This document shows positions 1-64,000 of a stretch of DNA of 64,000 bases, in pieces. Source of the stretch: a virus (lineage: Duplodnaviria; Caudoviricetes); IMG/VR virus record IMGVR_UViG_3300046522_000316, positions 32,001 through 96,000 of that record; one strand, 5' to 3'. The translations under genes and the position numbers were made by a program. A model generated the notes under the pieces. It had not been told where the DNA came from, searched no databases, and was given only the letters and a program-made list of their open reading frames with translations. How positions within the stretch are numbered: position 1 is the stretch's first letter; the number at the start of each line of letters is the position of its first letter.

Positions 1-482
1 CCGGTTTTCAAAGTAGAACGGGAAGTCCCGTAATGCTTCGTGGTCACGGTGATGTTATGCATTACCTTTCGCCACTGGTAATCGTCGCGGTCGTAACTGT
101 GAACTTCGCGGGGTTTGCTCGGACTCACATAATACTGCGATTCTTGACGATCATTTTCCAGTTGGTTTTTGCGCATGTACTGGTGCCGGGCGCCTTCTTT
201 CTTTGGCGCTTCCGGAATCCCTTTGTACTCTTTGAATTGCTTGATGAATTTATCGACCTGTTCCTGCTTGATCGACCGATAAATCTTTTGCGGATATTTG
301 GCGAGTACCACTTGATACGCGCCAGCGGTTGGCCCCCGTGTTGCTTTTCGGAAACCAACCAAATCGTCAGCCTCGACCGTGACAGGCGTATCGTCCAGCC
401 GCAACTTAAAACTTTTACCCGCGTTGTACATCCATTCGAACTGCTTGAAATCAGCAGGTGATGCGGCAAGGGAAATAATCAT
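1..482 (-). CDS. Hypothetical protein, partial (runs off window start)
   Basis: ATG at 482 overlaps the TGA of the upstream gene; hand translation MIISLAASPADFKQFEWMYNAGKSFKLRLDD... stays open to base 1. Not in the ORF track. Confidence 0.7.
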   Translation of the reverse strand, partial: MIISLAASPADFKQFEWMYNAGKSFKLRLDDTPVTVEADDLVGFRKATRGPTAGAYQVVLAKYPQKIYRSIKQEQVDKFIKQFKEYKGIPEAPKKEGARHQYMRKNQLENDRQESQYYVSPSKPREVHSYDRDDYQWRKVMHNITVTTKHYGTSRSTLKT

Positions 483-2203
483 GTCACAATAATCTCTTTC
501 GTCGCGGTGACTGTTTCGTGTTGGAGTGTATAGGAAGTTTGCAGCGTGTACGTGCCCGGAACGGTTGCGGTTACAACACCGAGAACGATTGAAACGTTGT
601 CGTCAGAACACCAACACAACGCGCTGGCTGTGCGCTCGGAACCATCGCTGAATTCGACCAGCGCCTGATATTGCGTAGGCACCAACACACGGAACGTTTC
701 CGGCCCGGTAATGCGGGCATGGATTGGATACGTGCGATTGTCGATAATGGTCACGGGCAAACTTGCTTCCAATTCAACACCGCTAATTGACAGCGTGGCG
801 TAAACAGTCAGTTCTGCCGTTTCCATTACCTGCACCGCGTGAAGAATTCCAGCATTGGTAATCGACGCGATATGGTTATTGGAAAGTGTCCACTTAGCAG
901 GCAGCACAATGTCTGTACCGTCCGCATAAACAACGTGGAATTTCAGCGACTGGTATTCACCGACGTACATTGGCGAGCGCAATTCAATCCACGCGCTGAC
1001 AGGCAGCGTAGCGGACGGCACAACGTCAATGGTTTTGAAAGCCGAAAGGTTTTCGTACTGCGCCATGAAATTTACAGGTGTTTCCGCATCAACTTTTGGC
1101 GCTGCATAAAACTGGTTGCCATCGTCAAGGGCGCCCGCGCTTGTCACCGTGTGGATCTTCGCGGTAACGGCCTTGCGTGTCCCGTCGCTAAAAATCAGCG
1201 TGGTGTAATACTGCACGACCAGACCTTCACGAACTTTCGAAGGGCCTTCAATCTCCAGCGATTCGGCGCGCACGGTCAAACCGACGACGCTCAATTCAAC
1301 TGAAGCGCTGGTAATAATTCCATCGTATTCGAAGACGCCAATAATCGTGGTGGTTTCCACGCCTTCGACTGCGTTGGCACAAAATGCACCATTGCAGGAA
1401 ATCGTACCGGCTTCGGGATTGGTGCTGACCCAAGTCGCAACAACCTCGTTATTTTTGCCGTTATCGAAAAGAACGTCGAGGCCAAAACTGGCACGCGCAC
1501 GTTCCATAACAATTGACGGCCCGATCACAAAAGCCCTGACCGGATAAATTGCAGAATCGACAACCAGAATGTCCATGAAAATCTGGCGCGTTGCACCGTT
1601 CTCCGTGTAGGAGGCGGTAAAGCGAACCATTGCAGAGCCGCGAATCTTTTGGAAATGCGCAAGGCCCGTCACGTCAATTGTGGCAACGCTTGGGCGGCTG
1701 GAAACAAAGGTAGTCGGAACAACAATTGCGCTCGAACCGTTATCGTAATGCGCAGTGATAACGTAGGATTCGATTGTGTTTTTCTCCACCTCGGTTTTAC
1801 CGGCGATGGAAATAGAAATAAGGGCGGGCGGTGTATCAATATCCCGCACATTAATAACAACTGTTGCAGTCAGCGTGGAATCCGATCCCGCGTGATAATA
1901 CCTGCATAACGCCTGAACCGGGCGCGTGCCCGTTTGTACAGAACCAGCAGTAAATAAACCACTCGGAGTTATCGTGCCGTACTGTTCGGAAGCAACAGAC
2001 CATTCTGCCTCGACTTCGTGTTGCGAATTGTCGTCAAAAGTAACGACGGCCCGCATTTGAAAAGTCGAACGCTCCGCTATTGGAGCACTGGGGCCAACCA
2101 AATCCAATTGGACAGGCCACAGTTCCTCAAAGCTAGTATCGGCCATGAGAAAATATTCTCCATATTCAACGGAAAAAGCGGGGTGCCCAAAATAAATGGA
2201 CAA
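479..2203 (-). CDS. Ig-like (Big_2-type) repeat virion/tail fibre protein
   Basis: Repeated ~90-aa beta-rich units of the form I.GP..V......Y.A.V.F.DG......W.......I...G; lies in the fibre/sheath cluster. Confidence 0.7.
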   Translation of the reverse strand: MSIYFGHPAFSVEYGEYFLMADTSFEELWPVQLDLVGPSAPIAERSTFQMRAVVTFDDNSQHEVEAEWSVASEQYGTITPSGLFTAGSVQTGTRPVQALCRYYHAGSDSTLTATVVINVRDIDTPPALISISIAGKTEVEKNTIESYVITAHYDNGSSAIVVPTTFVSSRPSVATIDVTGLAHFQKIRGSAMVRFTASYTENGATRQIFMDILVVDSAIYPVRAFVIGPSIVMERARASFGLDVLFDNGKNNEVVATWVSTNPEAGTISCNGAFCANAVEGVETTTIIGVFEYDGIITSASVELSVVGLTVRAESLEIEGPSKVREGLVVQYYTTLIFSDGTRKAVTAKIHTVTSAGALDDGNQFYAAPKVDAETPVNFMAQYENLSAFKTIDVVPSATLPVSAWIELRSPMYVGEYQSLKFHVVYADGTDIVLPAKWTLSNNHIASITNAGILHAVQVMETAELTVYATLSISGVELEASLPVTIIDNRTYPIHARITGPETFRVLVPTQYQALVEFSDGSERTASALCWCSDDNVSIVLGVVTATVPGTYTLQTSYTLQHETVTATKEIIVT

Positions 2204-2215
2204 CCCGCCTTCACG

Positions 2216-4543
2216 TTACACGTATTTAATGGAGTATTGGTTTGTACGTGGGCTGAACTCCGGAAGAGTCGTTGCCTCGTTACGAACAATAATCCACGGA
2301 CGTACTCCGGTGCCGTCATCGTATTGCACGGTCAGAGTTTTCGGCAGGTTCGCGTCGTAGCCCGGCAGACCTTCTTCGTTACCGATTACATCGTTGCGGT
2401 AATTGATACCGTCGAAAGTAACGTTGAAAGAATTCTGCAAGTCCACGATGAACGTGTCGCCAGCGCGAGCATCCCACATCACGTAAACATAATCGTCCAC
2501 GGTGATAATGGTTTCGATGTTTTTCGCAACGCCATCGGTAGTGATATCGAGGGTGTTGGTCATTACTTTCGTAACGAAATCATCGAGGCCAGTCCAATGG
2601 GTGTACTGTTTGCCGGACGGCGACGTTTCTTCGGTCACACCGTAATCGCGTTCTTCTTGAGTAATTTCGCTGGCGATTGGGCCACCAGTAAATTGCTTGT
2701 TGGAGAACATCGCAACGCCATAACGCAGCGGCGGAATTACAACCACGCCAGTTTCGACGGTGATTGCTTTGGTCGCGTTCAAGTTAATGCCGTCTTCAGT
2801 GTAGGTCGTGCGAACGTTTACAGCACCGTTTGCAACACCAGTCACATTGCCTTCAGCATCAACGGTTGCCTTCGAAGTATCCGAAGTTGTCCAAGTGCCC
2901 GGAATCTTGTCCACGTGCGAACCATCGCTATAAGTGACGGTGTAAACGTAGGCTTTGGTTTCCAGTGGCGCGAGCGAATTCGGGCCGGTGATTGCACCCG
3001 ATACAGGCCAGTTTTTCGTGTCCGCAATCGCGATGGTTTTCTTCGCGGTAATGGTCACGCCGTTTTGGGTGTACGAAACGTTCACTTCAACGGATTTGCT
3101 GCCCGGCGCAGTCAATGGTTTTGCAGTCAACAAACCGCTTTGATCAATGGTCGCATAAGTACCAGAGGTCAGAGTCCACAGCGCGTTCACATCTGCTTCG
3201 GAAGCATCAGAGAAAACAACGTGTGCATTCAGGTCGATAGACGCAGCCTGATCAACAGTGTTCGGGCCGGTGATAGTGATTGTGTTCGGGTAAACAGCCG
3301 GGTCTTTGATTACCACAGCTTTCGTCGCGGTACGGGTCACACCAGCGCTTGCGTAAGTTGCCGACAAGTTAGTGGAAACGTCGCGAATTTGTTGCGGACG
3401 CGGAGTCAACACACCACCAACAAAAGAACCTGCGTTCGAATTGCTGGAAATAAACGCGTTCGGCGTTACGGTGGCGGTCGAACCGTCGCTGTAAGTTGCC
3501 AAAACGGTGTAGGTGCCGATTTCCGATTTCAGGAATTGCGACGGGCCAACGATTTCGATGTGGTCAAGCAGAACCAAATCCGGATCGCCAATAATGGTAA
3601 TCACGAAATCAACGAAAACAGTGTCGCCACTTTCCGGATGTTTCCAACTGGCGCGAACAGTAACCGGCGTATCAATTGCAACCAAACCAGCGTGGAAAAC
3701 GCCAGTAGCCGCATTGATCGAACCGTGTTCTTCGTTGTTGGTGATTGTCCACGTTGCCTGCACGCTGAAAAACTTCGTGCCGTCATCCATGGTCACATCG
3801 GCGCGCAATACGTGGTTAGTGTTGCCAACCACTTTTTCAGCCGGGCCAGTAACCGCAATGGAAACAGGACGCGGGCCGATGTACGCGAATTCCGTGGTAG
3901 GCGGCAACCATTCAGCGATGAAATTTCCGTCCGGCAATTCTTCGGTGATAAACATCAAGCAACCATTGCCCGGATCGGTGCCGTTTACGGTCACGTAATT
4001 TTCCGAACCGTCACCAGCGGAAAGCATGGTGCGTGGAACGTCGCCGTGGCTGTGCGGAAGCGGGTCACGTTCGTCGCTCATGCGCGTATCGTTATCACCA
4101 ACGATGATCGGAAGCAGCGGATCAACAATCACAGAATTCTGCGAAAGTTTCACACCACCGAAACGATCTTTCGAAGCCAGCGGCGGACGGAAATCAGGCA
4201 CTGCGCCCAAAATCGGATCAGCTTCTTTTTTGAAAAACTGTTCTTCGTTGAAAATTTCTTCAACGGTGGAAAGAACCGCCCACGATCCACGATAATCCTT
4301 GTCGTCGTATTTTTCTGCATCAACACGGCGCATCAGGACTTTGTAATCTTCGTGGTTTGGATCAGCGTTGATCCACGTCACGTTATACGGAACGGTCAAG
4401 GTATCCGGTTCGAGAAGAGAAACGAGGACAGAGAATTTCTTCCCATTGCCCTCGACAATAATCTCGACCGGGTTGAATTTCGAGAGGCCGCGATAGTTCA
4501 AAGCAATCGCGATTTTCTCGTCAACAAACTCGGTCAGTGTCAT
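2216..4543 (-). CDS. Tail fibre-like protein with N-terminal fibre module and Ig-like repeats
   Basis: ASKDRFGGVKLS fibre-repeat-like motif, HSH motif, then several Ig-like repeats (ITGPN...YSDGS...W.TS...AT.D..G). Confidence 0.7.
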   Translation of the reverse strand: MTLTEFVDEKIAIALNYRGLSKFNPVEIIVEGNGKKFSVLVSLLEPDTLTVPYNVTWINADPNHEDYKVLMRRVDAEKYDDKDYRGSWAVLSTVEEIFNEEQFFKKEADPILGAVPDFRPPLASKDRFGGVKLSQNSVIVDPLLPIIVGDNDTRMSDERDPLPHSHGDVPRTMLSAGDGSENYVTVNGTDPGNGCLMFITEELPDGNFIAEWLPPTTEFAYIGPRPVSIAVTGPAEKVVGNTNHVLRADVTMDDGTKFFSVQATWTITNNEEHGSINAATGVFHAGLVAIDTPVTVRASWKHPESGDTVFVDFVITIIGDPDLVLLDHIEIVGPSQFLKSEIGTYTVLATYSDGSTATVTPNAFISSNSNAGSFVGGVLTPRPQQIRDVSTNLSATYASAGVTRTATKAVVIKDPAVYPNTITITGPNTVDQAASIDLNAHVVFSDASEADVNALWTLTSGTYATIDQSGLLTAKPLTAPGSKSVEVNVSYTQNGVTITAKKTIAIADTKNWPVSGAITGPNSLAPLETKAYVYTVTYSDGSHVDKIPGTWTTSDTSKATVDAEGNVTGVANGAVNVRTTYTEDGINLNATKAITVETGVVVIPPLRYGVAMFSNKQFTGGPIASEITQEERDYGVTEETSPSGKQYTHWTGLDDFVTKVMTNTLDITTDGVAKNIETIITVDDYVYVMWDARAGDTFIVDLQNSFNVTFDGINYRNDVIGNEEGLPGYDANLPKTLTVQYDDGTGVRPWIIVRNEATTLPEFSPRTNQYSIKYV

Positions 4544-4552
4544 GACGATTCC

Positions 4553-5197
4553 TTATTTCTGAATGTCGGTAGAAGTCAGCTGGCGCCATACAGCGTTGCC
4601 ATTACCGTTCGCGATCAGAGTTGCGCCAACAACCGGCGTTGCACTGCCGGAAATGGTAATCACGGTGGTTTTGGTTTTCAGCTGCGTAGCCGGTTTTTCC
4701 GGGTGCGTGTGTTCGGTTGGTTTACGCGGATCGGAAAGACGCGGATCACCTTCACCAACAGCAATCGGGTTTGCCGGGCTGACAGGGGCAACGCTCAATT
4801 TCGCGATGCCGAGAATATCTTTCGTCGCGCCCGGAATCGGATCGAGTTGCGCCAAAATTGCCGAATCTTCCGCGTCGTAGAATTGGTCTACGTCGTATTC
4901 AGCCATGGTGTCGATCACTTCCCACGTGTGGGTCGTGCCAGCGGCCACATCAGGCTCTTTCGAAACGCGACGGCGCGCAGTGTTGTAATACGGGCCGTGG
5001 TTTGGGTTGAAATCGAACCAGATCACATTGAGTGGCAGAATTTCGTTGTACGGTTCGGTAAGCGCGCACACGGTGGTATGCACGCGGCGAACTGTCGAGT
5101 TCTGCACACGGATCGGAATCGGATTGGTTTCATCCAGATTCTGAATGTCCGAAATCACGCGAAAAGAATCGCGGATATCTACGAGTTGTTTTTCCAT
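4553..5197 (-). CDS. Short tail fibre-module protein, paralogue of the N-terminus of 2216..4543
   Basis: ATKDILGIAKLS...VGEGDPRLSDPRKPTEHTH aligns by eye with the neighbouring gene over ~170 aa. Confidence 0.65.
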   Translation of the reverse strand: MEKQLVDIRDSFRVISDIQNLDETNPIPIRVQNSTVRRVHTTVCALTEPYNEILPLNVIWFDFNPNHGPYYNTARRRVSKEPDVAAGTTHTWEVIDTMAEYDVDQFYDAEDSAILAQLDPIPGATKDILGIAKLSVAPVSPANPIAVGEGDPRLSDPRKPTEHTHPEKPATQLKTKTTVITISGSATPVVGATLIANGNGNAVWRQLTSTDIQK

Positions 5198-5202
5198 TGG
5201 AA

Positions 5203-6843
5203 TTAATTCTCTTGGAAGCTGATAGAGGAACCGAAATTGCGGATATCGGCGGTCAGGGAAGCACGGCGGGCCGGAATGCTCGGGTCGATAACGAAATCGA
5301 GGTTGATATCGTTATTCGCGATATCTGCCGGTTTGTTGTTACGGCTGTCGCAAATGGTTTCCCATTCGTACAAACCGCGACCGCGTTTTACCGTTGCTGC
5401 TTCGGCGTCCACGATGTTTTTCAGCTGCTTGCGTTCGTAATCGTCGGCAGGGTTGAAAACCGATGGCAGGAAAGCACGACGAATCATTGCTTTGATGCCG
5501 TTTACCAGACGACGCACGTTCACGTTCTGGAAACCAGACGCGAAGTTTTGCAGGGTCAGCTGTTCCATGATCACGAAACCACGGCCCGGAATTCGACGCA
5601 CGTAGTTGATTTGCGCCTGTTCCAAAGCGTTGCGTTCGCGCAGGCTGTATTTCTTGGAAAGATCCGTGACTTTTACCTGACCACGATTCAAACCAGCCGG
5701 TGCCCAGTAGTAGGCACGCACGCGGTCGGTGTACGCGTATTGCGCAGCAACCAAACCGGAAATCGGGCAAAAGAATTTCTTGCCGGAAACGTCGTCGGTA
5801 ATCTGACCACGCGGGCCGTACATTGCCGAGTAGCTGGAACTCAGGTTCAGGATATTGCGGCGGTAGTTCACAGCACGCGAAACTTCTTCGTATTCGTGCG
5901 GCAAATCAACAACCGAAATCGCGTCACCGCGTGCAGTTGCTACGGCGTCAATGCGACGGTGAATGATCGGGTTTTCGTAACCGCAACCAACCAGCAATTG
6001 CACTGCGAATTGATCGGTATCGTCGATGCCTTCCCACGCGTTGCTAACTTCGGCCACGGTTGCGCGCACGCCATCGGCGCCGCCATCCAGACGTTCGAAA
6101 GCGGAAGTGCGGATTTCAACCGGTGGGCAAAGCGAATTGTTTTTCACTTTGATGTATTGCGAGAATGCGTTTACACGCGACTCGACAAACATCTGATTGC
6201 CTTCGCCATCCAGTTCGAATTTACGCGAACACAGATACGATTCAACCGGAATGCTGGCGCTGCCCTGATAGTTCAGGAAAACTTCCAGATAGAAATGCGT
6301 CGGGTCATTGAATTCACCGACTTCGGTTCCTTCCGGGTTTGCCGGGCGAACCAATACAGTCAGTGCGCCAGCCCAATCGCCGGGGCTATTCGCGCAAACG
6401 TAAAGCAAAGCGTTTTTAACGCCCGGCTCATTTACGTTGAAACCCAACACGTCGAGCGGATTCCCCAATACGCCTTGCGGTTTGTTGGTTCCATCGTCGA
6501 AATTCACCAGTTTAATAACTGGTTCCAATGCAGCGCTATCGTCAACCGAAAGGTAGGCGCCAGCGGTGCGGGCGGTATCGGCGTTTACTGCGCGTTTAAT
6601 CCACATTGCGGTTTGCACCAAAACGTGTTCTGCGCAATGCATGCCGTAGCCGTATTTGGAATAGTTCTTGTCACCGAACTTTTCCTTCAAATCTTGCGTA
6701 TCGGTAACGTAAATCCATTCCGACGTAGAGCCGCGAGCGGACTCGATCACAGCAGCCGCAATAGAGCTAATGACCGGCGAACCGCGTTGACTTACGTCGC
6801 GATCCTGATCATAAACCCCAGCGCTGGAGTTTGTAAAAGCCAT
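5203..6843 (-). CDS. Contractile tail sheath protein
   Basis: 546 aa; sheath C-terminal motifs YYWAPAGLNRG, LEQAQINYVR, NVNVRRL, CDSRNNKPADIANN. Confidence 0.9.
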   Translation of the reverse strand: MAFTNSSAGVYDQDRDVSQRGSPVISSIAAAVIESARGSTSEWIYVTDTQDLKEKFGDKNYSKYGYGMHCAEHVLVQTAMWIKRAVNADTARTAGAYLSVDDSAALEPVIKLVNFDDGTNKPQGVLGNPLDVLGFNVNEPGVKNALLYVCANSPGDWAGALTVLVRPANPEGTEVGEFNDPTHFYLEVFLNYQGSASIPVESYLCSRKFELDGEGNQMFVESRVNAFSQYIKVKNNSLCPPVEIRTSAFERLDGGADGVRATVAEVSNAWEGIDDTDQFAVQLLVGCGYENPIIHRRIDAVATARGDAISVVDLPHEYEEVSRAVNYRRNILNLSSSYSAMYGPRGQITDDVSGKKFFCPISGLVAAQYAYTDRVRAYYWAPAGLNRGQVKVTDLSKKYSLRERNALEQAQINYVRRIPGRGFVIMEQLTLQNFASGFQNVNVRRLVNGIKAMIRRAFLPSVFNPADDYERKQLKNIVDAEAATVKRGRGLYEWETICDSRNNKPADIANNDINLDFVIDPSIPARRASLTADIRNFGSSISFQEN

Positions 6844-6940
6844 GGGTGAATCCCCTTATATGGTTGGAATACGGGAAATTAAGAATCGCGAATAAACGCA
6901 TTTCCTGTATTTAAATTACGCAAAGGGGATTTCAGGCAAC

Positions 6941-6964
6941 AAAAAAGGGGCCATATAGGCCCCC
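6941..6964 (-). terminator. Rho-independent terminator
   Basis: Minus strand GGGGCC-TATAT-GGCCCC followed by T6, downstream of 6988..7767. Confidence 0.75.
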
Positions 6965-6987
6965 GCTTTGTATTGCATTTGTAATGA

Positions 6988-7767
6988 TTAATCAGCGAAG
7001 AATTCATCATCGCTTTGTTCGAGTTCGGCATTCAATTCACGTTGCCGCGCATCCTCTTTCAGGTAGCGTTTAAACAGAACGATTGCCCACGCTTCATTGC
7101 CATCACGCCATTCGAGAATCGCCGGGGTGAATGGCTTTTCCATAAGGAATGCCATATGGCGCAGGATTTGCGAATGACGTTTACGCATAAACGATTCAAT
7201 GTAATCCGGAATCTTGTGCGGTTCGTGGCGAAAGATTCGCAGCTTCACGTAACTGAATACCAACGCTTCCAGATTGTCGTCTTCCATGAACTCGGTTGAT
7301 TCGTGGAATATTGCAACGATTTTCTGTTTGTCGGCGGCACTGAAACGCATGATCTTGTCGGGATGCGACAGCTGTTTAATCATGCGGTAGATTTCGTCAA
7401 TCGCGACGGTCTGCTCTTCTTCCTTTTTCTTTCTTACAGGCTCATTCGGATTGTTCGGATCATACTCAATCTCTTCCTCAAAATATTCGTTGTCATCACG
7501 ACGATTTTTATTCGGATCGAAATCGTCAAGGGCTGCGATCTTTGCTTTAATGATTCCCCGGCGCATATCCTCCGGTGGCAGATCCATATCCGCATCGACT
7601 TCCTCTTCGTCGTCGCCATCCTCTTCAATGCCGTCGCACATACCGCCGAGCGCGTGTTCGCATTTGGCGCTAAGCCAGCTGTAACCATGCTCAAGCATTT
7701 CAATAAACTTGTGCAGGTTCTCTTCGTCGGTTTTGATTTCTTCGAATTTCTTGAGTGAAATTGTCAT
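6988..7767 (-). CDS. J-domain-like (HPD) protein with acidic N-terminal region
   Basis: IYRMIKQLSHPDKI...KIVAIFHE resembles J-domain helix II-HPD-helix III (YRKLA..HPDK...F.EI); HPD coded at 7357..7365. Confidence 0.6.
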   Translation of the reverse strand: MTISLKKFEEIKTDEENLHKFIEMLEHGYSWLSAKCEHALGGMCDGIEEDGDDEEEVDADMDLPPEDMRRGIIKAKIAALDDFDPNKNRRDDNEYFEEEIEYDPNNPNEPVRKKKEEEQTVAIDEIYRMIKQLSHPDKIMRFSAADKQKIVAIFHESTEFMEDDNLEALVFSYVKLRIFRHEPHKIPDYIESFMRKRHSQILRHMAFLMEKPFTPAILEWRDGNEAWAIVLFKRYLKEDARQRELNAELEQSDDEFFAD

Positions 7768-8633
7768 AGCATGTCCATCAAGTCGGCCTTATCACTGCGC
7801 TTGCTGTTCAACATAAAAGCAAACTGCATTGGCATTCGCATTTTCTCCGCAAAGAACGTAACCGGGTCGCACCCGTTCACTACAACGATTCGCGGAATGT
7901 TATCGTATTTCTCAAGAAGGTCACGCACCTTTTCGAGTTTGTGTGGCGTGGAATCCGGCCCCACGTTTGCAATGATCAACATCGAAATATTGCGGCGTTG
8001 TTTTTCATCGCGTAATTCGTCTTGATACCCGCCCATAACCCGGTGCCAGATCGGAAGCAGTTTCCCTTTGTGCGAACCGGAACGCTGCTGATCAATGGCG
8101 GCATCCATGATGCTCATTGCCATAAACTTTGCGCGTTCATCGGTAGCCATGGAACCAATGCCGATAATGGGCGAACCGTGTAGCGGATTTGTCAGCATGC
8201 GATAACAGGATTCAATCTGTCGCTTCACACTGGTTTTTGCAATCTGGTAATCCTCCGGCAACCATTTCGGCACCATCGGAGTAATGGAGACAAGCGCGTC
8301 ATCTAGCAGGAACGGGCTGCGCATTACTTGCAATGCAGTCCCGTCCACGCCTTGAGCTTTCAGCAGTTTTACACGATCCGATTCAAACCGGAATTTCAGA
8401 GTTGGTGCAGGCATCCGCGCTGGTGCCGACACTTTCCCTTTCGGTTTTTTAATGCTGTTTACTTTCTCCACTACGGCGCGTTTACGCGGCTTGATGGAAC
8501 TGACTTTTTCTTGCTCCTTGCTTGCCTCTTCTTCCAACCGCTCGAACTTCAATTTCTTGAGCGGTTTTTCTTCCTTAAATTTCAGTTCCGAGGACAAGCT
8601 GCGTTTCTTGACTGGCTTCAATTCCTTTGCCAT
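7764..8633 (-). CDS. Degenerate DnaC/IstB-like AAA+ protein (putative helicase loader) with Lys-rich N-terminus
   Basis: MLIIANVGPDST...LLEKY...PRIVVVN parallels the DnaC/IstB pattern LLIIDDLG.E...II..RY...PTIITSN; Walker A and B acidic/lysine residues are absent. Confidence 0.45.
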   Translation of the reverse strand: MAKELKPVKKRSLSSELKFKEEKPLKKLKFERLEEEASKEQEKVSSIKPRKRAVVEKVNSIKKPKGKVSAPARMPAPTLKFRFESDRVKLLKAQGVDGTALQVMRSPFLLDDALVSITPMVPKWLPEDYQIAKTSVKRQIESCYRMLTNPLHGSPIIGIGSMATDERAKFMAMSIMDAAIDQQRSGSHKGKLLPIWHRVMGGYQDELRDEKQRRNISMLIIANVGPDSTPHKLEKVRDLLEKYDNIPRIVVVNGCDPVTFFAEKMRMPMQFAFMLNSKRSDKADLMDML

Positions 8634-8669
8634 CAGAGTGTCCTGTAGTGTAGGTGGATGGATATGGTA

Positions 8670-8679
8670 TATTTACAGT
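8670..8679 (-). promoter_or_regulatory. ACTGTAAATA motif, putative phage promoter
   Basis: Intergenic, ~37 nt upstream of the 8633 start; same motif recurs before several replication genes. Confidence 0.6.
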
Positions 8680-8830
8680 ATTCGACCGCCCTGTAATATC
8701 CGTGGCGCAGTCTGCACGCATACGTTGAAGCGTGTCAGACATAGCCGCATTAAAGCGCGCAAGGTGGATTTCCATTTCTTCCATCTGGATTTGCGGCCAG
8801 CCGTTTTCGGGTACGGTGCAACCGCGAACA

Positions 8831-9181
8831 CTACGGATATTTTGCAAAGCGCGCCTCCATTTCTTCACGATGAAATTCGAACGTTTCTTGCGAAACTTCC
8901 ACAGTGCGACCATCGGCGTAACCGATTTTAAAAACCGGCATTCCGTTAGGGCCACTCGGATCAGCGATCAGTTCCACAACCAAATTGCGGTCAGTGGTTT
9001 GGTGCTGCACAATGACAATACCGCCGCCGACCGTGTAATGCACCTGTTCGCCTTCGCGAAGCTTGGGAACGTAGCGGGACATTTGGCCGCGTGGCATTAC
9101 CTGAACGTGATCAAGTTCGCGCTGTTCGTATTTACCGTTCGCACAAACATTGAGCATTTGTCGTTCGTGTTCCAGTTCCAT
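8831..9181 (-). CDS. Hypothetical protein
   Basis: ORF track, coding strand; start uncertain. Confidence 0.55.
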   Translation of the reverse strand: MELEHERQMLNVCANGKYEQRELDHVQVMPRGQMSRYVPKLREGEQVHYTVGGGIVIVQHQTTDRNLVVELIADPSGPNGMPVFKIGYADGRTVEVSQETFEFHREEMEARFAKYP

Positions 9182-9419
9182 ACATCACCTCGTCAAAAGG
9201 GTGTGGAATATCAAAAGTTTTCAGAGCCTGACGCATGCCCGCATCAAAGCCCGATGGGTCAATGCCGCTCGAATCACACTCAGCCCACAACCGATTATTT
9301 TCCATCATGTTGTGTTTTCCGTGCTTGCGCAATTCGGAACGAACATAAGCAACACCCGCGTCGAAGTCTTCTTCGTAATTGCGGATGCCAAAAAGTTTAC
9401 GCAGAATTTCCTTTATCAT
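9132..9419 (-). CDS. Hypothetical protein
   Basis: Probable start MIKEILRK at 9419 (track ORF starts at 9473). Confidence 0.55.
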   Translation of the reverse strand: MIKEILRKLFGIRNYEEDFDAGVAYVRSELRKHGKHNMMENNRLWAECDSSGIDPSGFDAGMRQALKTFDIPHPFDEVMYGTGTRTTNAQCLCER

Positions 9420-9723
9420 AAGTCGGTTTCCCATCGACGCACTTTGGCCGATTATCAGGGAACGCAGGATCATCGAGAACTCGAAGAATCCCTACGTCAA
9501 GCCACGTTGTCCATTGCCCACATTTCCCGCATTTAAGCTGATCGTGTTGCATGGTTGGAGTATTTGCTTTCATTTCTGCCCAGCAATTGTCGGGCATGTT
9601 GGAATCCCACGTCTTGCAATGTGGGCAGCACTGCGAAGAATAGCGCTGTTCACCAATCACTTTTCGTTCGCCACGTTCGGCCCAGCTTTTGAGCCATTTA
9701 TAAAAACGCTTACGAATTGCCAT
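9397..9723 (-). CDS. Small Zn-ribbon protein
   Basis: CPHC...CGKC cysteine pairs. Confidence 0.6.
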   Translation of the reverse strand: MAIRKRFYKWLKSWAERGERKVIGEQRYSSQCCPHCKTWDSNMPDNCWAEMKANTPTMQHDQLKCGKCGQWTTWLDVGILRVLDDPAFPDNRPKCVDGKPTYDKGNSA

Positions 9724-9981
9724 TTAGCATTCCTTCAGTTTTTTAGTCGTGGCTGCGATAGCCCGGTTACGATGCTTTGCGGCCCGGCGTTCGGCGCGAT
9801 TGCCTGCCGGGTGTGCTGTGCCAATGATTGGTGCTGGCAGCAGCGCCGCAACATCTTCCCCCGCATCCCGACGTGCCTGCAATTCTTTGAAATGATGCAA
9901 ACGGTCGCGTGCCTCTTCTGCCGTTAGTTGCAATATTTCTGCGTCGGTCAACATTCGTGTGAAATGCGGATCAGGATTCAT
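9724..9981 (-). CDS. Small hypothetical protein (paralogue of 9982..10221)
   Basis: LTDAEILQLTAEE and NRAERRAAKHR motifs. Confidence 0.65.
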   Translation of the reverse strand: MNPDPHFTRMLTDAEILQLTAEEARDRLHHFKELQARRDAGEDVAALLPAPIIGTAHPAGNRAERRAAKHRNRAIAATTKKLKEC

Positions 9982-10221
9982 TTATTTTCCCCGGTGTTTC
10001 ATTGCGCGACGTTCAGCACGGTTCGGCTTGCGGCCACGCGTGAACAGTTCGTTGGTGTTTACCGCGACGATATCCGGGTTCAACATCTTCAGAAATTTCA
10101 GACCGGCTTCACGATCCGTTGCCATCAGTTGACGCAGGGAATCAGCGAGCGCTTTTTCCTGTTCTTCCTTCGACATTTTCAGGATTTCTTGCTCGGTCAG
10201 TATTCCTTGTTTTTCTTCCAT
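9982..10221 (-). CDS. Small hypothetical protein (paralogue of 9724..9981)
   Basis: LTEQEILKMSKEE and NRAERRAMKHR motifs. Confidence 0.65.
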   Translation of the reverse strand: MEEKQGILTEQEILKMSKEEQEKALADSLRQLMATDREAGLKFLKMLNPDIVAVNTNELFTRGRKPNRAERRAMKHRGK

Positions 10222-11879
10222 TTCGATTTTCTCTCAGCCTTGTTTTCGTTGTTCCGCTTTTTGATGCCAGCACTCAGTTTGCCGAACATCCCGCCGAACA
10301 TGCTTTGCCCATCGTTGTGTGCGACTTTGGAAACTACAACTTCCTGTTCTGGATCGAAGTCTTCGCCAATATCACGTTTAACATTTCGCAGCCATTGCGT
10401 CATGCGTTCTGCCGCAACTTCGGTTGGCTGGTGTTTGAATTCAATCGCCTGCTTCCACGTGTTCGCGCAATATTTCAATGAGGCCTGCGCGCCGGTGTCC
10501 ACGAAGAAACGAATCACCGGTTGGCGCTTGTCAGGATCAGGCGTCAAAATACGCGAACTTTCCTGTTTCCAGTTTGGCTCGTTATTCATCGGCATGACGT
10601 AGTACAGGCACGACCACGGTTTGATGTTGATACCACGTTGCAGCAATCGACGGATACCTACAACCACGCGAATTTTACGCTCGGACGCCAGCTGTTTAAT
10701 CCGGTCACGATCCAACTTGTTTTTCTTGCCACCGCCACCAACGAACGCGGCTGCGACTTCGTAACCGACAATCGTATTTACACGTTTGACGATTTCGAAA
10801 ATGTGATCCTTGAAATGGCAGGGAATCACAATACTGTGCCCGGCCTCAAGGTCTTTCAGAATCCACTGAATAATGAAATCGTTTCGCTTCTTGTTATTCG
10901 CCAGCGATTTGCCAAGCTTCACAAAGCCCGGCTTGCCTTTGAATACACCTTTCGATTTCATGCCGGTATCGACGGCGAGCATTTTCGCCACCAGCTGCGC
11001 ACGCAGGATTTTGGATTTGACTTCACCGATTACAAGCGTGGTGATTTTGTCTTTTCCGTCCTTACGTTTTTCCGTACCGGTACAGCCGAAACGGTAACGC
11101 ATTTTCAGATTGTTCATGACGTTTGCAAACTCCGGGGCGCCGGTCGCTTGCACTTCGTCCACTACCACAGTGCCGAACGTTTTGTTGCAGGCCTTCAACA
11201 GCTTGCGGCCATTCTTGCTCAGGAAACTTTGGTAGGTGATGATCCCGATTTGAATGTCTTCGAGGTCTTCGATTTTCTTGATAAAACCGTAAAGCTTTTT
11301 GCCTGTCTTTTCCTGCAATGCTGGCAGGTTGGTAGACTCTTCGATATCCCCGATGAACTGATTCAGGAAGTCGTATTGGTCGGCCATCAACAGGACTTTG
11401 TGCCCAAGTTCAATTGCCAGTTTTAGTGCAGTAAGCGATTTACCGGAACGGGGCGGAAGCACGAAAAGGCCGTACTTGGCCTCTTTCATTCGCTTAACGG
11501 TTTTCACCTGATAGCTGAACCAGTCGCGGTCTTCGCCAAGGTTGATTTTTACTTTGTAATCGAAGGGAGAACGAGTGCGCTTATCCACGATTTTGTAATC
11601 GTCGAAATCAATGCGCATTTTTGCTTCGATGTTTTGCCGGTCGCCCAGTGGCAGGCCGATGTACTCTTTATTCCCGATTACAGCGGGCCGGGCCAGCCGG
11701 TACGAACCGTTAAAGTTCTCGCAACCCTTACAGGCTGCTACCGGGCGTTCTGGCCGTAGCTCGCAACTTCGACAACCCTGATCGGAAAAGAAGTCATGAG
11801 AATATTCCTTCGTGACTAGCCTTTCCTTCAGGTCGAATTTCGGAATGTACATCTTATCCGATACGATTATTTTTCCCAT
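10197..11879 (-). CDS. Superfamily 2 DNA helicase (UvsW/Rad25-like)
   Basis: Walker A PPRSGKS, Walker B VVDEVQ, motif III GCTGT, motif V LQRGINI, motif VI QESSRILT. Confidence 0.85.
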   Translation of the reverse strand: MGKIIVSDKMYIPKFDLKERLVTKEYSHDFFSDQGCRSCELRPERPVAACKGCENFNGSYRLARPAVIGNKEYIGLPLGDRQNIEAKMRIDFDDYKIVDKRTRSPFDYKVKINLGEDRDWFSYQVKTVKRMKEAKYGLFVLPPRSGKSLTALKLAIELGHKVLLMADQYDFLNQFIGDIEESTNLPALQEKTGKKLYGFIKKIEDLEDIQIGIITYQSFLSKNGRKLLKACNKTFGTVVVDEVQATGAPEFANVMNNLKMRYRFGCTGTEKRKDGKDKITTLVIGEVKSKILRAQLVAKMLAVDTGMKSKGVFKGKPGFVKLGKSLANNKKRNDFIIQWILKDLEAGHSIVIPCHFKDHIFEIVKRVNTIVGYEVAAAFVGGGGKKNKLDRDRIKQLASERKIRVVVGIRRLLQRGINIKPWSCLYYVMPMNNEPNWKQESSRILTPDPDKRQPVIRFFVDTGAQASLKYCANTWKQAIEFKHQPTEVAAERMTQWLRNVKRDIGEDFDPEQEVVVSKVAHNDGQSMFGGMFGKLSAGIKKRNNENKAERKSKWKKNKEY

Positions 11880-11891
11880 GCACTCACTTCG

Positions 11892-12320
11892 TTAAAACTT
11901 CGGATAAAGGTGGCGGTATTCCTCCGTCATACTGAATTCGCTACCGATGTGAATATTGAAACGATATTCGCTGTCGGCGGTCATCCTGTTAACGCAGTCG
12001 ATCAAGTCTTTGGCGGGCCAGTTACGGGCGTAAACATTCATGCGGGTACGTGGTGTATTTACAGTCTCCAGCGCCCGCACACAATGCAGAAAAACTTCGT
12101 CGAGATTCGTATAGGTCGCGACCACAAGGGCCGGGCAACCTTTGTGGAAAAGCACCGGCACAATCGGATCGTCTTCCGAAAACAATTCGTGATGATCGCC
12201 GGTTTTAAATTGCTGCATCGTCGTGTACAAAGTCCACGATGGTTTCGGGCCGGGCAGCATTACCACGGGCGGCGCGCTATTCGGGAAACCTTCCTGCCGC
12301 GTCCATTCGATTTTATCCAT
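11892..12320 (-). CDS. Hypothetical protein
   Basis: Probable start MDKIEW at 12320. Confidence 0.55.
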   Translation of the reverse strand: MDKIEWTRQEGFPNSAPPVVMLPGPKPSWTLYTTMQQFKTGDHHELFSEDDPIVPVLFHKGCPALVVATYTNLDEVFLHCVRALETVNTPRTRMNVYARNWPAKDLIDCVNRMTADSEYRFNIHIGSEFSMTEEYRHLYPKF

Positions 12321-12636
12321 TGAGGTATGTCCCAAGAATTGGATTGTGGGCCAGCGTGATTTGCGGAAGTTCGGTAAACACATAATTCTGTGCCGTGCGA
12401 ATAATTCCGTGATTTGCCAACTGCAATTCGAACACGATGAAAGTTCCTTCCGGGTAGGAATCCACCATGTTGTGCATCAGCGGCCACAAATCGTGAACGT
12501 CATCCAGTTGGTGCTGGAAAACTTCGTTGAAACGGTCACGGCAATGGCTGAACATACTGCGCAGGGTATCGGGATGCATCGTGTGATCATGCACCACGAC
12601 CAGAACGCGCTTTGTCGTTACGGTAGTCACATTCAT
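12313..12636 (-). CDS. Hypothetical protein
   Basis: Overlap-coupled ORF in operon. Confidence 0.6.
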   Translation of the reverse strand: MNVTTVTTKRVLVVVHDHTMHPDTLRSMFSHCRDRFNEVFQHQLDDVHDLWPLMHNMVDSYPEGTFIVFELQLANHGIIRTAQNYVFTELPQITLAHNPILGTYLNG

Positions 12637-12947
12637 TTCAAACCACCAATCATTTTCCGTTGATAATCGTCCAGTTCAAACACGACGGACAGCCCACGTT
12701 CCAGCAGCGCGAAAACAATCCCGCGCAACATGTTCAGGTCTTCGGTATAAACCGCGACCAGCACAGGTTCCTTAGAGGCATTCGTGTACTCTGCAATTTC
12801 GTCATGAAATTGTTGAAGGTCGTCGGTCGAACCTTCGGTATCCAGCATGATAATGCTGTTGCACCGATTGATGCGAGTGCCGAGATAGCGCTCGTAAAGT
12901 TCGTCGTTGGAAACTTCTTTTTCTGCGTACACAAATGCCGTGTTCAT
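12633..12947 (-). CDS. Hypothetical protein
   Basis: ATGA-coupled ORF in operon. Confidence 0.6.
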   Translation of the reverse strand: MNTAFVYAEKEVSNDELYERYLGTRINRCNSIIMLDTEGSTDDLQQFHDEIAEYTNASKEPVLVAVYTEDLNMLRGIVFALLERGLSVVFELDDYQRKMIGGLK

Positions 12948-13489
12948 AGGATTACTTGCTCCGGTCTGGAAAGAACTTTAATGACCTCGACAAGGTTCTT
13001 AAACATAAAGCCTGCCTTGTCGATATCTTCGATAACAATGCTCGCGGATTTCTCCAGCGTTTTTACTTCGTCGTAGAAGTCGTAGAAATCACGCATCACG
13101 GCTTCCACAAATGCTTTACGTTCAGCCTGTGCGCCGACGCGTTTCAAAGTGTCGCCGTATTCGGCACACAGATAATCGCGCAGCTTCGACAACGTGCGTT
13201 CCATGGCGTTGCTGATCTTCGTACATTGTCCGAGGATTTCAGCGCAACGGCTGCGCGTAGACTGGTCTTGCAACATCGCTTCACAAACTTTTTCAGGGAA
13301 TGAACGCGTGCGTTTGCGTTTCAGTTCGCGGGTCAGTCGTGTGGTGTGAAGGCGTTGCAATTCTTCGTGGTATTCTTCGAAGTCGATGTTGTACGCCGGG
13401 TTGCCCCGGAAGTTTTCGAGGAATTGCTGATAGCGCTGATTCTTTTTAATCACGCGCCGCATTGCCTTCAACTCTTCACGATTACTCAT
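12944..13489 (-). CDS. Helical protein, possibly UvsY-like recombination mediator
   Basis: C-terminal IVIEDIDKAGFMFKNLVEV resembles the T4 UvsY C-terminus pattern as recalled (L..IK.RGF.IK...D). Confidence 0.35.
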   Translation of the reverse strand: MSNREELKAMRRVIKKNQRYQQFLENFRGNPAYNIDFEEYHEELQRLHTTRLTRELKRKRTRSFPEKVCEAMLQDQSTRSRCAEILGQCTKISNAMERTLSKLRDYLCAEYGDTLKRVGAQAERKAFVEAVMRDFYDFYDEVKTLEKSASIVIEDIDKAGFMFKNLVEVIKVLSRPEQVIL

Positions 13490-13865
13490 TCACGTCCTCT
13501 TCCGGCGCCAGCTGCGTGCCGAAGTGTCCCGACATTGTGATGGTGATTTCCGCAACGCTCAACACGAATTCTTGATTGATTTCGGTCAGGTTGGAATATT
13601 CAGGCTCAGCCCACGGAAAGATCCGCCAGTTCTCGCGATACCAGATACCGGCCTCGAAAGGTTCTGCGTCCTCTTCGCTTTCGAACTGTGCGCGATGTTC
13701 GTAAACAGCTTCGCACAATTCACGGATCGAATCGGAATAACGTTCGCGATCCACTTCCGTTTGCTGATCCCAGTTCGGGTAATGCTTGATCCCGCAAACC
13801 TTGGCAAACGTGTAGATCATCGAACACAAAAGTTCTGCGTGTTCGGGTTCTTCGAAGTAGCGCAT
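13482..13865 (-). CDS. Hypothetical protein
   Basis: ORF track, coupled to neighbours. Confidence 0.6.
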   Translation of the reverse strand: MRYFEEPEHAELLCSMIYTFAKVCGIKHYPNWDQQTEVDRERYSDSIRELCEAVYEHRAQFESEEDAEPFEAGIWYRENWRIFPWAEPEYSNLTEINQEFVLSVAEITITMSGHFGTQLAPEEDVNE

Positions 13866-14312
13866 TTATGTGGCCTCAGTCACAAGGTAAGGGGAAACCG
13901 CGTTGCCGCTGATTGCCAGTACCGAACCTGCTGTGCTTTTGAATAGTTGGAGTTTTTGTCGGTGCGATGTGATCGGGTGCGGGCGGTAGTCGTGTTTCTC
14001 TTTTTTGTTGCAGGAAATAATCAACTTGTGCGCCGCAAGCTCAACCTTTGACACGTCCGTGATAACGAACAGATGGCCGTAAATGGAACGACGTTTATTC
14101 ACGAAGTTATACATTTTACAGAATCTGTTCAGTACCTCGGGATTTTCGTAGTCGATCATGACAGGCTGATCAACCAACTGGCGAAAGAACAGTCCGATAT
14201 GGTGGCCGTCGTGGGCCGTGCCGAAATCTTCGAACGTATCAACTTGGGCGACCGTGTGACTGAACGTATCGGCCAAGCTGAAAATCGGACTGATATTACT
14301 TCGCTTCATCAT
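13866..14312 (-). CDS. Hypothetical protein
   Basis: ORF track, coupled to neighbours. Confidence 0.5.
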   Translation of the reverse strand: MMKRSNISPIFSLADTFSHTVAQVDTFEDFGTAHDGHHIGLFFRQLVDQPVMIDYENPEVLNRFCKMYNFVNKRRSIYGHLFVITDVSKVELAAHKLIISCNKKEKHDYRPHPITSHRQKLQLFKSTAGSVLAISGNAVSPYLVTEAT

Positions 14313-15438
14313 AGGTGCCGACCAACGTTAGCGTTCCGTCATCGACTTTCGTAACGAGGCGATAGGCAGACATTGCGCCCGGCACCTTGTAGAAATTCAT
14401 GTCGATTTCAATACCGGAAACTTTGTTGAAAAGATCCATGAAAATACGTGGGTCAACACGAATGTCCATGGGTTTGCCTGTCACGTTCGCTTTGAATTCG
14501 TCGGATACCTTGCCGCCCTTACCCTGCACGCTCATGATCGTTTTGCCTTTGCTGAAAGCGAGCGCCATTTTCGTTTCGCCATCGGACAGAACCGACATGT
14601 TCGAAACGGCAGAAACTGCTTTCGTGTCAAAGGTCATTGCGCTCATGACTTTCATTTCATCCAGCGCTTTGTTGTACTGCACCGCCTGCCCCACTTCGCC
14701 ATAAATCAACTGGCCTTCGGGAATCGACACGGTGAAGTCAGCACCAGTTGCACGGAACCGACCAGAGTCTACCGAGAAACTGATTTTATCCGCCTGAATG
14801 AATTTCTCGATTACGCTGAATGCCTTGGCAGGCAATGCGCTTTTCAACGGCGTCGAGTTTTTCACTTTGGTTTTGAACAGAGCGACGTGGTGTTCATCAT
14901 GGCAATAAACGCGCATGATTTTTTCACCGATTTCAAAGATGATCGGGAGTTCCGATGCACCGTAGAAGTCGGTCAGTCGCACACGCTTTACCGCATCGCG
15001 CAATTTGGTCACAACGTCTTTCGGCATCGGATCAGTCTTGCGCCCGACCAACTGGTGTTCGAGCATTTGAATGTCGTCGGCGTCGAATTCCGTCACGTTC
15101 AGTTGCGCTTTGAAATTGCCTTTCTTTTCCTTGAAAGCGATTTGACCGCCCCCGGTTTTGAACAGGCAATCGGCCCGCGTTTTCAGCAGGCCAATCAGCG
15201 TCGGCGCGTCGATTTTCACGGTGCCCGATTTGGTAGCTTCGCCGGGGATCTTGGCACAGGCCAGCGCGTCAGTTGACGAACCGATCAGATAAATACCTTT
15301 GCCCTTCTGCGTAGCCAGAACGAATTTCGCATCGTCCGCTTTGATGTACGTTGTTACGTTGATGATGTTGGAAAGTGTCGAGGCAAATTCTTTGCCGTTA
15401 CACTCGAATTCCAGTTCGTTGCCTTCGATCAATTTCAT
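14296..15438 (-). CDS. dnaN: DNA polymerase III beta-type sliding clamp
   Basis: 380 aa (typical beta length), three alpha/beta repeats (...IDAPTLIGLL, ...LPAKAFSVI, ...VDPRIFMDLF); adjacent to the polymerase; clamp loader present in window. Confidence 0.6.
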   Translation of the reverse strand: MKLIEGNELEFECNGKEFASTLSNIINVTTYIKADDAKFVLATQKGKGIYLIGSSTDALACAKIPGEATKSGTVKIDAPTLIGLLKTRADCLFKTGGGQIAFKEKKGNFKAQLNVTEFDADDIQMLEHQLVGRKTDPMPKDVVTKLRDAVKRVRLTDFYGASELPIIFEIGEKIMRVYCHDEHHVALFKTKVKNSTPLKSALPAKAFSVIEKFIQADKISFSVDSGRFRATGADFTVSIPEGQLIYGEVGQAVQYNKALDEMKVMSAMTFDTKAVSAVSNMSVLSDGETKMALAFSKGKTIMSVQGKGGKVSDEFKANVTGKPMDIRVDPRIFMDLFNKVSGIEIDMNFYKVPGAMSAYRLVTKVDDGTLTLVGTYDEAK

Positions 15439-15749
15439 TGTAAGGAATATCCGAAAATAGGTGCATGATCGTAACCGATCAGCTGGATTAACAGGCTCAG
15501 TTCGCCAGTCTCAACACACTGCGCCACCACATCCTGCCACGCGAAAACCAATTTGAATTTCGTGAGTACCTGACCTTCCAAAATATCCAGAAGTTCGTCC
15601 ACTGATTCTTGGTTCGCGTAGACAGGCATATCGGTGTCGTCGGCCTGAAGGTTGCGAATCAACTGCTGCAAGAATTGGCACAGGTCGGAAAGGCGCGGAT
15701 CATTAATGTCCGCACCAATCACCGTTGCCGAAAACTGCGTGATAAGCAT
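15435..15749 (-). CDS. Small acidic hypothetical protein
   Basis: Probable start MLITQF at 15749, between polymerase and clamp. Confidence 0.55.
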   Translation of the reverse strand: MLITQFSATVIGADINDPRLSDLCQFLQQLIRNLQADDTDMPVYANQESVDELLDILEGQVLTKFKLVFAWQDVVAQCVETGELSLLIQLIGYDHAPIFGYSLQ

Positions 15750-15760
15750 ACCTGAAACGT

Positions 15761-18724
15761 CTACGCCTTCGCTGTGATCTTCACACCCTGACTCTTCCAG
15801 AATTTCTGCTGTTTCAAAGCCCATTCAGGTGCGTCCTCTTTCATGCGCGCCATGATTTGTTTGAACGTGGCGTTCGGATCAAGATCGTAGCCGAGGTCGT
15901 CGCGTTGGCCTTTGAGAGTTTTCATCAGCACTTCGTTGAAAGCGTATTTATCTTTCGTCTTGAAATCACCGGTCAACGCGTAATTCCAACCTTCGCACTT
16001 GTCGAGCGAGTGGCCGAATTCAAAGTCGATTTCCAATTGGATATCAAACTTGAAGTTGTGACGTTTAATCATTTCGCGTTCTACGTCGTGAGTCAGTCCC
16101 TCTTCGATCATCTGAATTGCCAGCCAAATGTCTTGGTAAGCGCAGGAGAATTCAAGGGAGTCGTGTACGCTGTTCGCCTGAATGAAATCAGGATAGTGAC
16201 CGGTCTTCTGGAAATGCTCAAACCGGCGACGTTCGATGCAGCGCGCACCCGTCATCATGAAATCAGAACCCATGCCCTGTACTGGACTATTTACAGATTG
16301 CCGTTCCGCACGCGACGTGATGTTGCCCGCGTCTTCGTGAGAGTTCGGCGTGATCAGGCCCCACAGGTTACGGCGACGGCCTACAGGCGATTCCACATAC
16401 AAATGCTTGCGTGCGTGTGCCTTGGCCTTATCGAACCACTTACCGCCGACCGGGAATCGTTTAAAGAATTGTGTTGTCAATTCCTCAACCATTTCGACCG
16501 TGGCGTTGATGGACTTCGCTGTACCTTTCGCGCCTTGCTGGTAAATCAAACCGAAAATTACTTGCTTAACGGCTTGACGCATTACCTTGTCAACTTCCTC
16601 GATTGCTTTCCGGAAGAAGAACGCGGCGTTGATCTTGTGAACGTCACCCTTGAGGTCGATTTCCTTGGCAAGATCCATCGTCGGTTTGCGTTTGAATTTC
16701 TCACGCAATTTCAAACCGATCCGGAATGCTTCCGCTACCGCGCTGTCGCCAGAAATCAACGACCAGCAGCGTACTTCGTGCGCCGAGTAGTCCACCTTAA
16801 TAATTATTCGACCGTCCGGTGCAATGAACAATCGTTTAATCAGTTTACCCATTTCACTACGCGACGGAATTGTCTGCAACGTAGGATCGCGGGCCGATGT
16901 TCGACCTGTAACCACGTCGAGATAACCGAACCGAGGCCGCATGCAGCGGTCGAATCGGAAGTCTTCGTCTTCGCCCCATTTTTTAATGAAGCTCTTCACA
17001 TACGCGTTGTAAAGTTTTTCGATCTTCGTCAGTTCCGTGAACAGCTTAATTTCCGGAACGTCTTCGTATTTCTTTTGGAAGTCTTTGTCGATCTTGCCCA
17101 AGCCCTTTTTGTTCATCGTCAGGGGCTTGAGTTTCAGCACTTCGAAGAACAGCAGCTGCTTGTGTTCCTCCTTGTTAATCTTGAAGAGCTTCGTTTTCGT
17201 TCGACCGAATAGACCCATGGCCGGGACGCCCGAGCGTTTGGCAAGAAGCTTGTTAGCTTTCTGTACCCCCTCGGATTCGTACAGCGCTTTAAGCACGCGG
17301 TTTTTCTCGCGCACAATATGCGAGTCTTTCGACTTGAGTTTGAACAGCCAGTCGATATCGACATACGAGCCATTGAACTCAAGGTTAGACAGCGTGTGAA
17401 TCTGATCGCTAAGCTGTTCGGTAACGAGCGAGAAATACTTGTCGTAACCGATTGTCTTCGCGTATTTCATCTGCAATTTTTGAATGTGCAGCAGGACGAT
17501 TACGTCGAGGGCCATGTACGTTAAAACCGGCCCTTCCAAATCCATGTCCGCGATGAATGCTCGCTGTTCCTTACCGAAGTCGGATTCGTAATAGGCGCGA
17601 CAGCCATACTGCATGCAGATATTGAGCAACGAGTAATAGTTCCGCCCGCTGATCCCTTGAATCGTTTTGTGGTTTTCATCCTTGGCGAATTCCGCCGAGA
17701 TAACACACCACAGCGGCGTCTTGAAATAACGAACGCCAAGGTCACGACGCGCAGCGATCAGGTCGAACGCGGCGTTTGCGTAGAGATTGTATTTGTTCTT
17801 CGATTTGTGTTCGAAGTAATCACGCAATTTCTCTTTGATGTACGCAAGTTCTTTCGGGAGGAACGGCGTGTCCTTATGCAGGAATGGCAGGATGTACGCC
17901 TTCCCCGTTTCAGTCGCGAACTGCCACGTCACCGTGTAGTTCTTTCGCCGTTTCAGACTTCGGGCCTCCGTGTCGATTGACACGACTTCCGCGTTGGTAA
18001 TGTCCTTCAACATTTTGTCGAATTTCTTAATCGTATCAACCATCACGATTTTGTAATCCAACTTCGGAACCTTGTACATCATCTTGCCGTCGTTAAGACA
18101 GGTCGTCAGGTTCCGCGCCACGTACCCGGCTGCTGCCATCGTGTCATCGGATTTCTGCAATGACCGAAGCGACAGTGTAGAGACGTGATTGAATTTGTGC
18201 GTGTCGCCTTTTACCGTGACCTTGGCTTTGATCGGCACACCGTAAAAGTGCTGCCACAAAATACCGCGTTCACTTTTGTGCTGCGAAATGAAATCGCCGC
18301 TGATTGCTTTGGTCGGGTCAGGCCCGAACGTCACAACCGTATCCGGTTTGTAAACCGAGATAATGTATTCCAGACGCTTTTTGAATTCCTGCTGTGCCAG
18401 TTCCACAAACGCAGGCGCACCGCCTACGGTTTTGAAGCTGTGATAACTCATGCACAACCAGTTGTAATCATCGAGCTTGTGCGGTGCTTTGTTAAAGTTC
18501 TCTGCCAACTCAAAAAGGTTTGACATGAGGTCGCCGGTTGCACCATCGAGAATGCGATTCTTCCGCATGGCCTCGCCCGGCATATAGTCCAACACAAACA
18601 GAATTTTCCCACGAGCTTTTTTCGTAACGTGCTTGGCGAGTTCCACACCATCGAAGCTAGTAATCTCGTACTGCTTCAGCGCCTTACTATACTTGTGTTT
18701 AAATTCTACATATTCACACTTCAT
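15761..18724 (-). CDS. polA: Family A DNA polymerase with 3'-5' exonuclease and N-terminal UDG-like domain
   Basis: Exo I SIDTE, Exo II NAAFDL, Exo III YMALD; motif A VDYSAHEVR, motif B RQAVKQVIFGLIY, motif C VHDS; N-terminal YKPDTVVTFG resembles the UDG family 4 fold. Confidence 0.92.
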   Translation of the reverse strand: MKCEYVEFKHKYSKALKQYEITSFDGVELAKHVTKKARGKILFVLDYMPGEAMRKNRILDGATGDLMSNLFELAENFNKAPHKLDDYNWLCMSYHSFKTVGGAPAFVELAQQEFKKRLEYIISVYKPDTVVTFGPDPTKAISGDFISQHKSERGILWQHFYGVPIKAKVTVKGDTHKFNHVSTLSLRSLQKSDDTMAAAGYVARNLTTCLNDGKMMYKVPKLDYKIVMVDTIKKFDKMLKDITNAEVVSIDTEARSLKRRKNYTVTWQFATETGKAYILPFLHKDTPFLPKELAYIKEKLRDYFEHKSKNKYNLYANAAFDLIAARRDLGVRYFKTPLWCVISAEFAKDENHKTIQGISGRNYYSLLNICMQYGCRAYYESDFGKEQRAFIADMDLEGPVLTYMALDVIVLLHIQKLQMKYAKTIGYDKYFSLVTEQLSDQIHTLSNLEFNGSYVDIDWLFKLKSKDSHIVREKNRVLKALYESEGVQKANKLLAKRSGVPAMGLFGRTKTKLFKINKEEHKQLLFFEVLKLKPLTMNKKGLGKIDKDFQKKYEDVPEIKLFTELTKIEKLYNAYVKSFIKKWGEDEDFRFDRCMRPRFGYLDVVTGRTSARDPTLQTIPSRSEMGKLIKRLFIAPDGRIIIKVDYSAHEVRCWSLISGDSAVAEAFRIGLKLREKFKRKPTMDLAKEIDLKGDVHKINAAFFFRKAIEEVDKVMRQAVKQVIFGLIYQQGAKGTAKSINATVEMVEELTTQFFKRFPVGGKWFDKAKAHARKHLYVESPVGRRRNLWGLITPNSHEDAGNITSRAERQSVNSPVQGMGSDFMMTGARCIERRRFEHFQKTGHYPDFIQANSVHDSLEFSCAYQDIWLAIQMIEEGLTHDVEREMIKRHNFKFDIQLEIDFEFGHSLDKCEGWNYALTGDFKTKDKYAFNEVLMKTLKGQRDDLGYDLDPNATFKQIMARMKEDAPEWALKQQKFWKSQGVKITAKA

Positions 18725-18758
18725 AGAATTACCCGAGAGGGGATTTAGGCCTATGCTA

Positions 18759-18768
18759 TATTTACAGT
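18759..18768 (-). promoter_or_regulatory. ACTGTAAATA motif, putative phage promoter
   Basis: Intergenic, ~35 nt upstream of the polymerase start. Confidence 0.65.
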
Positions 18769-18780
18769 TTTGCCCCGCAA

Positions 18781-18818
18781 CGAAAAGGCCCCCGAATCCG
18801 AATGGAAACGAGGGCCAT
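18781..18818 (-). terminator. Probable terminator
   Basis: GGCCCTCG...CGGGGGCC then TTTT on the minus strand, after 18822. Confidence 0.5.
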
Positions 18819-18821
18819 GAT

Positions 18822-19307
18822 TCAAAACAGCTTCACCATTCGAAGAATATCCGATAGGCGACTGTCGTATTGCTCAGGTGTCGGATAGCAACACCAGCGG
18901 CGGCTAAGCGTGCGCAACGTATCAGTCGCTAACAGCTTGTCGCCTAGTTGCGTGTACACTTCCCAATTGATCGGAAGTTCATAAACGCTTTTTTCACCGC
19001 CCGACAAAATAACCATTGGCCGGTGATGTGGTGCAGCGTCGATGAATCCGACAAAGCGCGGGCTTTCACGCCACATCATCAGCGCCGCTTCGGTGTCTGG
19101 AATTTCAACGGTTGTCACACCGTCTTCCAAACCTTCGATTCGTGGCCCCCAAAATTCACCAGAACCCAAACCGAAGAAACCGAAAATGTCCGACGTTTCG
19201 TGACCCGCGATCAATTGAGGAAAGTTCGTGGTCAAGATCCGATAATGCGTGTTGTTGCCTTTGATGTACGCGTAGTGAAATGCTACGTCACTCTTGTGCA
19301 TCGTCAT
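18822..19307 (-). CDS. Hypothetical protein
   Basis: Probable start MTMHKS at 19307. Confidence 0.6.
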   Translation of the reverse strand: MTMHKSDVAFHYAYIKGNNTHYRILTTNFPQLIAGHETSDIFGFFGLGSGEFWGPRIEGLEDGVTTVEIPDTEAALMMWRESPRFVGFIDAAPHHRPMVILSGGEKSVYELPINWEVYTQLGDKLLATDTLRTLSRRWCCYPTPEQYDSRLSDILRMVKLF

Positions 19308-19689
19308 CGGAACTCTCCGAATCATCCACCACAACGACCGGCTTTTTGTCCGGCTGCTTTGGTGGGTTGGTTGGCTGCGTGGTGCGTGTGCGCGAACGGA
19401 TAATTTCTGCCGCTTTTTCCGGGGTCATCTGGCGGTGGTTAAGCACCTTCTTTTCCCAGTACAAACCTTTCGGCAGTTTTTCATTCAGCGAGAACGGCAG
19501 GCCGTTCGCGGGAATGCCCGGCACATACGAATCGTGGAATTCGAAATCGCGCTTTGCCTTGATTGTGGCATCGCTCCAAATCCCGTCGATTGCACCGTTG
19601 TAGTAACCGAGAAACGCAAGCACGACTTGCTGCGCCATCAGTTCCATTTTTCCAGTTTGCATGTTTTTCTCCAGCGTTAAATGGGCCAT
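19288..19689 (-). CDS. Stand-alone peptidoglycan-binding (PG_binding_1-like) domain protein
   Basis: QQVVLAFLGYYNGAIDGIWSDATIKAKRDFE matches LQ..L...GY..G.iDG.fG..T..A...FQ. Confidence 0.65.
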   Translation of the reverse strand: MAHLTLEKNMQTGKMELMAQQVVLAFLGYYNGAIDGIWSDATIKAKRDFEFHDSYVPGIPANGLPFSLNEKLPKGLYWEKKVLNHRQMTPEKAAEIIRSRTRTTQPTNPPKQPDKKPVVVVDDSESSDDDAQE

Positions 19690-19704
19690 CCTTGGCCCTA
19701 CCGA

Positions 19705-22700
19705 TTAACGGGTTTTGTATTTGAAGGTAAGCTCAGACAATTCTTTCAGCGCCTGATCTTTGTTCTGCACGGTGACGCTGCGCGCAACTTCTGCAACCTT
19801 CGCTTTCAGGTCGGTTTTATTCTTCCCGAAATACATCCATTCGCCGTCAGACTTCAGCCACTTCGCACCCGAGTTCGGAACAACTTTGCCGAGGTGCTTA
19901 ATGATGCCGGGGTTAGTCCGCAAGTCCACGCAAAGCATCACGTGTTCTTCGGTGAAGATCGGGAACAGACGCAGTTCACGGCGGTTGCTGCTCATGCGTT
20001 TCTGCACGCTGAAGAACGCAGGCAATTCACTTACCGGCGCCAGTTCCAAGCGATACCACAACTTGTGTTTATTTGCCTGACCTTCGTCGAACGCGCTGTT
20101 AATCGCAGCGAACATATCGTTCAGCTTTTGATTCACTTCGAAGTTGTCATAAACCCAGTCGTAAATTGCGTGGAATTTCTTCTTGTTCGAAACGTTGATG
20201 TACGCGTAAGCCGGTGTGAATTTGAAGCCCTGTTTCTTCAGATCCACTTCGCCCGATTCCACGATTGCTTCCAGTGTTGCGAAGCCGTGGTAGTAGGCAG
20301 GATACAGAGAAATTTCGGTAGCTTCGATTTCTTCTTCCGGCTCTTCAGGGAAATCCTCCTGCTCAACAATGACGCCGACTTTCGGATTGTCGGTCGGACG
20401 CAATTTCTTGCCGCCGCCGATTTTCACCGTACCGCCAGTTTCGTAAATGCCTTCGTTGAGTGGACGCCCTTTCTTTTCGTTCTCCGTGCGTTTCTCGCCG
20501 TCCTTCGCTTCCTTCTTGATAACGCGGATTTTTTCGCCTTCTTGTTTCTTCCGGATGCGCTCTTCGCGTTCTTCCTGCTCCGCTTGTTTGCGCTGCTGTT
20601 CTTCCAAGCGCTTTTGGCGGGCCGCGCCGCGTTTCTCTTCGGTGTCAGTACCAGCCAGCGACACGTCAAAGAATTGCGCGTCTTGCTCAGGCGAAATATT
20701 CTTCTGCGCAAGGTAAGCCATGTTCACTTGAACCGTCACACGCCCCGGCATACCGGCAGGTGGATTTTTCAAATTCACAATGAGGCTAGAAAGCTTACCG
20801 CCACGGGTGTTAAAGCCAACGATACGCCCGGTGCCCCATTCGGTAACAACAGGTTTCGTGCGCAATTTTTCGCTGAAGTTTTTCACGATTTCCGGATCAC
20901 GCAGCAGAACTTCAACGTTCAACAGACCCCAGTTGTGGTGGTCAGGAATTGGTTGGTTTGCAACGAACGGCACCAGTTCCATACGGGCCGAGCCTTCCAG
21001 ATTTGGAGCGCCTTCAATCGGCAACATATCCGCTTTCATCGAATTGCGCATTTCTGCGAATTCTTTTGCTTCCACGGCGTTGAGGCGACGATATGCGTCT
21101 TCCATTTCGTTGAAAGGTTCGTCGTCGAGGCCAGCGGTCGATGCAAGCATGTCCACACTGAGTGCCAAACGACGGTCGTCTTTTTCCGTTGGAACATTCA
21201 CAGAAGCCAGCAATTCTTTGTACAACGGATTCGCTGCTTCGGTGATTCGAGCAACACCAAAAGTTTTGGAAATAACACGCGCCAGTTTCGGCACTTCCAT
21301 GGTGTTGTCGGCCAGTACCCAATCCAGATAAACCACGTCACGGGTCAAACCGCCTTCGCCTTTCGCCGCTGCAATCGCGCCCTTAGCATCCGGACGCCAC
21401 ACACGCGCAGCAGTTTGCGACAAAGCACCCGGCCCCCATGGGGCTTCTGCACGAATCATTCGGCTTGCCAATTGAAGGTTGTGACCTTCGGACATGCCTT
21501 GTTCGTTCGCAATCAGAATTTGTACGCGATCATCGGTTTTGAAATCGTTGAAAGCTTTTACGCGATCAGGTTCGTCGCCGGTAAACTTCACCGCCATCGC
21601 CTGATAGTTCGGTGGCAATGCATCAAACACAGCCCGCGCACTTGCGTTGTAACGCGTGATAATGATCAGCTTGCCCTTCGGTTCTGGCTTCCAATAATCT
21701 GGAGCTTCGACCGGAGTTTTCGATTGAACGTTATCGGGAATTGCTACGCGAGTTTCGCCCGGATTATATTTCCGTGCGACATACAGCTGGCCTTCGAAAT
21801 CAACGAGGTCGAGTTCGATGTAGCGTGTGCCACGGCGCCATTTCTGCGGGTTGAAGTGCTTGGCTGCGAGGTTCGCGATGTACTTCGCTTTACGCGAAAT
21901 AAACCCTTCACCCATATTGCCGAAAACTTCGGTGTAGGCTTCGTCTTCCTGCGGGCAGATAATCAGGCGTTCGAAACGCGCAATGTTTTTCTCCCACAAT
22001 TTCTGCGCGATTGCTTCGCCGGAGAAGTCGGAGTCGTTATCGACGAATTTATCGCCGCTACCTTCCTTGCCGTTTTCTTCCTCTTCGTCGTCGCTGTCGT
22101 CGCCACCGTTTTTCTCTGCAAGCGCTTCAGCTTTCGCTTTCTGGCGCAGCAGCGGTTCCATTTCTTCCAAGGTACGGTCGAGAACCAAACGGTACAATTG
22201 TTCGTGCAGTTTTTGCTGTTCGATTTCGGCAGGCGATGTTCCGTCGGCGCCGTCGTAGTCCACCATTGGAACCGGGTGGAAACTTTCGATAGCGGACGGC
22301 AGCATGTAGGCCCAATCCTTTTTCTCTTTCACAATAAACGAAATATAGTGACCGAGTTTATCGACAGCACGTTTACCGTTGAGCGGGGTGTAGGTGGTAA
22401 TGATGCGATCACCAATTTTCACCAGACCGCTATCTTTTTCCGCTTCTTGATCAGGCTTGATATTCGCGATATCACCAGCACGGAAAACGTGCGGCGCTTT
22501 CAACGCGATTTGACCTTCGATATCTTTCGCCCGGTCAGGCATGATCGTACCAGTCAGCAGGCGCAGCCATTTGACAGTGGTCGAAGAGGTAATGATTTTT
22601 ACTGCACGGTGACGCGCAGATTTAAACGATTTCAAGTTATGCGATTCGTCGATGGCAACATAGTTGCAACCGAGTTTACGAATCAACTCAAGGTTTTGCG

Positions 22701-25700
22701 AGAAGTTAACCTGCGCGTTACCGATACACACGCGGGTGTTTCGGCCCTGAACGAAAGTCATCGAACTGATAAAAATCGTGTTCGGTGGAGCGTTGACCGC
22801 CAGATCACTCAGGCGTTTTTCACCAACGGTTTTCATCCAGCGAGTCAGTACAGCGGAACTGATCGGAAATGCGTTCCAATTGGAGCCTTGGAAATATTTC
22901 ATTTCCTCACACCAAGTGTTGATCAGACCGTTAGGGCAAATAACCAACGGACGTACAACGACGCCAGCTTCTTTCATGTCTGCCATGAGGCAAGCAATGT
23001 CGATAATGCCTTGACCGGTTTTACCACCGCCCGGCGCCAGCGCCAGAATTGCGAAGTTTGGCGGATTCTTTTTACGCAGCGAACTTTGCACCGCTTCTTG
23101 GTGCGGGAAAATTGCACGGTCTTCACCGATTTTCCCCGGCATCTTGATATCTTCGGCGCTAAACGATGGATCGGGCTGGATAGACTCAGCCTGTTCCGTT
23201 GCTTCTGCGAAAATCGTTTCCGCATTTGGTGCATATTTCCCGAGCATTACAGCGAACGGCAGAACGTCACGGTACAGAGTGGCGTTGGCCTGTAGCGGCA
23301 TGCTGATCGAGAAATTCTGGCCCGGACGATCAGGCATTTCGCCCAAATTCACAGTGGCCTGACCAGCGCGAGCATTCGCGTAGTGTTCGATTTCAACACT
23401 GTTGATCGCGTCGAGGATTTGCTTGAAAACTTGCCCACCGAAATAACGGAACAGGCGCGCAAATTCTGCGGCGGTAGAAATCGTGGTGTTGAAATAATCC
23501 GGATGGTTTTCCAGTTCGAGCGATACTTCCGATGCACGCGGAGTTTTATCACCGTTGCGCAAATTCTCGAAAGTTTCGTTCCACAGGTGCGTGCCCTGTG
23601 CGCCGGAAGCCATGTCCATTGCAGTTTCCAACAGGCTTTGAATCACGCCGCGAGTGTTGCCCTTTGCGCGATCCGGAAGCGTGCCTTCTGGTGTCAGAAA
23701 CTTGATGTAATCCGGACTGAAATCGAAACCCGGTTCGGTCGGCAGCTTCGAATAATTCAGGGCGCGCATTGCACTGCCCAACAATTCCGGAAGCTTTGGC
23801 ACTTTGTTATCGACGTAGGCCAACCGCATGTAGAGGTTGATCAGGTTCGAAGCCAATCCGCTTTTCGCGAATTTCAAATGGTCATCAGCGGCACCGTAAA
23901 GGTCTTCTGCGCGCTTGTACGCCCACGCGGTATGTTCGCCGTGGTTCAGCGTGTACATGGATTGCGCAAACGAACGCTTCATTGGTGTTTCGCCATCTTT
24001 GGCAAGGTTGAAACCCAGCCAGTCAGCGATTGCCAAAGAATCCGGAGTTACTGCACCGACCGAAGTCGAAGTAACAGTGCGGCCCGGTGTGTCGGTTGCC
24101 TGAATGTTGATCCCGAAGTCCCAATCAAAACCGAGGGAACAGCCGTCGAAATCGTTCAGGTCTTTTACAAGTTCCTGCATGCGCTGCAAATCTTGCGCAT
24201 CAACCCACGGCCATTTTTCTTCGCGGGGTTCGGCTTGGAAAGCAGCCAAAGGAATTTCGTTGCGGCTCAACAGTTCCAGCAATTCTTCCGAAACTTTCTC
24301 GAAATCTTCGGCCAGAGTAGTTTTTTGCAGCGCGTCGATACTCGGACGAACAGCCATCGTGCCTTGCGGCGTGATGAACATGTTTTCCGCGTTACCTTTG
24401 GTACGTTCAACAACGTAACCGAATTGTTCACGCAGCGCCGGGATACGTTTCAGCGTGGAAGCGCTGGTCGCGTAACGCGGGATATGATCCATGTGAATTG
24501 CTTTGGTGTTGGTAATCTTGTAAGCCTTACCGGTGCCCGTTACTTTCGCACGCAGAACCTGCGCGATGTACAGAGAGAACCAAGAATTCGCACGGGTCAA
24601 ACTTGCGCGTTCGTTGGCCGGAGTTTGCGAAACAAAATGCGCGATATCCGATTCCAGCGTGAAGCGGATCGAAGTACGAACGGTGATGTTCAGCAATTCC
24701 GATTCGGGAGTAATCTTCGGGCGTTCGCCGTTCAATTGCTCTTCGATTTTCGCATTAACTGCGGTCGGACTCAGCGCCTGTTCGTTGAACGCTGGTTTGG
24801 TGTTGCGCAGTTTTTCAGTCAGTTTTTTAACAGCGTGGCTCGGCTGTTTAATCAGTTCGATTTGCAGGAACTGATCAGCGAACGGGTTGGACACAACCAT
24901 GTCGGTGACGATTTCACCGGCAGTCGGCATTTTCAGGCCGGTGTGTTTAGTCCAGATTTTTTCAACGTCGCTGAATTTGGTATTGAGTGGAACGCCACGG
25001 TGAATCATGCGCTCGCTGCTGGCAGTGGTGCCAAACAGGAACATGTGAATTTCACGCGCTGCTGCCAAAATCTTTTCGCCCATCGACGATTGCCATGTGC
25101 CTTTGCGGCGCATTTCAGTCAGTGGGAAATCGTTGTTGGTTTCCAGATATTCGCTGCGACCGAGTTCGAAGTCGGACACACCGAAATACGGGGCAGGCAA
25201 ACCTTCTTTTTCAGGGTCAGCACCGGCACCCATCAGCACCACGTCGAGGCCTTCGTTATAGCGCTTCGAGCGATAAACGTTGTGGAAGCTGTGCGCGGTA
25301 CGACGCGAAGCACGCAGGAAGTTTACAACGTCTTCCTGAATGGAACCGGATGTACGCTTCGAATGGAACACTTGCACAAAAATCGAAGCAATCAATTCTT
25401 CGTTCTGTTCATCGGTGTTCATCGACATGGTGTTTGCACGGCCCATACAGATACGGGCGAAACGCAAAAACATGTTGAGGTTGGAAGTTACGTCGCTCAA
25501 CGATTCCAGAATGGGAACCAGAAAGTTCCGTTCTTTTTTCGGGTAGAAAAAGGATTCGTATTCGAGGTTTCGCGCAGGCTCCAGCGAGACGGTACGAATA
25601 GATTTTACGAATTCGGAACTTTCGTCACCTTGTTCGTCATCGTCATCATCGTCGCCGTCTTCGTCGCCGTTCGCACGGGCGTAGGCGCTCAGCTGTTCGG

Positions 25701-25785
25701 AAAGTTCTTCCTGCTGTTGAAGTTCCATGCGCTTTTTACGCAAAGCATCTGCGATTGGGTTTTCACGCCACTGTACACGATTCAT
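19705..25785 (-). CDS. Giant SNF2/SWI2-family helicase-like ATPase (2026 aa)
   Basis: Walker A APGGGKT, Walker B IDESH, motif III LTGT, HelicC EGHNLQLASRMI...QTAARVWRP; ~900-aa unassigned N-terminus. Confidence 0.85.
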   Translation of the reverse strand: MNRVQWRENPIADALRKKRMELQQQEELSEQLSAYARANGDEDGDDDDDDEQGDESSEFVKSIRTVSLEPARNLEYESFFYPKKERNFLVPILESLSDVTSNLNMFLRFARICMGRANTMSMNTDEQNEELIASIFVQVFHSKRTSGSIQEDVVNFLRASRRTAHSFHNVYRSKRYNEGLDVVLMGAGADPEKEGLPAPYFGVSDFELGRSEYLETNNDFPLTEMRRKGTWQSSMGEKILAAAREIHMFLFGTTASSERMIHRGVPLNTKFSDVEKIWTKHTGLKMPTAGEIVTDMVVSNPFADQFLQIELIKQPSHAVKKLTEKLRNTKPAFNEQALSPTAVNAKIEEQLNGERPKITPESELLNITVRTSIRFTLESDIAHFVSQTPANERASLTRANSWFSLYIAQVLRAKVTGTGKAYKITNTKAIHMDHIPRYATSASTLKRIPALREQFGYVVERTKGNAENMFITPQGTMAVRPSIDALQKTTLAEDFEKVSEELLELLSRNEIPLAAFQAEPREEKWPWVDAQDLQRMQELVKDLNDFDGCSLGFDWDFGINIQATDTPGRTVTSTSVGAVTPDSLAIADWLGFNLAKDGETPMKRSFAQSMYTLNHGEHTAWAYKRAEDLYGAADDHLKFAKSGLASNLINLYMRLAYVDNKVPKLPELLGSAMRALNYSKLPTEPGFDFSPDYIKFLTPEGTLPDRAKGNTRGVIQSLLETAMDMASGAQGTHLWNETFENLRNGDKTPRASEVSLELENHPDYFNTTISTAAEFARLFRYFGGQVFKQILDAINSVEIEHYANARAGQATVNLGEMPDRPGQNFSISMPLQANATLYRDVLPFAVMLGKYAPNAETIFAEATEQAESIQPDPSFSAEDIKMPGKIGEDRAIFPHQEAVQSSLRKKNPPNFAILALAPGGGKTGQGIIDIACLMADMKEAGVVVRPLVICPNGLINTWCEEMKYFQGSNWNAFPISSAVLTRWMKTVGEKRLSDLAVNAPPNTIFISSMTFVQGRNTRVCIGNAQVNFSQNLELIRKLGCNYVAIDESHNLKSFKSARHRAVKIITSSTTVKWLRLLTGTIMPDRAKDIEGQIALKAPHVFRAGDIANIKPDQEAEKDSGLVKIGDRIITTYTPLNGKRAVDKLGHYISFIVKEKKDWAYMLPSAIESFHPVPMVDYDGADGTSPAEIEQQKLHEQLYRLVLDRTLEEMEPLLRQKAKAEALAEKNGGDDSDDEEEENGKEGSGDKFVDNDSDFSGEAIAQKLWEKNIARFERLIICPQEDEAYTEVFGNMGEGFISRKAKYIANLAAKHFNPQKWRRGTRYIELDLVDFEGQLYVARKYNPGETRVAIPDNVQSKTPVEAPDYWKPEPKGKLIIITRYNASARAVFDALPPNYQAMAVKFTGDEPDRVKAFNDFKTDDRVQILIANEQGMSEGHNLQLASRMIRAEAPWGPGALSQTAARVWRPDAKGAIAAAKGEGGLTRDVVYLDWVLADNTMEVPKLARVISKTFGVARITEAANPLYKELLASVNVPTEKDDRRLALSVDMLASTAGLDDEPFNEMEDAYRRLNAVEAKEFAEMRNSMKADMLPIEGAPNLEGSARMELVPFVANQPIPDHHNWGLLNVEVLLRDPEIVKNFSEKLRTKPVVTEWGTGRIVGFNTRGGKLSSLIVNLKNPPAGMPGRVTVQVNMAYLAQKNISPEQDAQFFDVSLAGTDTEEKRGAARQKRLEEQQRKQAEQEEREERIRKKQEGEKIRVIKKEAKDGEKRTENEKKGRPLNEGIYETGGTVKIGGGKKLRPTDNPKVGVIVEQEDFPEEPEEEIEATEISLYPAYYHGFATLEAIVESGEVDLKKQGFKFTPAYAYINVSNKKKFHAIYDWVYDNFEVNQKLNDMFAAINSAFDEGQANKHKLWYRLELAPVSELPAFFSVQKRMSSNRRELRLFPIFTEEHVMLCVDLRTNPGIIKHLGKVVPNSGAKWLKSDGEWMYFGKNKTDLKAKVAEVARSVTVQNKDQALKELSELTFKYKTR

Positions 25786-26198
25786 GCGTCGTCCTCAGAA
25801 ATCACGCCTTCGGTTTGAATGATGCTGGCCCACGTTGGGTTCGGCTCACGTTTTTGTTCAACCGCCAGTTTTACCAGCGCTTGAGCCATGGCGTTACGCA
25901 CGTGCGGATCAGGTTCATCTGCGAAGGGTTGCAAATTGTAGAAGCTGTACAGGTTGTTGTATTCCTGCAAACGGAAAGCAACGAGCAAACTTTCGATTGC
26001 TTCTTTCATATCGAAAGTCGGCGGGGGCAAATCCGGAACGTATTCGGCATAGGCTTCGTCTGCCAAATCCTGAATATCATTGCGCAGCACTTCGGACAGA
26101 TGCAGAATTGCTTTCAGTTTCTGTTCAGGCGGCGCATCGCCCTTTTTGATAATGGTCAGGATACTTTCGATCCCATCCAGAGCGGTACTAAGGCTCAT
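25782..26198 (-). CDS. Hypothetical protein
   Basis: ATGA-coupled to the SNF2 gene. Confidence 0.65.
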   Translation of the reverse strand: MSLSTALDGIESILTIIKKGDAPPEQKLKAILHLSEVLRNDIQDLADEAYAEYVPDLPPPTFDMKEAIESLLVAFRLQEYNNLYSFYNLQPFADEPDPHVRNAMAQALVKLAVEQKREPNPTWASIIQTEGVISEDDA

Positions 26199-26878
26199 TG
26201 CAAGTCTCCAATTGAGGCCCTTCGCCAGACGGCTAAGAGTTCTTTTTCTAGAAGCGGGTAATGCGGCATTTCTGTCAGAAAGAAAACCTCATATTTCAAA
26301 TAGAGGTGATCGCCCTTCAGGCGCGCAATGCTGATTTTCATGTCGCGATTTAAAACCACCACGTTTTCCTGCCACGGCTTTACCTGTCGGATCGTTCCGG
26401 GGCAGCGATCAGTTACGATGGTCACGGCTTCACCGCCACGCATTACTTTGCGGCGATCAAGTTTCAGTGAGTCAGGAAGTTCCTTTAGCACTTTCACTTG
26501 CACCATTCGATTCAGCAAATAATCGAGGGAGAACCGTTGAGCCTTCATTTTCACTTGGCCCACGATTTTGAAACCGTGAACAACGTTGGTCATGTCATCG
26601 GAATCAAACACGATTTCAAACGTATGCTTTTGCGGCTTCAGGTGATACAAAAGAAACTTGGAATGCAGCGCGCTACTGAAGGCGGCGTACAGTTTATTTA
26701 CAGTAAAGAAATCCTTCAAATTGTGGAGCGTTTTGACTTTTACCCCGGCCTGACGCAAAAGGATTCGAAAACCTTCTTTCAAAACTTTAGGGTCAAGCTT
26801 TTGTACATCGGGTAATTCTAAAAACGCTTCCCACGATCCGGCAAATTCCGGATCAATGTCAGGTGGCATCTTTAGCAT
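26195..26878 (-). CDS. Hypothetical protein
   Basis: ORF track, coupled. Confidence 0.65.
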   Translation of the reverse strand: MLKMPPDIDPEFAGSWEAFLELPDVQKLDPKVLKEGFRILLRQAGVKVKTLHNLKDFFTVNKLYAAFSSALHSKFLLYHLKPQKHTFEIVFDSDDMTNVVHGFKIVGQVKMKAQRFSLDYLLNRMVQVKVLKELPDSLKLDRRKVMRGGEAVTIVTDRCPGTIRQVKPWQENVVVLNRDMKISIARLKGDHLYLKYEVFFLTEMPHYPLLEKELLAVWRRASIGDLQ

Positions 26879-27212
26879 CTTTTTTCTTCTTCGCTAGGAT
26901 TAGATGTTTGGAATGTCGGCTACTGTGCTGGGCAGCATGGCAGTCGGCGCAAAGGGTACGCAGGTTGTGCATTACGGTTTGCCCACCGGATGCAACAGGG
27001 CGAATATGATCGACCTGCAAATACGTTGTGTTGGGGCATTTGGTGCATTTGTTCCCGTCGCGTTTAATCACCTTCGCACGGATTGTCATCCACTCACTGC
27101 GGTCGCCGTAAACGGTTGCAGAAGCACGACGAACTTTTGCCACAACTTTTGCTTTCTTCGGCCCGCTTGCAACACTCTTAACCCGCTTGGGGGCGACACG
27201 CGTGGGCCTCAT
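26859..27212 (-). CDS. HNH endonuclease
   Basis: CTKC...VDHIRPVASGG...NLRTLCADCH. Confidence 0.9.
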   Translation of the reverse strand: MRPTRVAPKRVKSVASGPKKAKVVAKVRRASATVYGDRSEWMTIRAKVIKRDGNKCTKCPNTTYLQVDHIRPVASGGQTVMHNLRTLCADCHAAQHSSRHSKHLILAKKKKDAKDAT

Positions 27213-27997
27213 ATCAATACCTTCCGCATCCGATCCAGTGCTTTTGGATATTCTTCGGTGACAGATGCCGCCGCTTCACCCAAAGTATTTTTCAGTTTCT
27301 TTTCCACTTCCGAACGCTGGTCTTCGTTCTTAATGAACTTGGTGATTGCGCCCATCATGTGGAAATAAATATCGGTGAAAGCCTGCGCCACAATCTGCTG
27401 ATACGGGCGCATTACAATCGCTTCCAGTTCGGAAATCTGTGCAGAAATATCGCGAGTGGCACGCAGGTCTGCGATCACTTCACGAATCTGCGAATAGATG
27501 GTGTTCAACGCATAAACGTCTTTGTTGTAAATGCGATCTTCCATCTGTTCTTCGAGACGTTGAGCAGTCTGAATCAGTTGCTCAAAAATACGGCGAGTTT
27601 CCGCATCGTATTCATCGACCGGGGCCGGGAGGTGAACGTATTCTTCCACCGCTGCAAGCGTGGTGGCTTTGCCTTTCGCTTTCTTTTTCAACGCTACAGA
27701 ACCAGCAGGCAGCGCGATTTCTTTACTCAGCGATTTAGGGCCGGGAATCAACTGGCCTTCCAGCGCTTTCTTTTTCTTTTTCTTGATTGGATCTTGGCCG
27801 ACTTTGTAAGTGTTATCTTCGATCACGATTGGTTCGTGTTTTTCGACTTTAACCTTTTTCTTTTTCTTAACGGATGGGCCACGACCTTCGTCAAGGTGTT
27901 TATTGCGAAGCTTACCGCGATCATCAACGCTAATGCCGTCGTCATCGCCGCCACGCACGGTGCGCACTTTCACACCAGAACTTTTTACCTTAGCCAT
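27209..27997 (-). CDS. Hypothetical protein with poly-Lys tracts and helical C-terminus
   Basis: KKKKKVK and KKKKKK tracts; coupled to the HNH gene. Confidence 0.7.
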   Translation of the reverse strand: MAKVKSSGVKVRTVRGGDDDGISVDDRGKLRNKHLDEGRGPSVKKKKKVKVEKHEPIVIEDNTYKVGQDPIKKKKKKALEGQLIPGPKSLSKEIALPAGSVALKKKAKGKATTLAAVEEYVHLPAPVDEYDAETRRIFEQLIQTAQRLEEQMEDRIYNKDVYALNTIYSQIREVIADLRATRDISAQISELEAIVMRPYQQIVAQAFTDIYFHMMGAITKFIKNEDQRSEVEKKLKNTLGEAAASVTEEYPKALDRMRKVLI

Positions 27998-28026
27998 GCA
28001 TTCCCCCTAACCGCCGCCAAACCGAC

Positions 28027-28049
28027 AAAAGGGGGCGCATGGCCCCCTC
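28027..28049 (-). terminator. Rho-independent terminator
   Basis: AGGGGGC-CATGC-GCCCCCT followed by TTT on the minus strand. Confidence 0.65.
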
Positions 28050-28069
28050 TTGAATTTCCCGCTTTTTGT

Positions 28070-28915
28070 TTAGAAGAAAACGTGACCGCGAACGCGAGTC
28101 ATGAACTCTTCGAAGTAGGCCGGGCGGCGTGCGAAAACGCGGCTGTAGAACGAAGAGAAACGATCAACGTCAGCAGCCGATGCAACGGCGATGGAATCTT
28201 GAATTTCTTCTTCTTCCAGTTCGACGGCGCCAGCGGTAACAACGATCATTTCGCGATGCACGGTTTCGGTTTGGCCGTTCGGGCGAACAACGAAAATGTC
28301 CGGGGTTGGCGAACCGTCTTCGTGGTCGATGGAAGCGCAGGCAATACCCATTTGCAGGTCAGCCGATTGCTGCGAAACGTAGGTGATAAGGTCGCCGCCT
28401 TCCACCATTGCGCGATCCTGCGAGGATTGCACGTGCAGGTTTTTGTTGTTGAAATCGTTCACGTCCGATTTGGCAACGGCCAGCAATTGCTGCATTACCA
28501 GAGTGTCGTCAGCGCAAACGGATTTAACCATTACTTCGCCGGTTGCGGTTTTGCGCAGAGTCCACAGATTTTCGTCTGCGTCCATGTACATGTTGGCCGC
28601 AACGGCCTTGTAGTTCGGGCGGTTGCCATCGTTCAGAACAACGCGTTCGGAAACGACGCCGACGATACCTTCGAAGTGATGCAGGGTCGGTTCAGCGGCC
28701 AGCGAAACGAACGAACCGTGAATCGGGGAAACGCCTTTGAATTGCGCTTTGATACCGGCGAAAACTTGTTCAGCAGTTGCGCCAGCAGAAGCAACGGCGA
28801 CAACGCGCATGAAACGGTCGTCGATTGGAAAGGCTTCGCGAATTTCTACTTTGGTTACGGCGGTTTTGCCGGAAGTAACCAGCGCATCGCGGGCTTTGGT
28901 AGCGTTGAAAGTCAT
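28070..28915 (-). CDS. Probable virion structural protein
   Basis: Strong highly expressed-type codon bias, own terminator, in a putative structural cluster; function is inference. Confidence 0.5.
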   Translation of the reverse strand: MTFNATKARDALVTSGKTAVTKVEIREAFPIDDRFMRVVAVASAGATAEQVFAGIKAQFKGVSPIHGSFVSLAAEPTLHHFEGIVGVVSERVVLNDGNRPNYKAVAANMYMDADENLWTLRKTATGEVMVKSVCADDTLVMQQLLAVAKSDVNDFNNKNLHVQSSQDRAMVEGGDLITYVSQQSADLQMGIACASIDHEDGSPTPDIFVVRPNGQTETVHREMIVVTAGAVELEEEEIQDSIAVASAADVDRFSSFYSRVFARRPAYFEEFMTRVRGHVFF

Positions 28916-28952
28916 GTGGTAAATCTCCAGAGGATGTATTGTTAAATTACGT

Positions 28953-29336
28953 TTATTCAGTGTCGCGGGGCACGAAGATTACTTTGCCCATTGTTTCCGG
29001 GCTTTTGTCTTTCAAATGCGGAGCCATGAAACCATCGGTGTAAATGGAACAACCCGCCAATTGGCCGAGGGTGCCGTCCAATACCAAATCGTGTTCCACG
29101 CTTGGATCGAAGTATTCAGCGCATTCATTGGAACCGATAATGTCCGACCACGGTTTAGCGTGCATCAGCACATATTTCGATTTGCGGAGAAGTTTACGCG
29201 CCTCTTCCATATTCTTGAAAATGGTATCGTCCACGATGATCCCTTTTTCGAGAGCTTCTGGAAGACGTTGGAAATACGAGGAATTTTCCAATGCGAGTTT
29301 ATCTTCGAGTTGTGCCTGCGTCATTTGATCGTTCAT
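28953..29336 (-). CDS. Hypothetical protein
   Basis: Probable start MNDQMTQ at 29336. Confidence 0.55.
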   Translation of the reverse strand: MNDQMTQAQLEDKLALENSSYFQRLPEALEKGIIVDDTIFKNMEEARKLLRKSKYVLMHAKPWSDIIGSNECAEYFDPSVEHDLVLDGTLGQLAGCSIYTDGFMAPHLKDKSPETMGKVIFVPRDTE

Positions 29337-29358
29337 GCTCTTTATGCCCCTTGTCACA

Positions 29359-30576
29359 TTAAAAGAAATTGCGGAAGAATCCGCCGGTAGATCCACGCCC
29401 CGGATAACCCGGAATGCGAGTCATCGCGGTGTTCGAAATTCCGAGAATACCGAACGCACGACTTGAATCAATGAAACCACCACCCACACTGCCATCGCCG
29501 CCCAAAGCACCAGCACGGCCCAACAGTTTTTTCAGCGGTTTTACTTGGCTTTCGATTTGCGCATCAATGCGGCCCAATGCACTTTCAATTGCCGGTGTGC
29601 GGTCAACGTTCAGGCTGACAGTTTGCCCGCCGAAATCAAACGCTAACGAACCTTCTGCCAAGTTCTGCGAACCTAATGCGTAGATTGCACTACAGGTCAG
29701 CCACGCATCGAGCAAAGGCCCTTGCATGTTGGTGCCGGTAAAGTTCGTGATATTCGGAAGCAATCCGTTGAAGAAACTCAGACCACGCGAGAGATATTCC
29801 ATGATATCGGATTGCGTGTATTCCAGTTCCGGAATAATGTTCGCAACCCGCGCACGGTTAATGTAATCCTCAAGCTGTCGGCTGGCCGTAAGAATCTGCG
29901 GCGTGATTGCCCACACTTTGTAAGTCAGCGTAGTTTTCGCAATCTTCCGGGCCGGGGTATGATCCACCAGCATCGTCAGAGGAAACATTTGCGGACTGCC
30001 AATAATTGCAGGCATGTCGATCACGGTACGCTTATTCATCCGTTCGATTTTAATCGCAGGATCTTCAACGTTCCAATCTGCAAAAACCGTTTTGTTGTTG
30101 TAGTACAGCGAGACAGTCAGCGTATCGCCTTCTTTCTCTTTTCTGGCGGCTGTACCTTTCGCCAAATCGGCTTTCTTCGCAGGCACTGGCGGTTTGTACG
30201 TGACCGGCACCGTTAATTGCATGCGCGTATCACGTCCGCAAATGATAACCACGTCTGCTTCACGACCGAGGGTCGCGGGTTCAACTGTGATTTTCGTTCG
30301 TGCCTGATATTGCCCGGTATCAGATTCAAATGACCAACGGGCGGTTAATTCGACCGCATCGCGCAAATCCATATTCGGGATCGGTAGGTCTGCGATCCAG
30401 TGGCCGGGCATGCTTTGATACGGCTTCGCGTAAACTTCTGCAATTACCGATTTGTCAGTATCGAATAAACGAACGAGCGGTGCCGGTGTGTTTTCCGTTG
30501 GGATTACCGGATCGTCGAAGTCATCGAAAAACTCTTCGGTGATTGAACAGGTTGCGCCTTCGTGAACGGTGGTCAT
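29359..30576 (-). CDS. Probable neck/head-tail adaptor-like structural protein
   Basis: N-terminal beta-rich domain plus helical C-terminus with FDFGGQTVSLNVDR; family assignment is recollection only. Confidence 0.35.
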   Translation of the reverse strand: MTTVHEGATCSITEEFFDDFDDPVIPTENTPAPLVRLFDTDKSVIAEVYAKPYQSMPGHWIADLPIPNMDLRDAVELTARWSFESDTGQYQARTKITVEPATLGREADVVIICGRDTRMQLTVPVTYKPPVPAKKADLAKGTAARKEKEGDTLTVSLYYNNKTVFADWNVEDPAIKIERMNKRTVIDMPAIIGSPQMFPLTMLVDHTPARKIAKTTLTYKVWAITPQILTASRQLEDYINRARVANIIPELEYTQSDIMEYLSRGLSFFNGLLPNITNFTGTNMQGPLLDAWLTCSAIYALGSQNLAEGSLAFDFGGQTVSLNVDRTPAIESALGRIDAQIESQVKPLKKLLGRAGALGGDGSVGGGFIDSSRAFGILGISNTAMTRIPGYPGRGSTGGFFRNFF

Positions 30577-31478
30577 TCCACAACCCCTTGAGACAGGTTT
30601 TTCGCCAGCGTCTCAATATCTTGCAATGCGGATTCTTCCAAAGGCAGCAGCGCGGCTAGGCCAGCTTCCTCGGGTTCGATTTTGTTCTGCACATAACGCA
30701 GGATAAATTCGCGCAATTGATCGAGCGCTTCCCCTTCGTACTGTGCGTAATATTTACTGCGTCGGCGCATTGGCAGATTCGGTGCAATAAAGCGGACGTA
30801 ATATTCAATGAATTTTGGCGTCCATTCTACGTGCAGCAAATCGGGCATTCGCTTCCAGAAATCCAGAACGTATTTCCAATCCTCCATCGCCGTATAAAAC
30901 ATGGCGCGAGGAATATTCTGGTACAGGAGTTTTCCAGCAGTGGATTCAACGCCACCGGTGTAACCGTTCATTTGTCGAATAATCGCTTTCGTGTATCCGC
31001 CTGCAATGTCGTACAAATACCGCTGATCACGTTCCATCATTTGCTGCATGCGCGCACGTGTCAGGATGTTCAACGGAATCGAAATGCTAATGAAATCTGC
31101 GGACTGATTATCGGCAGTTCCCCAAATGGCGGTGTAGCCACGCATCCACGTTTGATGCGCAACCTTTTCCACATCGGCATTATTGCGAAGTGTCCGGGCG
31201 AACGTGAACACAAGGCCAGTGCGCCGGACTTCTTTCGGGGGCATATCGACAAGGCCTACGCTCATGTTGTTGTACATCGACCAGATGTTCACCAACGTAA
31301 ACGAGGTTTTAAAGATGAACGCCATCGGCGTTTTCTTCAATGATTCTTCGACATAATCGAGAACCATTTTAATGTCGATCAGGTAACGGTCGGTGTTATA
31401 GGTGGTGATGTAATTATCGCCGCCACGGGGCCAAGCCGAAAGACGAAAATCTAACGGCTTGGAAATGAAGTAGTGCAA
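30573..31478 (-). CDS. Hypothetical protein
   Basis: TTG start directly after the upstream TAA. Confidence 0.6.
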   Translation of the reverse strand: MHYFISKPLDFRLSAWPRGGDNYITTYNTDRYLIDIKMVLDYVEESLKKTPMAFIFKTSFTLVNIWSMYNNMSVGLVDMPPKEVRRTGLVFTFARTLRNNADVEKVAHQTWMRGYTAIWGTADNQSADFISISIPLNILTRARMQQMMERDQRYLYDIAGGYTKAIIRQMNGYTGGVESTAGKLLYQNIPRAMFYTAMEDWKYVLDFWKRMPDLLHVEWTPKFIEYYVRFIAPNLPMRRRSKYYAQYEGEALDQLREFILRYVQNKIEPEEAGLAALLPLEESALQDIETLAKNLSQGVVE

Positions 31479-32609
31479 TTACTTCAGCGTCAGGCTGTAG
31501 GAGTGAACGTTCTGGTCAATGTTGCGCAGCGAACGCACATAACCTTTCTTCAACAGCGCTTTGACTTGTGGCAGGCCGTCGAAGATCCGAATAACCTGCG
31601 CCTGAATCTCACGATCATCGTCAGGGAATTCGAGAATAACTTCGTTATCTTCCACGTTAACGCCGGACACGCCTTCGATGGCGGAAAGCCGCGTGGTGAC
31701 TTCAGTCGCGTCGAGGTTGAGGTCTGCTTTGGTGGCAAACATCACAACGTCATGGCGAGCGATTTCGCGGTCGATATCTTTGACGAAATTCTTCGCGATT
31801 GCGGCGGTGTTTTCGCCTTTGATTTCGGTGCCGAGGTTGTACAGGTACGGCAGCGCCACGCGATCCAAAATGTTCACGTAGGTGCGAATTGCGAACGCAC
31901 TTTCGGTTGGTTCCAGACGCGCAGTAACCACGACGACCAGCGCCTTGTGGAAACCTTCGCTGAAATTGCGCCAGTGCGTAACGTCGCAGTTCAACACGAA
32001 ATCAATACCGCCATCAGCAGCACCGACGTTGATGTAATAGGCGAGTTCGTCTTCTGCTTCGTCGCCTTCAGCACGATTTTCAACGTGCGTTTTTTCCATG
32101 CCGTCGAAATACTTCTGAATGCGCTTGAACAGATCGCCAACTTCGTCAGGCATTACGTTGTCGGACATTTCCGACATTGCGTGCAGCGCTTCGGCGTAAA
32201 CTTCAGCCAGTGCGTTGCGGTTTTTGATCATGTCTTTGACTAGCGCTTTCATGCCTTCGTTTTCGGTGGCACTGCACTTGTCGATAATGGCGTCGAGTTC
32301 GTCAATCGCGCCGCGCATTTCGAGGGCGTCGATATTCTTTTGCAGCTGACGCGGGCCGGGCATCTTGATCTTTTGAACGGTCAGGCCGTAACCGCCCGCG
32401 CCACCTTTGCTATCGGAACCGCCGCGAACTTCGCGAACCTTTACCGAACTTGCAGTGGCTACTTTCGAGCGGAAAGCTTTACCGAAAAAGATACGCAACA
32501 GGCTGGTGAATTTCGACAACAGACGGCGGTACGAAGACTTCCGTTTGCTGTAGTATTTTGCAGCCTGTTCCGGCGTCATACGCTGGATGAAACTCAGGTC
32601 TTGTTTCAT
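31479..32609 (-). CDS. Hypothetical (possible virion) protein
   Basis: 376-aa ORF with strong codon bias. Confidence 0.65.
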   Translation of the reverse strand: MKQDLSFIQRMTPEQAAKYYSKRKSSYRRLLSKFTSLLRIFFGKAFRSKVATASSVKVREVRGGSDSKGGAGGYGLTVQKIKMPGPRQLQKNIDALEMRGAIDELDAIIDKCSATENEGMKALVKDMIKNRNALAEVYAEALHAMSEMSDNVMPDEVGDLFKRIQKYFDGMEKTHVENRAEGDEAEDELAYYINVGAADGGIDFVLNCDVTHWRNFSEGFHKALVVVVTARLEPTESAFAIRTYVNILDRVALPYLYNLGTEIKGENTAAIAKNFVKDIDREIARHDVVMFATKADLNLDATEVTTRLSAIEGVSGVNVEDNEVILEFPDDDREIQAQVIRIFDGLPQVKALLKKGYVRSLRNIDQNVHSYSLTLK

Positions 32610-33608
32610 TTAGGATTCCATGATTGTGTTGAGTTTGTCTTTTTCTGTTTTGCCGACGTTGAGTAACTTCGTCAGCTTATTCAGGGATCGCACATCGTAG
32701 ATTTTCCGACGGCCCACGATGAAGGAAATCATGAAATTGTTTCCATATTGCGACACGCGATGGATGATATCGGTGTTCGGCAAATTCACAGCCCGGCGCA
32801 GATACGGCAATACGCGGGTCAGGAACTTATTGATATCTTCCGGCTTCACAAACGGTTTCAACACAACGTTTAGGCGGTCGTCAGTTACATCGACGCTTTT
32901 CACCAGTTTGGAAGCGAGCAATTTATCGTCTTTCGGCACCGGTTTGTCGATGTAATCGAAATCGGAAAGATTGCCCATGATGTAGGTCTGCACGTCCTTT
33001 GCCGAATCAACGCCGGTTTCTTCTGACAATACAAACGGGGAATCAGGAATTGCGATGCGGTATTGCCCGCCGTACAGCGTGAGCTTAACGGTGATTGGCC
33101 CGCTAACGAATCCGTTTTTATCCTGCACACCATTGTCTGTCCGGAAACAAATCATTTGGTATTCAGGCAAACGAATATGCAATTGCGTTGTGTGGCTGAT
33201 CTTCGAAAGGAAACGATATACAATTTCCGACAGATAATTGAGGTGCTTGTCCATTCGACTGGAACAAACGCTATCAATCAAATCCATCAAAGTCTTTTGG
33301 AATGCACGAATGTTCTGTTGCTGTGCGGCAATCATTTGGAAACAGCGATCACGTTTGGAATCGCTAAAGTCTTGAGCGACGGTGCGCGCACAACGAAGTT
33401 CCACCAATGAATCGACGCAGAATGTCAGAGCTTCCACACCATCGGATACCTTGAGGAATGGCAGCTTCTTTTGGTTGAATTTCGAAACCAAAACGCTGGT
33501 AGCCGTGTTGATCCGGGTTAATACCGTTACGACTTCGTTTGCGTTTCGGGCATTTTTAAGATCAATGATATTGGGGTTATCATCAATGTATTTTGATTGT
33601 ATTTGCAA
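32610..33608 (-). CDS. Hypothetical (possible virion) protein
   Basis: 332-aa ORF. Confidence 0.65.
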   Translation of the reverse strand: MQIQSKYIDDNPNIIDLKNARNANEVVTVLTRINTATSVLVSKFNQKKLPFLKVSDGVEALTFCVDSLVELRCARTVAQDFSDSKRDRCFQMIAAQQQNIRAFQKTLMDLIDSVCSSRMDKHLNYLSEIVYRFLSKISHTTQLHIRLPEYQMICFRTDNGVQDKNGFVSGPITVKLTLYGGQYRIAIPDSPFVLSEETGVDSAKDVQTYIMGNLSDFDYIDKPVPKDDKLLASKLVKSVDVTDDRLNVVLKPFVKPEDINKFLTRVLPYLRRAVNLPNTDIIHRVSQYGNNFMISFIVGRRKIYDVRSLNKLTKLLNVGKTEKDKLNTIMES

Positions 33609-33660
33609 TGCACGTACACCCGAATATGTGGATATACAATTAAATTATGGTCTAGATAGC

Positions 33661-33700
33661 AAAAAACCCGCCTCCCCTTTTACAGAGAGACGGGTTTTTT
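33661..33700. terminator. Bidirectional-type terminator
   Basis: AAAAAACCCG...CGGGTTTTTT inverted repeat downstream of the H1-like gene. Confidence 0.75.
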
Positions 33701-33726
33701 GTTTGAATCAAACTACGAATCGCGTA

Positions 33727-35130
33727 TTAGGCGAAACGAGCTTTTGGAACGGCACCACCGGATTTCTTACCAGCTGCTGCTTTGGCCGGTGCGGCTTTGG
33801 CGCTAGGCGCTTTAGCTGCTGGCTTTTTCGCGGCGGCTTTTTTGGTTGGTGCTTTGGCTGCTTTGGCCGGGGCCTTAGCTGCTTTGGCTGGTGCCTTGGC
33901 GGATTTCTTTTCAGCGGCTTTGGCCGGAGCTTTTGCAGCGGCTTTCACCGGTGCTTTGGCTTCAGTTTCTTTCGCTTTGTTTTTCGAACCAGCCGGACGG
34001 CCACGCTTTTTCGCAGGAGCTTCAGCGGCTGGCGCTTTGGCTGCTGGCTTTTTAGCGGCGGCTTTTTTGGTTGGTGCTTTTGCTGCTGGCTTTGCAGCCG
34101 GTGCAGCTTCAGCTTTCGGTTTGTTTTTGGTGCCAGCCGGGCGACCGCGTTTCTTGGCTGCTGGTGCAGCTGGAGCGGCGGCAGTTTCTTTCGGCTTGTT
34201 TTTGGTGCCAGCTGGACGACCGCGTTTTTTCGCAGGTGCTGCTTCAGCGGCTGGCGCTTTTGCGGCTGGTGCTTTTTTCGCGGCTTTCGCGGCTGGTGCC
34301 GGTGCAGCAGTTTCTTTCGGCTTGTTCTTCACGCCAGCAGGACGACCGCGTTTCTTGGCCGGTGCAGCGGCGGCAGGAGCCGGGGCGTTCGAAGCGGCTG
34401 GTTTAGCAGCTGCTTTAGGCGCCTTTTTGGTCACGCCACCAGCGGCTTTTTTGGCTGCTGGTTTTTTGGTGCCGAAGTGTTTTGCAGCAATGCGTGCAAC
34501 GCCGTCTTTCGCAGCTTTCGCGCCGATATCAACCAGACGTTTGCCTGCGGACGAAATCGGTTTGGCTTTGAAATTGCTGATCAGGGACTTCAGGGAGAAT
34601 TTACCCTTCGGTTTGATTTTCGCCATTGCCTGACGGTGGCTGGCGGCAGCTTTGGTACGCTCGGCGGCGAGGTTTTTACGCTCGTTCGCGTAGCGGGATT
34701 TTTCGGCTTGACGCATCGCGGCGCGTTTGGCTGGAGCGACTTTCGCAGAACGGATCTTGCTCAGTGCTTTCTGGTGAGCGCTTTGCAGGCCCAGCGATTT
34801 TTTCCGGATTTGTTCACGGATTTGACGCTGTGCAGCAGTCACTTCACGCTTTTGACCAGCGGCGTGCGAACCAGCGGCGCGGTGCTTACGGCGTTTTTTC
34901 CACGCGGCAACCACTTTCTTCGCTTCGGCTTCGGTGGCACCGTGGCGCATGGCCTTGGTGAACACTTGGCGAGCGTGGAACTTCAGCTTTTCAGCAGGAG
35001 TCATGGTTTTGTAGCGTTGTTTGGCAAGCTTGTTCAGCTTGTTTTTGTTTTTCCGGCGGTAGACTTTGCCTTTCTTGGCCTCTTTAATGGCCTCGGCTCC
35101 CTTCCGCTTTTGTACGACTTTCATAACCAT
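33727..35130 (-). CDS. Histone H1-like Lys/Ala/Pro-rich protein with four AT-hook-like repeats
   Basis: 467 aa dominated by K/A/P; four KKRGRPAG(V/T/S)KNK repeats; PAKKAAAKK-type repeats. Confidence 0.8.
   Translation of the reverse strand: MVMKVVQKRKGAEAIKEAKKGKVYRRKNKNKLNKLAKQRYKTMTPAEKLKFHARQVFTKAMRHGATEAEAKKVVAAWKKRRKHRAAGSHAAGQKREVTAAQRQIREQIRKKSLGLQSAHQKALSKIRSAKVAPAKRAAMRQAEKSRYANERKNLAAERTKAAASHRQAMAKIKPKGKFSLKSLISNFKAKPISSAGKRLVDIGAKAAKDGVARIAAKHFGTKKPAAKKAAGGVTKKAPKAAAKPAASNAPAPAAAAPAKKRGRPAGVKNKPKETAAPAPAAKAAKKAPAAKAPAAEAAPAKKRGRPAGTKNKPKETAAAPAAPAAKKRGRPAGTKNKPKAEAAPAAKPAAKAPTKKAAAKKPAAKAPAAEAPAKKRGRPAGSKNKAKETEAKAPVKAAAKAPAKAAEKKSAKAPAKAAKAPAKAAKAPTKKAAAKKPAAKAPSAKAAPAKAAAGKKSGGAVPKARFA
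33965..34362 (-). repeat. Four imperfect coding repeats of AKKRGRPAGxKNKxK
   Basis: Plus-strand copies near 33970, 34115, 34188 and 34321. Confidence 0.85.
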
Positions 35131-35240
35131 CGTGCGAATCCTCGATTAAGGGTGTGTAGTTGGCTTAATCGTAGCGCCACGATGCGTACCAACTAATAAT
35201 AAATTAGTATTATCCGAATTAATTAAAAGTTCCGGTACGG

Positions 35241-36290
35241 TCAGGAAAAGCCGAGGGCGTTGCGGGCTTTATTCGCCTCCTTTAACGTCAATTTTATTTC
35301 CTTTTGATCCAGCCCTTCGGCCCCAAGGAATGCTTCCAAACCGAATAGCGGATCAATGTCGGCTCGTTCGATTTTAATCGTTTCAATATCCGTATTATCT
35401 ACGGATTTATTTCCCGTCCAATGAATGCCCCCGGTAATATTCGGATATTGCAGCATTAAATCGGCAGGCATTGGCACTTCAGGATTGAAATGCAGTTTAT
35501 AACGGATATTCGAATCGTGCTTCAGTTTCTTCAGATCATTGAGGTCATCAATAACCAGATTAATCAGCGTGAAGCCCGGTTTATTCTCGACGAATTTGTG
35601 TTCGAATTCAATCTTGTTATCGACCAACGTCGCCCGGAAATGAATGAACCCTTTAGGCAACGCTTCACCGAAATTCTTTTGGAACGGATTACCGCAATAA
35701 ACCGCACGCTTCGATTTCATGTACTGGTATTGATGGATATGACCGCTGATTGTGAAATCGTTTTTGTGCGCTTGCAGTTCGTGCTTCGTTTTCAATGCCC
35801 GGCCATTGTCACCAATCGCCCCGGTATATTCCACGTGTGCGATATTCAACGCGCCTTCTTTTTTCGACAACGATTTCAGGCACGGATAAGGCAGCAGGTT
35901 GACCGGCACGCCGTCGATTTCTACGCGCTCAGGTTTCAATACGATTTTGAGATTTTTGAATGCACGCGTCTTGCTCAAACGGTACATGAAATTCATCGAC
36001 ATTTTCTCGACGTTTTCAAAGTCGTGATTGCCTGCCACGTAAATGATGGTCAGCAGCTTGTCGTATTTGTAGAACAGGTTAAACAGTTTGGTGTAAGTGT
36101 CGAACGGCAGGTTCGGTGTATCGGTAATGTCGCCGGGAAACAGCACGTATTTAATGCCGTTATTCAGCGCGTATTGAAAAATCTTTTCACCCTCGGCCAG
36201 AATGCGATCATCGCCGTCCGAGAAATGTTTATTCAAACCGGTCAGGTGCCAGTCACTGGTGGAAATGCCTTCAAACGATGGGTTCGACAC
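35241..36290 (-). CDS. sbcD: SbcD/Mre11 metallophosphoesterase nuclease
   Basis: TSDWH, FPGDITD, AGNHD, SGHIH, YCGNPFQKNFGE motifs. Confidence 0.9.
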   Translation of the reverse strand: MSNPSFEGISTSDWHLTGLNKHFSDGDDRILAEGEKIFQYALNNGIKYVLFPGDITDTPNLPFDTYTKLFNLFYKYDKLLTIIYVAGNHDFENVEKMSMNFMYRLSKTRAFKNLKIVLKPERVEIDGVPVNLLPYPCLKSLSKKEGALNIAHVEYTGAIGDNGRALKTKHELQAHKNDFTISGHIHQYQYMKSKRAVYCGNPFQKNFGEALPKGFIHFRATLVDNKIEFEHKFVENKPGFTLINLVIDDLNDLKKLKHDSNIRYKLHFNPEVPMPADLMLQYPNITGGIHWTGNKSVDNTDIETIKIERADIDPLFGLEAFLGAEGLDQKEIKLTLKEANKARNALGFS

Positions 36291-36299
36291 TGGTTGTTC

Positions 36300-36605
36300 C
36301 TATTTACGAGTCCATGAGAGTTCCAAATCGTAACCGAGTTTGGTGGCGATCACGATTAACACATCGAGGTCGGCATGCACCAATTTCTCATGGTCATTTT
36401 CTGGAACTTCGTCATAGAAATACGGAGTGAGTTCGCGATTCAGCGGCCCGCCCATGACAAGGTATTTACTGCGCACAAATTCACGAAAAAGGCGGTCATG
36501 GTCGAGACGCGGTTTGCCCTTGAGTGAGGGCCGGGATTGACGATCCAATTCGTTGATGATCAGAGCGTAAAGTTCCCGCTTCATTTTATTTACAGTATGG
36601 TTCAT
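36300..36605 (-). CDS. Hypothetical protein
   Basis: Start at 36605 (ATGA overlap) or 36584. Confidence 0.55.
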   Translation of the reverse strand: MNHTVNKMKRELYALIINELDRQSRPSLKGKPRLDHDRLFREFVRSKYLVMGGPLNRELTPYFYDEVPENDHEKLVHADLDVLIVIATKLGYDLELSWTRK

Positions 36606-36994
36606 TCGCGATTTACCGTGACCGTGAAGTGGATGCGTTTGAGGGGCTGGCACAACTGGAATTCGGTGTAGACAGTGCCGAGTTGCTTGCGCCCTACTTT
36701 GTGCGCGTGGCGGCGACCGTACAGCGTGAGGTCAAGGATTTTCTTTCCGTCCGTATCGTTGAGGCGAACAACGCAGCGATTTTTAATATCGTGGATTGAG
36801 TAGGCCGCAACCTGTGCCGAAAACGGATCGTAAATGGCGCCACTCGTTTTGAGGTCTTCCATGAATTCGCTAATGTGTTTGCCGAATTCTTCGCGCTCAC
36901 GTTTTTCGTCACGCGGTGCCGTTACGATTTCTTCAACCTGTTGCTGGATGTGAGCCAACAGGCGGCGCGCATTGATCTTTTCGAGCGGAGTCAT
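36602..36994 (-). CDS. Hypothetical protein
   Basis: Coupled ORF. Confidence 0.65.
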   Translation of the reverse strand: MTPLEKINARRLLAHIQQQVEEIVTAPRDEKREREEFGKHISEFMEDLKTSGAIYDPFSAQVAAYSIHDIKNRCVVRLNDTDGKKILDLTLYGRRHAHKVGRKQLGTVYTEFQLCQPLKRIHFTVTVNRE

Positions 36995-37308
36995 GCGAGA
37001 TTCCTGTGACGAAGGCGCAGGCAGGAGCCGGGATAAAGAACTTTCGGATCAAACAGATTATTGATGAACGCCACACGGTCGGCGTCCACTTCAAAACGCT
37101 GTGCAATCTCCACCAATTTGTCGTTGGTTTTGATGTGGTAAATGTTGTAGCGGTCGCCCAGTTCACGTTCGTACTGAACATCGCTGAAACATTCGGCGGG
37201 CGGCGTGTAAACGCAACGTGTGCGAAAGATCGGAACGTCCAGCGGATTCAATTGCGCGGCCAGCATTTCGATTTGTTCTTCGCGGTCTAGCTCGACAACT
37301 GCATTCAT
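36991..37308 (-). CDS. LysM domain protein
   Basis: YHIKTNDKLVEIAQRFEVDADRVAFINNLFDPKVLYPGSCLRL is a LysM consensus match. Confidence 0.85.
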   Translation of the reverse strand: MNAVVELDREEQIEMLAAQLNPLDVPIFRTRCVYTPPAECFSDVQYERELGDRYNIYHIKTNDKLVEIAQRFEVDADRVAFINNLFDPKVLYPGSCLRLRHRNLA

Positions 37309-37658
37309 TGGGCGTCCTCAACGGATTTATAACGATCTTCCCACTCAACAGCCGGGGGATTTTCTGGATCGAATTCGTACAGGCCTTCGTGGCCCGTGAT
37401 TTCCGAAATGGTGATGCGACGATTACCGCCACGGCTCCCGGCTTCCCACACTTCACAATCGAAGAAAGCAACGAGAACATCACGCAGCGTAGGGAACAAT
37501 TCTTTGATTCGTTCCCAACTTTCGTTTTCAAGCATTTCGGTGACGTAAACCCACGACGCATCCTCTTCCGCACGCAGCACGCAGTGGATTGGTTCCTGCC
37601 CACGAATACGGATTTCTTCAAACGTGAGTTTCAGTTTCAGAAGTTCATGCATCGCCAT
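37305..37658 (-). CDS. Hypothetical protein
   Basis: Probable start at 37658 or 37652. Confidence 0.6.
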   Translation of the reverse strand: MAMHELLKLKLTFEEIRIRGQEPIHCVLRAEEDASWVYVTEMLENESWERIKELFPTLRDVLVAFFDCEVWEAGSRGGNRRITISEITGHEGLYEFDPENPPAVEWEDRYKSVEDAQ

Positions 37659-37896
37659 CGTCGTCACCGGGTTTTTCGTTGATAAGGGCCAGACCTTTTT
37701 TGGTGGCCCAACCACTGTTCAGGCTCACACCGTAGTCGATGTATCCGCGATCCGCTGCACGCTCCATTGCGCGCCAGCAAACTTTTTCGGATTCACCGGT
37801 TGTTTCAATCAATACGGCGAGCGGAGATAACGCGAATTCTTGCCGCCAGACATAAGCATCAACCACCATGCGATCGGTTACGTCTTTCCGGGCCAT
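37645..37896 (-). CDS. Small winged-helix-like hypothetical protein
   Basis: EKVCWRAMERAADRGYIDYGVSLNSGWATKKG pattern. Confidence 0.5.
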   Translation of the reverse strand: MARKDVTDRMVVDAYVWRQEFALSPLAVLIETTGESEKVCWRAMERAADRGYIDYGVSLNSGWATKKGLALINEKPGDDDGDA

Positions 37897-37899
37897 TTT

Positions 37900-38247
37900 T
37901 TAATCCCCTGTAATTGGTTTCCAAAGTTTCGCGTATTTCAAAACATTCGGAAGGTTGTCACTCTGCACGGGCAGCACCACAAGGCACGACGGTTCCCCGT
38001 TGCAGATTGTGTTTTCGTGGCCTTGGTGACATGCCAAAGTTTCACGGATTTTATCGAACTCACGGCGAGTAACACGCACCGTTACTTTGCGGAAAGAGTG
38101 AATAAACCATTCGATGTATTCGGGATATTTTGGATCGTCGAAAATCGTATGGGCAGTCAGGATGGAATGCGCAACCAATGTCGGCACCATGTAATCAGGT
38201 GCTTCGTCGAGAACTGCGATGTACATTTTGCTGTAGCGTTCGTTCAT
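37900..38247 (-). CDS. Peptidyl-tRNA hydrolase 2 (Pth2)-like protein
   Basis: MYIAVLD...LVAHSIL...W...SFRKVTVRV matches the Pth2 layout (K.VIVV...AAQ..HA...W...Q.KVVLKV). Confidence 0.55.
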   Translation of the reverse strand: MNERYSKMYIAVLDEAPDYMVPTLVAHSILTAHTIFDDPKYPEYIEWFIHSFRKVTVRVTRREFDKIRETLACHQGHENTICNGEPSCLVVLPVQSDNLPNVLKYAKLWKPITGD

Positions 38248-38645
38248 GCTTCTACCGTTTCAATTTGCCAGTCGATGCTGTAGGTTTTCGCGAACACTTG
38301 CGCCAGACGCAGTGAACGGAATTTGATTTTGAAACAGGGCCAACTGTACTCAACAACCGCACCGCCCGGCACGCCGTAAACGACGTAAGGTTTTACAACC
38401 GGCTGGGGTTCGGCTGCTTTCATCCAGTCACGCACGAATTTCGTCACAGGGCTGTGCGAATTATCCACGACTTCGCAATGGTGCGTCAGCTTGGGCGGTT
38501 TCACCAGACAACCGGAAGGTTTATTCGTGAGTTCGAATCCTTGCAGGCCTTCGACAAAGGCGCCGGTAGCTTCCAGAGACAGCGGAATATTTTCGAAAGT
38601 TACCTGATATTTGCGCAGGTCTTCCGGGCAAATGTTCCCGATCAT
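38244..38645 (-). CDS. Hypothetical protein
   Basis: Coupled ORF. Confidence 0.6.
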   Translation of the reverse strand: MIGNICPEDLRKYQVTFENIPLSLEATGAFVEGLQGFELTNKPSGCLVKPPKLTHHCEVVDNSHSPVTKFVRDWMKAAEPQPVVKPYVVYGVPGGAVVEYSWPCFKIKFRSLRLAQVFAKTYSIDWQIETVEA

Positions 38646-39037
38646 TCCAGCACTTCCATCATGAGGCGATCAACGCTCAGGCCGATACGCTGGCACATGC
38701 CGGTCAACTGGTCACGGCTCAGACGATCAATGCGGCCCTGCAAAATATCGTCAAGGCGATTGTTGGAAATGTTCAACTGCTGACAAATCACTTCGGGGTT
38801 TTGGCCGAGACGTTTGATTTCACGACCGAGGGCGCGCAGCAGGTAGCTACGAATTTTCATGGCGAGCGATTCTTCAGGGTTTTCGCAGATCGCATCCCAC
38901 ACGCTTTCGTAACACTGGCGTTTGGTTTCTTCGTCCACGGAACTTTTGACGATATCGACCACCAGCACATTTTGGTCAATGGCTTCAGGCGGGTTGTTGG
39001 TGTGGTCGCAGATAACCGTATATTCGTGTCGGCTCAT
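38642..39037 (-). CDS. XRE-type helix-turn-helix protein
   Basis: QNPEVICQQLNISNNRLDDILQGRIDRLSRDQL resembles HTH_37/HigA-like XRE domains. Confidence 0.7.
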   Translation of the reverse strand: MSRHEYTVICDHTNNPPEAIDQNVLVVDIVKSSVDEETKRQCYESVWDAICENPEESLAMKIRSYLLRALGREIKRLGQNPEVICQQLNISNNRLDDILQGRIDRLSRDQLTGMCQRIGLSVDRLMMEVLE

Positions 39038-39492
39038 TTTCTTTTTGTCCAGTGGTTGTATTCAGGAATGCGGCACCCCTTCATTTCGACGCGAGCCAAA
39101 CGGGCCGAGCGGTATTTGAAGACGTAGTGCTGGTTTTCTACGCCACGCTCACGCACATAAACTTCAACGCCACGCGTCGTGTGCTTGAGAACGAAATAGT
39201 ATTTGGATTGTGGCTGAACTTCGCGGAAAGGATCGCAGTGGATTTCCATTCCGTGGATATGGCCGATTTTCCCGGTGAACACGGCTTCCAGTTCGACCGG
39301 CTGTTTCTCGATGATTGTTTCACCACCGTCAGAAACTTTCACGCATTTACGTTGCGGCAAATCAATCGGGAACGATGCCGGAAAACTCCACATTGTCCAC
39401 CGGCCCTTTTTAGGCAAACGACCGCCGAACGGACACGGCTCTGTCGGTTTGCACGGCGTGGAAATGGAAAGCAATTTCGCGCTGTCAGCCAT
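39034..39492 (-). CDS. Hypothetical protein
   Basis: Probable start MADSAK at 39492, ~33 nt downstream of a variant ATGTAAATG motif. Confidence 0.6.
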   Translation of the reverse strand: MADSAKLLSISTPCKPTEPCPFGGRLPKKGRWTMWSFPASFPIDLPQRKCVKVSDGGETIIEKQPVELEAVFTGKIGHIHGMEIHCDPFREVQPQSKYYFVLKHTTRGVEVYVRERGVENQHYVFKYRSARLARVEMKGCRIPEYNHWTKRK

Positions 39493-39527
39493 TGACCAAC
39501 CGCGTTGCACTTCGGAACCGAATACAT

Positions 39528-39932
39528 TTACATGCATGGATCAATCACCCGTTCCGCTTTTTTAAATTTCAGGTTTTTCATGTGGGTTTTGAATGCCACA
39601 CGGGCCAGACGCAGCGAGCGGAAAGACTTACCGAACATCACAGCACCTTTCCGAGTAGCACGACAGAACAGGCGTGGCGACATGATGCGGCGGTATGTGC
39701 GTTCGAACACTTTGCGCATGGCTTCCGAATGCAAATTCGATACACGCATGCGATTGTTCATCGACGCTTCGAAAAACGAAACGCTGGTATCACATCCGCT
39801 AGTCAGGAATTCTTCGGAAATTCCGAGTGCAGCCATTCGCAGTTTTGTCAGTTGTTCAATTTCTTCACTGATCGGCAAACGCCAATCCGAGATTTGAATG
39901 CTTTCAGATTTGTCAGGCTGGATAATGGTCAT
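39528..39932 (-). CDS. Hypothetical protein with portal-like segment
   Basis: AGGAGG RBS before MTIIQ; contains KLRMAALGISEEFLTSG. Confidence 0.6.
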   Translation of the reverse strand: MTIIQPDKSESIQISDWRLPISEEIEQLTKLRMAALGISEEFLTSGCDTSVSFFEASMNNRMRVSNLHSEAMRKVFERTYRRIMSPRLFCRATRKGAVMFGKSFRSLRLARVAFKTHMKNLKFKKAERVIDPCM

Positions 39933-40074
39933 GGTACACCTCCTAACACGTGAATGATTTTGTTGCAGCGCTTGCACCGCCAGCATGCCCACCGACAGTT
40001 ATCGGACGAATTACGCCAACGGTGTTTAAATAGGCACAGCAACTTGAATTTTTGTGGTTCGCCATCAACGTTTT

Positions 40075-40800
40075 TCATGGGTCAATTAGCGCATCCGCTG
40101 CGCCCCGGTTGATTGCACGGATATAACGCATTTCGTATGCGCTGATTTTAAGTTTCATTGCCACGTCGTCTTCGTCGCCGTCCATTTGCAGACCTTCGCG
40201 GTAAATTGCAACCACGTCAGAACTCAGCAGGGCGACCAAACGTTCCACTTGTTTGTCGGACATGTGTACGCTTTTACGAAGCTTCTCAATTCGGTTATTG
40301 AGTTGGCGATATGTTTCGGTTGAGGCCAGCCATTTGCACGCCATTTGCCGCACAGGAAGTTGGTGCGAATCTTTTGGCATGCTGTAGATAAACGTCATGA
40401 AATTTGTGAAGAACGTTTGCTGACTTGAGGCGTGTTTCTTGGCGGCTTGGATCATGTCGAATTTACGACGGCCACCAGTGGTGTTCTTTGCAGGCGGCAA
40501 GCCTTTGAATTCCAGCAGCGTGTATCCGTCCACGTGGAAGTCTTCGGCCTGTTTGTAATCAACGGGCACAATATCAAACGGTGCCAAAGAAATCGGGTCA
40601 TCGCAGACGTAACAAATGCAATCCGTTTTGTCTGCGAGGGCACGATGGGTTTCGAAGCTCACAGCGTCGATAAAAATCAAATGCTTCCGAGCTTCGAAGT
40701 CAGCGCCAAGCATGGCGATTTGTGCGCGGGGCACTCCGAGTCCACGAAGATGCACCAAAACTTTATCCGGCGCTGTGTGCGCAAAACCGTAGGCGATCAT
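40075..40800 (-). CDS. Hypothetical protein
   Basis: 241-aa ORF. Confidence 0.7.
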   Translation of the reverse strand: MIAYGFAHTAPDKVLVHLRGLGVPRAQIAMLGADFEARKHLIFIDAVSFETHRALADKTDCICYVCDDPISLAPFDIVPVDYKQAEDFHVDGYTLLEFKGLPPAKNTTGGRRKFDMIQAAKKHASSQQTFFTNFMTFIYSMPKDSHQLPVRQMACKWLASTETYRQLNNRIEKLRKSVHMSDKQVERLVALLSSDVVAIYREGLQMDGDEDDVAMKLKISAYEMRYIRAINRGAADALIDP

Positions 40801-40934
40801 TTGCTATTTTTTACCTTCAGCTTTTTGTGCATGGCGCGGCACAGGGTCAGCGCGTCCGAATGGAACTTGGCGGCTGCACCGTGAAAGGTAAGGGTGTTCT
40901 GGAATTTCAGAATACGCAGGTCAGTATTGTTCAT
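40797..40934 (-). CDS. Small hypothetical protein (45 aa)
   Basis: Hand-translated MNNTDLRILKFQNTLTFHG...KNSK; fills the gap with ATGA overlaps on both sides; below the track cutoff. Confidence 0.5.
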   Translation of the reverse strand: MNNTDLRILKFQNTLTFHGAAAKFHSDALTLCRAMHKKLKVKNSK

Positions 40935-41101
40935 TTGATTTTCCCGGCCATTGGCCCTGTGTGTTCGATGGTTTTTCCGATTTCAATCATTGTCGCAAAT
41001 TGATCCCGGTTTTCTTCGATGTATTTCTGCATCCGTTCAATGCCGCGTTGGAGCTTGTGTTCCTTTTTCGACTGCAACTTCGGTTTGTTCTTCGAGCGCA
41101 T
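40931..41101 (-). CDS. Small hypothetical protein
   Basis: Probable start MRSKNK at 41101; overlaps the next ORF. Confidence 0.4.
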   Translation of the reverse strand: MRSKNKPKLQSKKEHKLQRGIERMQKYIEENRDQFATMIEIGKTIEHTGPMAGKIK

Positions 41102-41330
41102 CTTTGTGGTTCCGTTCGATCCATTCAAGTACGCGCACCTTTTCAACCGCGATGGCGTCGGTCATCTGCTCAAACATATCTGGCAGCAGCTGCATTGCAA
41201 GTGGCTGGCGAGGCAATTCCACTTCACAGCGAACGCCGATACCGTGAACCATTTGCAGCGCTTTGATCATCCAGAATTCCGAATGCGGCGTACAAGTCCA
41301 CTGCGTTTTGTTATTGCGTTGGTCGATCAT
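41037..41330 (-). CDS. Hypothetical protein
   Basis: Coupled ORF. Confidence 0.5.
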   Translation of the reverse strand: MIDQRNNKTQWTCTPHSEFWMIKALQMVHGIGVRCEVELPRQPLAMQLLPDMFEQMTDAIAVEKVRVLEWIERNHKDALEEQTEVAVEKGTQAPTRH

Positions 41331-41623
41331 ATTTTGTTCCCCAGTAGCGCCCCTTTTTTAACGAGGGCGTAGGTCATGCCGGATACAACGTGGATATCGA
41401 ATACGAACATGATTTCCACGCTGGCGTTGCCTGTCCAACGCAGACCGACGATGCACGGGAATACTGTCGGCTCTACGTCTGGATTATTTACAGTAGGCAT
41501 CCAGCCCCAGTGGTCGAGGGCATTGATATCGTTTTCGATAAAGAATTCGCGAAGGAATTCACGGTACTCGCTTTCGTCACGAAGTGTTTTGGCTTCGAAG
41601 CCTTCACGCATCATAGCGAACAT
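41327..41623 (-). CDS. Hypothetical protein
   Basis: Probable start at 41623 or 41614. Confidence 0.55.
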   Translation of the reverse strand: MFAMMREGFEAKTLRDESEYREFLREFFIENDINALDHWGWMPTVNNPDVEPTVFPCIVGLRWTGNASVEIMFVFDIHVVSGMTYALVKKGALLGNKI

Positions 41624-43907
41624 TGGAAACCCCCTTATATTTCTCAACCGTAACGTAGGAACATTCCGGGTGCAGATGCTTGCCCTTCTGCGTGATGATG
41701 AACACGTGCTGCACCAGCTTACGCAGGAACGGAACGTAGCGTTCAACAAACAGGCCGGTGGTCGCTAAGTCCATGTGGGCATCAGGTTCGTCGAGGATTG
41801 CCAGATTCACCCGGCGACTGTCTTTCGCCATGATTACGCACGCAAGGAAATGCAGCAGACGGAAACTATCCGATTCAGCACCGGACAATTCACGCACGTC
41901 AGAAACGTTACCTTGTCCCCGGTCAACTGTGATATGTACGCCGTCTTCTTTGGCTTCCACTTTGAACTGGAAATTCTCCGCGAAAATCAGCTGCGCATAT
42001 TTGTTGTAGTTCTGTTCTAGGCCGTAAACGATTTCGTGCATCGCGTGCAGCTTCAGCCCTTTGTTGCTGTAGGCCTTCGCCAATATCTTGAAGCGCTTCA
42101 GTTTCCGGATCAGAGGTTTGTATTCCTCGACCTTGAGACTGGCTTCCTCACGTTGCTTTTTCAGCAGTTTCCATTCGGCACGCAGCGAGCTATACCGCAC
42201 GGTGATTTTGTGAGCTTTGCTGTATTTCTTTTCGACCTTTTCCAGCTTGGCTTCGACTTCCGCCAGACGCTTCAGGATATTGTCGTCGGCAGGCACTTCG
42301 TCGAACTCGGCCAGTCGCGCTTTGAGGCGTTTAACTTCGTCCAGCATTTCGAGTTGCTGTTCGATTTTCTCCAGCGACACAACCGGTTGACGCTTCGGCT
42401 GCTTCGGCTTTTCCAGTTCAGACATTTGCTTCGTGATTTCGTCGAAGCGCACTGCGTTTTCGCGCAGGTCTTCGAGTTTTTCCAGTTCAGCACGCAGCGC
42501 CTTGATCTTTTTGCGAGCGCCGTAGAAAGCGCGTTCGTCAAACTTCAGGGCCTTGATGATTTCCGTGTTTTCCTGCTTCGTGATTCGCAGTTCCAACGCG
42601 TGAATCATCGAGTGCGCTTTGCCTTTGCGTTTCTTCGCCTGTGCAATCGTGCGCTCAAGGTCTTTGATGTTGATTTTCTGCATACACGTCGGACACGCGC
42701 CGTCGTCATGATCGTGCAGCAGGTCGGCCAACTTCATTGTCGTTTTGGCGGTGCTGTATTCCTCTTTCAGCGCCTCCATTGGATCGACTTTTTCTTTGTT
42801 GCACTGCGTCAGGAATTTACGCAGATCCGGATCAACATGGTCGTCCAAGTTTTCCAGTTCACGATTGGCTGCGTCGTGCTTGTCCCGAACTTTCTCAAGG
42901 CGTTTATCTTCCGCTTCGAGAACGTCCAGTTCTTCCCGAATTTCTTTGATGCGTTTGCGCAGAGTTTTACTGTCGCCACCGTCGCCCAGTTCTTCGAGTT
43001 GCTTCACCAGTTTTTTCGACCGGCGTGCGTACTTCTCGTTTTCCTCTTCGAACTTTTCCAGCGATTCGTGCAGCTTGCGTTGCTCTTTCAAATCTGCACG
43101 ATCAAAACGGATTTTACCTTGCAGCTTTTTCAGACGTTCGCTGGTGGTCGTGTAGAACTCAACCTGCTTCGACAGGCTTTTCAGTTCCTGACGTTTCGCC
43201 TGCAACTTGTTCACTTTTTTGGACTGGGTGTTGACGATTTCTTTCGCCGCTTCCAGTTCCTTTTCCAGCGTCTTGTTCCAGCCGTTTTTATTCAGCGCAT
43301 CGTTGATGTTCATCAGCTGGTGCGTGAAGGCATCCGACTTGTTCTGCGCGACTTTTACTTCGTCGATTTTCTTTTCGAAATGACGACGCAGCACGTCGAA
43401 CTGATCCAGACGCCACACTTCGCTGATATAGGTCATCCGCGCACGGGGAGTACCGTACAGGAATTCCATTTTCTTCTGCGATTGCAAATGCACATACGAG
43501 TACCATTCATCTGAGGTCAGCGGAATGATTTGTTCGATTTGCGCACGCTGATTGGCTTGGCCCCGCACTTGCAGGTCTTCACCATCGCGCCAGATTTGAT
43601 ACCCGCCCGCCTGTTGTCGAATCCTCCACTTGTGCCCGAGGTTATTCACATCGAATTCAATGAACGATCCTTTCGAGTGGATACGATTTTTCTTTCGGGT
43701 ATCTGCCAACGGCGTCTGTTCAAAACGCACGTTAGGCAGCATCGAGAACAGCAAGGATTTACCGGCGCCGTTGTTTTGGTCTTTGGAGATTTGCGAGTCG
43801 CGGTTGTGCCCGCTAACCGTGGTCAAACCACAGTTGTTAGTGAAATCGAATTCACCCTTTTTGTACGAAACGATACCGCTAAAACGGCTGCCGGTAATCT
43901 CGATCAT
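41604..43907 (-). CDS. sbcC: SbcC/Rad50 SMC-like ATPase
   Basis: Walker A with insert (SGHN...NGAGKS), coiled coils, zinc hook CPTC, signature LSGAE, Walker B ILDEPDAHMD. Confidence 0.9.
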   Translation of the reverse strand: MIEITGSRFSGIVSYKKGEFDFTNNCGLTTVSGHNRDSQISKDQNNGAGKSLLFSMLPNVRFEQTPLADTRKKNRIHSKGSFIEFDVNNLGHKWRIRQQAGGYQIWRDGEDLQVRGQANQRAQIEQIIPLTSDEWYSYVHLQSQKKMEFLYGTPRARMTYISEVWRLDQFDVLRRHFEKKIDEVKVAQNKSDAFTHQLMNINDALNKNGWNKTLEKELEAAKEIVNTQSKKVNKLQAKRQELKSLSKQVEFYTTTSERLKKLQGKIRFDRADLKEQRKLHESLEKFEEENEKYARRSKKLVKQLEELGDGGDSKTLRKRIKEIREELDVLEAEDKRLEKVRDKHDAANRELENLDDHVDPDLRKFLTQCNKEKVDPMEALKEEYSTAKTTMKLADLLHDHDDGACPTCMQKINIKDLERTIAQAKKRKGKAHSMIHALELRITKQENTEIIKALKFDERAFYGARKKIKALRAELEKLEDLRENAVRFDEITKQMSELEKPKQPKRQPVVSLEKIEQQLEMLDEVKRLKARLAEFDEVPADDNILKRLAEVEAKLEKVEKKYSKAHKITVRYSSLRAEWKLLKKQREEASLKVEEYKPLIRKLKRFKILAKAYSNKGLKLHAMHEIVYGLEQNYNKYAQLIFAENFQFKVEAKEDGVHITVDRGQGNVSDVRELSGAESDSFRLLHFLACVIMAKDSRRVNLAILDEPDAHMDLATTGLFVERYVPFLRKLVQHVFIITQKGKHLHPECSYVTVEKYKGVSNVRYDA

Positions 43908-45979
43908 TACGGTTCCAGATATTTTCGGATTTCATTGAGTTGGTCGGCGGCGCTGCCTTGGTGTTCAAAGCGCAGACGTTCTTCCAACATTTTCAAGGTC
44001 AGCGACCATTGTTCATTCGGTCTGTGTGCTTTACAGAATGCTTTGTAGCACATACCCATTGCGTAATAGCCGGGCGGGCCAGTGCGACCGGTAGGGCCGT
44101 CCTCGTTGGGGCCACACGGGCCGGTAATCCCTTCGGGGCCTGTCGTGATTTCAACCTGTTCGCAAAGCAGACCGTTTTCCAGTTCCGCCACCGGGCAATT
44201 GTCTTCGTGCAATTCGTTGCCGAAAGTACGATGTTCACAAATGCATTCGGTAACAGGCACGCCGAGTTCATCAGCCAGTTCACGGCTCATGAAAACAGTC
44301 TCCGGCGTCAGAGTCGATTCGAGAATTGCATCGCGCAATTTGTCGATCTTGACCGTTGCAACTTCTGCGATTTCGTCCAATGCAGCTTCTGCGGCCTGCA
44401 TCAGCAGCGAGATATCACCGGATGTTGAGACAGATCCGATTTTTTCTTCGCCGTGATAAACAGCTGCTTCGTCCTCGACTTCTTCCGCACTTTCTACCGT
44501 GTCGGCACAGCCTGTGAGGAACAACCAATCCACACCATCGACCGATGTAACTTCTGCAACGTTGGTCAACGTCAGAACTTCAACGATGTGTTTTTCATCG
44601 TCCGGATGCAGATTGAATTTCCGGATGAAAACACTGACCTTCACACCACCGTCGAGGAAGTCGGTGATATCTTTCGGGTTGAGACTTTCGATCATCGCGT
44701 AACTGATCAGCGGAACATCGCGATCCGATTTCGGTTTGAACGGTTTGTATTCTTTGCCCTGATAACCAGTTTTCACCGGGAAGGTTTTCGGCGGGAAAGT
44801 CCCGGCCTTCGGGCTGGCGCTGACGGCGGTCTTCTGCGCGTACTGCACGTTCGAAGTGTGTGGCCCTTTCACGATGCTGTCGGGATTGCTCACGTCGTAA
44901 TCGAAATCGACCAGATAACGCGTCACATCGCTGTGATGAATTCGCGTTGTTTCCACGATATCGAAAAGGCGGTAAGGCTCACGGATATTTTCGCAATATT
45001 CGTCCATGATTGCGATTGCATCACTTGGGTCAGTGGTACGGTGCGCAATGTACATGGAACCCGGCACATATTCCAACGTCGGGTCGATAAACTCGGTGCC
45101 ATCCCAACCCATCAACACGCCGCTGCTCGCCACGTCTTCAAAGATTTCCAAGAAACGATCTTTGTCGATGAAATGTTTTTCGCTGATTTCTGCGTACAGC
45201 GAATCACTGGTGAATGCGCCGCGATAGTTCAGCATCCGTGCGCGCAGATCGTCAGAGAAAAGTGTCGGCAAATTGCGGATCTTTTCTGCGTGTGCCAGCG
45301 CCGCTTCGTGATCCTCGGCCAGCGTTTTGTTGTGGTATTCCACCAGCGTTTCCGGAACAGCTTTTTCCAGAACCTGAATCAGGCGCGCAGCCAGATCATC
45401 GTCGGATTCTTCCACAACAGGTTCCGTGATTTCTTGCGCGATTTCTGCAACTGCTTCGACAACGGTTTCAATCGTTTCGTTGAGTAGCGAATAAACCGTG
45501 AGGTTTTTACTCAACAGGCCGTCAGTAACCAGCTTGCGCAGCGGGTTGATCAGCGACGTTCCTTTTGCGAGGCCAAAGTTTTGTGCGATAACGGCGGCGG
45601 TGCGAGGCACACCATCTGCCATGTATTCCGCGATCATTTCAGGCGTGACTTTCATGGCCGTTCCATCGAGTGTTTCATTCGAAGTTTCCGGCACCGACTC
45701 CACAACTGGCACCGGGTCAGGTTTGGTTTCTACCACAGGCGCCAACGCGGCTTCCGCCTGTTGACGTTCCTGTTGACGCTTTTTGAATTCATCGGAAATG
45801 GACAGGCGATTATTTTCCGTCGCCTGCACATAACCCGCCTGTTTCAGACGCTCAAGTGCCCGCGTCAATTGGCTGTGATGCTTTCGCAGTTCATCCCCGT
45901 AATAAGTCAGGGTGCGTCCTTGGTCATTCTTGATTGCGTACAGCAGTTCTACCTCAATCGCGGACAGGTCTGTCATCAC
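43907..45979 (-). CDS. Multi-domain protein with winged-helix domains, acidic linkers and a short collagen-like GXY run
   Basis: N-terminal MarR-like wHTH (LTRALERLKQAGYV), second wHTH (TAAVIAQNFGL...LRKLVTDGLL), GPEGITGPCGP..GPTGRTGPPG. Confidence 0.55.
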   Translation of the reverse strand: MMTDLSAIEVELLYAIKNDQGRTLTYYGDELRKHHSQLTRALERLKQAGYVQATENNRLSISDEFKKRQQERQQAEAALAPVVETKPDPVPVVESVPETSNETLDGTAMKVTPEMIAEYMADGVPRTAAVIAQNFGLAKGTSLINPLRKLVTDGLLSKNLTVYSLLNETIETVVEAVAEIAQEITEPVVEESDDDLAARLIQVLEKAVPETLVEYHNKTLAEDHEAALAHAEKIRNLPTLFSDDLRARMLNYRGAFTSDSLYAEISEKHFIDKDRFLEIFEDVASSGVLMGWDGTEFIDPTLEYVPGSMYIAHRTTDPSDAIAIMDEYCENIREPYRLFDIVETTRIHHSDVTRYLVDFDYDVSNPDSIVKGPHTSNVQYAQKTAVSASPKAGTFPPKTFPVKTGYQGKEYKPFKPKSDRDVPLISYAMIESLNPKDITDFLDGGVKVSVFIRKFNLHPDDEKHIVEVLTLTNVAEVTSVDGVDWLFLTGCADTVESAEEVEDEAAVYHGEEKIGSVSTSGDISLLMQAAEAALDEIAEVATVKIDKLRDAILESTLTPETVFMSRELADELGVPVTECICEHRTFGNELHEDNCPVAELENGLLCEQVEITTGPEGITGPCGPNEDGPTGRTGPPGYYAMGMCYKAFCKAHRPNEQWSLTLKMLEERLRFEHQGSAADQLNEIRKYLEP

Positions 45980-47166
45980 TCTTTCTCGGCTAAAAACGCA
46001 CCAACACTGGAATAGAACACGACCGTTTCATCAAGGGTCGCGGTGTTCAGTTTGAGTTCGATTTCACACAGCAAATTTTGCAGTTGGATCAGACTTTTGA
46101 TTCCAGTCTTGACCTTTTCTTTTTTCGCCAGCGCATCGAACAGCTTGCCGTTATACGGCGTGTACTTGTTCATGCCGGTATGCTCGCCAATTCGATATTC
46201 GATCAGCCAGCGGACTTTGTTCAACAGCCCGCGCACACCGCCACAGATTTTGGCAGCTTGCACAACCTTGACATAATCTTTCTGGAAAACTGCCGCAAGG
46301 AAATGCGCAGAAGTTTCGTCCAGATCCGCTTCGATATCCACGAACGACGCGAGGTCGTCAGGATTGTATTTCTTGCCCGAAGCGAGGATAGAAAGAAAAA
46401 TATCCAGCTTCGACACTGCTTCACGCAAAGAGCCGTTACTGGATTCTGCAATTGTGGTCAGGGCCTTTTTCGCTTCCTTCTTGATCGTGTGACCTTCGGC
46501 TTCCGCGATCACAGACATGCGATCAACCAGCGTTGGAATGTCGATTTGCTTCAGACGGAAATGCGTGCAGCGACTGACCAAAGTTTTGTGTACTGCTTCC
46601 GGGTTCGTCGTGCAGAGAATCCAGATTGTGTTCGGTGGTGGATTTTCAGTTGCGGTCAACAACGCTTTTTCAGACGGGCCGCGCAGGGCGTGAACTTCGT
46701 CGAGAATGAAAACGCGTTTGCGGGTGTTCGGCGCGTTGTTCGCGGCGGCGATCAGATTACGGATGCTGGCAATGGAACCATCGACCGCGCAATCGTAATA
46801 GGAAACGTCCGGGTGTTTCTTGAACTGGCAGCTGTAGCACTTGCCGCACAGGTTCAGTTTTTCGCAGTTCACTTGCCGACTGAAGATCAGGGCGAACGTG
46901 GTTTTGCCGCAACCGTAATGCCCGGAGAACATCAACGACGACGGAACTTTTTGACGCTTGAACATGCCTTCGATTGCCGACGTTGCATGATCCTGACCAA
47001 CCACATCTGCCAGTTTGCGCGGGCGATATTCGTTTGCCAGTTGCGAAGTTTCCAGCGTCAGTTTCTCGCCGGATTTTTCACTGGCTTTTTTCTTCGCCTT
47101 TTTCACATTGGCTTCGGTATCAGATTTGAACGTCTTGACTTTCTTTTTTACTTTATCGGTTGCCAT
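45976..47166 (-). CDS. dnaX: DNA polymerase III gamma/tau-type clamp loader subunit
   Basis: YRPRKLADVVGQ, GHYGCGKTT, C..CGKC.SC Zn module, LDEVH, SRC motif. Confidence 0.92.
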   Translation of the reverse strand: MATDKVKKKVKTFKSDTEANVKKAKKKASEKSGEKLTLETSQLANEYRPRKLADVVGQDHATSAIEGMFKRQKVPSSLMFSGHYGCGKTTFALIFSRQVNCEKLNLCGKCYSCQFKKHPDVSYYDCAVDGSIASIRNLIAAANNAPNTRKRVFILDEVHALRGPSEKALLTATENPPPNTIWILCTTNPEAVHKTLVSRCTHFRLKQIDIPTLVDRMSVIAEAEGHTIKKEAKKALTTIAESSNGSLREAVSKLDIFLSILASGKKYNPDDLASFVDIEADLDETSAHFLAAVFQKDYVKVVQAAKICGGVRGLLNKVRWLIEYRIGEHTGMNKYTPYNGKLFDALAKKEKVKTGIKSLIQLQNLLCEIELKLNTATLDETVVFYSSVGAFLAEKE

Positions 47167-47196
47167 GTCACAGCCTACGTTAGAGGGTATAGGTTA

Positions 47197-47206
47197 TATT
47201 TACAGT
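47197..47206 (-). promoter_or_regulatory. ACTGTAAATA motif, putative phage promoter
   Basis: ~31 nt upstream of the clamp loader start, overlapping the stop of the previous gene. Confidence 0.6.
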
Positions 47207-47472
47207 ATGGTGGCGTTAAGCTCTTTCTTCGCTGCGTAGATACGCACGGCTTTGCGTGCCTCGGCCTCAGATGCCCCCGCATCAATTGCCCGGCGATAAA
47301 TCTCACGCTCCATACGGCGCTGGCTACGGCTTTTGTGTGGCCGCTTGGCCCGTGGCTTTTTCACAGGCTTTTTCGGTTGCACCATGTAAGCCAACAAGCC
47401 GATGGAAAGCCCGATACCAACAGCCCAATAAAAAACATTGATCCAGTCGTCAACTGTCATGAGTATTTCCAT
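47200..47472 (-). CDS. Small single-pass membrane protein with basic cytoplasmic tail
   Basis: Hydrophobic WINVFYWAVGIGLSIGLLAYMV followed by a K/R-rich segment and RAIDAGASEAEARKAV. Confidence 0.7.
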   Translation of the reverse strand: MEILMTVDDWINVFYWAVGIGLSIGLLAYMVQPKKPVKKPRAKRPHKSRSQRRMEREIYRRAIDAGASEAEARKAVRIYAAKKELNATIL

Positions 47473-47696
47473 CGCCCAAGCATGATTCGCACAGGATCAA
47501 TATTCCCGTACACAAAAACAGAATGCTTGCGATCATGCGTGCTGTTGATTACGAGCCGGTTATAGGCCCACGCATTTTGTGCCAATGGATCAGCGAGTGG
47601 TAAGGTGCGCACCAATACCTGCGGCGCACCTACCAATACTTCTCGCCATTCACCGTCAGCAGGCCCACCAAAAAATAAACAATTTTCGGTTTCCAT
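47457..47696 (-). CDS. Hypothetical protein
   Basis: FFGGPADG start, common in small phage ORFs. Confidence 0.55.
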   Translation of the reverse strand: METENCLFFGGPADGEWREVLVGAPQVLVRTLPLADPLAQNAWAYNRLVINSTHDRKHSVFVYGNIDPVRIMLGRWKYS

Positions 47697-47705
47697 GCTT
47701 AACCT

Positions 47706-48947
47706 TTATTCGGCAATAGCTGCCTTCAGAGTTTTATCCAGAAGTTTCTGAACAGTTTTCGGAATGGATTTGCCGGTCAGAGAAAGCGCGAAGGCCTCGG
47801 CAAACATTTCTTGCACGTTGGTGCCTGCGTATTCGCCCATCAGCGCAGTTACCGAATCGGTGTTGGAGAACGAAGCCGAAGTCGGCCAGATTTCCGCCAG
47901 CACTTTGCTGTTTTGGTTCAGCAAAACGTTCGCGTCTTCCGGCGTCATTTTGTGAACTTTCTTCAGGTACGAAAGCGCTTCTTTGAACAGGGCCAGTTCG
48001 TCTTCTTCGAGGTCGCGTTGGAATTCGCGAATGCTCATTTGAGAATTGACCAGCGACTGACACAACGATTCCATGTCCGATTTCTTGGCCTTGGAAACTT
48101 TAGTCATCGTGTTGTACTGTTCCAGCCACAGCGCACGGATTTTTTCAGGCACGAAGCGATACCACACAGCGTGGCCGATTTCGTGAATGAAAATGTACTG
48201 GTTGTAGATTTGATCTTCCACGATTTTCGGGAAGAGTTTAATCAGGTCAACCGCTTCGCCGGTCTTGAAGCTGACCGAGTAGGTGCCCGCCCACTTGCCT
48301 TTCGGATTGTGAACTTCGATACGGCTGATCGGGAAAACTTTTTCCAGATCGAGGTCAACGATTTTCTTGTGCGCTTTTTTCACACCGATGCGGATCGCTT
48401 CTTTCTCGGCGTCGGAACACTTGCGGTAGAAGTGCATCGGGCCAATCGGCGTGTCGATTTCGCCAAGGTGCGGCATGATTTCCACACCGAAAACTTTACC
48501 CGGCTTCGGATCTTTGCCGAGGTTGGCAATCAGCGTGTTCGCGTCGTATTCGATGGCGACCGGCTCATTGGTATTCAGCGATTCTTCCAGATACGCAGTG
48601 TTGCGTTTCGGGCTGTGCGCGAATGCCAGTTTATTTTTCTTGCCGATTTGGACAATGATGTAGTCGTCCTGTTCGACCGGCAGTTGGACTTTGGCGTCGG
48701 CTGCTGCCACTTCGGTTTTCTTTTTCTTTTTCACCTTGCCGTCGCCAGCTTTGGTGCCGCTCACGTCACGACCGAGGTCTTTCATTTTCGGCTTGAGGTC
48801 GAGGCCTTCCGACTTCACCAAACCTTTTTTCTTTTTCTTTTTCGGCGCGTCGTCTTCTACAACGACTTTCTTTTTCTTTTTCGGTGCAACGTCTTCGCTG
48901 CTACTCTTCTTCTTTTTCTTCTTTTTCTTCAGGTCATCATCAGCCAT
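47706..48947 (-). CDS. Zincin-type metallopeptidase with poly-Lys N-terminus
   Basis: FIHEIGHAVW (HExxH) plus EYAGTNVQEMFAEAF third-ligand motif; K8, K5, K6 and K5 tracts in the N-terminal ~80 aa. Confidence 0.75.
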   Translation of the reverse strand: MADDDLKKKKKKKKSSSEDVAPKKKKKVVVEDDAPKKKKKKGLVKSEGLDLKPKMKDLGRDVSGTKAGDGKVKKKKKTEVAAADAKVQLPVEQDDYIIVQIGKKNKLAFAHSPKRNTAYLEESLNTNEPVAIEYDANTLIANLGKDPKPGKVFGVEIMPHLGEIDTPIGPMHFYRKCSDAEKEAIRIGVKKAHKKIVDLDLEKVFPISRIEVHNPKGKWAGTYSVSFKTGEAVDLIKLFPKIVEDQIYNQYIFIHEIGHAVWYRFVPEKIRALWLEQYNTMTKVSKAKKSDMESLCQSLVNSQMSIREFQRDLEEDELALFKEALSYLKKVHKMTPEDANVLLNQNSKVLAEIWPTSASFSNTDSVTALMGEYAGTNVQEMFAEAFALSLTGKSIPKTVQKLLDKTLKAAIAE

Positions 48948-48948
48948 T

Positions 48949-49233
48949 TCATTCTCCAGAATTTACGATGGGGTCGTAGGGCAACCCTGTTTTAGCGTGA
49001 AAGAATTTCGCGTTTGGATCGGGCTTGTTAAGCAGCCGGTGGTTGTAGAAAACATCACCGCCTGAAATAGGTTGGGAAATAATACCGCCCTCGAATTCCA
49101 GTTCACGGACTTCGATAATCGCATGCGGGTTGTTTTTCCACACGGTGGTTTTCCAGCGCTCGCCCATGATCCAACCGCCTGCGAATTTCACAGGTTCATT
49201 TTGCGCGTTGTACGAATTGCGCCAGACCTTCAC
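48949..49233 (-). CDS. Hypothetical protein (paralogue of 49498..49845)
   Basis: VWRNS...FAGGWIMG..WK...HRL...FF.AKTGLPYD. Confidence 0.65.
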   Translation of the reverse strand: MKVWRNSYNAQNEPVKFAGGWIMGERWKTTVWKNNPHAIIEVRELEFEGGIISQPISGGDVFYNHRLLNKPDPNAKFFHAKTGLPYDPIVNSGE

Positions 49234-49532
49234 GGCATAAGCCAGTGTTTAGGTTGGTTCACGGCGAACCACTTTTCGTCGCGTTCTTCGCTGACAGAAA
49301 AAAGTTGCGAACCATCTGCCATGTCAGTCATGGTAATCAGATGGCCGAATTGTTCGCTGTTCAAGACTTCGTTGTGCGTCGGCACCAGATCAAACGGCTG
49401 CATGTTTTTATGCTTGAACATAAACGCGATATCTTCCGAATCCGTGTAAACGGCAACGGAACGAAAACCGTATTGACTCAGGATTCCAGAATCACGCTCA
49501 AGCAGTTTGATCAGGGGTTTCGTCGGAGTCAT
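49230..49532 (-). CDS. Hypothetical protein
   Basis: Coupled ORF. Confidence 0.6.
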   Translation of the reverse strand: MTPTKPLIKLLERDSGILSQYGFRSVAVYTDSEDIAFMFKHKNMQPFDLVPTHNEVLNSEQFGHLITMTDMADGSQLFSVSEERDEKWFAVNQPKHWLMP

Positions 49533-49845
49533 CGCGGGCTTCCTCAGTGTAATTGACCGGGCCGTCGTAGGGTTCGTGGGTGACAGCGTTGAAGAACGCA
49601 GAACTTTTGCGAGATTTCAACGTAGACAACCGATGTGCTTCGATCATCACATCACCATTCACAAACGCGGCGCTGTGCAGGGCGCTAAATGGAACGGTGC
49701 GACGTTCGATAATCGTATCGCGGCTGGCCCATTTCTTTTTCTTCCAGTCGTTGCCCAACATCCAGCCACCGGAAAACGTAGGCTCTTTGTCGGGCGAATG
49801 AAACGAATGACGCCACACGTGAACAGTCGAAAATGAACGGCTCAT
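49498..49845 (-). CDS. Hypothetical protein (paralogue of 48949..49233)
   Basis: VWRHS...FSGGWMLG..WK...HRL...FFNAVTHEPYD. Confidence 0.65.
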   Translation of the reverse strand: MSRSFSTVHVWRHSFHSPDKEPTFSGGWMLGNDWKKKKWASRDTIIERRTVPFSALHSAAFVNGDVMIEAHRLSTLKSRKSSAFFNAVTHEPYDGPVNYTEEARDDSDETPDQTA

Positions 49846-50393
49846 ACTTTCGGTTCCATATCGAAATAATCCGGATGGTAATCGAAAGCCTGCTGCATCC
49901 TGCCGTCGAGCATGTAATCGTACAGGGTGCCCATGTGTTCCTGCGCCGTCACGTGGTACGAAAATCCGCTAGTGTCCGGCCAGTTGCGATTGGTGCCGTT
50001 TTCGAACACTTTGGAACTGGTGCGAATCCACGGCGACAGCGTGCCGTCTGGCAGCGGATGTTTTGCCAGATAAATCGTTTTACGGTCACGGTTGCCCAAG
50101 TGCTTGCGTTCTATTGCAGCGTTGTGCATTTGTTTTGCAATCCACTGGCGAGGATCGAATGCATCATCTTCCTGCACTTCGCACAAAATCTTCTGCGCCT
50201 GATAATGGCACGGGTGCTTGCCTTCGAGGTACGTCATGATTTCGTTGTATTTCTGTTCGCTAATGGTTTCCCATTCGCCCCAGCCCGCCGCGAGTTCTTC
50301 GGCTGTGAAATCACGGTTGCGTGTGCCGTAGTAAACGTTGGCGTCCCACGAACGATAACGATACGAATAAAAGACTTCAGTTTTTTGCGTCAT
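49842..50393 (-). CDS. Hypothetical protein
   Basis: Coupled ORF. Confidence 0.65.
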   Translation of the reverse strand: MTQKTEVFYSYRYRSWDANVYYGTRNRDFTAEELAAGWGEWETISEQKYNEIMTYLEGKHPCHYQAQKILCEVQEDDAFDPRQWIAKQMHNAAIERKHLGNRDRKTIYLAKHPLPDGTLSPWIRTSSKVFENGTNRNWPDTSGFSYHVTAQEHMGTLYDYMLDGRMQQAFDYHPDYFDMEPKV

Positions 50394-51060
50394 TGCCGAT
50401 TTCCTTAACAGGGTTGGCTTGGGAAATCATTTCGCCAAGTTCTTTGGTCATCCAACCATTTGCAATCTGGTCGTTTTCGATGATGCCCATGTATTTGAAA
50501 CCGGCGTCAGTGTTGAATTGGAAGGCGCCGCCCGCGTTCATGGTTTCGTTGAAACGCTTCACGGTTTTCGCCCAAACTTTCCCGTTCTGGCCGACGTAGA
50601 AAACGAACACCGGATATTCTTCGCGCTTGTCTTCGCGTGCGCCTTCGTTGGCGAATCCGAGAACCAGATACGGGATGCTGTTCGTGTGGTGCGTGTAGAT
50701 CGAACCGAGGCCCGGCAGAATGTCGTCGCCCACAATCGTGGTGCCGAACGCAGGCACAGGGGATTCGATGCGTACAGGCGGTTTGTTGATGATCGACAGG
50801 CTACCGATTTCGTGCGGGTAGAAAAGTTTCGTGATGCCCGTCGAAATATGCACGCCAACCATAACCGAATCATCGGCGGCGGTTACGTCGTAAGTTTCTT
50901 TGTGGTGGTCAACGATTTGGTGCTGACCGGGAATGCACGAACGATAACGCAGCACGCCGTTTTTTACCGTGACATTGTAAACGGGGCCGCTATTGCGCAG
51001 GGCCAGCAGCTGGTCAAGCAGTTCGTTTACTTGCGATTCAGAATAACTCATTATTTTCAC
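50377..51060 (-). CDS. Hypothetical protein with DUF1653-like domain
   Basis: GSIYTHHTNSIPYLVLGFAN...VFYVGQNGKVWAKTVKRF resembles DUF1653 (G..Y.H.KG..Y.V...A...VVY......W.RP..MF). Confidence 0.5.
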   Translation of the reverse strand: MKIMSYSESQVNELLDQLLALRNSGPVYNVTVKNGVLRYRSCIPGQHQIVDHHKETYDVTAADDSVMVGVHISTGITKLFYPHEIGSLSIINKPPVRIESPVPAFGTTIVGDDILPGLGSIYTHHTNSIPYLVLGFANEGAREDKREEYPVFVFYVGQNGKVWAKTVKRFNETMNAGGAFQFNTDAGFKYMGIIENDQIANGWMTKELGEMISQANPVKEIGNDAKN

Positions 51061-51683
51061 ATACCTTGAATTTTGTTTTGCAGTAGGAGAACCATCGCGT
51101 ATCCGTGGGCCGCTACGTGCTGGCCGGAATCGCAGGTTCCACGATACGCATTGCTGATTACTGCTACCGGGTCAAAGTCGAGTGGCAATTCTGCCGCATC
51201 GCAAATTCCCAAAAGCTTTTCGATTAATTCAGGCATCACCGTAATCGGCAATGGCTGCATTTGTGTTTGCAGGCGAAGCGTCGAATCTTTCAAACTAATA
51301 CGACCGCGCACGTCCGAGAATTGAACGTAGACCCGATCATTGGCTACCAGCACCCGGACTTTTTTCCAGATATCGCTGGTGTCGCCGGAAAGCATCACCG
51401 ATTCAACGAAGTTATCGAAATTGTTGCGCACGAAATTAATCAATGTGCTTTCGACGTTCACCCGATCCAATTCCGCCTGAAGATCCCGACAGGCTTTGGC
51501 TTTGGTGCCGCTCGGTCGCCAGTATCCCAAACCGTTTGGAATCGTGTACGGGCGCTTTTCTTTAAAGCCGACTGCGGTGCCATTTTCGAAATAGTAGAGA
51601 CTGTTATCGTGAAGGCAAAACCCATCGGCAATAGCGCGGCACGAATTTACAAACGGTCTATCAAAGATACTGACCTCAAGCAT
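51057..51683 (-). CDS. Hypothetical protein
   Basis: 208-aa ORF; variant motif ACTGTAAAAT ~35 nt upstream. Confidence 0.65.
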   Translation of the reverse strand: MLEVSIFDRPFVNSCRAIADGFCLHDNSLYYFENGTAVGFKEKRPYTIPNGLGYWRPSGTKAKACRDLQAELDRVNVESTLINFVRNNFDNFVESVMLSGDTSDIWKKVRVLVANDRVYVQFSDVRGRISLKDSTLRLQTQMQPLPITVMPELIEKLLGICDAAELPLDFDPVAVISNAYRGTCDSGQHVAAHGYAMVLLLQNKIQGM

Positions 51684-51703
51684 AAGCGGTTCCTAGAAAT
51701 GGT

Positions 51704-52687
51704 TTACTTCTTAATAGATTTTACAGTATTTGCCTTCGTTGATTTGGCGACCGGGGCTTTCCGTGGTTTCTTCGGCGGTTCGAAATGGGCAGTCGTCAAA
51801 AAGGCTGCGATTTCCGCACTGACTTTATTTCCTTCGCATTTCTCGGCCAATCCATAGGTCGTGGTTTCTGTGAGAAACGGACGCTTATCGGCTTCCATGT
51901 GGCGCAATTGTGCCACGGCGATTTCCATATTGTGCATAAGATCATTTACACCGATCCGCTGGTGCATAGTCAGGTCGCCGCGTGTGTAAGGTTTTTGGTA
52001 AATGATTTGACGGGCCAACTGCAAGGCCTCTACGGCACACAACGTCACGGCCCGCGAGCGTTCCGCCATATTGAACAGGTCAAATTTGCTGTAGATTTTC
52101 AGCAGATTCAATTTGGCTTCTACGCGATCCTGTTCGGCATAAGCTTTCAGGTTTTTTCCTACTTCCATTTTCATGCGGCTGGTGTTGCGGTGCATGATCG
52201 TGCCATATTTCAGCATTTTAAATTCGGTGCCGCCACCGGCAATCGCAATGCCGGAATCGCCTTTCGTGTTATCCAGATAAAGCAGCACACCATATTCGTG
52301 CTTAGGCTTTTTGACCACATGCTTTACCCATTCGCGGCTGTACCAGCGATCCCCGTCCGGCACGTATTCGGTTCCGTTGATAAACGATACCTGCGCGTAC
52401 AGGTGTTTCAACAGGGGCCGGATTTCCAGATAATCAGCGTAGCTTTTGATGGAGAAACGTTCGACGATTTCCTGCGCTGCTGCAAAGCACGGCTCAATGT
52501 ATTTATCAGGAATATTCTTGGTGGTTTCAGGCGGCAACTGATTCATTTTCCCGTTGCCGTTTGTAATCGTGATCAGTTCCAGACACTGCATAACGAGAAT
52601 GGAATGCAGGCCCATTAATTGAACGGCATCGCACAGCCCGCGTCTCGAATCGGACAGGCCAAATTCGGGTAGGTAAACGGTAGGCAT
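51704..52687 (-). CDS. Hypothetical protein with Lys-rich C-terminus
   Basis: AAGGA RBS before ATG at 52687. Confidence 0.65.
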   Translation of the reverse strand: MPTVYLPEFGLSDSRRGLCDAVQLMGLHSILVMQCLELITITNGNGKMNQLPPETTKNIPDKYIEPCFAAAQEIVERFSIKSYADYLEIRPLLKHLYAQVSFINGTEYVPDGDRWYSREWVKHVVKKPKHEYGVLLYLDNTKGDSGIAIAGGGTEFKMLKYGTIMHRNTSRMKMEVGKNLKAYAEQDRVEAKLNLLKIYSKFDLFNMAERSRAVTLCAVEALQLARQIIYQKPYTRGDLTMHQRIGVNDLMHNMEIAVAQLRHMEADKRPFLTETTTYGLAEKCEGNKVSAEIAAFLTTAHFEPPKKPRKAPVAKSTKANTVKSIKK

Positions 52688-53303
52688 TTGGGTTTCCTTT
52701 TAACGGTTTGTTTCGAATGGCAGGCCGGGCGGCGGCTGGCGGGAAGGGGGGCTGCGGAACTGGGGGATGGGCGCCTTCGGCGCAGTTACCATAGGTAACG
52801 AGCATTAAACCGAAGGCCTATTGTATTGTCGCAAGATCAATACAACGCAGGCAGAGCTATCCTTAAAAGTTCAAGCATTCATGCAACGCTTCCGCCTTGC
52901 TTTCTGCACCGACGCTGGGTGTGGGGATTTGCCGGACGCTTTTCTATTACGGGGAACCTTCGGTTCCCGCTCCTAACGCTCCGCGTTAGTCGCTATCGTT
53001 CTCGCTTCGCTCAACTGTCTGGCTTTCTCGCACGTTCAGTGCGATTCTGCCTGTTCCTGTGACTCAAGCGGTTCGATTTGCAGGCTCACTGTGTTCGCAA
53101 CGTTCCAAACGATTTCTCGTTCTGTCACTCAATTGTTCAGCATCCATACTCAATCCACTATTTACAGTTTTCGGATTCATGTTTTTTGGTCGGATTCCCT
53201 GTACCCATTGGGCCAAACGCCGGGTTGCCATTCGAATCATTTGAATAAAAAGGCAATAAAAAAGGGGAACCTTTCGGCTCCCCTTTGGGTGGTTTGAATC
53301 GTT
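52688..53303. other. Large structured non-coding region (candidate origin or ncRNA)
   Basis: 616 bp without a credible ORF; at least six hairpins, a G-tract, strong purine/pyrimidine asymmetry; ACTGTAAATA at 53159..53168. Confidence 0.55.
53258..53286 (-). terminator. Rho-independent terminator
   Basis: GGGGAGCC-GAAA-GGTTCCCC then T6 on the minus strand. Confidence 0.8.
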
Positions 53304-54221
53304 TTAAATGCTCGAAGCAGTCAGCTTGTCGTAGAGTTCAAGGATGTTTGCGCTGAAATCAAACCCTTTCAAGTTGTGCAAACAAACTTTGCAATCCGGG
53401 TAATCGTGGGCCGCACAATTGGTTGGCATTGCCATCATGCGCGCAGGCAGTGGGCACGGGTCTGCATCCATTAGCAAACGTTCGCAAACCAGTTTCACAA
53501 CCTTGACCATTTGTTCACCGGTCAACACAAAGTTTTCACCGGTTTGACCGTTGTTGATTTGCACGGTTGCCATTGGTTCTTCAACCACACCGCATTCGGC
53601 ACCAACAGGATCTACCGCAACTGCTGCGTCACACGTCGCCGGATCAATCGGGCATTCTTCGACAGGAATTGCTTCACCCTTTTCAACAGCAGGCGGAACC
53701 GGGCGATCAGCATTCGAGATTTCGTTGATGGTATTCCCATTCAAAGAAATACGAATTTTCCGAGGGCCGTAAGTCTGAATGCAAACCGCTGTTTCACCGT
53801 CGCGCTGGAAAGTCGTAACGTCCGCGTAACTCGGTTCCGGTGTGTATGGATTCGAACACACGACCTCAGTTTTGTGAAGCAAAGGAGACGCAGCACCAGC
53901 AGAACCGGGGCCGTGCATGGCTTCCCATTCAGCCGGGGAAATGTCGCCCATGCTGGCGATTGCCATATTCTTTTCGTTTGGAATCCAATCCGGTTTGTCG
54001 CGTTTCTGTTCCAGCGTAGCGGCCAGTTCTGGTTTCAAACTCTGCCACAAATTGCTGAATTCACGCGAGTTGTGGGTTTCAATGCAGTCCGCCAGTTTAT
54101 CCGCCGACGCTTTGGAAAACAGCGGCATGATCATGCGCAACATGAGGCTGCGTTTCTGCTTCAAAGTTGTCGCATTCCGAGCCATGACGATCATGTTGGA
54201 TGCAATCGCTAATTCTTTCAT
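53304..54221 (-). CDS. Hypothetical protein with Cys-rich C-terminus
   Basis: 305-aa ORF, CAAHDYPDCKVC. Confidence 0.7.
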   Translation of the reverse strand: MKELAIASNMIVMARNATTLKQKRSLMLRMIMPLFSKASADKLADCIETHNSREFSNLWQSLKPELAATLEQKRDKPDWIPNEKNMAIASMGDISPAEWEAMHGPGSAGAASPLLHKTEVVCSNPYTPEPSYADVTTFQRDGETAVCIQTYGPRKIRISLNGNTINEISNADRPVPPAVEKGEAIPVEECPIDPATCDAAVAVDPVGAECGVVEEPMATVQINNGQTGENFVLTGEQMVKVVKLVCERLLMDADPCPLPARMMAMPTNCAAHDYPDCKVCLHNLKGFDFSANILELYDKLTASSI

Positions 54222-54769
54222 TAATCCTCCTGCGGAATTGTACGCACGACAGTGATTTCGAAATCCTCGGTGCGCAGAACCTTTTCGACCGTGGAATCAA
54301 TCCACTGATTTGTCACGATAATTCCACCTTCCGGATCTTTCTGCGCTTCCATGAACATGTCGAGAATTGCCTGCATGTCTTCGATTGTCGGTTCCCAATT
54401 TTCAGAACCGGCTTTGATGTGCAGAATGCGTTTCATGGTCTGCTGCGTGTAGCCGTCAACGAACGCGTCTTCCGGGCTGAACGATTCGTGGCCGTTTTGG
54501 TAACGCACGAAATAACCGCCAGTGTGAACAAGGTTGCGTTCCATGTAATCGTCGCCAACTACCGCAACAAATTCGCCGGTTTTATCAACCAAAACGTATT
54601 CGGTGTGGGAAGCAATCGGCAGCAAATCAACAGTGCCGTCTTCGTGTGGAATTTCTGCGTATTGCTGGGCAGGCACCGTGTCGTCGTGTGTGCCTTTCGC
54701 CTGCGCCGTGATGTGCGCGATTTGAAATGCTTCGACTTGTTTGTGGCAATTGTAGATTGGAAAATTCAT
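54221..54769 (-). CDS. Two-module hypothetical protein (common phage module plus portal-like segment)
   Basis: N-terminal HKQVEAFQI...GGYFVRYQNGHESFSPEDAFVDGY; C-terminal ILHIKAGSENWEPT...DPEGG. Confidence 0.65.
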   Translation of the reverse strand: MNFPIYNCHKQVEAFQIAHITAQAKGTHDDTVPAQQYAEIPHEDGTVDLLPIASHTEYVLVDKTGEFVAVVGDDYMERNLVHTGGYFVRYQNGHESFSPEDAFVDGYTQQTMKRILHIKAGSENWEPTIEDMQAILDMFMEAQKDPEGGIIVTNQWIDSTVEKVLRTEDFEITVVRTIPQED

Positions 54770-54933
54770 TCATAAACCTCGACAGTTGGAGTCCCGCGAC
54801 AGCCCATGTGTGGACGCTGCCCATTTGAAGAATCGTGGTGATACCAATCGGAATACATCGGCTCATGCATCCAGTATTCCCACCGGCCACCGATCAGGCG
54901 GCGATACCATTTGAACATCCGAAAGATATTCAT
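54766..54933 (-). CDS. Small hypothetical protein
   Basis: Probable start MNIFRMF at 54933, ATGA-coupled. Confidence 0.5.
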   Translation of the reverse strand: MNIFRMFKWYRRLIGGRWEYWMHEPMYSDWYHHDSSNGQRPHMGCRGTPTVEVYE

Positions 54934-55403
54934 TTGAGTTTGTACCCGTAGTGGATCGAACCACCGTTTGGGCCACCGTTGGAAACGTAACCGCCACGCA
55001 GTTCGAAAATGTCCTGCGCTTTGTTGATAATCTGCGTCCACTCTTCCGCGATTTGCGCATTGGTGAAAGTCAGGCGTGCGCAATTGTCCGGGCGATCAAA
55101 GATCAGGAACACCGAATCGGAGGCCAGCGCAATTTTCAGCAGGTTCGGGAAAACAGTCCACGGTTTCCACGCACTCAACGAAAGGAATTGCTTGTGGATT
55201 TCTGCGCGGACGCTGGCAGTCGCTACCATCAACGCCGATTCCAATTCCGGTTCGAAAAAGTTATTCGAATTGTTGGTGATTTGCCCGATGGAATGGCCGC
55301 GCAACGCGTAGTGCGCATCGTCGTCGTTTTTGACGATCAGCTGGCCGTCGATTGGCGTCACGTTGGTATCGTCGTCGGTGATAATCAGGTGAACGTATTT
55401 CAT
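54930..55403 (-). CDS. Hypothetical protein
   Basis: Coupled ORF. Confidence 0.65.
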   Translation of the reverse strand: MKYVHLIITDDDTNVTPIDGQLIVKNDDDAHYALRGHSIGQITNNSNNFFEPELESALMVATASVRAEIHKQFLSLSAWKPWTVFPNLLKIALASDSVFLIFDRPDNCARLTFTNAQIAEEWTQIINKAQDIFELRGGYVSNGGPNGGSIHYGYKLK

Positions 55404-56482
55404 CGCAGTTTGTATCCTTTCGAGATTGTCCGGAGTGGTTCAGTCGGTTGCAATACACGCGCAGAGCAAACCCATTCCAGCCGGGCCTGATCCTGCATAA
55501 TCTTCCGTTCCTTGTCGCGAATTTTCAGATAGAGATTTCGTTCTGGAATGCAGACGATATCGCCTTCGTTCACGTCGCTGACTTCTGGCCCCATCACGAT
55601 TGGAATATCGCTCATGGTTTGCAGGCGGTCGTAATCGAGTACGGTAGTTTCGCCGCCGATGTTCGCGTTAATCCGCTCGATGCCCATATCGAATTCAATT
55701 GCGAAATGAGTGAAGCGCTCGACCTTCACATACAGGTCAATCGTGCGGCCTTCGAAGCGGCGCAAATCTGCAATCGTGATTTGTTTTCCGTCTTTACGCA
55801 ACGGACGTTCACGCAGCACGAACAAATCTTCGCGGATGCTGTAGGTTGCAGAAACGAAATACTTCGGCACCAGCACTTGGAACATCACGTAACCGTTTTG
55901 TTCTTCGCGCACAAATGCATGCGGGCTGCTGGTCGAATCCAAATGCACGCCTTCGAGTCCGGCCACATCGTAATGCGTGTAGACCTTGCGCTGGGCACCG
56001 TAGGATTTATAACCGGGCTGGCGCAGTGAGCGATAGCAGATACCGCAATTGACAGAGCCTTGGTTTACCGAGTCTTCGAATTGTTCCGTTTCGATTCCAC
56101 GCAGGCCGTCGTTTGCCTCTTCCTGAATACCGGAAACGTCGCGGACTTCCACGTCGTTAAACATGCGATCCATTTCCGTACCGAAAATATCTTCGTCTTG
56201 GAATTCGATCCCGATATTTTCCGAGGAACGATCACGCTGGGGAATTGTTGGCGTTACGTTTGAGGTGGGCGGAATTTCGACGTTGGTACGGCAGCAGGAA
56301 CAGGGGCGCCCGACTTGCCGATCAATCTGATACAGAACGATTTTAACCGCGTTAACGGCCAACGAATTCGAAACCTGATGGTTGTAAGCTGTAACCGTTT
56401 CATCCAAACGGGCTTGGGCCTGTTTCTGAATGAAATTTCGTGCGTGGTTACGACGCACATTAGCGGGGCCGCGTTTGATCAT
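55400..56482 (-). CDS. Probable head-completion/closure-type structural protein
   Basis: PCSC...CGICY..GY motif and OB-like C-terminus (EGDIVCIPERN..LKI); assignment by recollection of head-closure proteins. Confidence 0.4.
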   Translation of the reverse strand: MIKRGPANVRRNHARNFIQKQAQARLDETVTAYNHQVSNSLAVNAVKIVLYQIDRQVGRPCSCCRTNVEIPPTSNVTPTIPQRDRSSENIGIEFQDEDIFGTEMDRMFNDVEVRDVSGIQEEANDGLRGIETEQFEDSVNQGSVNCGICYRSLRQPGYKSYGAQRKVYTHYDVAGLEGVHLDSTSSPHAFVREEQNGYVMFQVLVPKYFVSATYSIREDLFVLRERPLRKDGKQITIADLRRFEGRTIDLYVKVERFTHFAIEFDMGIERINANIGGETTVLDYDRLQTMSDIPIVMGPEVSDVNEGDIVCIPERNLYLKIRDKERKIMQDQARLEWVCSARVLQPTEPLRTISKGYKLR

Positions 56483-56569
56483 AGATGATCCTCCATTCCC
56501 TATAAATTACTGGCTTGAAAACCGAGGATGCGAATTGTAATTCAGTAGTATGAGTTAAGGAGCAACACC

Positions 56570-57205
56570 ATGGCCCGTAAGCGTAAAGCAAAACCGAAGC
56601 CGATCAAGATTGAATTGCCTGTGCCAACGAAGAAACGTATTCGCGTAATGGGCGAAGACATGGGCACAAAGAATTACGCCGTAACGCAAATCGAAGCGTG
56701 GGTGAAAGAGGAAGACGGCAAACGCCGCATGTGCTTTAAAATCATCGGTACAAAGATGATGGAACACATGATTCACGACGTAAAGATTGCACAGCTTGAA
56801 TGCCGTGCGTTTGTCGATGAATACAACCAATTGCCAGCCGTTGATTACATTGCAGCCGAACGCTTTCAGGCCCGGCCCGGTCGCGGTGCTGGAACCACGG
56901 TTGAAGCCATTTCCATGATGCTTGGCGTAATGATGATCCTGCGCCCGGATATTCCAACCGAGTTCTATACGGCTGCAACGTGGAAGAACGAATTCAATCG
57001 GACGCCTGCCGATTTGAAAGAGATGTACGAAGACCTGAAAGTGAAATACAAAGGCAAAGGAATCGTGATTCACCAACTGGATTCGTTCCTTATCGCGCTT
57101 TATCACGCAGCGAAACTATTGCGTGTTCCGGCCTATGATTTCATTCATTCGCATACCGACGAAGAACGACTTTTCAATGTCCTTTCCAAAGCCCCAACCC
57201 TTTAA
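56570..57205 (+). CDS. RuvC-like Holliday junction resolvase
   Basis: MGEDMGTKNYAV (first Asp), AAERFQ (Glu), HQLDSFLIA (C-terminal Asp); AAGGAG RBS. Confidence 0.7.
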   Translation: MARKRKAKPKPIKIELPVPTKKRIRVMGEDMGTKNYAVTQIEAWVKEEDGKRRMCFKIIGTKMMEHMIHDVKIAQLECRAFVDEYNQLPAVDYIAAERFQARPGRGAGTTVEAISMMLGVMMILRPDIPTEFYTAATWKNEFNRTPADLKEMYEDLKVKYKGKGIVIHQLDSFLIALYHAAKLLRVPAYDFIHSHTDEERLFNVLSKAPTL

Positions 57206-57253
57206 ATAATGTAAATACAGACTAATAATCTGGCATTAAAAAGGGCGGGAAAA

Positions 57254-57688
57254 ATGAAGGATATCAAAAACGTTTCGATTGATTTTAAACTGTTTCGGGC
57301 GGGCTTTAGCATCGGCCACAACGACCCGAAAAACCCGTTCCCCGAATCCTTTTTGGAGAACGTGGTGTATGCGCATTTGGATATCGACCGCCTGCGCGAA
57401 GACGATCAGACCCGGCCACACCAGCTGGCGCTGGGCATCGCAGAACGCATGACCAACGTGAAATATATTTACGAATTGTCGGTGGGGAAAATCGAACCGC
57501 CGCAAGAAATCTGGCTGTACAGCGAAATGCTTTCGAAGCATGTTGTGGCGAAACGCATCCTGACCGATATCAAAATGCGCGCAAGTTCGAGCAGCTATTC
57601 GAAATTGCCGGGCGGTGACAAAGAAATGTTGGTGCATCGCATGGTTTTCAATTGCTTCCTCGACGATATCGAGTTTCCGGGTCAGTAA
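57254..57688 (+). CDS. Hypothetical protein
   Basis: Variant motif AATGTAAATA at 57208..57217, ~37 nt upstream. Confidence 0.7.
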   Translation: MKDIKNVSIDFKLFRAGFSIGHNDPKNPFPESFLENVVYAHLDIDRLREDDQTRPHQLALGIAERMTNVKYIYELSVGKIEPPQEIWLYSEMLSKHVVAKRILTDIKMRASSSSYSKLPGGDKEMLVHRMVFNCFLDDIEFPGQ

Positions 57689-58227
57689 TGGCGCACGAAT
57701 GCCCACTGAGCCACTATGCGTTTAAAACGAAATGCCGTGTGACCACTTGTAAATATTACACGGAACAAACGCAACGTCGCTGTATGGCCCTCGATGCTGT
57801 GTTCGCCTCAACGAAAGGCGATCAGGAACAAGGTAAGAAAAAGAAAAAGAAAGACCAGCCAAAAGGTCTGACGGATGTGGAATTGCGATTGCTGAAATTG
57901 CCACACCTGACAAAGCGTGATGTGTTGATTGCCCGCAAAGCTTCGTGCGAACGCGTGTGGGCCGTCGTCGCCTTGTATCACGCGGCCCTCGAAGCAGCCA
58001 GCTATCAAAGTGACGACTTCGCGGAAGAAACACCGATCACCAGAAAAATTGCGGCGCATCCACTTTTTCAAGATCCGGAATTGAAATTGGAACCGTGGAT
58101 GATTCCGATGCTGTTAGACAAAGAGCATATGTCGAAATACGGCAGTCCAAAAATTCACCTACTGTTCGATGTGACCGACAAGGAACTAGAACAGACCTAC
58201 CCTAGCGACGGAGAAACACCTACATGA
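57688..58227 (+). CDS. Hypothetical protein with Cys/His N-terminus and K6 tract
   Basis: TAATG overlap; MAHECPLSH..C..TTC..Y...RRC. Confidence 0.65.
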   Translation: MAHECPLSHYAFKTKCRVTTCKYYTEQTQRRCMALDAVFASTKGDQEQGKKKKKKDQPKGLTDVELRLLKLPHLTKRDVLIARKASCERVWAVVALYHAALEAASYQSDDFAEETPITRKIAAHPLFQDPELKLEPWMIPMLLDKEHMSKYGSPKIHLLFDVTDKELEQTYPSDGETPT

Positions 58228-58865
58228 GCGCCAAGCCACAATCGAAAGCCCTGATGCGTCCCCTTACCGTTACTCAAGCGCTGGTCGATCACAAAGACGA
58301 TCTGGCCCTTTACGTGATGAACCGCACCAAACCAGCAGGCAATATCAACCTGACCGTTTTGGGCGAAGACGGCACGCAACAATCCATCGTGATTCCGAAA
58401 ACTTTCGTGCCTATCGACATGACGCTTTTCGCACCGCGTTCGAACCTGCTGAAAAACAAACATTTCCGTCAGCTGTGCCAGCTGGGCGAAATCGCAATCG
58501 CGCACCCGGACGACGCTGAAGCAGCAATTCAGAACAGCCCGAAAGCGAAGCAGGAAATCCAACGCGTTCTGACCATGAACGCCGGTTCCGATTCTTCGGC
58601 AATGCCGGAAATGTTGGAAATGCGTACCGACGTGGCGCCGCCTGTTCAACAACAAGCGCCGATCCACAACGAAGAATCGTACAGCCCGACGCCGTTTGTT
58701 GCTGGCATCGTGAACCGTGCGCTTCTGGAAGGCGAAGACATGGCCGACCTGATGGACGACATTTCGATGCGCGGCGACGAACTGAGCTTCGACGACCTGA
58801 CCTACATCGCGAACAACGTTGAAGATCAGACGCTGAAAATGTTCATCGCTGACATGATTCCGTAA
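58224..58865 (+). CDS. Hypothetical protein
   Basis: Strong codon bias, followed by a terminator. Confidence 0.7.
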   Translation: MSAKPQSKALMRPLTVTQALVDHKDDLALYVMNRTKPAGNINLTVLGEDGTQQSIVIPKTFVPIDMTLFAPRSNLLKNKHFRQLCQLGEIAIAHPDDAEAAIQNSPKAKQEIQRVLTMNAGSDSSAMPEMLEMRTDVAPPVQQQAPIHNEESYSPTPFVAGIVNRALLEGEDMADLMDDISMRGDELSFDDLTYIANNVEDQTLKMFIADMIP

Positions 58866-58884
58866 TTTTACGGAATTTAGGCAA

Positions 58885-58926
58885 TAAAAAAGGCCGCTCT
58901 CCTAAATGGATTGCGGCCTTTTTTTG
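58885..58926. terminator. Bidirectional terminator between convergent genes
   Basis: AAAAAAGGCCGC...GCGGCCTTTTTTT. Confidence 0.8.
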
Positions 58927-58940
58927 GTTCTGGAACAGGG

Positions 58941-59243
58941 TTACTCGGGGATTTTAATGTCGCGGATTTGTTGGCAGATATCCAACACTGTATTTGGAAG
59001 CGAACCGTTGCGCAGCGCAATCAGCAACGTGACGTTGCGTTTGATCCCTTCGTGAATTCCGGTAATCATGTCGAACGCGAAAGCTTCGGTTACATCCTCA
59101 TGGAAACCAACGAACTGTGCGGGCGCGTGGCCGTAGTTGAATTCGTCGTAAAGTTTACGCATGACTTCCATGTGTTTTTCCATGGCAAGCACCAGCTGCC
59201 GTTTCGTGGCGTCGGTGACAAGCCGTTGTTTTGCTTCGCTCAT
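58941..59243 (-). CDS. Hypothetical protein
   Basis: ORF downstream of primase. Confidence 0.65.
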   Translation of the reverse strand: MSEAKQRLVTDATKRQLVLAMEKHMEVMRKLYDEFNYGHAPAQFVGFHEDVTEAFAFDMITGIHEGIKRNVTLLIALRNGSLPNTVLDICQQIRDIKIPE

Positions 59244-59252
59244 AAATCCCCC

Positions 59253-59570
59253 TTAAACAATTCCGATACGGTATTCGATACGCTTGGCGCAGGTCAGCAC
59301 ACGGTTTTTGAAACTGCCGTGGCGCAACGTCTGGAGCAATTCGAAATTCGCGTTGATAGATTTTTCCAACGCAATCACGCTGACCAGCGCGTCGGCCTCG
59401 GTCATGTCGCCTTCGAAGCCCGACACACCACGCAGCGAACTCCAATCACCTACGCCGAATTCTTCCATTAAGGCGCGTTCGATTTCATCATCCTTGCGCG
59501 ACAGCTTGTTCAGCGCTTCCATGATTTCGTTGTCAGCCAGCGGGATTTGATTCAGTGGGCCAAAATTCAT
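59253..59570 (-). CDS. Hypothetical protein
   Basis: ATGA-coupled to primase. Confidence 0.65.
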   Translation of the reverse strand: MNFGPLNQIPLADNEIMEALNKLSRKDDEIERALMEEFGVGDWSSLRGVSGFEGDMTEADALVSVIALEKSINANFELLQTLRHGSFKNRVLTCAKRIEYRIGIV

Positions 59571-60691
59571 TTCTGTTTAATCCTCTTCGGTTTCTTTTCC
59601 ATGGACAGCTTCGGGAATTCCTTGCTGGTTTTCTCGATAGCCTTCACTTTCTTTTTCTTGGCCGGTGCCGAGGCTTCGACCTTTTTCACTTTCTTTTTCT
59701 TCGGCTTTTCTTCTTGACCGTAGGCGTAGACAATATCCTTCACCTTGTCGATCAGCTTCTGCGGTGCGGCGTCCGGGTCAAGCTTGATCAGATTGCCTTC
59801 GTCGTCATACTTGCACGGCAATTTCAGTTCTTCGAAATCCAGTTGGCCGTCACAGAAACTTTCGACCAGACGCGCCATCTGCTTACCGGCTTTGTCGTTA
59901 TCCGTCAGCGTGTAAACCTTCGTGATGCCAAGGCCTTGCAGCAGCATCAATTTACGCGGGCCGAACATTTTCGAACCGAGAATTGCACAGGCCGGGATTT
60001 TATTCAGCACCAGACGCAGCCAGTCACGCGGGCCTTCACACAGCACCACCGCTTTGCATCCGAACAAATCATGCTTGCGAATAAAATCGTAACCGAGCAA
60101 ACCGTAGTCCATTACCCAATCACCTTTGGTGTTGATATAGGACAATCCGGTTTCCTGTTTTTCCATCAACGCTTTAACGCCGCCCTTGTACCGGCCATTA
60201 ATGTAAATAGGAAGAGCAAGCAGAACGTCTTCGCGTTGATCCTCACTGAACATGTGACCATTCACGCGTTCAATCATTGTGCCGGGATATCCGCGCCAAT
60301 CTTTTTCCTTGGGCCACGGAATTACCGCGCCGCCCAATTCTTCGTAGAGTCGCCCGATGGAACGGTTATTCGTATTTTCTCTTTCTTTCTTTTTCCGGTT
60401 GTATCGTGCCCGGTCGCCAGCAGTTGATCCGTTGAAGAATTGCCATTTTTTCAGCTGCTGTAAATCAAGCTTAGCCGCCAGCTTGTTCCACGGCCCCGAT
60501 TCACCACACGACCAACAGTTAAACGTTCCTACAGGCACCCGCGCTTCTAGGCTGATGTTAATGCCGAGCGATGGGTTACTGTCTTCGTGGAACGGACAAA
60601 CGATTTCGAACGTGGTTGTTTTGAATCTGGTTGGGCCTTGGATTTTTTCTAGTTCGGCCATGATGACCGTGAAGGCATCATCAAGTTTCAT
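59567..60691 (-). CDS. dnaG: DnaG-type DNA primase
   Basis: CHC2 Zn finger CPFHEDSNPSL...CWSCG; TOPRIM LCEGPRD...TDNDKAG; Lys-rich C-terminal tail. Confidence 0.9.
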   Translation of the reverse strand: MKLDDAFTVIMAELEKIQGPTRFKTTTFEIVCPFHEDSNPSLGINISLEARVPVGTFNCWSCGESGPWNKLAAKLDLQQLKKWQFFNGSTAGDRARYNRKKKERENTNNRSIGRLYEELGGAVIPWPKEKDWRGYPGTMIERVNGHMFSEDQREDVLLALPIYINGRYKGGVKALMEKQETGLSYINTKGDWVMDYGLLGYDFIRKHDLFGCKAVVLCEGPRDWLRLVLNKIPACAILGSKMFGPRKLMLLQGLGITKVYTLTDNDKAGKQMARLVESFCDGQLDFEELKLPCKYDDEGNLIKLDPDAAPQKLIDKVKDIVYAYGQEEKPKKKKVKKVEASAPAKKKKVKAIEKTSKEFPKLSMEKKPKRIKQK

Positions 60692-60725
60692 TTAATCGAC
60701 CTCAAGAATACCAATTTAATAGTAT

Positions 60726-60735
60726 CATTTACAGT
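60726..60735 (-). promoter_or_regulatory. ACTGTAAATG variant motif, putative phage promoter
   Basis: ~35 nt upstream of the primase start in the divergent gap. Confidence 0.55.
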
Positions 60736-60748
60736 TACTGGGGCGCCT

Positions 60749-61915
60749 GTGTTTAAGGATATTGCGAGCCGTATAAAAAAGGAAAGACGGTCAGTGCATA
60801 TCGAATCGCACTTAGGCCAAGTCTATGCGCAGATAATGGATAGCAACATTATCACGCCGAATGGTCGCGGGCCGGAATACCGCCCGTCCTCCTTTCCAAT
60901 TTGTCCAATCCTCGTTCACATGCAGTTTTTGCAAGCGGCGGAAAACGGATTCTATCAATCGAACATGACAGCAGGCGGCGGGTATTTCACAACCGTCGGA
61001 ACTGCTGCGCACGAAAACATTCAGTATTACATGGGGCAGACACGGAAAGTTTTCGGTGATTGGAAATGCCGGAACAGCAAGTGTCAGAAGCACCACGACG
61101 CCCGCGATCTTTACGACGAAAAAGGCGTGATGTACCGCAAAGGGAAGCTGACGACAAAAAACACCACGAACAACCTGTGCCCGGATTGCGGCATCGCTTG
61201 TGAGTATGTGGAAAAATGCATTGATTACTTCGGCCTGAAAGGTCACATCGACTGCATTTATGAAATGCCCGATGGCACGTACTGGGTTCTCGACTACAAG
61301 ACGACCACCAAAGGTCTGATGGAAGGGAACAAACTTCCGAAGCGTGAACACTTGATGCAGGTTCCGACGTACTGCTACGTGTTGGAAAAGAAATACAAAA
61401 TGAAAATCTCCGGATTCTCATTGCTGTACCTCAGTCGCGACAACCCGTATCAGTTCAAAGAGAAAGCCGAACGCTGGGGCGAGCGCCGTCGCAACGAAAC
61501 GAAAAAACTGATCATCCAGCAGAAGAAAATCTACCGGTCTGCTGTGAACAGTTTTATTCAGAACAAACCGGAACTCGCGATCAAGTGCAAACCGTGCAAA
61601 GCGCCAGACGATTACGAACGTTTGATGCCTGCGTATGAGGCGTGCCCGATGGAAAAGGTCTGCTTTAATAAACGCAGCCTGACCGACAACATGCTGCACG
61701 CACTGCAACCGGAAAAACTGATCAAAGTTCTGAACATCACCAACAACATGGAAAACTATGTTGAGCCTGAAGTGCTGTCGGTGCTGAAGAAACTTTGCGA
61801 CAAGCCGAAGAAATTGAAAAAGAAATCTAGCGCGTCTGACACCGACCTCAAACTGCCGTCGGCCAAGGCGAAAAAGAAAAAGCCTTCTAAACCTTTGAGG
61901 TTGACCAAGAAATGA
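60749..61915 (+). CDS. Cas4-like PD-(D/E)xK exonuclease
   Basis: RPSSFPICP, GTAAH, GHIDCI...LDYKT, QVPTY, C-terminal C..C...C...C; no CRISPR array nearby. Confidence 0.8.
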   Translation: MFKDIASRIKKERRSVHIESHLGQVYAQIMDSNIITPNGRGPEYRPSSFPICPILVHMQFLQAAENGFYQSNMTAGGGYFTTVGTAAHENIQYYMGQTRKVFGDWKCRNSKCQKHHDARDLYDEKGVMYRKGKLTTKNTTNNLCPDCGIACEYVEKCIDYFGLKGHIDCIYEMPDGTYWVLDYKTTTKGLMEGNKLPKREHLMQVPTYCYVLEKKYKMKISGFSLLYLSRDNPYQFKEKAERWGERRRNETKKLIIQQKKIYRSAVNSFIQNKPELAIKCKPCKAPDDYERLMPAYEACPMEKVCFNKRSLTDNMLHALQPEKLIKVLNITNNMENYVEPEVLSVLKKLCDKPKKLKKKSSASDTDLKLPSAKAKKKKPSKPLRLTKK

Positions 61916-62619
61916 AAATCACCATTAGCGTGAAACCGAAAGTGGTTGCGACCGCTGGCACGTACAGCGCACCCGATATGGGCGCCGCCGAACAGATGCA
62001 ATACTCTGACGAAGAACTGGCCGAGCGTGACCGCGAAGAAAAAGCGCGTGAGGAAGTAGCGGCGGAAGAGGAACGGAAAAAAGCTGCCGAGAAACAGAAA
62101 AAAGACGCAGCAAAAGCTCCGCAAACTCCGAAAGAATCTGGCGAGTCCGGCACCGATGGCGACAAATCGGATGATGATTCTGAAGAGGAAGAGGACGAAG
62201 AATCTGACGACGATGATTCTGAAGACGATGATTCTGAAGACGACGACTCCGAAGAAAGCGACGATGACGACTCCGAGGATGATGATTCCGAAGAGGAAGA
62301 GGACGACGATGACGACGGCGACGAAGAGGCCACCGCAGCGAGCAAGCTGCCTTATCCGGAAGCACAAACGAATCGTAAAGTTCCTGATTTGATTCCGGCA
62401 GAAACAGCGGAAAAAGTCGTTGATCCTGAAGTGCAAAAGGAACAGGACGAAATCCGCGAAAGTGAAGCAGCGAAAAGCCGTCCGCTTTCCAAAGACGATC
62501 CGAACAACAAAGCGGCACAAGGTAAAAAGCTGGATAAAGACAACGGGAATACTTTGGTTGCTACGGCATCCTCGGAATTCGGCCTGCCTTATCCAGATGT
62601 GAAGATGCGCAATCGTTAA
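61912..62619 (+). CDS. Highly acidic low-complexity protein
   Basis: Central (DDDSE)n / poly-D/E tract at ~62170..62330. Confidence 0.75.
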   Translation: MKITISVKPKVVATAGTYSAPDMGAAEQMQYSDEELAERDREEKAREEVAAEEERKKAAEKQKKDAAKAPQTPKESGESGTDGDKSDDDSEEEEDEESDDDDSEDDDSEDDDSEESDDDDSEDDDSEEEEDDDDDGDEEATAASKLPYPEAQTNRKVPDLIPAETAEKVVDPEVQKEQDEIRESEAAKSRPLSKDDPNNKAAQGKKLDKDNGNTLVATASSEFGLPYPDVKMRNR

Positions 62620-62625
62620 ACGAAT

Positions 62626-62661
62626 AGGCCGTGATTAGGGATTCCCTTTTCGCGGCTTTTT
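62626..62661 (+). terminator. Probable terminator
   Basis: GGCCGTGA...TCGCGGCT followed by TTTT. Confidence 0.6.
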
Positions 62662-62675
62662 CGTTTCCGGGCAAT

Positions 62676-62685
62676 ACTGTAAATA
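62676..62685 (+). promoter_or_regulatory. ACTGTAAATA motif, putative phage promoter
   Basis: Immediately after the terminator, 26 nt upstream of 62711. Confidence 0.65.
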
Positions 62686-62710
62686 ACAGATATACCTATA
62701 AGCTCATGGT

Positions 62711-63235
62711 GTGTGCATGCCTTACTTCACCGAATACCATTTGATTAAAGATCATTACGGCGACCGCGTAGCCGAACGCAGCGGCGTGCCACTGATGCAA
62801 CACATTGACGAAGGCCTTTTGATTCTGAATTGGTTGGGCGCAGCGGATTACATTAAGGGCGCGTACTGCCTGCATCCGCTGATTCAAAACGACAACGATT
62901 ATCGCAAAAACCTTGATGCCCTTATGTCTAACGAACGTATGGGCATTTCTGCGTTTCAGCTGGCTTTGGCCTACCGTAGACAGGCGAACGCCTACCTGTG
63001 CAAACCGGCTACTGACGATTGGACGCAGGACGAAATCAGCGAAGCGGTTGGAATCCTTTTGGAAGACATGCGCTTTATGCTGATCGCAGACAAAGTGCAG
63101 AACAAAAAAGATTTCATGCTTCACCACCACGGTTCCCATGCGCGCTCTGATCAGTTGCTGCGTTACTTCGACCAGTGGATGGAATATCTCAATTTCGATT
63201 ATGAAGTGGGCAAGGAGATTATCTATGCTGGCTGA
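62711..63235 (+). CDS. HD-domain-like phosphohydrolase (variant)
   Basis: LMQHIDEG...AYCLHPL...LIADKVQN mirrors the RelA/SpoT-type HD layout (H...HD...ADKLHN) but with HP in place of HD. Confidence 0.45.
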   Translation: MCMPYFTEYHLIKDHYGDRVAERSGVPLMQHIDEGLLILNWLGAADYIKGAYCLHPLIQNDNDYRKNLDALMSNERMGISAFQLALAYRRQANAYLCKPATDDWTQDEISEAVGILLEDMRFMLIADKVQNKKDFMLHHHGSHARSDQLLRYFDQWMEYLNFDYEVGKEIIYAG

Positions 63236-63602
63236 TTTGATTAGCGGTGACGATTTGCTGGGCAACAATCACACCCGCCGCAAATTCCAAAGCACGGTCG
63301 CAGAATTCAAACGCGACGAACGCAAAGCAACGGTTTCCGGTTTTCATTTCCACCACCACCACGTCGTTGAACTGCACGGCGGGCGCTGGCTGATCTGCGT
63401 TAAAAACGAAGCCGGTGAAGCCTTGCTTTTCGAAGCAGAAGCAGACGGCACGAAACAGGTTGTGTTGGCCGATGGTAATTACACAGATTATCAGGGCATG
63501 TTGAACGAAGCGCGGGCGCATCTGCGTTGCCACATTGCTGCAAAGGCCACACGCAAACGTGCAGCAGCCGAGCGGAAACCCCGAGTAAAGAAAAATGCGT
63601 AA
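63225..63602 (+). CDS. Hypothetical protein
   Basis: AAGGAG RBS, start MLADLISG. Confidence 0.65.
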   Translation: MLADLISGDDLLGNNHTRRKFQSTVAEFKRDERKATVSGFHFHHHHVVELHGGRWLICVKNEAGEALLFEAEADGTKQVVLADGNYTDYQGMLNEARAHLRCHIAAKATRKRAAAERKPRVKKNA

Positions 63603-64000
63603 GCCCGGAAAGTTGCGTTGGTATCAGGCGACGTATCTAGGAAGCGATGATGTTTTTGAGGTTCATCGTTTCCCTGCTGAAAAAGATCCGCAGCGCAGCC
63701 CGTACCCGGCCATCACCAGCATGAACTGGTTTCGGGAACGTGAATACACGGAAAACATTTTCGTGGATATCGAACCGCTGCTGTGCGTGCTGAAAATGGA
63801 AGCTGTGCGAAAAGTCCGTGCGCCTGACTACGTGTATTCGTACCATGCTGATCCGCATTTCTTTCACGAATCTTTGTGGGCGTTTTATGATGCCATCGGC
63901 TACGACCGCAAGAAAAAGAAATGGGGCGTTCGTCCGATCCCCGGCCCTGCACTGACGCCAGCACAGCTGGATGAAATCTGCACCAATTTGGATGCTGATT
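63595..64000 (+). CDS. Hypothetical protein, partial (runs off window end)
   Basis: Hand translation MRKPGKLRWYQATYLGSDDVFEVHRF... open to 64000. Confidence 0.65.
   Translation, partial: MRKPGKLRWYQATYLGSDDVFEVHRFPAEKDPQRSPYPAITSMNWFREREYTENIFVDIEPLLCVLKMEAVRKVRAPDYVYSYHADPHFFHESLWAFYDAIGYDRKKKKWGVRPIPGPALTPAQLDEICTNLDAD

Follow-up and report, generated by a model that had tools for sequence, protein, structure and literature searches.

The window analysed here is a 64 kb stretch of DNA from a giant soil Pseudomonas phage, a Lu11-like (jumbo) phage. Its DNA has a G+C content of 50% and is much more AT-rich than that of the host, which we take to be about 60–66% G+C. The window carries a gene for a basic protein that resembles H1 and HMGA (the H1-like protein), which borders a block of virion-type neck genes. 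A gene for a giant SNF2-family ATPase lies 8 kb away, across this block. For comparison we used the Lu11/PaBG group, examined as seven phages (the window phage, HRDY3, Lu11, PaBG, NCTB, JA29 and Y3). The features at the locus are:

5203..6843, minus strand: tail sheath gene (Pfam Phage_sheath_1), with TAATTTA upstream at 6912-6918
19705..25785, minus strand: giant SNF2-family ATPase, 2026 aa (Pfam SNF2-rel_dom and Helicase_C; phrog_21391 end to end)
28070..33608, minus strand: virion-type (neck) gene block, flanked by the SNF2 operon and the H1-like gene (PHROG matches, synteny)
28943-28949 and 33641-33647, minus strand: TAATTTA motifs of neck block genes (motif scan)
28953-29396, minus strand: capsid-protein mini-paralogue, neck block (PHROG)
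29359-30576, minus strand: head-tail connector, neck block (PHROG)
33661..33700, minus strand: intrinsic terminator right after the H1-like stop codon, G+C stem then T6 (read from the sequence)
33727..35130, minus strand: H1/HMGA-like basic protein, 467 aa (translation and composition)
33990..34365, minus strand: array of four AT-hooks, KKRGRPAG[VTS]KNK[PA]K, encoded in part by a 75-nt tandem repeat
35168..35183, minus strand: 5'-UTR hairpin AUCGU-GGCGCU-ACGAU of the H1-like mRNA (RNAalifold)
35200..35206, minus strand: TAATTTA promoter-like motif, 76 nt 5' of the H1-like start codon (context ATACTAATTTAT)

The H1-like protein (pI 11.6; K 21.8%, A 30%, P 8.4%; net charge ∼ +113) consists of a helical basic N-domain (residues ∼ 1–200) and a tail of Lys/Ala/Pro repeats that holds four AT-hooks. 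Residues 225–467 are K/A/P repeats, and this tail is like that of a linker histone by analogy only; the repeats are of the AKKPAAKAP type found in the C-terminal domain of H1. All four AT-hook units have the R-G-R-P core with basic flanks. They are comparable to the extended AT-hooks of HMGA, in which RGRP is followed by GSKNK. A Pfam search scored the homologue P0025 (53% identity in the N-domain, same hook) as AT_hook (PF02178, 26.4 bits versus a cut-off of 17.4, six stretches), and the same search returned no family for the window protein. The linker histone family (PF00538, winged helix) gave no Pfam match to the H1-like protein, even at E values up to 1. The AF2 model of residues 1–232 has helices only, arranged as a helical hairpin bundle (pLDDT 80), and Foldseek found no PDB match to the N-domain model at E ≤ 0.001. 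Descent from a linker histone is therefore rejected, as neither Pfam nor the all-helical model gives a winged-helix globular domain. The phage protein is predicted to bind DNA as H1 and HMGA do, by charge and minor-groove contacts, but lacks the winged helix; what they have in common is chemistry, not ancestry.

We found 14 metagenomic homologues of the H1-like protein. Their repeat tails vary, and the repeats turn over fast between near-identical relatives. The N-domain of the Lu11 type aligns with gp191 of PaBG (hhalign, 94% probability, E 1.3e-7, 165 columns). The basic proteins of the seven phages range from 215 to 467 aa (pI 11.2–12.0) and swap their tail type: Lu11-type proteins have AT-hooks, which are confined to the Lu11 subclade, and those of PaBG, Y3 and JA29 carry simple K/A/P or K/T repeats. 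The host genus uses such tails itself, since Pseudomonas AlgP and PhaF carry KPAA/AAKP repeats. Myxococcus CarD has an HMGA-type C-terminal domain (PMC2919716, PMC4374960). In prokaryotes AT-hook and H1-like K/A/P domains are interchangeable DNA anchors, and the same swap occurs within the phage family. However, CarD, AlgP and PhaF have other N-domains and serve the cell as regulators or bind granules, whereas the phage protein is encoded among virion genes. We conclude that the H1-like protein belongs to a DNA-coating family whose members are extremely basic and largely disordered, and that it is very probably a bulk DNA binder.

In 7/7 phages of the group a basic low-complexity gene separates SbcD from the neck gene block, and the gene order SbcD / basic protein / 332-aa protein / connector is kept in all of them. 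The neck block, which also carries four conserved genes of unknown function, is syntenic between the window and Lu11, HRDY3, PaBG, NCTB, JA29 and Y3. As judged by synteny, the H1-like family occupies a kept slot across the Lu11/PaBG/Dickeya/Erwinia jumbo-phage group.

The TAATTTA motif occurs five times in the 64 kb, in 5/5 cases on the coding strand and 27–76 nt 5' of a start codon (placement probability ∼ 6e-6, even among AT-only 7-mers). The genes behind it are the tail sheath gene, two neck-block genes, the H1-like gene and a 360-aa unknown. It is kept before the H1-like counterparts of five phages (HRDY3, Lu11, PaBG, JA29 and Y3), and the tail sheath gene of PaBG is likewise preceded by it. 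Because of its location upstream of the tail sheath gene, we assign this motif class to virion genes. The motif ACTGTAAAT takes its place at the genes for DNA polymerase, clamp loader and primase and at the SbcD operon. The 5'-UTR hairpin of the H1-like mRNA has six pairs, three of them with compensatory changes (RNAalifold; window, HRDY3, Lu11 and PaBG), and is accompanied by a strong Shine-Dalgarno sequence. Terminators comparable to that of the window follow the H1-like counterparts in HRDY3, Lu11, PaBG, JA29 and Y3. By these sequence signals (promoter-like motif, hairpin, Shine-Dalgarno sequence, terminator) the H1-like gene is its own transcription unit. Since the motif is of the virion class, the H1-like protein is probably made late and in large amounts, the timing being read from the motif class.

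The giant ATPase scores above the cut-offs for both lobes (PF00176, 37.1 bits versus 24.9; PF00271, 28.3 bits versus 23.5), and GGGKT (Walker A) and DESH (DExH) can be read in its translation. On these sequence features it is an SNF2-family ATPase. Its 880-aa N-region and 560-aa C-region have no known fold, and the protein has acidic patches and a K/E-rich coil. Full-length relatives are present in ∼ 65 phage records; the N-region is nearly confined to proteins of ∼ 1,800–2,700 aa, and an acidic patch located between the ATPase lobes is retained in the counterparts. Across the whole Lu11/PaBG group, the genes for the H1-like protein and the full-length SNF2 giant are found together and belong to the core.

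Coomassie-visible bands of CsCl-purified PaBG virions include gp191 (35,272.92 Da) and gp202 (221,161.95 Da; PMC7412058, Table 1). The band identities are MALDI peptide fingerprints, and the masses in the table are theoretical and not informative on copy number or on inside versus outside location (PMC7412058). The protein gp191 is listed as ‘Unknown’ and was found in several gel bands (PMC7412058), and for the latter reason we take it to be processed. The text of the same paper names gene 191 sbcD, so that its numbering is inconsistent (PMC7412058). We calculated masses of 35,272.5 Da for the K/A-rich protein of PaBG, 221,159 Da for its SNF2 counterpart and 40,443 Da for SbcD; the mass match identifies gp191 as the K/A-rich protein rather than SbcD. 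Gene counts that start from SbcC (186) and DNA polymerase I (205) lead to the same identities for gp191 and gp202. A protein this basic could also have come through purification attached to DNA or capsids. By orthology with PaBG, packaging of the H1-like and SNF2 proteins in the window phage is the more likely case. The PaBG head is 136 nm across and the genome 258 kb; our own rough estimate of the DNA density is ∼ 0.24–0.39 bp per nm3, compared with ∼ 0.5 in typical tailed phages, which would leave space inside for further proteins.

On balance we favour, as the probable explanation, a DNA-coating protein that is made late and packaged in the head together with an SNF2 motor. The H1-like protein would most likely enter the capsid with or onto the DNA, and its ∼ 113 net positive charges would neutralise phosphate charge of the packaged genome. 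The giant SNF2 ATPase would be packaged too, and both proteins would leave the head with the genome and enter the cell. There, the AT-hooks of the Lu11 subclade may hold the coat on the AT-richer phage DNA, the coat could shield this DNA from nucleases or MvaT-type silencers, and the SNF2 motor would translocate on the DNA or clear it.

The closest known systems are the T4 internal proteins IPI-III (PMC9026906) and adenovirus protein VII (PMC5491326). Both kinds are basic, are made late and share the capsid with the genome at hundreds of copies; a viral protease processes them, and they are delivered along with the DNA. Protein VII remains on the incoming genome (PMC5491326). The likeness is that of a basic protein packed with the genome to neutralise charge, packaging here being deduced from one related phage. 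No sequence or fold relation of the H1-like protein to either was found. In contrast to both, the phage proteins are low-complexity Lys/Ala/Pro polymers of 215–467 aa with a helical N-domain and, in the Lu11 subclade, AT-hooks. Unlike the T4 proteins, the H1-like protein has no recognisable head-loading tag or T4-type capsid targeting sequence at its N-terminus (MVMKVVQK); PaBG gp191 is nevertheless processed. For the 220-kDa SNF2 protein, DarB of phage P1 is a precedent in size and packaging: this ∼ 250 kDa enzyme is packaged at ∼ 40 copies per head, is thought to enter the cell and acts on DNA to defeat host restriction (PMC9024508).

The basic protein might instead act late in the cytoplasm, where its task might be to prepare DNA for packaging by condensing it, to switch off the host nucleoid or to oppose MvaT-type silencing; its presence in PaBG particles would then be adventitious sticking. 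The extreme charge makes such co-purification plausible, the absence of a recognisable head-loading tag fits, and the AT-hooks favour AT-rich DNA. This preference is known for HMGA and for minor-groove binders of the H-NS and Lsr2 types. However, the PaBG protein is Coomassie-visible after CsCl and has several processed forms, as do the capsid and other structural proteins, and the gene keeps its position beside virion genes and carries their promoter-type motif. We regard a cytoplasmic role as unlikely.

The preliminary description of this DNA had joined the H1/AT-hook protein and the SNF2 ATPase with an acidic, a membrane and a zincin protein and with Lys-tailed enzymes into a shell-less, charge-driven DNA condensate or replication factory. 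All these components are present where it had placed them, and translations, composition and Pfam searches bear out the features themselves. The additional ones are:

45976..47166, minus strand: clamp loader with Lys-rich N-terminal tail (ACTGTAAAT promoter motif at 47198-47206)
47200..47472, minus strand: small membrane protein, 90 aa, with N-terminal hydrophobic (TM) helix, then a basic K/R-rich linker
47706..48947, minus strand: zincin (putative gluzincin) metallopeptidase (HEIGH and EMFAEAF motifs; phrog_17197)
56570..57205, plus strand: Holliday-junction resolvase with Lys/Arg-rich N-terminal tail
59567..60691, minus strand: DNA primase with Lys-rich C-terminal tail (ACTGTAAAT motif at 60727-60735)
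60749..61915, plus strand: PD-(D/E)XK (Cas4-like) nuclease with Lys-rich C-terminal tail, directly 5' of the acidic protein gene
61912..62619, plus strand: acidic disordered protein, 235 aa (pI 4.1, D+E 34.5%)

The membrane protein is predicted to hold a cytoplasmic copy of the H1-like helix-turn-helix motif. The 21-aa motif already reported for the two proteins, R[QE][VI][FY]..A[MI][RD][HA]GA[TS]EAEA[KR]K[VA]V (H1-like residues 54–74), was confirmed (BLASTP E 5e-5) and is invariant in 10 H1-like and seven membrane-protein sequences. The membrane protein is limited to the window phage, HRDY3 and close metagenomic relatives and was not detected in Lu11, PaBG, NCTB or Y3. The zincin has a poly-Lys N-terminal extension of ∼ 90 aa, and its HEIGH and EMFAEAF motifs are conserved. 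Its AF2 model (pLDDT 90) gave best Foldseek matches that are all gluzincins (M9 collagenase, M1 LTA4H, PPEP-3 and lethal factor) but weak (E at least 0.03), as is the match to Pfam ATLF (E 0.023). From motifs and model, the zincin assignment itself is safe, the M34/ATLF-like subfamily tentative. The zincin core is also present in PaBG, NCTB, Y3 and JA29, and the poly-Lys extension only in the Lu11 subclade. The acidic protein contains a 60-aa D/E/S block with LPYP on each side in the window phage and Lu11 (partly diverged in HRDY3); its orthologues are found only in HRDY3 (68% identity) and Lu11 (57%), i.e. in the Lu11 subclade. At least seven Lys in a terminal 30 residues are seen in 9/73 proteins (mean 2.6). 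Apart from the H1-like protein and the zincin, six of the Lys-tailed proteins are DNA enzymes (clamp loader, primase, PD-(D/E)XK nuclease, Holliday-junction resolvase, UvsW-like helicase and a small polymerase-like protein). These tails fall outside the family profiles of the enzymes, and most are confined to the Lu11 subclade.

The preliminary description had recognised no chimallin or PhuZ gene, and the complete genomes of HRDY3, Lu11 and PaBG agree with this: none has tubulin (Pfam PF00091) or a homologue of the phiKZ shell protein, the latter searched with a single-sequence query that very distant homologues could escape. Positive controls were phiKZ for the shell protein and 13/14 cellular control genomes for tubulin. 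The phiKZ nucleus (chimallin and PhuZ) is likewise a jumbo-phage strategy to organise and protect the genome, but the Lu11/PaBG group is a different lineage, and neither component was found in HRDY3, Lu11 or PaBG.

The missing shell and tubulin, the Lys tails outside the family profiles and the acidic patch kept between the SNF2 lobes would suit a condensate. So would the restriction of AT-hooks, zincin poly-Lys, most Lys tails and the acidic protein to the same subclade, which is a weak co-occurrence signal. The H1-like and SNF2 pair is a group-wide core. However, the components lie at three phyletic depths (basic protein, SNF2 and zincin group-wide; acidic protein in three genomes; membrane protein absent from Lu11) and are not one co-inherited module. 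The H1-like gene has the tail-sheath-type motif, not that of replication genes, and both the H1-like and the SNF2 protein have their PaBG counterparts among the virion bands (PMC7412058), so that both place and time disfavour a replication condensate. These two observations point towards the virion filler that the preliminary description had set against its own model. No functional tie to the H1-like protein is seen for the acidic protein, the zincin or the membrane protein; with the Lys tails, they are real features of the Lu11 subclade, but their membership in the same machine is unsupported. We therefore think a condensate improbable. Most improbable is a polycation on the outside of the particle that aids adsorption to alginate, LPS or biofilm extracellular DNA: the PaBG virion association is silent on inside versus outside and group relatives have been called ‘hairy’ myoviruses (PMC6143709), but AT-hooks bind specifically in the minor groove of DNA, no capsid-decoration or fibre domain is present (the N-domain is modelled as a helical hairpin bundle without fold match), and an exposed Lys-rich disordered chain would be highly protease-sensitive.

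Beyond the head-packaged coat and motor that we favour, we speculate that the genome may enter as a preassembled nucleoprotein, in which the H1/HMGA-like coat shields the DNA and the co-injected SNF2 motor, with its conserved acidic patches, strips or slides the coat, enabling transcription and replication. In this scheme the Lu11 subclade would have added its Lys tails and acidic protein later, on the same charge code. We hold the extended scheme to be improbable.

Giant packaged enzymes are known from P1 and N4, and head-packed basic proteins from T4 and adenovirus. In the literature we found no description of a tailed-phage family with an H1/HMGA-type polymer bearing true AT-hooks (a full-text search for AT-hook and jumbo phage returned nothing) or of a phage that packs an SNF2-family motor. 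Lu11, HRDY3 and PaBG can be cultivated on Pseudomonas strains kept in laboratories, so every step is directly testable. If confirmed, the pair would bear on how a genome of 260–310 kb is kept condensed when the head is oversized and has no phiKZ-type inner body, on whether phage DNA may arrive pre-coated and thereby evade silencing or restriction, and on the roles of SNF2 motors outside eukaryotic chromatin. Should entry as a nucleoprotein prove true, it would mean that a bacterial virus carries in its virion a minimal system of chromatin plus remodeller.

In megablast, positions 33000-48000 of the window match nothing but two Pseudomonas phages, HRDY3 at 77.7% identity (genome of 313 kb) and Lu11 at 75.3% (280 kb), and the gene order of the window is that of both. 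The window thus comes from a jumbo phage of the Lu11 type. Genes lie on the minus strand up to ∼56.5 kb, beyond which both strands are coding. The G+C content of the phage DNA is 50%; Pseudomonas DNA is less AT-rich than such a genome. The preliminary description had linked six items into one chromatin-like system, namely Lys tails on DNA enzymes and the products of five genes, listed here with the adjoining connector block. All six are present as described, but their linkage into a system is only partly supported.

19705-25785: SNF2 giant, 2026 aa
28070-33608: connector (neck) block of virion-type genes
33727-35130, minus strand: H1-like protein, 467 residues
47200-47472: membrane protein, 90 aa
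47706-48947: zincin protease
61912-62619, plus strand: acidic protein

The H1-like protein has a pI of 11.6, contains 21.8% Lys and 30% Ala and carries a net charge of about +113. Its C-terminal half is a run of AKKPAAKAP-type repeats that contains four KKRGRPAG[VTS]KNK[PA]K units, whose RGRP core and GSKNK extension are those of HMGA-type AT-hooks. A homologue carrying this unit passes the Pfam AT_hook threshold. No Pfam family was returned for the protein of the window itself, and the H1-like, membrane and acidic proteins found nothing in Pfam, PHROG and NCBIfam searches. The N-domain is modelled as a set of helical hairpins (pLDDT 80) with no winged helix, and the fold search returned generic long-helix matches only. 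The protein is thus no histone by descent.

Sequence matches to the N-domain are confined to HRDY3, Lu11 and 14 metagenomic clusters. In PaBG, NCTB, Dickeya JA29 and Erwinia Y3 the gene that follows SbcD immediately, ahead of the connector block, likewise encodes a basic low-complexity protein (215-332 aa, pI 11.2-12.0). Pairwise BLASTP of the window protein against the PaBG counterpart, gp191, gave composition-driven matches only (E 22), so that a profile comparison was needed; the Lu11-type N-domain profile aligns with the PaBG protein over 165 columns at 94% probability. The H1-like gene is thus a conserved core gene of the phage group. In the window the repeat tail has RGRP hooks, in HRDY3 GRGRP, in Lu11 PGRPKK, and elsewhere in the group plain K/A/P or K/T repeats. 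Since near-identical N-domains bear different repeat arrays, the tail evolves fast; its charge is retained across the group and the GRP core within the Lu11 subclade (window, HRDY3 and Lu11). The NCTB counterpart (12019-12666 of its locus, L004; pI 12.0) is annotated as 'Low-complexity acidic protein, XCC2875 type', which is a misnomer.

The window contains five copies of the heptamer TAATTTA, all on the minus strand:

6912-6918: upstream of the tail sheath gene (Pfam Phage_sheath_1)
28943-28949: upstream of a connector-block gene
33641-33647: upstream of a second connector-block gene
35200-35206: upstream of the H1-like gene
56503-56509: upstream of a gene for a 360-aa protein of no assigned function

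This number does not exceed chance (4.99 copies expected), and the motif is therefore non-random in placement only: every copy is on the coding strand, intergenic and 27-76 nt upstream of a start codon, with a chance of ∼6e-6 even against AT-only heptamers. The positions are kept in HRDY3 and Lu11 and in part in PaBG, where the tail sheath gene is likewise preceded by TAATTTA. The motif also precedes the H1-like counterparts of HRDY3, Lu11, PaBG, JA29 and Y3, with the consensus ATRCTAATTTW. It appears to be a promoter motif of a second, virion class that differs from ACTGTAAAT; AACTGTAAATA stands before the DNA polymerase, clamp loader, primase and SbcD operon and is annotated as a promoter in the Lu11 record. 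A strong terminator ends the H1-like gene in all relatives examined except NCTB. Terminator and motifs at this gene were found by reading the sequence, a generic sigma-70 promoter/terminator scan being uninformative there. The mRNA leader contains a hairpin (AUCGU-GGCGCU-ACGAU, 35168-35183, minus strand) that is kept in the window, HRDY3, Lu11 and PaBG, with compensatory changes in three of its six pairs; it could serve as an operator of translation or to stabilise the mRNA. By motif placement, terminator and leader hairpin, the H1-like gene is a self-contained unit of the putative virion promoter class, and probably a very active one.

The 360-aa protein (55400-56482, minus strand; phrog_21298) is conserved and its gene bears TAATTTA though surrounded by replication genes; it may be a virion or late protein that has gone unrecognised. 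A 147-aa protein (28953-29396, minus strand) matches phrog_2522, a major-head-protein PHROG, over a 50-residue piece only (E 8e-8), and the annotation of its PaBG counterpart as an endolysin looks doubtful.

The giant SNF2 ATPase passes both Pfam helicase-lobe models. It is found at full length throughout the group, and its core alone also in RSL1-, Sauron- and Motura-type phages. Proteins with the 880-residue N-region are almost all ∼1,800-2,700 residues long, and the counterparts retain a patch of acidic residues between the ATPase lobes. In the zincin, a poly-Lys extension of 90 residues precedes the HEIGH and EMFAEAF motifs. Its core is group-wide; the extension is confined to the Lu11 subclade and absent from PaBG. 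The model (pLDDT 90) gave weak fold matches, to gluzincins only, and sequence and profile searches against solved structures gave no match.

The membrane protein does share a 21-residue stretch with the H1-like protein (residues 54-74), and the stretch is invariant in both families. Besides the window, HRDY3 and seven metagenomic clusters encode the protein, its conserved part being the cytoplasmic motif. In Lu11 its slot is filled by a lipoprotein gene, and because of this absence a conserved tether was rejected as a general feature. Complex prediction for H1-like residues 1-200 with the cytoplasmic part scored 0.00 in a run without controls, a value that speaks neither for nor against an interaction. 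The acidic protein (Asp plus Glu 34.5%) is restricted to the window, HRDY3 and Lu11. Its gene comes second in a unit of two within the replication region, the other encoding a Cas4-like nuclease. The protein begins MKITISVK and has an LPYP[END] motif on either side of the D/E block, kept in Lu11 and partly in HRDY3. Another acidic protein (43907-45979, minus strand; 690 aa, pI 4.6) is encoded between the SbcC and clamp-loader genes. Both of its ends give weak winged-helix matches, to MarR and GntR, and it is conserved as a hypothetical protein of HRDY3 and Lu11.

Lys tails are real: in nine of the 73 proteins a terminal stretch of 30 residues holds at least seven Lys (mean 2.6). Apart from the H1-like protein and the zincin, these include six DNA enzymes, with tails outside the family profiles; the PaBG, JA29 and Y3 counterparts of the UvsW-like helicase and of a small polymerase-like protein have none. 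Co-occurrence across the group phages thus places the six items at three different evolutionary depths, and they are not one ancient, co-inherited module. The Lu11 subclade gained several charge-based features together.

PaBG is the one related phage with an analysed particle; literature searches turned up no other virion proteome of the group. SDS-PAGE of CsCl-purified PaBG virions identified 14 Coomassie-visible bands, among them band 1, gp202 ('RuvB helicase-like', 221,161.95 Da), and band 8, gp191 ('Unknown', 35,272.92 Da), which was taken as proteolytically processed because it was present in several bands (PMC7412058). The computed mass of the PaBG SNF2-giant counterpart (35% identity, full length) is 221,159 Da, and that of the K/A-rich protein adjoining SbcD is 35,272.5 Da. 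Counting genes from the fixed points sbcC (186), DNA polymerase I (205) and uvsW (210) leads to the same two genes. Counterparts of the H1-like protein and the SNF2 giant are thus virion components in PaBG. One sentence of PMC7412058 equates gene 191 with sbcD; the mass of SbcD (40,443 Da) rules this out, and gp191 of Table 1 is the K/A-rich protein. The same text swaps the clamp and clamp-loader gene labels.

These virion data, like the promoter class of the H1-like gene, conflict with a cytoplasmic DNA condensate in the infected cell, which retains some support from Lys tails specific to the Lu11 subclade and from the lack of a shell gene in HRDY3, Lu11 and PaBG. As the PaBG data are gel bands, a sticky polycation may have co-purified adventitiously with the particles. 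Exposure of the H1-like protein on the outside of the particle is unlikely for a protein that carries AT-hooks.

From gene conservation, composition, AT-hooks, promoter class and the presence of both counterparts in PaBG virions, the H1-like protein and the SNF2 giant are best re-read as a putative H1/HMGA-like DNA coat packaged in the head together with a packaged motor. The coat protein would be made late and in large amounts and loaded into a head with apparent spare room (in PaBG 258 kb of DNA in a head 136 nm across, by a rough estimate 0.24-0.39 bp per nm3), where it would neutralise DNA charge and be trimmed by a protease. We speculate that it exits with the DNA and remains on the phage genome, and that the SNF2 motor acts on the coat-DNA complex at entry. 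Precedents exist in the internal proteins of T4, in adenovirus protein VII (PMC5491326) and in P1 DarB (PMC9024508). A packaged coat with an SNF2 giant would be a variation on the internal-protein theme, and one that is directly testable in cultivable phages.

Follow-up and report, generated by a model that had tools for sequence, protein, structure and literature searches.

In eukaryotes, a two-helix module of ~40 residues (LEM, HeH or SAP), carried on a membrane-anchored protein, links chromatin to the inner nuclear membrane. HeH and SAP modules make this link directly, and LEM modules make it through the DNA-bridging protein BAF. The bacterial protein PhaF joins an N-terminal helical (phasin) domain to an H1-like tail. 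In phage phi29, replication is anchored by the membrane proteins p16.7 and p1, and p6 serves as an abundant histone-like protein that coats the DNA (PMC4974454). The p16.7 protein is small; its N-terminus forms a membrane helix, and its C-terminal domain lies in the cytoplasm, where it recruits the terminal protein and replicating phage DNA to the membrane (PMC4974454).

The DNA analysed in the current study (the window, 64,000 nucleotides) was found by DNA and protein searches to be part of an uncultured jumbo phage related to the Pseudomonas phages HRDY3 (PQ015379, 314 kb) and Lu11 (NC_017972, 281 kb). DNA nearly identical to the window was found in rhizosphere and soil metagenomes; HRDY3 was not mentioned in any paper found by the literature search. 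On the minus strand of the window, DNA-handling genes form a block consisting of a zincin peptidase gene, a 79-aa gene, a small ORF, a clamp loader gene, a 690-aa gene and an SbcC-like gene, and ~12 kb beyond this block lie the genes of an SbcD-like nuclease and then of an H1-like protein (Table 1). The small ORF and the H1-like ORF encode proteins of different architecture that share one homologous alpha-hairpin.

Table 1. Positions of the features discussed in the text (window coordinates unless a contig is named)
Feature	Position	Strand	Evidence or remark
H1-like / AT-hook protein gene, 467 aa, pI 11.6, net charge +113	33727..35130	-	
N-domain helical arm (residues 88-177) and second motif (184-199) of the H1-like protein	34486-35130	-	
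Hairpin copy of the H1-like protein: helix 45-62, turn H-G-A-T, helix 67-85	34876..34998	-	AlphaFold model
Homologous core of the H1-like hairpin, residues 52-84	34879-34977	-	hhalign
SbcD-like nuclease gene	35241..36290		precedes the H1-like gene
Clamp-loader gene (DNA pol III gamma/tau/delta'-like AAA+)	45976..47166	-	Pfam DNA_pol3_delta2, 2.4e-26; phrog_5846, 6.5e-93
Promoter-type motif CTGTAAATA	47197..47205	-	overlaps last sense codon (CTG, Leu) and stop of the small gene
CTGTAAATA, nine other sites	8670, 12056, 16288, 18759, 26695, 36587, 41485, 53159 (-); 62677 (+)	- and +	
Small bitopic membrane protein gene, 86 aa, start corrected	47200..47460	-	all eight other aligned sequences start MT...
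C-terminal alpha-hairpin: helix 45-60, turn A-G-A-S, helix 65-85	47203..47328	-	AlphaFold, pLDDT 84-93
Hairpin core homologous to the H1-like protein, residues 50-82	47215-47313	-	hhalign, E 1.4e-8
Polycationic Lys/Pro/Arg linker, residues 28-44	47329..47379	-	without secondary structure, pLDDT ~66-77
Membrane helix, ~residues 6-27	47380..47445	-	AlphaFold helix 3-26; uncharged 19-residue stretch
79-aa gene, GGPxDG-type small protein, upstream of the small membrane-protein gene	47457..47696	-	ORF; HRDY3 homologue P0004
Zincin peptidase gene with poly-Lys tracts	47706..48947	-	phrog_17197, E 6e-119; HEIGH motif
Variable small-gene slot	window 47200-47700; L001 3361-4123; L031 834-1599; L033 2703-2909; L002 5201-5509		

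The initial annotation had drawn the small ORF from an ATG at 47472 to 47200. The ORF is present, but this ATG is not its start and lies four codons upstream of the true one. Since all eight sequences aligned with it, seven from the databases and the orthologue of HRDY3, begin at the second Met, the gene was assigned the shorter extent given in table 1. The corrected ATG overlaps the stop codon TGA of the 79-aa gene in the sequence ATGA, and the two genes are thus translationally coupled.

The description of one transmembrane helix and a basic linker ahead of the motif was borne out for the small ORF. An AlphaFold2 model built with family alignments showed a helix at residues 3-26, disorder at residues 27-44, and then the hairpin. 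In the window protein the charge of the N-flank of the membrane helix is -2, while the next 20 residues carry +9, and the cytoplasmic part as a whole has a net charge of +13 and a pI of 11.3. All 13 small proteins of the family (82-106 aa) show such a distribution, with N-flank charges of -2 to +1 and a net charge of +8 to +16 in the C-part. According to the positive-inside rule this indicates an N-out/C-in orientation with a cytoplasmic hairpin, and supports a putative role as a membrane anchor whose C-terminus lies in the cytoplasm. The periplasm is the predicted location of the short acidic N-flank (MTVDD), and the Lys/Pro/Arg linker is predicted to be disordered and cytoplasmic. The HRDY3 orthologue (XDJ15172, 82 aa) is syntenic and has the same layout.

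Conservation is unevenly distributed in these proteins. Mean pairwise identity among the 13 family members is 63% for the hairpin, compared with 33% for the poorly conserved membrane helix and linker. The sequence of the membrane helix drifts freely, suggesting that it is merely an anchor and that selection acts on the hairpin.

The H1-like protein consists of a basic helical N-domain (residues 1-215, net charge +51) followed by a tail rich in Ala, Lys and Pro (99, 61 and 35, respectively, in 252 residues). The tail contains four AT-hook-type repeats, KKRGRPAG.KNK, at residues 259, 301, 326 and 374, and thus has both the R-G-R-P cores with basic flanks of an AT-hook protein and the Lys/Ala/Pro-rich composition of an H1-like tail. 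Its homologue P0026 carries Pfam AT_hook (PF02178), and at E <= 1 no Pfam family, phasin and H1 included, matched the protein of the window. Members of the family range from 340 to 475 aa, and the HRDY3 member is XDJ15192. It is taken to be an abundant-looking DNA-coating protein.

Across 11 H1-like homologues, with identities down to 39%, the segment AMRHGATEAEA (A60-A70) within the hairpin is invariant, and it is the longest invariant run in the N-domain. The most constrained element of the protein is thus the hairpin and not the putative DNA-binding tail. Beyond the hairpin, the model contains a long antiparallel helix pair (residues 90-127 and 133-171, pLDDT ~95). A second short invariant motif, I-S-N-[FY]-x-x-x-P-[IL]-S-x-x-G-K-R-L, was observed at residues 184-199.

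The SbcD-like gene always precedes the H1-like gene, with a leader of ~100 bp between them. In the window this leader (35131-35240, minus strand) is AT-rich, ~110 bp long and does not contain the CTGTAAATA word. Just 3' of the stop codon of the H1-like gene, a stem-loop, CCCGTCTC...GAGGCGGG, followed by a T-run was read by eye (33655-33700, minus strand); it looks like an intrinsic terminator, and the H1-like gene looks monocistronic.

Both peptides quoted in the initial annotation are present in the window, REIYRRAIDAGASEAEARKAV in the small ORF at 47245-47307 and RQVFTKAMRHGATEAEAKKVV in the H1-like ORF at 34909-34971 (both on the minus strand), each one base away from the coordinates first given. 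BLASTP of the two window proteins, as a single pair, yielded 10/21 identities and 17/21 positives (E 5e-4). Given the thousands of ORF pairs per window, such a pairwise match is marginal and not decisive for sequence relatedness.

At the family level the match was much stronger. When the small-protein family (9 sequences) was aligned with the N-termini of the H1-like family (11 sequences) by hhalign, a probability of 95.5% and an E-value of 1.4e-8 were obtained over 33 columns. A non-circular comparison was provided by an HMM made from H1-like segments only, with no small protein in its training set. The HRDY3 small protein, whose motif, AIRHGATEAEARK, differs little from the H1-like block, obtained 43.3 bits with this HMM (E remaining at 3e-6 with Z = 1.84e9), and among 1135 six-frame fragments of the window the sole cross match of the HMM was the small ORF (16.6 bits). 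These family comparisons confirm that the match is real homology and that it involves a predicted hairpin module of ~33-40 residues.

The shared unit is longer than the 21 residues first noticed, with ~33 aligned residues lying within a helix-turn-helix hairpin of ~40 residues. The proposal of a shared mini-domain was upheld, as the two segments are homologous, form the same alpha-hairpin in both AlphaFold models (helix, 4-residue turn, helix, pLDDT ~90) and are under strong constraint at the protein level. The DNA of the two segments in the window has an identity of only 39%, and of the 10 residues that agree, 8 are encoded by different codons, indicating that the similarity is old and has been maintained in the protein. 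A DNA-level element or a recent duplication was ruled out by the same nucleotide identity.

The search with a motif HMM that the initial annotation had proposed was carried out with a joint 49-column profile against 1.84 billion representative proteins. It returned 18 proteins, 16 of which have one of two architectures: either the H1-like type of 340-475 aa or the type of 82-106 aa, in which a membrane helix and a basic linker precede the hairpin. The remaining two, P0032 and the TPR-like P0037, are repeat proteins that matched part of the profile (columns 13-27 only in P0037) and were regarded as false positives. This 49-column profile (A3), with the pattern R-x-[IV]-[YF]-x-[KR]-A-[IMV]-x-x-G-A-[ST]-x-x-E-A-x-K-x-V-x-x-[YW], scored the small protein of the window (P0007) at 75 bits and the H1-like homologues at 64-85 bits.

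Searches against known families gave no meaningful match. In Pfam, neither the two whole proteins nor 15 motif segments matched anything better than Ribosomal_S10 (E 0.1) or, at E 0.08 or more, ATR1_N, AbiEi_4 and SinI. The motif profile found one chance match among PDB chain sequences (the ParD-like 5ceg, E 7.3), and Foldseek found nothing in the PDB at E <= 0.001 for either model. Among 48,161 chains searched with VIA-align, the best Z was 7.2 for the hairpin and 10.7 for the H1 N-domain (phasin PhaP), both within the chance range for helical models. With ESM Atlas features, the highest score obtained for the small protein was 0.77, and nothing usable was found for the H1-like domain. Within the reach of these searches the module is undescribed in Pfam, PHROGs and the PDB, and is restricted to Lu11/HRDY3-like jumbo phages.

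Several specific assignments were considered and rejected. The family phrog_38593 matched 7 motif segments (best E 2.9e-4) and was treated as non-specific, because its profile also matches in 9 of 14 control genomes; it is absent from HRDY3, Lu11, G001 and G002, and marginal (E 0.08) in G003. The helix-hairpin-helix (HhH) pattern is h-x-x-h-x-G-h-G-x-x-x-A-x-x-h-h; compared with it by eye, the first helix of the motif does not keep the register and the turn is followed by acidic residues, and no HhH family was found in Pfam at E <= 10 for any of the 15 segments. For ribbon-helix-helix (RHH) proteins of the CopG/Arc/MetJ type, 5ceg was the only match, and no strand precedes the hairpin in either AlphaFold model. 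SAP and LEM gave no Pfam match at E <= 10. TPR or Sel1-like repeats were discarded since there is a single hairpin and no TPR family appeared in the Pfam scans.

Apart from Lu11, all relatives examined have the small gene as the direct upstream neighbour of the clamp loader gene, an order seen in the window, HRDY3, L005 (= G001, a 308-kb contig), L012 (a 320-kb contig), L006, L013 and G002. In every genome that has the small protein and is covered by enough sequence (the window, HRDY3, G001, G002 and the L017/L018 contig), the H1-like gene is located ~12 kb from the small gene. G001 and G002, which are complete, each have two copies of the module and no more, ~12 kb apart. The protein encoded in this slot in G003 has 68 aa; it too consists of a membrane helix, a basic linker and a hairpin, the last of these being degenerate (R-N-V-W-R-N-A-R-I-H-G...) and not detected by the HMM. 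In Lu11 the H1-like gene occurs without the small protein, indicating that the H1-like protein does not need its small counterpart.

Across the relatives, the slot between the zincin peptidase and clamp loader genes was observed to be a variable cassette of small genes, in which a GGPxDG-type protein (~80-90 aa), a lipoprotein (~90-100 aa, motif C-[IV]-D-G-[IV]-V-Y-[IL]-R) and the membrane-hairpin protein occur in differing combinations. A small lipoprotein gene adjoins the small membrane-protein gene in HRDY3, G002 and other relatives; it is absent from the slot of the window and is the only gene in that of Lu11. The zincin peptidase gene itself occupies the equivalent position in HRDY3, Lu11 and G003, and its product has an N-terminal extension of ~90 residues with several poly-Lys tracts.

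The CTGTAAATA word at the end of the small gene is placed 31 bp before the ATG of the clamp loader gene. The window contains 10 exact copies of this word, compared with 0.14 expected. In the corresponding gap of Lu11 it is annotated as a 'putative middle/late promoter', and it is conserved in HRDY3 and L005. The overlap of this word with the last codon and stop explains why the C-terminal Leu is invariant in the closest homologues (alignment A1). A different frame runs through this word in L005 and L012 and yields ...DTVNNG. The position of the word suggests that the small gene ends one transcription unit and that the clamp loader gene has its own putative promoter, which weakens any functional inference from the adjacency of the two genes. 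Their synteny may also only reflect the collinearity of closely related genomes.

With regard to function, it is possible, and tentatively preferred here, that the small protein is a membrane anchor for H1-coated, replicating phage DNA. If the hairpin binds the same ligand in both proteins, the small protein would bring that ligand to the membrane. The ligand could be a second copy of the hairpin, the two forming a four-helix bundle, or a different site on the H1-like protein, or else a partner from phage or host shared by both proteins. The Lys/Pro/Arg linker and the hairpin would then retain the H1-coated replicating DNA (or the shared partner) on the cytoplasmic side of the inner membrane. 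Anchoring could occur by pairing of hairpins or by docking onto the H1-like protein, helped by the polycationic linker, for which p16.7 and p1 of phi29 would be a precedent. The location of the small gene within a replication and repair block (zincin, clamp loader, SbcC/SbcD), with the clamp loader gene next to it in 7 relatives, counts for the anchor.

A more specific form of this proposal, a two-part tether between chromatin and membrane in which an H1 lattice is joined by hairpin-hairpin pairing and the replicating nucleoid is fixed beside the replisome, is doubtful. Several observations also count against the anchor itself. The residues that both families have kept (G-A-S/T-E-A-E-A) are small or acidic and are not the basic or polar set expected for DNA contact, which argues somewhat against the motif itself being a DNA-contacting surface; its glutamates may instead form salt bridges to the arginines of helix 1. 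The hairpin has no meaningful match to a known DNA-binding or dimerisation family. The retention of the H1-like protein in Lu11, whose slot holds only the lipoprotein, shows that the pairing of the two proteins is dispensable. Moreover, the motif of the small proteins varies before the Gly (D-A, R-H, R-R) and that of the H1-like proteins is invariant, so that no co-variation suggests direct contact between the hairpins. Prediction of a complex between the H1-like N-domain (1-215) and residues 38-86 of the small protein gave a score of 0.01, which counts neither for nor against binding.

The same acidic and small conserved face would fit a protein-protein epitope better than a DNA contact, as in an alternative in which the small protein is a membrane-anchored decoy or regulator. 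Here the hairpin would be a docking epitope for a third factor acting on the H1-like protein, such as a protease (for example the adjacent poly-Lys zincin), a chaperone, a modifying enzyme or a host defence sensor, and its display at the membrane would titrate, localise or time this factor without touching DNA or the H1-like protein. The apparent transcription unit that the small gene forms with the zincin peptidase gene, and its translational coupling to the 79-aa gene, agree with this, as does its dispensability in Lu11, since accessory regulators are often dispensable. However, no candidate for the third factor was found, nothing links the zincin to the motif, and in Lu11, which has no small protein, the peptidase and the H1-like protein are both retained. 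Such a role is considered unlikely.

Direct binding of nucleic acid by the hairpin is likewise improbable, even though both of its contexts are extremely basic, as seen in the charges of the cytoplasmic part and of the H1 N-domain. According to this explanation, the basic hairpin and its polycationic flank would be a small non-specific DNA- or RNA-binding unit in which the N-terminus of helix 2 and the Ser/Thr contact phosphates as in HhH/RHH turns, and DNA would be pinned to the membrane independently of H1. The G-A-S/T turn followed by a helix N-terminus does resemble phosphate-binding turns, and the weakest matches obtained were to ParD/CopG RHH helices (E 7.3) and to phrog_16411, 'HTH DNA binding protein' (E 0.042). 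These matches are at chance level, however, and Pfam gave no HhH, RHH, SAP or LEM at E <= 10. Furthermore, no beta-strand lies ahead of the hairpin in either model, and two conserved glutamates are located exactly at the N-terminus of helix 2, where phosphate would bind.

The small size, single membrane pass and highly charged C-terminus of the protein are also found in many holins and exclusion proteins. A membrane process unrelated to DNA (a holin/antiholin-like timer, superinfection exclusion or a spanin-like function), with the hairpin as a reused folding unit, could therefore be envisaged, and the lipoprotein gene adjacent in HRDY3, G002 and other relatives would be in line with it. Only a weak match to a PHROG holin was found (phrog_1350, E 0.52); it is not significant, and the endolysin gene is ~9 kb away in HRDY3 coordinates, near the SbcD and H1-like genes. 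That precisely the block shared with the H1-like protein is strongly conserved speaks for a common function, and this explanation is very unlikely.

Membership of the holins was rejected on the same E-value and on the location of the endolysin elsewhere in HRDY3 and Lu11. A two-component spanin (lipoprotein plus membrane protein) was also discarded, as the two genes occur independently (no lipoprotein in the window, no small protein in Lu11) and the predicted C-in topology and net charge of +13 do not suit the periplasmic domain of an i-spanin.

A chance or compositional similarity of two Ala/Glu/Lys-rich helices without common ancestry is so remote as to be effectively refuted by the sequence comparisons, for although the pairwise E-value of 5e-4 would not survive correction for all ORF pairs in the window and the profile also caught the unrelated P0032 and P0037, the hhalign E-value (1.4e-8) and the HRDY3 score with the H1-only HMM (43.3 bits) stand against it, and no other match was found among 1.84e9 representatives.

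The hairpin is a new protein module, and its function probably belongs to a known type of system, in which phage DNA is anchored to the membrane. Its presence on both a DNA-coating protein and a membrane anchor would provide a testable handle on the organisation of 300 kb of DNA in jumbo phages that do not form a nucleus. Experiments are feasible in HRDY3, a phage that grows on Pseudomonas and has both genes (XDJ15172 and XDJ15192). Should the tether proposal prove wrong, an undescribed protein module has still been defined and the start of the small gene has been corrected.

Compared with p16.7 of phi29, the small protein is similar in size, in topology (an N-terminal helix and a cytoplasmic C-domain are predicted) and in its location among replication genes, and both phages also make a histone-like DNA-coating protein, p6 in phi29 and the H1-like protein here. 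In contrast, no sequence similarity was found, the PDB profile search having given a chance match only, and p16.7 and p6 share no module, whereas the putative anchor and the DNA-coating protein of the present phage share one. The Foldseek list was headed, at chance level (E above 1, TM ~0.3), by homeodomain chains. The homeodomain is the fold class of the C-terminal domain of p16.7 (p16.7C).

The H1-like partner resembles AlgP and PhaF of Pseudomonas, HMGA and CarD in its Ala/Lys/Pro tail and four R-G-R-P cores. As in PhaF, an H1-like tail follows a helical domain at the N-terminus, the structural match to PhaP (Z 10.7) being within noise. The partner differs from the bacterial H1-like proteins in that its N-domain is extremely basic (net +51) and carries the hairpin, which was found in no bacterial protein in the joint HMM search of 1.84 billion representatives.

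For residues 40-86 of the small protein, the best structural neighbours were the C-domain of P5C reductase and the dimerisation domains of EF-Ts and of the rabies virus P protein. These are antiparallel hairpins that pair into helical bundles, and their identity to the small-protein hairpin is 7-18%. Their Z values of 5.1-7.2 (rmsd 1.9-4.7 A over 45-48 residues) are in the chance range for helical models and show only that a common hairpin shape is predicted.

Any likeness to LEM, HeH and SAP would be functional only, as the turn is a tight one of 4 residues instead of the long LEM/HeH loop, and lineage and cell biology are unrelated. If the two-part tether is true, it would be a bacterial-virus counterpart of the LEM/HeH tethers of the nuclear envelope, with a mechanism unlike that of p16.7 in phi29.

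What the first reader, a model, noticed from the sequence alone, without database searches (positions are those of the whole stretch)
52688..53303. Non-coding island with clustered C-GDA-G triloop DNA hairpins: candidate replication origin or ssDNA signal
Seen on the minus strand: GCGCC-GAA-GGCGC (52771-83), GGGAACC-GAA-GGTTCCC (52952-68), CTAACGC-GGA-GCGTTAG (52973-89) and GCGAAGC (53004-10). Further hairpins: GTTACC-N3-GGTAAC (52785-99), TTGTATTG...CAATACAA (52821-45) and TCGCAC-N5-GTGCGA (53028-44). The minus strand is purine-rich over ~52970-53160, and an ACTGTAAATA box at 53159-68 points into the region with no ORF behind it. Established: d(GCGAAGC)-type C-GNA-G triloops are exceptionally stable in DNA rather than RNA, and C-GDA-G hairpins extrude under supercoiling at N4 promoters. 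Inference: a transcription-primed origin or primase-loading site; a structured ncRNA is the alternative.
Basis: partly seen in the sequence, partly recalled or inferred. Interest (0 to 1): 0.75.

Follow-up and report, generated by a model that had tools for sequence, protein, structure and literature searches.

The report
Giant structured RNA beside TnpB-like gene
The hairpin-rich gap is a strongly conserved non-coding element of Lu11-like jumbo phages that is transcribed together with a small protein whose predicted fold is that of the RNA-guided nuclease TnpB, so it is most likely that protein's partner RNA rather than a replication origin.

Summary
On the minus strand of 52688-53303 there are three C-GDA-G triloop hairpins with stems of 5 bp or more (0 of 5,000 shuffles reach three; one other in 64 kb). 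The other listed hairpins, the purine bias and the ACTGTAAATA box are also present. The island is the only ORF-free gap in the window and is single-copy. It recurs at the same place in 22 Lu11-like Pseudomonas jumbo-phage loci, where it is more conserved than both flanking genes. Stems change by compensatory substitutions while G-N-(N)-A loops persist. It lies after an intrinsic terminator and a recurrent phage promoter box, and ends in a unique C-rich tract, RBS and start codon. The next gene's 327-aa product has no Pfam or PHROG hit but folds confidently as TnpB/Cas12f-like (Z about 11; the top 13 of 48,161 chains are all TnpB/Cas12/Fanzor). Best reading (about 0.5): a large omega-RNA-like scaffold RNA for this protein, unusually encoded upstream. 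No transcript data, guide or target was found. The scan flagged the same element in another genome (e1-5408881).

The parts
53304..54221 (-). Upstream gene P0002 (305 aa, unknown function; helical N-terminal part, Cys/His-rich C-terminal part)
   Evidence: ORF. Homologues precede the element in all loci. No Pfam or PHROG hit. The model is poor, pLDDT 47.
53252..53286 (-). Intrinsic terminator of the upstream gene (GGGGAGCC-GAAA-GGTTCCCC plus a T run)
   Evidence: Terminator scan. It is present in every homologous locus with a changing loop and a G.U pair on this strand.
53172..53251 (-). Terminator-to-promoter spacer with conserved TTCAAATGATTCGAAT (53230-53245)
   Evidence: Alignments. Spacing from terminator to promoter box is fixed at 96 or 107-117 nt. 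Nucleotide identity is 0.65-0.95.
53159..53171 (-). Phage promoter box AAAACTGTAAATA
   Evidence: ACTGTAAA occurs 11 times in the window against 1.4 expected. It usually lies 39-45 nt before a start codon. It is invariant in all 22 loci. The same site is annotated as 'putative middle/late promoter' in Lu11.
53127..53158 (-). Variable 5' head of the presumed transcript
   Evidence: Heads listed. The transcription start is inferred a few nt after the box, not mapped.
53107..53122 (-). Hairpin P1 GAACGA-GAAA-TCGTTT
   Evidence: The stem is kept and the loop varies (GAAA, GUAA, UUUA, UUCA, UUGA).
53045..53106 (-). Variable region P2
   Evidence: Least conserved part of the 5' half.
53028..53044 (-). 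Hairpin P3 TCGCAC-TGAAC-GTGCGA
   Evidence: Stem variants CAC/GTG, AAC/GTT and TGC/GCA in relatives.
52990..53010 (-). GCGAAGC mini-hairpin (53004-53010) and conserved linker GAACGATAGCGA; start of the AGCG-rich purine block
   Evidence: GCGAAGC alternates with GCGTAAGC in relatives. The linker is invariant in 17 loci.
52973..52989 (-). Hairpin P5 CTAACGC-GGA-GCGTTAG
   Evidence: The middle loop base varies (G, A, U). There is a U.G wobble in 4 loci and tandem G.A/A.G in one.
52950..52969 (-). Hairpin P6 (C)GGGAACC-GAA-GGTTCCC(CG)
   Evidence: Six different complementary stems occur in relatives, with GAA, GUA or GUUA loops.
52870..52949 (-). Variable middle region
52852..52869 (-). Conserved single-stranded motif CTTTTAAGGATAGCTCTG
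   Evidence: Near-invariant in all loci. It was used as a search pattern.
52816..52852 (-). Long hairpin P8 (GCCT-GC-GTTGTATTG ... CAATACAAT-AGGC)
   Evidence: RNAalifold pairs with both-side changes at 6 positions.
52785..52799 (-). Hairpin P9 GTTACC-TAT-GGTAAC
   Evidence: Replaced by GTTATGG-GAA-CCATAAC and GTTAGC-TATC-GCTAAC in relatives.
52771..52783 (-). Hairpin P10 GCGCC-GAA-GGCGC
   Evidence: Variants are GCGCTC-GAA-GAGCGC, GCGC-GAA-GCGC, GCGC-GCAA-GCGC and GCGCC-GAAA-GGCGC.
52719..52770 (-). C-rich, G-poor tract containing the conserved CCCCAGTTCCGC..CCCCC
   Evidence: This is the only 70-nt window in 64 kb, on either strand, with C of 50% or more and G of 20% or less. C is 58-65% in most relatives, and the tract ends 24-44 nt before the ATG in 17 of 21 loci.
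52688..52718 (-). Variable tail with ribosome-binding site AAAAGGAAA (52693-52701)
51704..52687 (-). Downstream gene P0001 (327 aa): TnpB/Cas12f-like predicted fold with a Lys-rich C-terminal tail
   Evidence: Model pLDDT 85.8, pTM 0.84. Foldseek PDB hits are almost only TnpB or type V effectors. VIA gives Z 11.0 to ISDra2 TnpB over 252 residues. The exhaustive search puts TnpB/Cas12/Fanzor in the top 13. ESM-atlas TnpB clusters score TM 0.45-0.51.

Best explanation
The island is the gene for a long (about 430-470 nt), highly structured non-coding RNA of Lu11-like jumbo phages. It is transcribed on the minus strand from the ACTGTAAATA-type phage promoter, just after the terminator of the preceding gene. 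Physically it is the 5' part of the transcript that also carries the next gene. That gene encodes a small TnpB-fold protein, and the RNA is most likely its cognate omega-RNA-like scaffold, with or without a guide segment. Protein and RNA would then form a ribonucleoprotein that acts on nucleic acid during infection. Shown here: the hairpins, their conservation and compensatory evolution, the promoter and terminator frame, the strict linkage with the gene, and the protein's predicted fold. Inferred: that the RNA is made and stable, that the protein binds it, and what the complex targets. Nested odds: a functional conserved non-coding element, about 0.95; acting as RNA, about 0.8; partner of the TnpB-like protein, about 0.5.
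For: (1) Conservation. The element is found once per genome at the same place in 22 loci. An nhmmer profile finds a single copy in the complete Lu11 and HRDY3 genomes. The core is 0.77-0.99 identical in nucleotides where the downstream gene is 0.56-0.94 and the upstream gene 0.70-0.87. No ORF is conserved in it. (2) Structure. Hairpins P3, P6, P8, P9 and P10 keep pairing through changes on both sides: six different P6 stems, three P9 stems and four P10 forms. The loops stay G-N-(N)-A: GAA, GGA, GUA, GAAA, GCAA, GUAA, GUUA. In contrast, the loop of the neighbouring terminator drifts freely. (3) Transcription frame. A terminator is followed by a promoter box that recurs 11 times in the window against 1.4 expected, normally 39-45 nt before start codons but 480 nt here. 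The same site is annotated as a promoter in Lu11. (4) Partner. The P0001 model (pLDDT 85.8) matches ISDra2 TnpB at Z 11.0 over residues 3-303. In an exhaustive comparison with 48,161 chains, the 13 best are all TnpB, Cas12f/k/m/p, CasPhi, TranC or Fanzor; unrelated RNase-H folds begin at Z 7.1. From established knowledge, every characterised member of that protein family works with a structured RNA encoded next to its gene (TldR paper). (5) Linkage. The element precedes the gene in every family member examined, down to about 20% protein identity: Lu11, L013, L014, L067. There is no non-coding room downstream of the gene, because the next gene, with its own promoter box, starts 20 nt later.
Against: The RNA lies upstream of the gene. 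TnpB, Fanzor and TldR RNAs overlap the 3' end of the gene or lie downstream, with the guide at the 3' end. It is two to four times longer than known omega or guide scaffolds. It matches no Rfam family even at E of 10 or less. The link of P0001 to TnpB is by predicted fold only. There is no Pfam or PHROG hit. A profile search of 1.84 billion proteins finds only 21 clusters of its own kind. There is no CxxC zinc finger (read directly from the sequence). No guide or target could be named: matches of the RNA elsewhere in the window, Lu11 or HRDY3 are at chance level or are promoter, terminator or RBS words. Only local hairpins show covariation; no long-range helix or pseudoknot was established. 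The well-defined stems are almost purely Watson-Crick (385 WC, 1 G.U, 4 A.C cells). Several loops are GNA triloops, which are known to be far more stable in DNA than in RNA (PMC13037366). So an RNA-level rather than DNA-level structure is not proven. No transcript evidence is available.
Confidence: 0.5

Rival explanations
1. An autonomous cis-regulatory 5' leader. In this reading the structured domain and the C-rich, G-poor tract control expression of the downstream gene, independently of what that gene encodes. Control could be by Rho-dependent attenuation at a rut-like site, or by sequestering the ribosome-binding site with CCUUCC/CUCCC anti-Shine-Dalgarno-like words.
For: The element is physically a 480-nt leader, where other genes driven by this promoter type have about 40 nt. 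There is no intrinsic terminator and no conserved promoter between it and the start codon. The C-rich, G-poor tract is unique in 64 kb; it keeps its composition and its position 24-44 nt before the ATG in 17 of 21 loci while its sequence drifts. From established knowledge, that pattern is what a rut site looks like. This reading can coexist with the main one if the protein binds its own leader.
Against: Known attenuator leaders are much shorter. They are not more conserved than the genes they control, whereas this core is 0.98-0.99 identical where the gene is 0.80-0.83. No alternative (switching) structures were detected. The promoter and Rho involvement are untested.
Confidence: 0.2
2. A DNA-level signal. 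Transcription from the box would open the region, and the non-template (minus) strand would fold into very stable GNA mini-hairpins. These would hold an R-loop open and/or load a primase or primosome, so that the island acts as a replication origin or single-strand initiation site.
For: C-GNA-G and GCGNAGC mini-hairpins are exceptionally stable as DNA and occur at the G4 complementary-strand origin, at RSF1010 ssiA and in N4 promoters (PMC13037366). Stems are almost free of wobble pairs. One relative has a GTTA loop, a known DNA mini-hairpin loop. The RNA-sense strand is purine-rich. The island sits in a replication-gene neighbourhood with polymerase, helicases and SbcC. The promoter class also drives the DNA polymerase gene.
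Against: There are no iterons or other repeat arrays, and no AT-rich segment; the lowest 60-nt GC is 0.38. Cumulative GC skew has no sharp or consistent extreme at the element: a broad plateau in Lu11 and a local maximum in HRDY3. Gene orientation does not switch there. Conservation extends over about 400 nt, including single-stranded linkers, which is more than hairpin signals need. The G-N-(N)-A loops interchange with GNRA tetraloops typical of RNA. U.G pairs appear in P5 and P6. The adjacent TnpB-fold gene offers a more specific explanation.
Confidence: 0.12
3. A trans-acting phage ncRNA that is unrelated to the neighbouring gene. For example, a decoy or sponge for a host RNA-binding protein or a defence system, released from the leader by processing.
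For: It has a beads-on-a-string layout of short hairpins with constrained loops, separated by conserved purine-rich linkers with repeated AGCG words. Sequence conservation is very high.
Against: The loop words are not those of known sponges; GGA is replaced by GUA or GAA in relatives. There are no repeats of a unit. Strict linkage with one gene in all 22 loci is not required by this model.
Confidence: 0.1

Closest known systems
TnpB-omega RNA (OMEGA) systems of IS200/IS605 elements and their Cas12f relatives
   Same: A small protein with the WED-REC-RuvC-type predicted fold (Z 10.9-11.0 to ISDra2 TnpB over the whole length). It is encoded next to a conserved, multi-hairpin non-coding RNA region in the same transcription unit.
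   Different: There is no sequence-level membership (no OrfB_IS605 or Cas12f1-like_TNB hit). There is no zinc-finger TNB domain. The RNA is upstream instead of at the 3' end and is about 430-470 nt instead of about 100-250 nt. The locus is single-copy, syntenic and vertically kept in lytic jumbo phages, with no transposon ends or TnpA. No guide was identified.
TldR, TnpB-like nuclease-dead repressors, some of them phage-encoded (bioRxiv 10.1101/2023.11.30.569447)
   Same: A domesticated TnpB-type protein that has lost the C-terminal zinc finger, is carried by phages and is fixed at one locus with a conserved RNA.
   Different: TldR guide RNAs are downstream of the gene, with a 97-100-nt scaffold and a 9-16-nt guide that matches a host promoter. 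Here the RNA is upstream and four times larger, no target match was found, and the catalytic state is undecided: D139 is acidic in 87%, E220 in 97% and D238 in 81% of 31 members.
IscB/IsrB omega RNAs
   Same: A large structured RNA encoded 5' of the protein gene, with small protein size compensated by a big RNA.
   Different: The protein fold matches TnpB/Cas12, not IscB. IsrB appears only at Z 6.0 for the RNase-H part. There is no HEARO or other Rfam match.
DNA mini-hairpin signals: G4 complementary-strand origin, RSF1010 ssiA, N4 virion-RNAP promoters (PMC13037366)
   Same: C-GAA-G, C-GGA-G and GCGAAGC hairpins with 5-7-bp stems on one strand.
   Different: Those signals are one to three hairpins at sites used by a dedicated primase or polymerase. 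Here eight or more hairpins lie within a 400-nt conserved block, only at this locus, in phages reported to use sigma factors.
ColE1 RNA II and T4 oriF/oriG transcript-primed origins
   Same: A promoter-driven, several-hundred-nt transcript over a non-coding region close to replication genes.
   Different: There is no evidence for an origin here. T4 origins lack conserved hairpin arrays. No antisense regulator or RNase H site can be read from the sequence.

Membership tests
TnpB / OMEGA (IS200/IS605) | Protein with the TnpB WED-REC-RuvC fold | tested here: met
   The AlphaFold model (pLDDT 85.8) scores VIA Z 11.0 over 252 aligned residues to 8exa_A and Z 10.9 to 8h1j_A. The top 13 of 48,161 chains are all TnpB/Cas12/Fanzor. 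This is a predicted structure, so the evidence is at fold level only.
TnpB / OMEGA (IS200/IS605) | Sequence membership (Pfam OrfB_IS605, Cas12f1-like_TNB) | tested here: not met
   No Pfam hit at E of 0.1 or less for P0001, or 0.01 or less for ten distant members. PF01385 is absent from Lu11 and HRDY3. The profile search finds only 21 clusters of its own kind.
TnpB / OMEGA (IS200/IS605) | RuvC D-E-D catalytic triad | tested here: inconclusive
   Conserved acidic positions in the RuvC-like half are D139 (87% acidic), E220 (97%) and D238 (81%); E292 is E or D in the nine aligned members. No residue-level superposition was possible because no coordinates were available.
TnpB / OMEGA (IS200/IS605) | Zinc-finger (CxxC...CxxC) TNB domain | tested here: not met
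   P0001 has five scattered cysteines and no CxxC pair (sequence; alignment).
TnpB / OMEGA (IS200/IS605) | Omega RNA overlapping the 3' end of the gene or lying downstream, with a 3' guide | tested here: not met
   Only 20 nt separate P0001 from the next gene. The only structured non-coding region is upstream.
TnpB / OMEGA (IS200/IS605) | Mobile: transposon ends, TnpA, several copies | tested here: not met
   The locus is single-copy and syntenic in all 22 loci.
TnpB / OMEGA (IS200/IS605) | Protein binds the adjacent RNA | not testable with these tools
   No protein-RNA folding tool and no RIP data were available.
TldR (nuclease-dead TnpB-like repressors) | Guide complementary to a promoter-proximal target | tested here: inconclusive
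   There is no above-chance match of 16 nt with at most 1 mismatch, or of 12 nt or more exact, in the window, Lu11 or HRDY3. Host genomes were not searched, and guides of 9-11 nt would escape this test.
IscB/IsrB-omega RNA | IscB/IsrB protein architecture | tested here: inconclusive
   IsrB 8dmb_P scores only Z 6.0 over the RNase-H part, far below the TnpB rows.
Any Rfam family (including HEARO, ROOL, GOLLD, group I/II introns) | Covariance-model match | tested here: not met
   There are 0 matches at gathering score in the window. At E of 10 or less over the island there are only two noise hits of 13-14 bits.
N4-type hairpin promoters | 5-7-bp stem with a 3-nt GGA or GAA loop | tested here: met
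   P5, P6 and P10 have this form.
N4-type hairpin promoters | Used at several early-gene promoters | tested here: not met
   Such hairpins are confined to this element: 3 of 4 in the window, 3 of 6 on the element strand in HRDY3 and 1 of 3 in Lu11.
N4-type hairpin promoters | Presence of an N4-like virion RNA polymerase | not tested
   No search for an N4-like virion RNA polymerase was run here. The only pointer is that the PaBG/Lu11 group is described with phage sigma factors (PMC7412058).
Replication origin / single-strand initiation signal | Iterons or an AT-rich unwinding element | tested here: not met
   Only short two-copy repeats are present. GC in 60-nt windows is 0.38-0.67.
Replication origin / single-strand initiation signal | GC-skew switch at the site | tested here: inconclusive
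   Lu11 shows a broad plateau at 70-130 kb around the element, and HRDY3 a local maximum; the skews are weak and noisy. There is no switch within the window.
Rho-dependent attenuator leader | C-rich, G-poor unstructured tract upstream of the first gene | tested here: met
   C is 58-65% and G 8-22% over 60 nt in most loci. The tract is unique in the window and its position is conserved. Rho dependence itself is not testable here.

The most novel reading that the evidence does not exclude
Lu11-like lytic jumbo phages carry, as a vertically inherited core module, a miniature TnpB-derived protein (about 310-330 aa, without a zinc finger). It works with the largest omega-type RNA so far, encoded 5' of the gene and more conserved than the protein. 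The complex would be an RNA-guided or RNA-scaffolded DNA-binding machine used in the phage's own DNA metabolism or gene control. One possibility is opening DNA by R-loop formation, which would reconcile the RNA and origin readings. This would be an independent domestication of the TnpB fold, outside transposons and CRISPR.
Probability: 0.4. Interest if true: 0.9.

Novelty: new variant of a known kind. Interest (0 to 1): 0.75.

Why it matters
If the pairing is real, it adds a new branch to the family of RNA-guided TnpB/Cas12 proteins. This branch would be an extremely small protein with a very large, ultra-conserved RNA, fixed in the core genome of lytic jumbo phages rather than in a transposon, a CRISPR locus or a prophage accessory region. 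That would bear on how often and for what purposes TnpB has been domesticated. It would also bear on how far protein can be traded for RNA in these complexes, and could supply a compact programmable scaffold. It gives the first functional lead for two conserved genes of unknown function in the Lu11/HRDY3 group. It also shows that two small CDS annotated in Lu11 over this region are probably not genes. Even if the protein link fails, a roughly 400-nt non-coding block kept at 98-99% identity while its neighbouring genes drift to 80-87% is a strong candidate for a new structured RNA class.

Tried and rejected
Rfam: no family at gathering score or at E of 10 or less. There are no tRNA or tmRNA genes.

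Expression data: no RNA holder is listed among public runs. Four runs guessed to be RNA were laid on 50700-55300. They are contigs, are flagged as probably DNA, and come from relatives (mostly under 90% alike), so they say nothing on expression.

Strand and RNA-versus-DNA tests:
- Minimum free energy z-scores are alike on both strands (-1.99 and -2.07).
- RNAalifold energies do not separate the strands.
- In pairs predicted on both strands the cells are 385 WC, 1 G.U, 4 A.C and 9 other, so the wobble test is uninformative.
- In the 14 closest loci a few U.G pairs (P5, P6) stand against one C.A case in P3 (reading). This leans to the minus strand but is weak.

Long-range helices: only local hairpins show covariation. 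A possible pairing of the AAGGAUAG motif with the CAUCC/CUAUCC word before the C-tract fits the window, HRDY3 and Lu11 but fails in L008 and L010, so it was dropped (reading).

Coding potential: no ORF is conserved in place or frame. The 27-aa ORF at 53147 is broken by an 8-nt indel in HRDY3.

Self-targets of a guide: exact matches of 12 nt or more, and 16-mers with at most 1 mismatch, are at chance numbers or are promoter, terminator or RBS words.

GC skew of the complete Lu11 and HRDY3 genomes gives no usable signal.

PaBG has a syntenic 1.48-kb non-coding gap. The nhmmer profile does not match it, and its downstream gene is unrelated by hhalign.

P0002 structure: the model is too poor to search.

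Searches that gave nothing:
- The language-model atlas search for P0001 gave no usable hit.
- The metagenome pattern scan added one truncated locus.
- Two attempts to fetch loci for distant protein members failed.

Considered and set aside:
- Remnants of IS200/IS605 DNA ends: too long, too many hairpins, single copy.
- A retron: the downstream protein has no RT domain.
- A CsrA/Rsm sponge: GGA loops are not conserved.
Full report
**What is there.** The window comes from an uncultured relative of Pseudomonas jumbo phages HRDY3 and Lu11. The island and a little of its flank match HRDY3 at 73% nucleotide identity, while most of the flanking coding DNA does not align. The window carries a DNA polymerase, large helicases and an SbcC-like gene. 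The stretch 52688-53303 lies between two minus-strand genes, P0002 (53304-54221) and P0001 (51704-52687). Perfect C-GDA-G triloop hairpins with stems of 5 bp or more number four on the minus strand of the whole window and none on the plus strand; three of the four are in the island. None of 5,000 dinucleotide shuffles of the island reaches three (mean 0.008). The minus strand is 64% purine over 52970-53160, against 52% overall. With ORFs of 110 aa or more masked on all frames, this is the only internal gap of 200 nt or more in 64 kb.

**Anatomy on the minus strand** (coordinates):
- an intrinsic terminator for P0002 (53286-53252)
- an 80-nt spacer
- the box AAAACTGTAAATA (53171-53159)
- a variable head of about 30 nt
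- hairpins P1 and P3, separated by a variable segment
- a purine-rich block with GCGAAGC and the two 7-bp triloop hairpins P5 and P6
- a variable middle segment
- the near-invariant word CTTTTAAGGATAGCTCTG
- the long hairpin P8, then hairpins P9 and P10
- a C-rich tract (52770-52719)
- a short variable tail with the ribosome-binding site and the ATG at 52687

**The promoter box.** ACTGTAAA occurs 11 times in the window against 1.4 expected. It mostly sits 39-45 nt before start codons, including that of the DNA polymerase gene. In Lu11 the homologous site is annotated as a putative middle/late promoter. The PaBG/Lu11 group is described as encoding sigma factors rather than its own polymerase (PMC7412058). 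Here the box is 480 nt from the next start codon.

**The C-rich tract.** It is the only 70-nt window on either strand of the 64 kb with C of 50% or more and G of 20% or less.

**Relatives.** DNA patterns, flanking proteins and exact-protein look-ups brought in 21 further loci. They come from HRDY3, Lu11, IMG/VR contigs of 80-314 kb, and metagenome or Logan contigs. All have the same order: P0002 homologue, terminator, spacer of 96-117 nt (190 nt in L067), box, element of about 480-600 nt, C-rich tract, RBS, P0001 homologue. An nhmmer profile finds exactly one copy in the complete Lu11 and HRDY3 genomes. The element core is more conserved than either flanking gene:

| Locus | Element core | Upstream gene | Downstream gene |
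|---|---|---|---|
| L056 | 0.99 | 0.87 | 0.83 |
| L058 | 0.98 | 0.85 | 0.80 |
| L061 | 0.89 | 0.75 | 0.75 |
| L008 | 0.80 | 0.73 | 0.56 |

(Nucleotide identity to the window.) No ORF is conserved in position or frame, and indels of 1, 2 and 8 nt occur. The two small CDS annotated in Lu11 over this region (gp130, gp131) are therefore doubtful.

**Structure.** The hairpins are maintained by compensatory change.
- P6 occurs as GGGAACC/GGTTCCC, GGTGGC/GCCACC, GGTGGT/ACCACC, GTTCC/GGAAC, CTGGTTCC/GGAACCGG and GTCCC/GGGAC.
- P9 occurs as GTTACC/GGTAAC, GTTATGG/CCATAAC and GTTAGC/GCTAAC.
- P10 gains or loses a pair.
- P8 shows changes on both sides at six positions.

The loops stay G-N-(N)-A (GAA, GGA, GUA, GAAA, GCAA, GUAA, GUUA) with the middle base free. 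The loop of the adjacent terminator drifts without constraint (GAAA, ATTC, TAAT and others). So the loops are selected for their own sake.

Whether the folded molecule is RNA or the equivalent DNA strand could not be settled:
- Both strands fold equally well by energy.
- The core stems are almost purely Watson-Crick.
- A handful of U.G pairs (P5 in four loci, P6 in one) stand against one C.A case (reading).
- Triloops of the GNA type are known to be much more stable in DNA, while GNRA tetraloops are an RNA hallmark (PMC13037366).
- Only local hairpins show covariation.

**The neighbour gene changes the picture.** P0001 has no Pfam or PHROG match. Its family is tiny: 21 clusters among 1.84 billion representatives, nearly all 300-330 aa. 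With a 17-sequence alignment, AlphaFold gives a confident model (pLDDT 85.8, pTM 0.84).
- Foldseek against the PDB returns almost only TnpB, Cas12f, Cas12k, Cas12m and Fanzor (best E 7.9e-5).
- The VIA second look gives Z 11.0 (252 residues, model 3-303) to ISDra2 TnpB.
- An exhaustive, Foldseek-independent comparison with 48,161 chains puts TnpB, Cas12p, Cas12f, TranC, Fanzor2, Cas12m, Cas12k, CasPhi and Cas12e in the first 13 places (Z 10.9-7.2). Generic RNase-H resolvases follow from Z 7.1.
- ESM-atlas neighbours are TnpB-type clusters (TM 0.45-0.51).

The protein lacks a CxxC zinc finger. The catalytic state of the RuvC-like half is open: D139, E220 and D238 are acidic in 87, 97 and 81% of 31 members, and I could not superpose residues because no coordinates were available. 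An early impression that the first Asp is replaced by Ala150 is not reliable and is withdrawn.

**Interpretation.** All characterised proteins of this fold act with a structured RNA encoded beside the gene (established knowledge; the TldR paper was read). Three facts point to the island as that RNA. It is the only large structured non-coding element in 64 kb. It lies in the same transcription unit directly before the gene. It accompanies the gene in all 22 loci, down to about 20% protein identity, and there is no non-coding room after the gene. The most economical reading is therefore that the island encodes the partner RNA of a domesticated TnpB-like protein.

The differences from known systems are large:
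- The RNA is upstream, as in IscB, not at the 3' end.
- It is two to four times longer than known scaffolds.
- There is no sequence-level family membership.
- No transposon features are present.
- I found no guide-target match in the phage genomes above chance.

I put this reading at about 0.5.

**Rival readings.** A self-contained regulatory leader is put at about 0.2. The rut-like C-tract speaks for it, and it can coexist with autoregulation by the protein. It has good chemical precedent but no iterons, no AT-rich region, no skew signal and no genome-wide use of the hairpins. An unrelated trans-acting RNA is put at about 0.1.

**Novelty.** The searchable literature holds no description of a TnpB-like module in Lu11-type phages. 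Rfam has no family for the RNA. Another first-stage reader of this scan flagged the homologous element in a different genome as a cluster of DNA mini-hairpins (e1-5408881). That note is unchecked and is not independent evidence. I rate the finding as a new variant of a known kind, with high interest because one RIP-seq or transcript-mapping experiment on the cultured phages Lu11 or HRDY3 would decide it.

Noticed in passing
window 8672-8679, 12058-12065, 18761-18768, 26697-26704, 36589-36596, 41487-41494, 47199-47206, 51720-51727, 60728-60735 (minus); 62676-62683 (plus): A recurrent box (A/T)ACTGTAAATA occurs 11 times against 1.4 expected. It usually lies 39-45 nt before start codons, including those of the DNA polymerase gene and of the gene after P0001 (that box lies inside the 3' end of P0001). 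It resembles the T4 late -10 element TATAAATA and is probably read by a phage sigma factor.
   Followed up: partly
L054:2654-4130 (Pseudomonas phage PaBG 116153-117629): A syntenic non-coding gap of 1.48 kb follows the PaBG homologue of the P0002 N-terminal domain. It has AGCG-rich purine runs, two copies of TTGACTACTGATTGCAGTA, three copies of (T/G)CGCTGGCGCTCA-like words and a C-rich end. The element profile does not match it, and the next gene (gp160) is unrelated to P0001.
   Followed up: partly
L006:2415-2546 and 2766-2963 (Lu11 gp130, gp131): Two small hypothetical CDS annotated in Lu11 lie inside the homologous element. No ORF is conserved across relatives, so they are probably not genes.
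   Followed up: partly
window 53304-54221 (minus): P0002 has a strongly conserved helical N-terminal part (shared with PaBG gp159), a variable linker, and a C-terminal cluster of conserved Cys and His residues (C256, C269, H272, C277, C280) that looks like a metal site. The fold is not predictable with 13 sequences (pLDDT 47).
   Followed up: partly
window 51704-51780 (minus); L012:4900-5303: P0001 ends in a Lys-rich disordered tail. The Lu11 homologue carries an extra tail of about 130 aa rich in Lys, Glu and Ala.
   Followed up: no
window 52719-52770 (plus strand): The template strand opposite the C-rich tract has four or more G runs of 3-6 bases (GGG, GGGGGG, GGGGG, GGG). The C runs that give rise to them are also seen in relatives. 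So a G-quadruplex on the template DNA, or an i-motif on the RNA-sense strand, is conceivable.
   Followed up: no
window 53264-53273 and 52951-52960: The terminator hairpin and hairpin P6 share the 10-nt arm GGGGAACCTT (plus strand). In one wastewater run many contigs with other flanks pile up on the terminator (depth 147 in bin 53164-53317), so this terminator sequence is probably reused at other loci of related phages.
   Followed up: no
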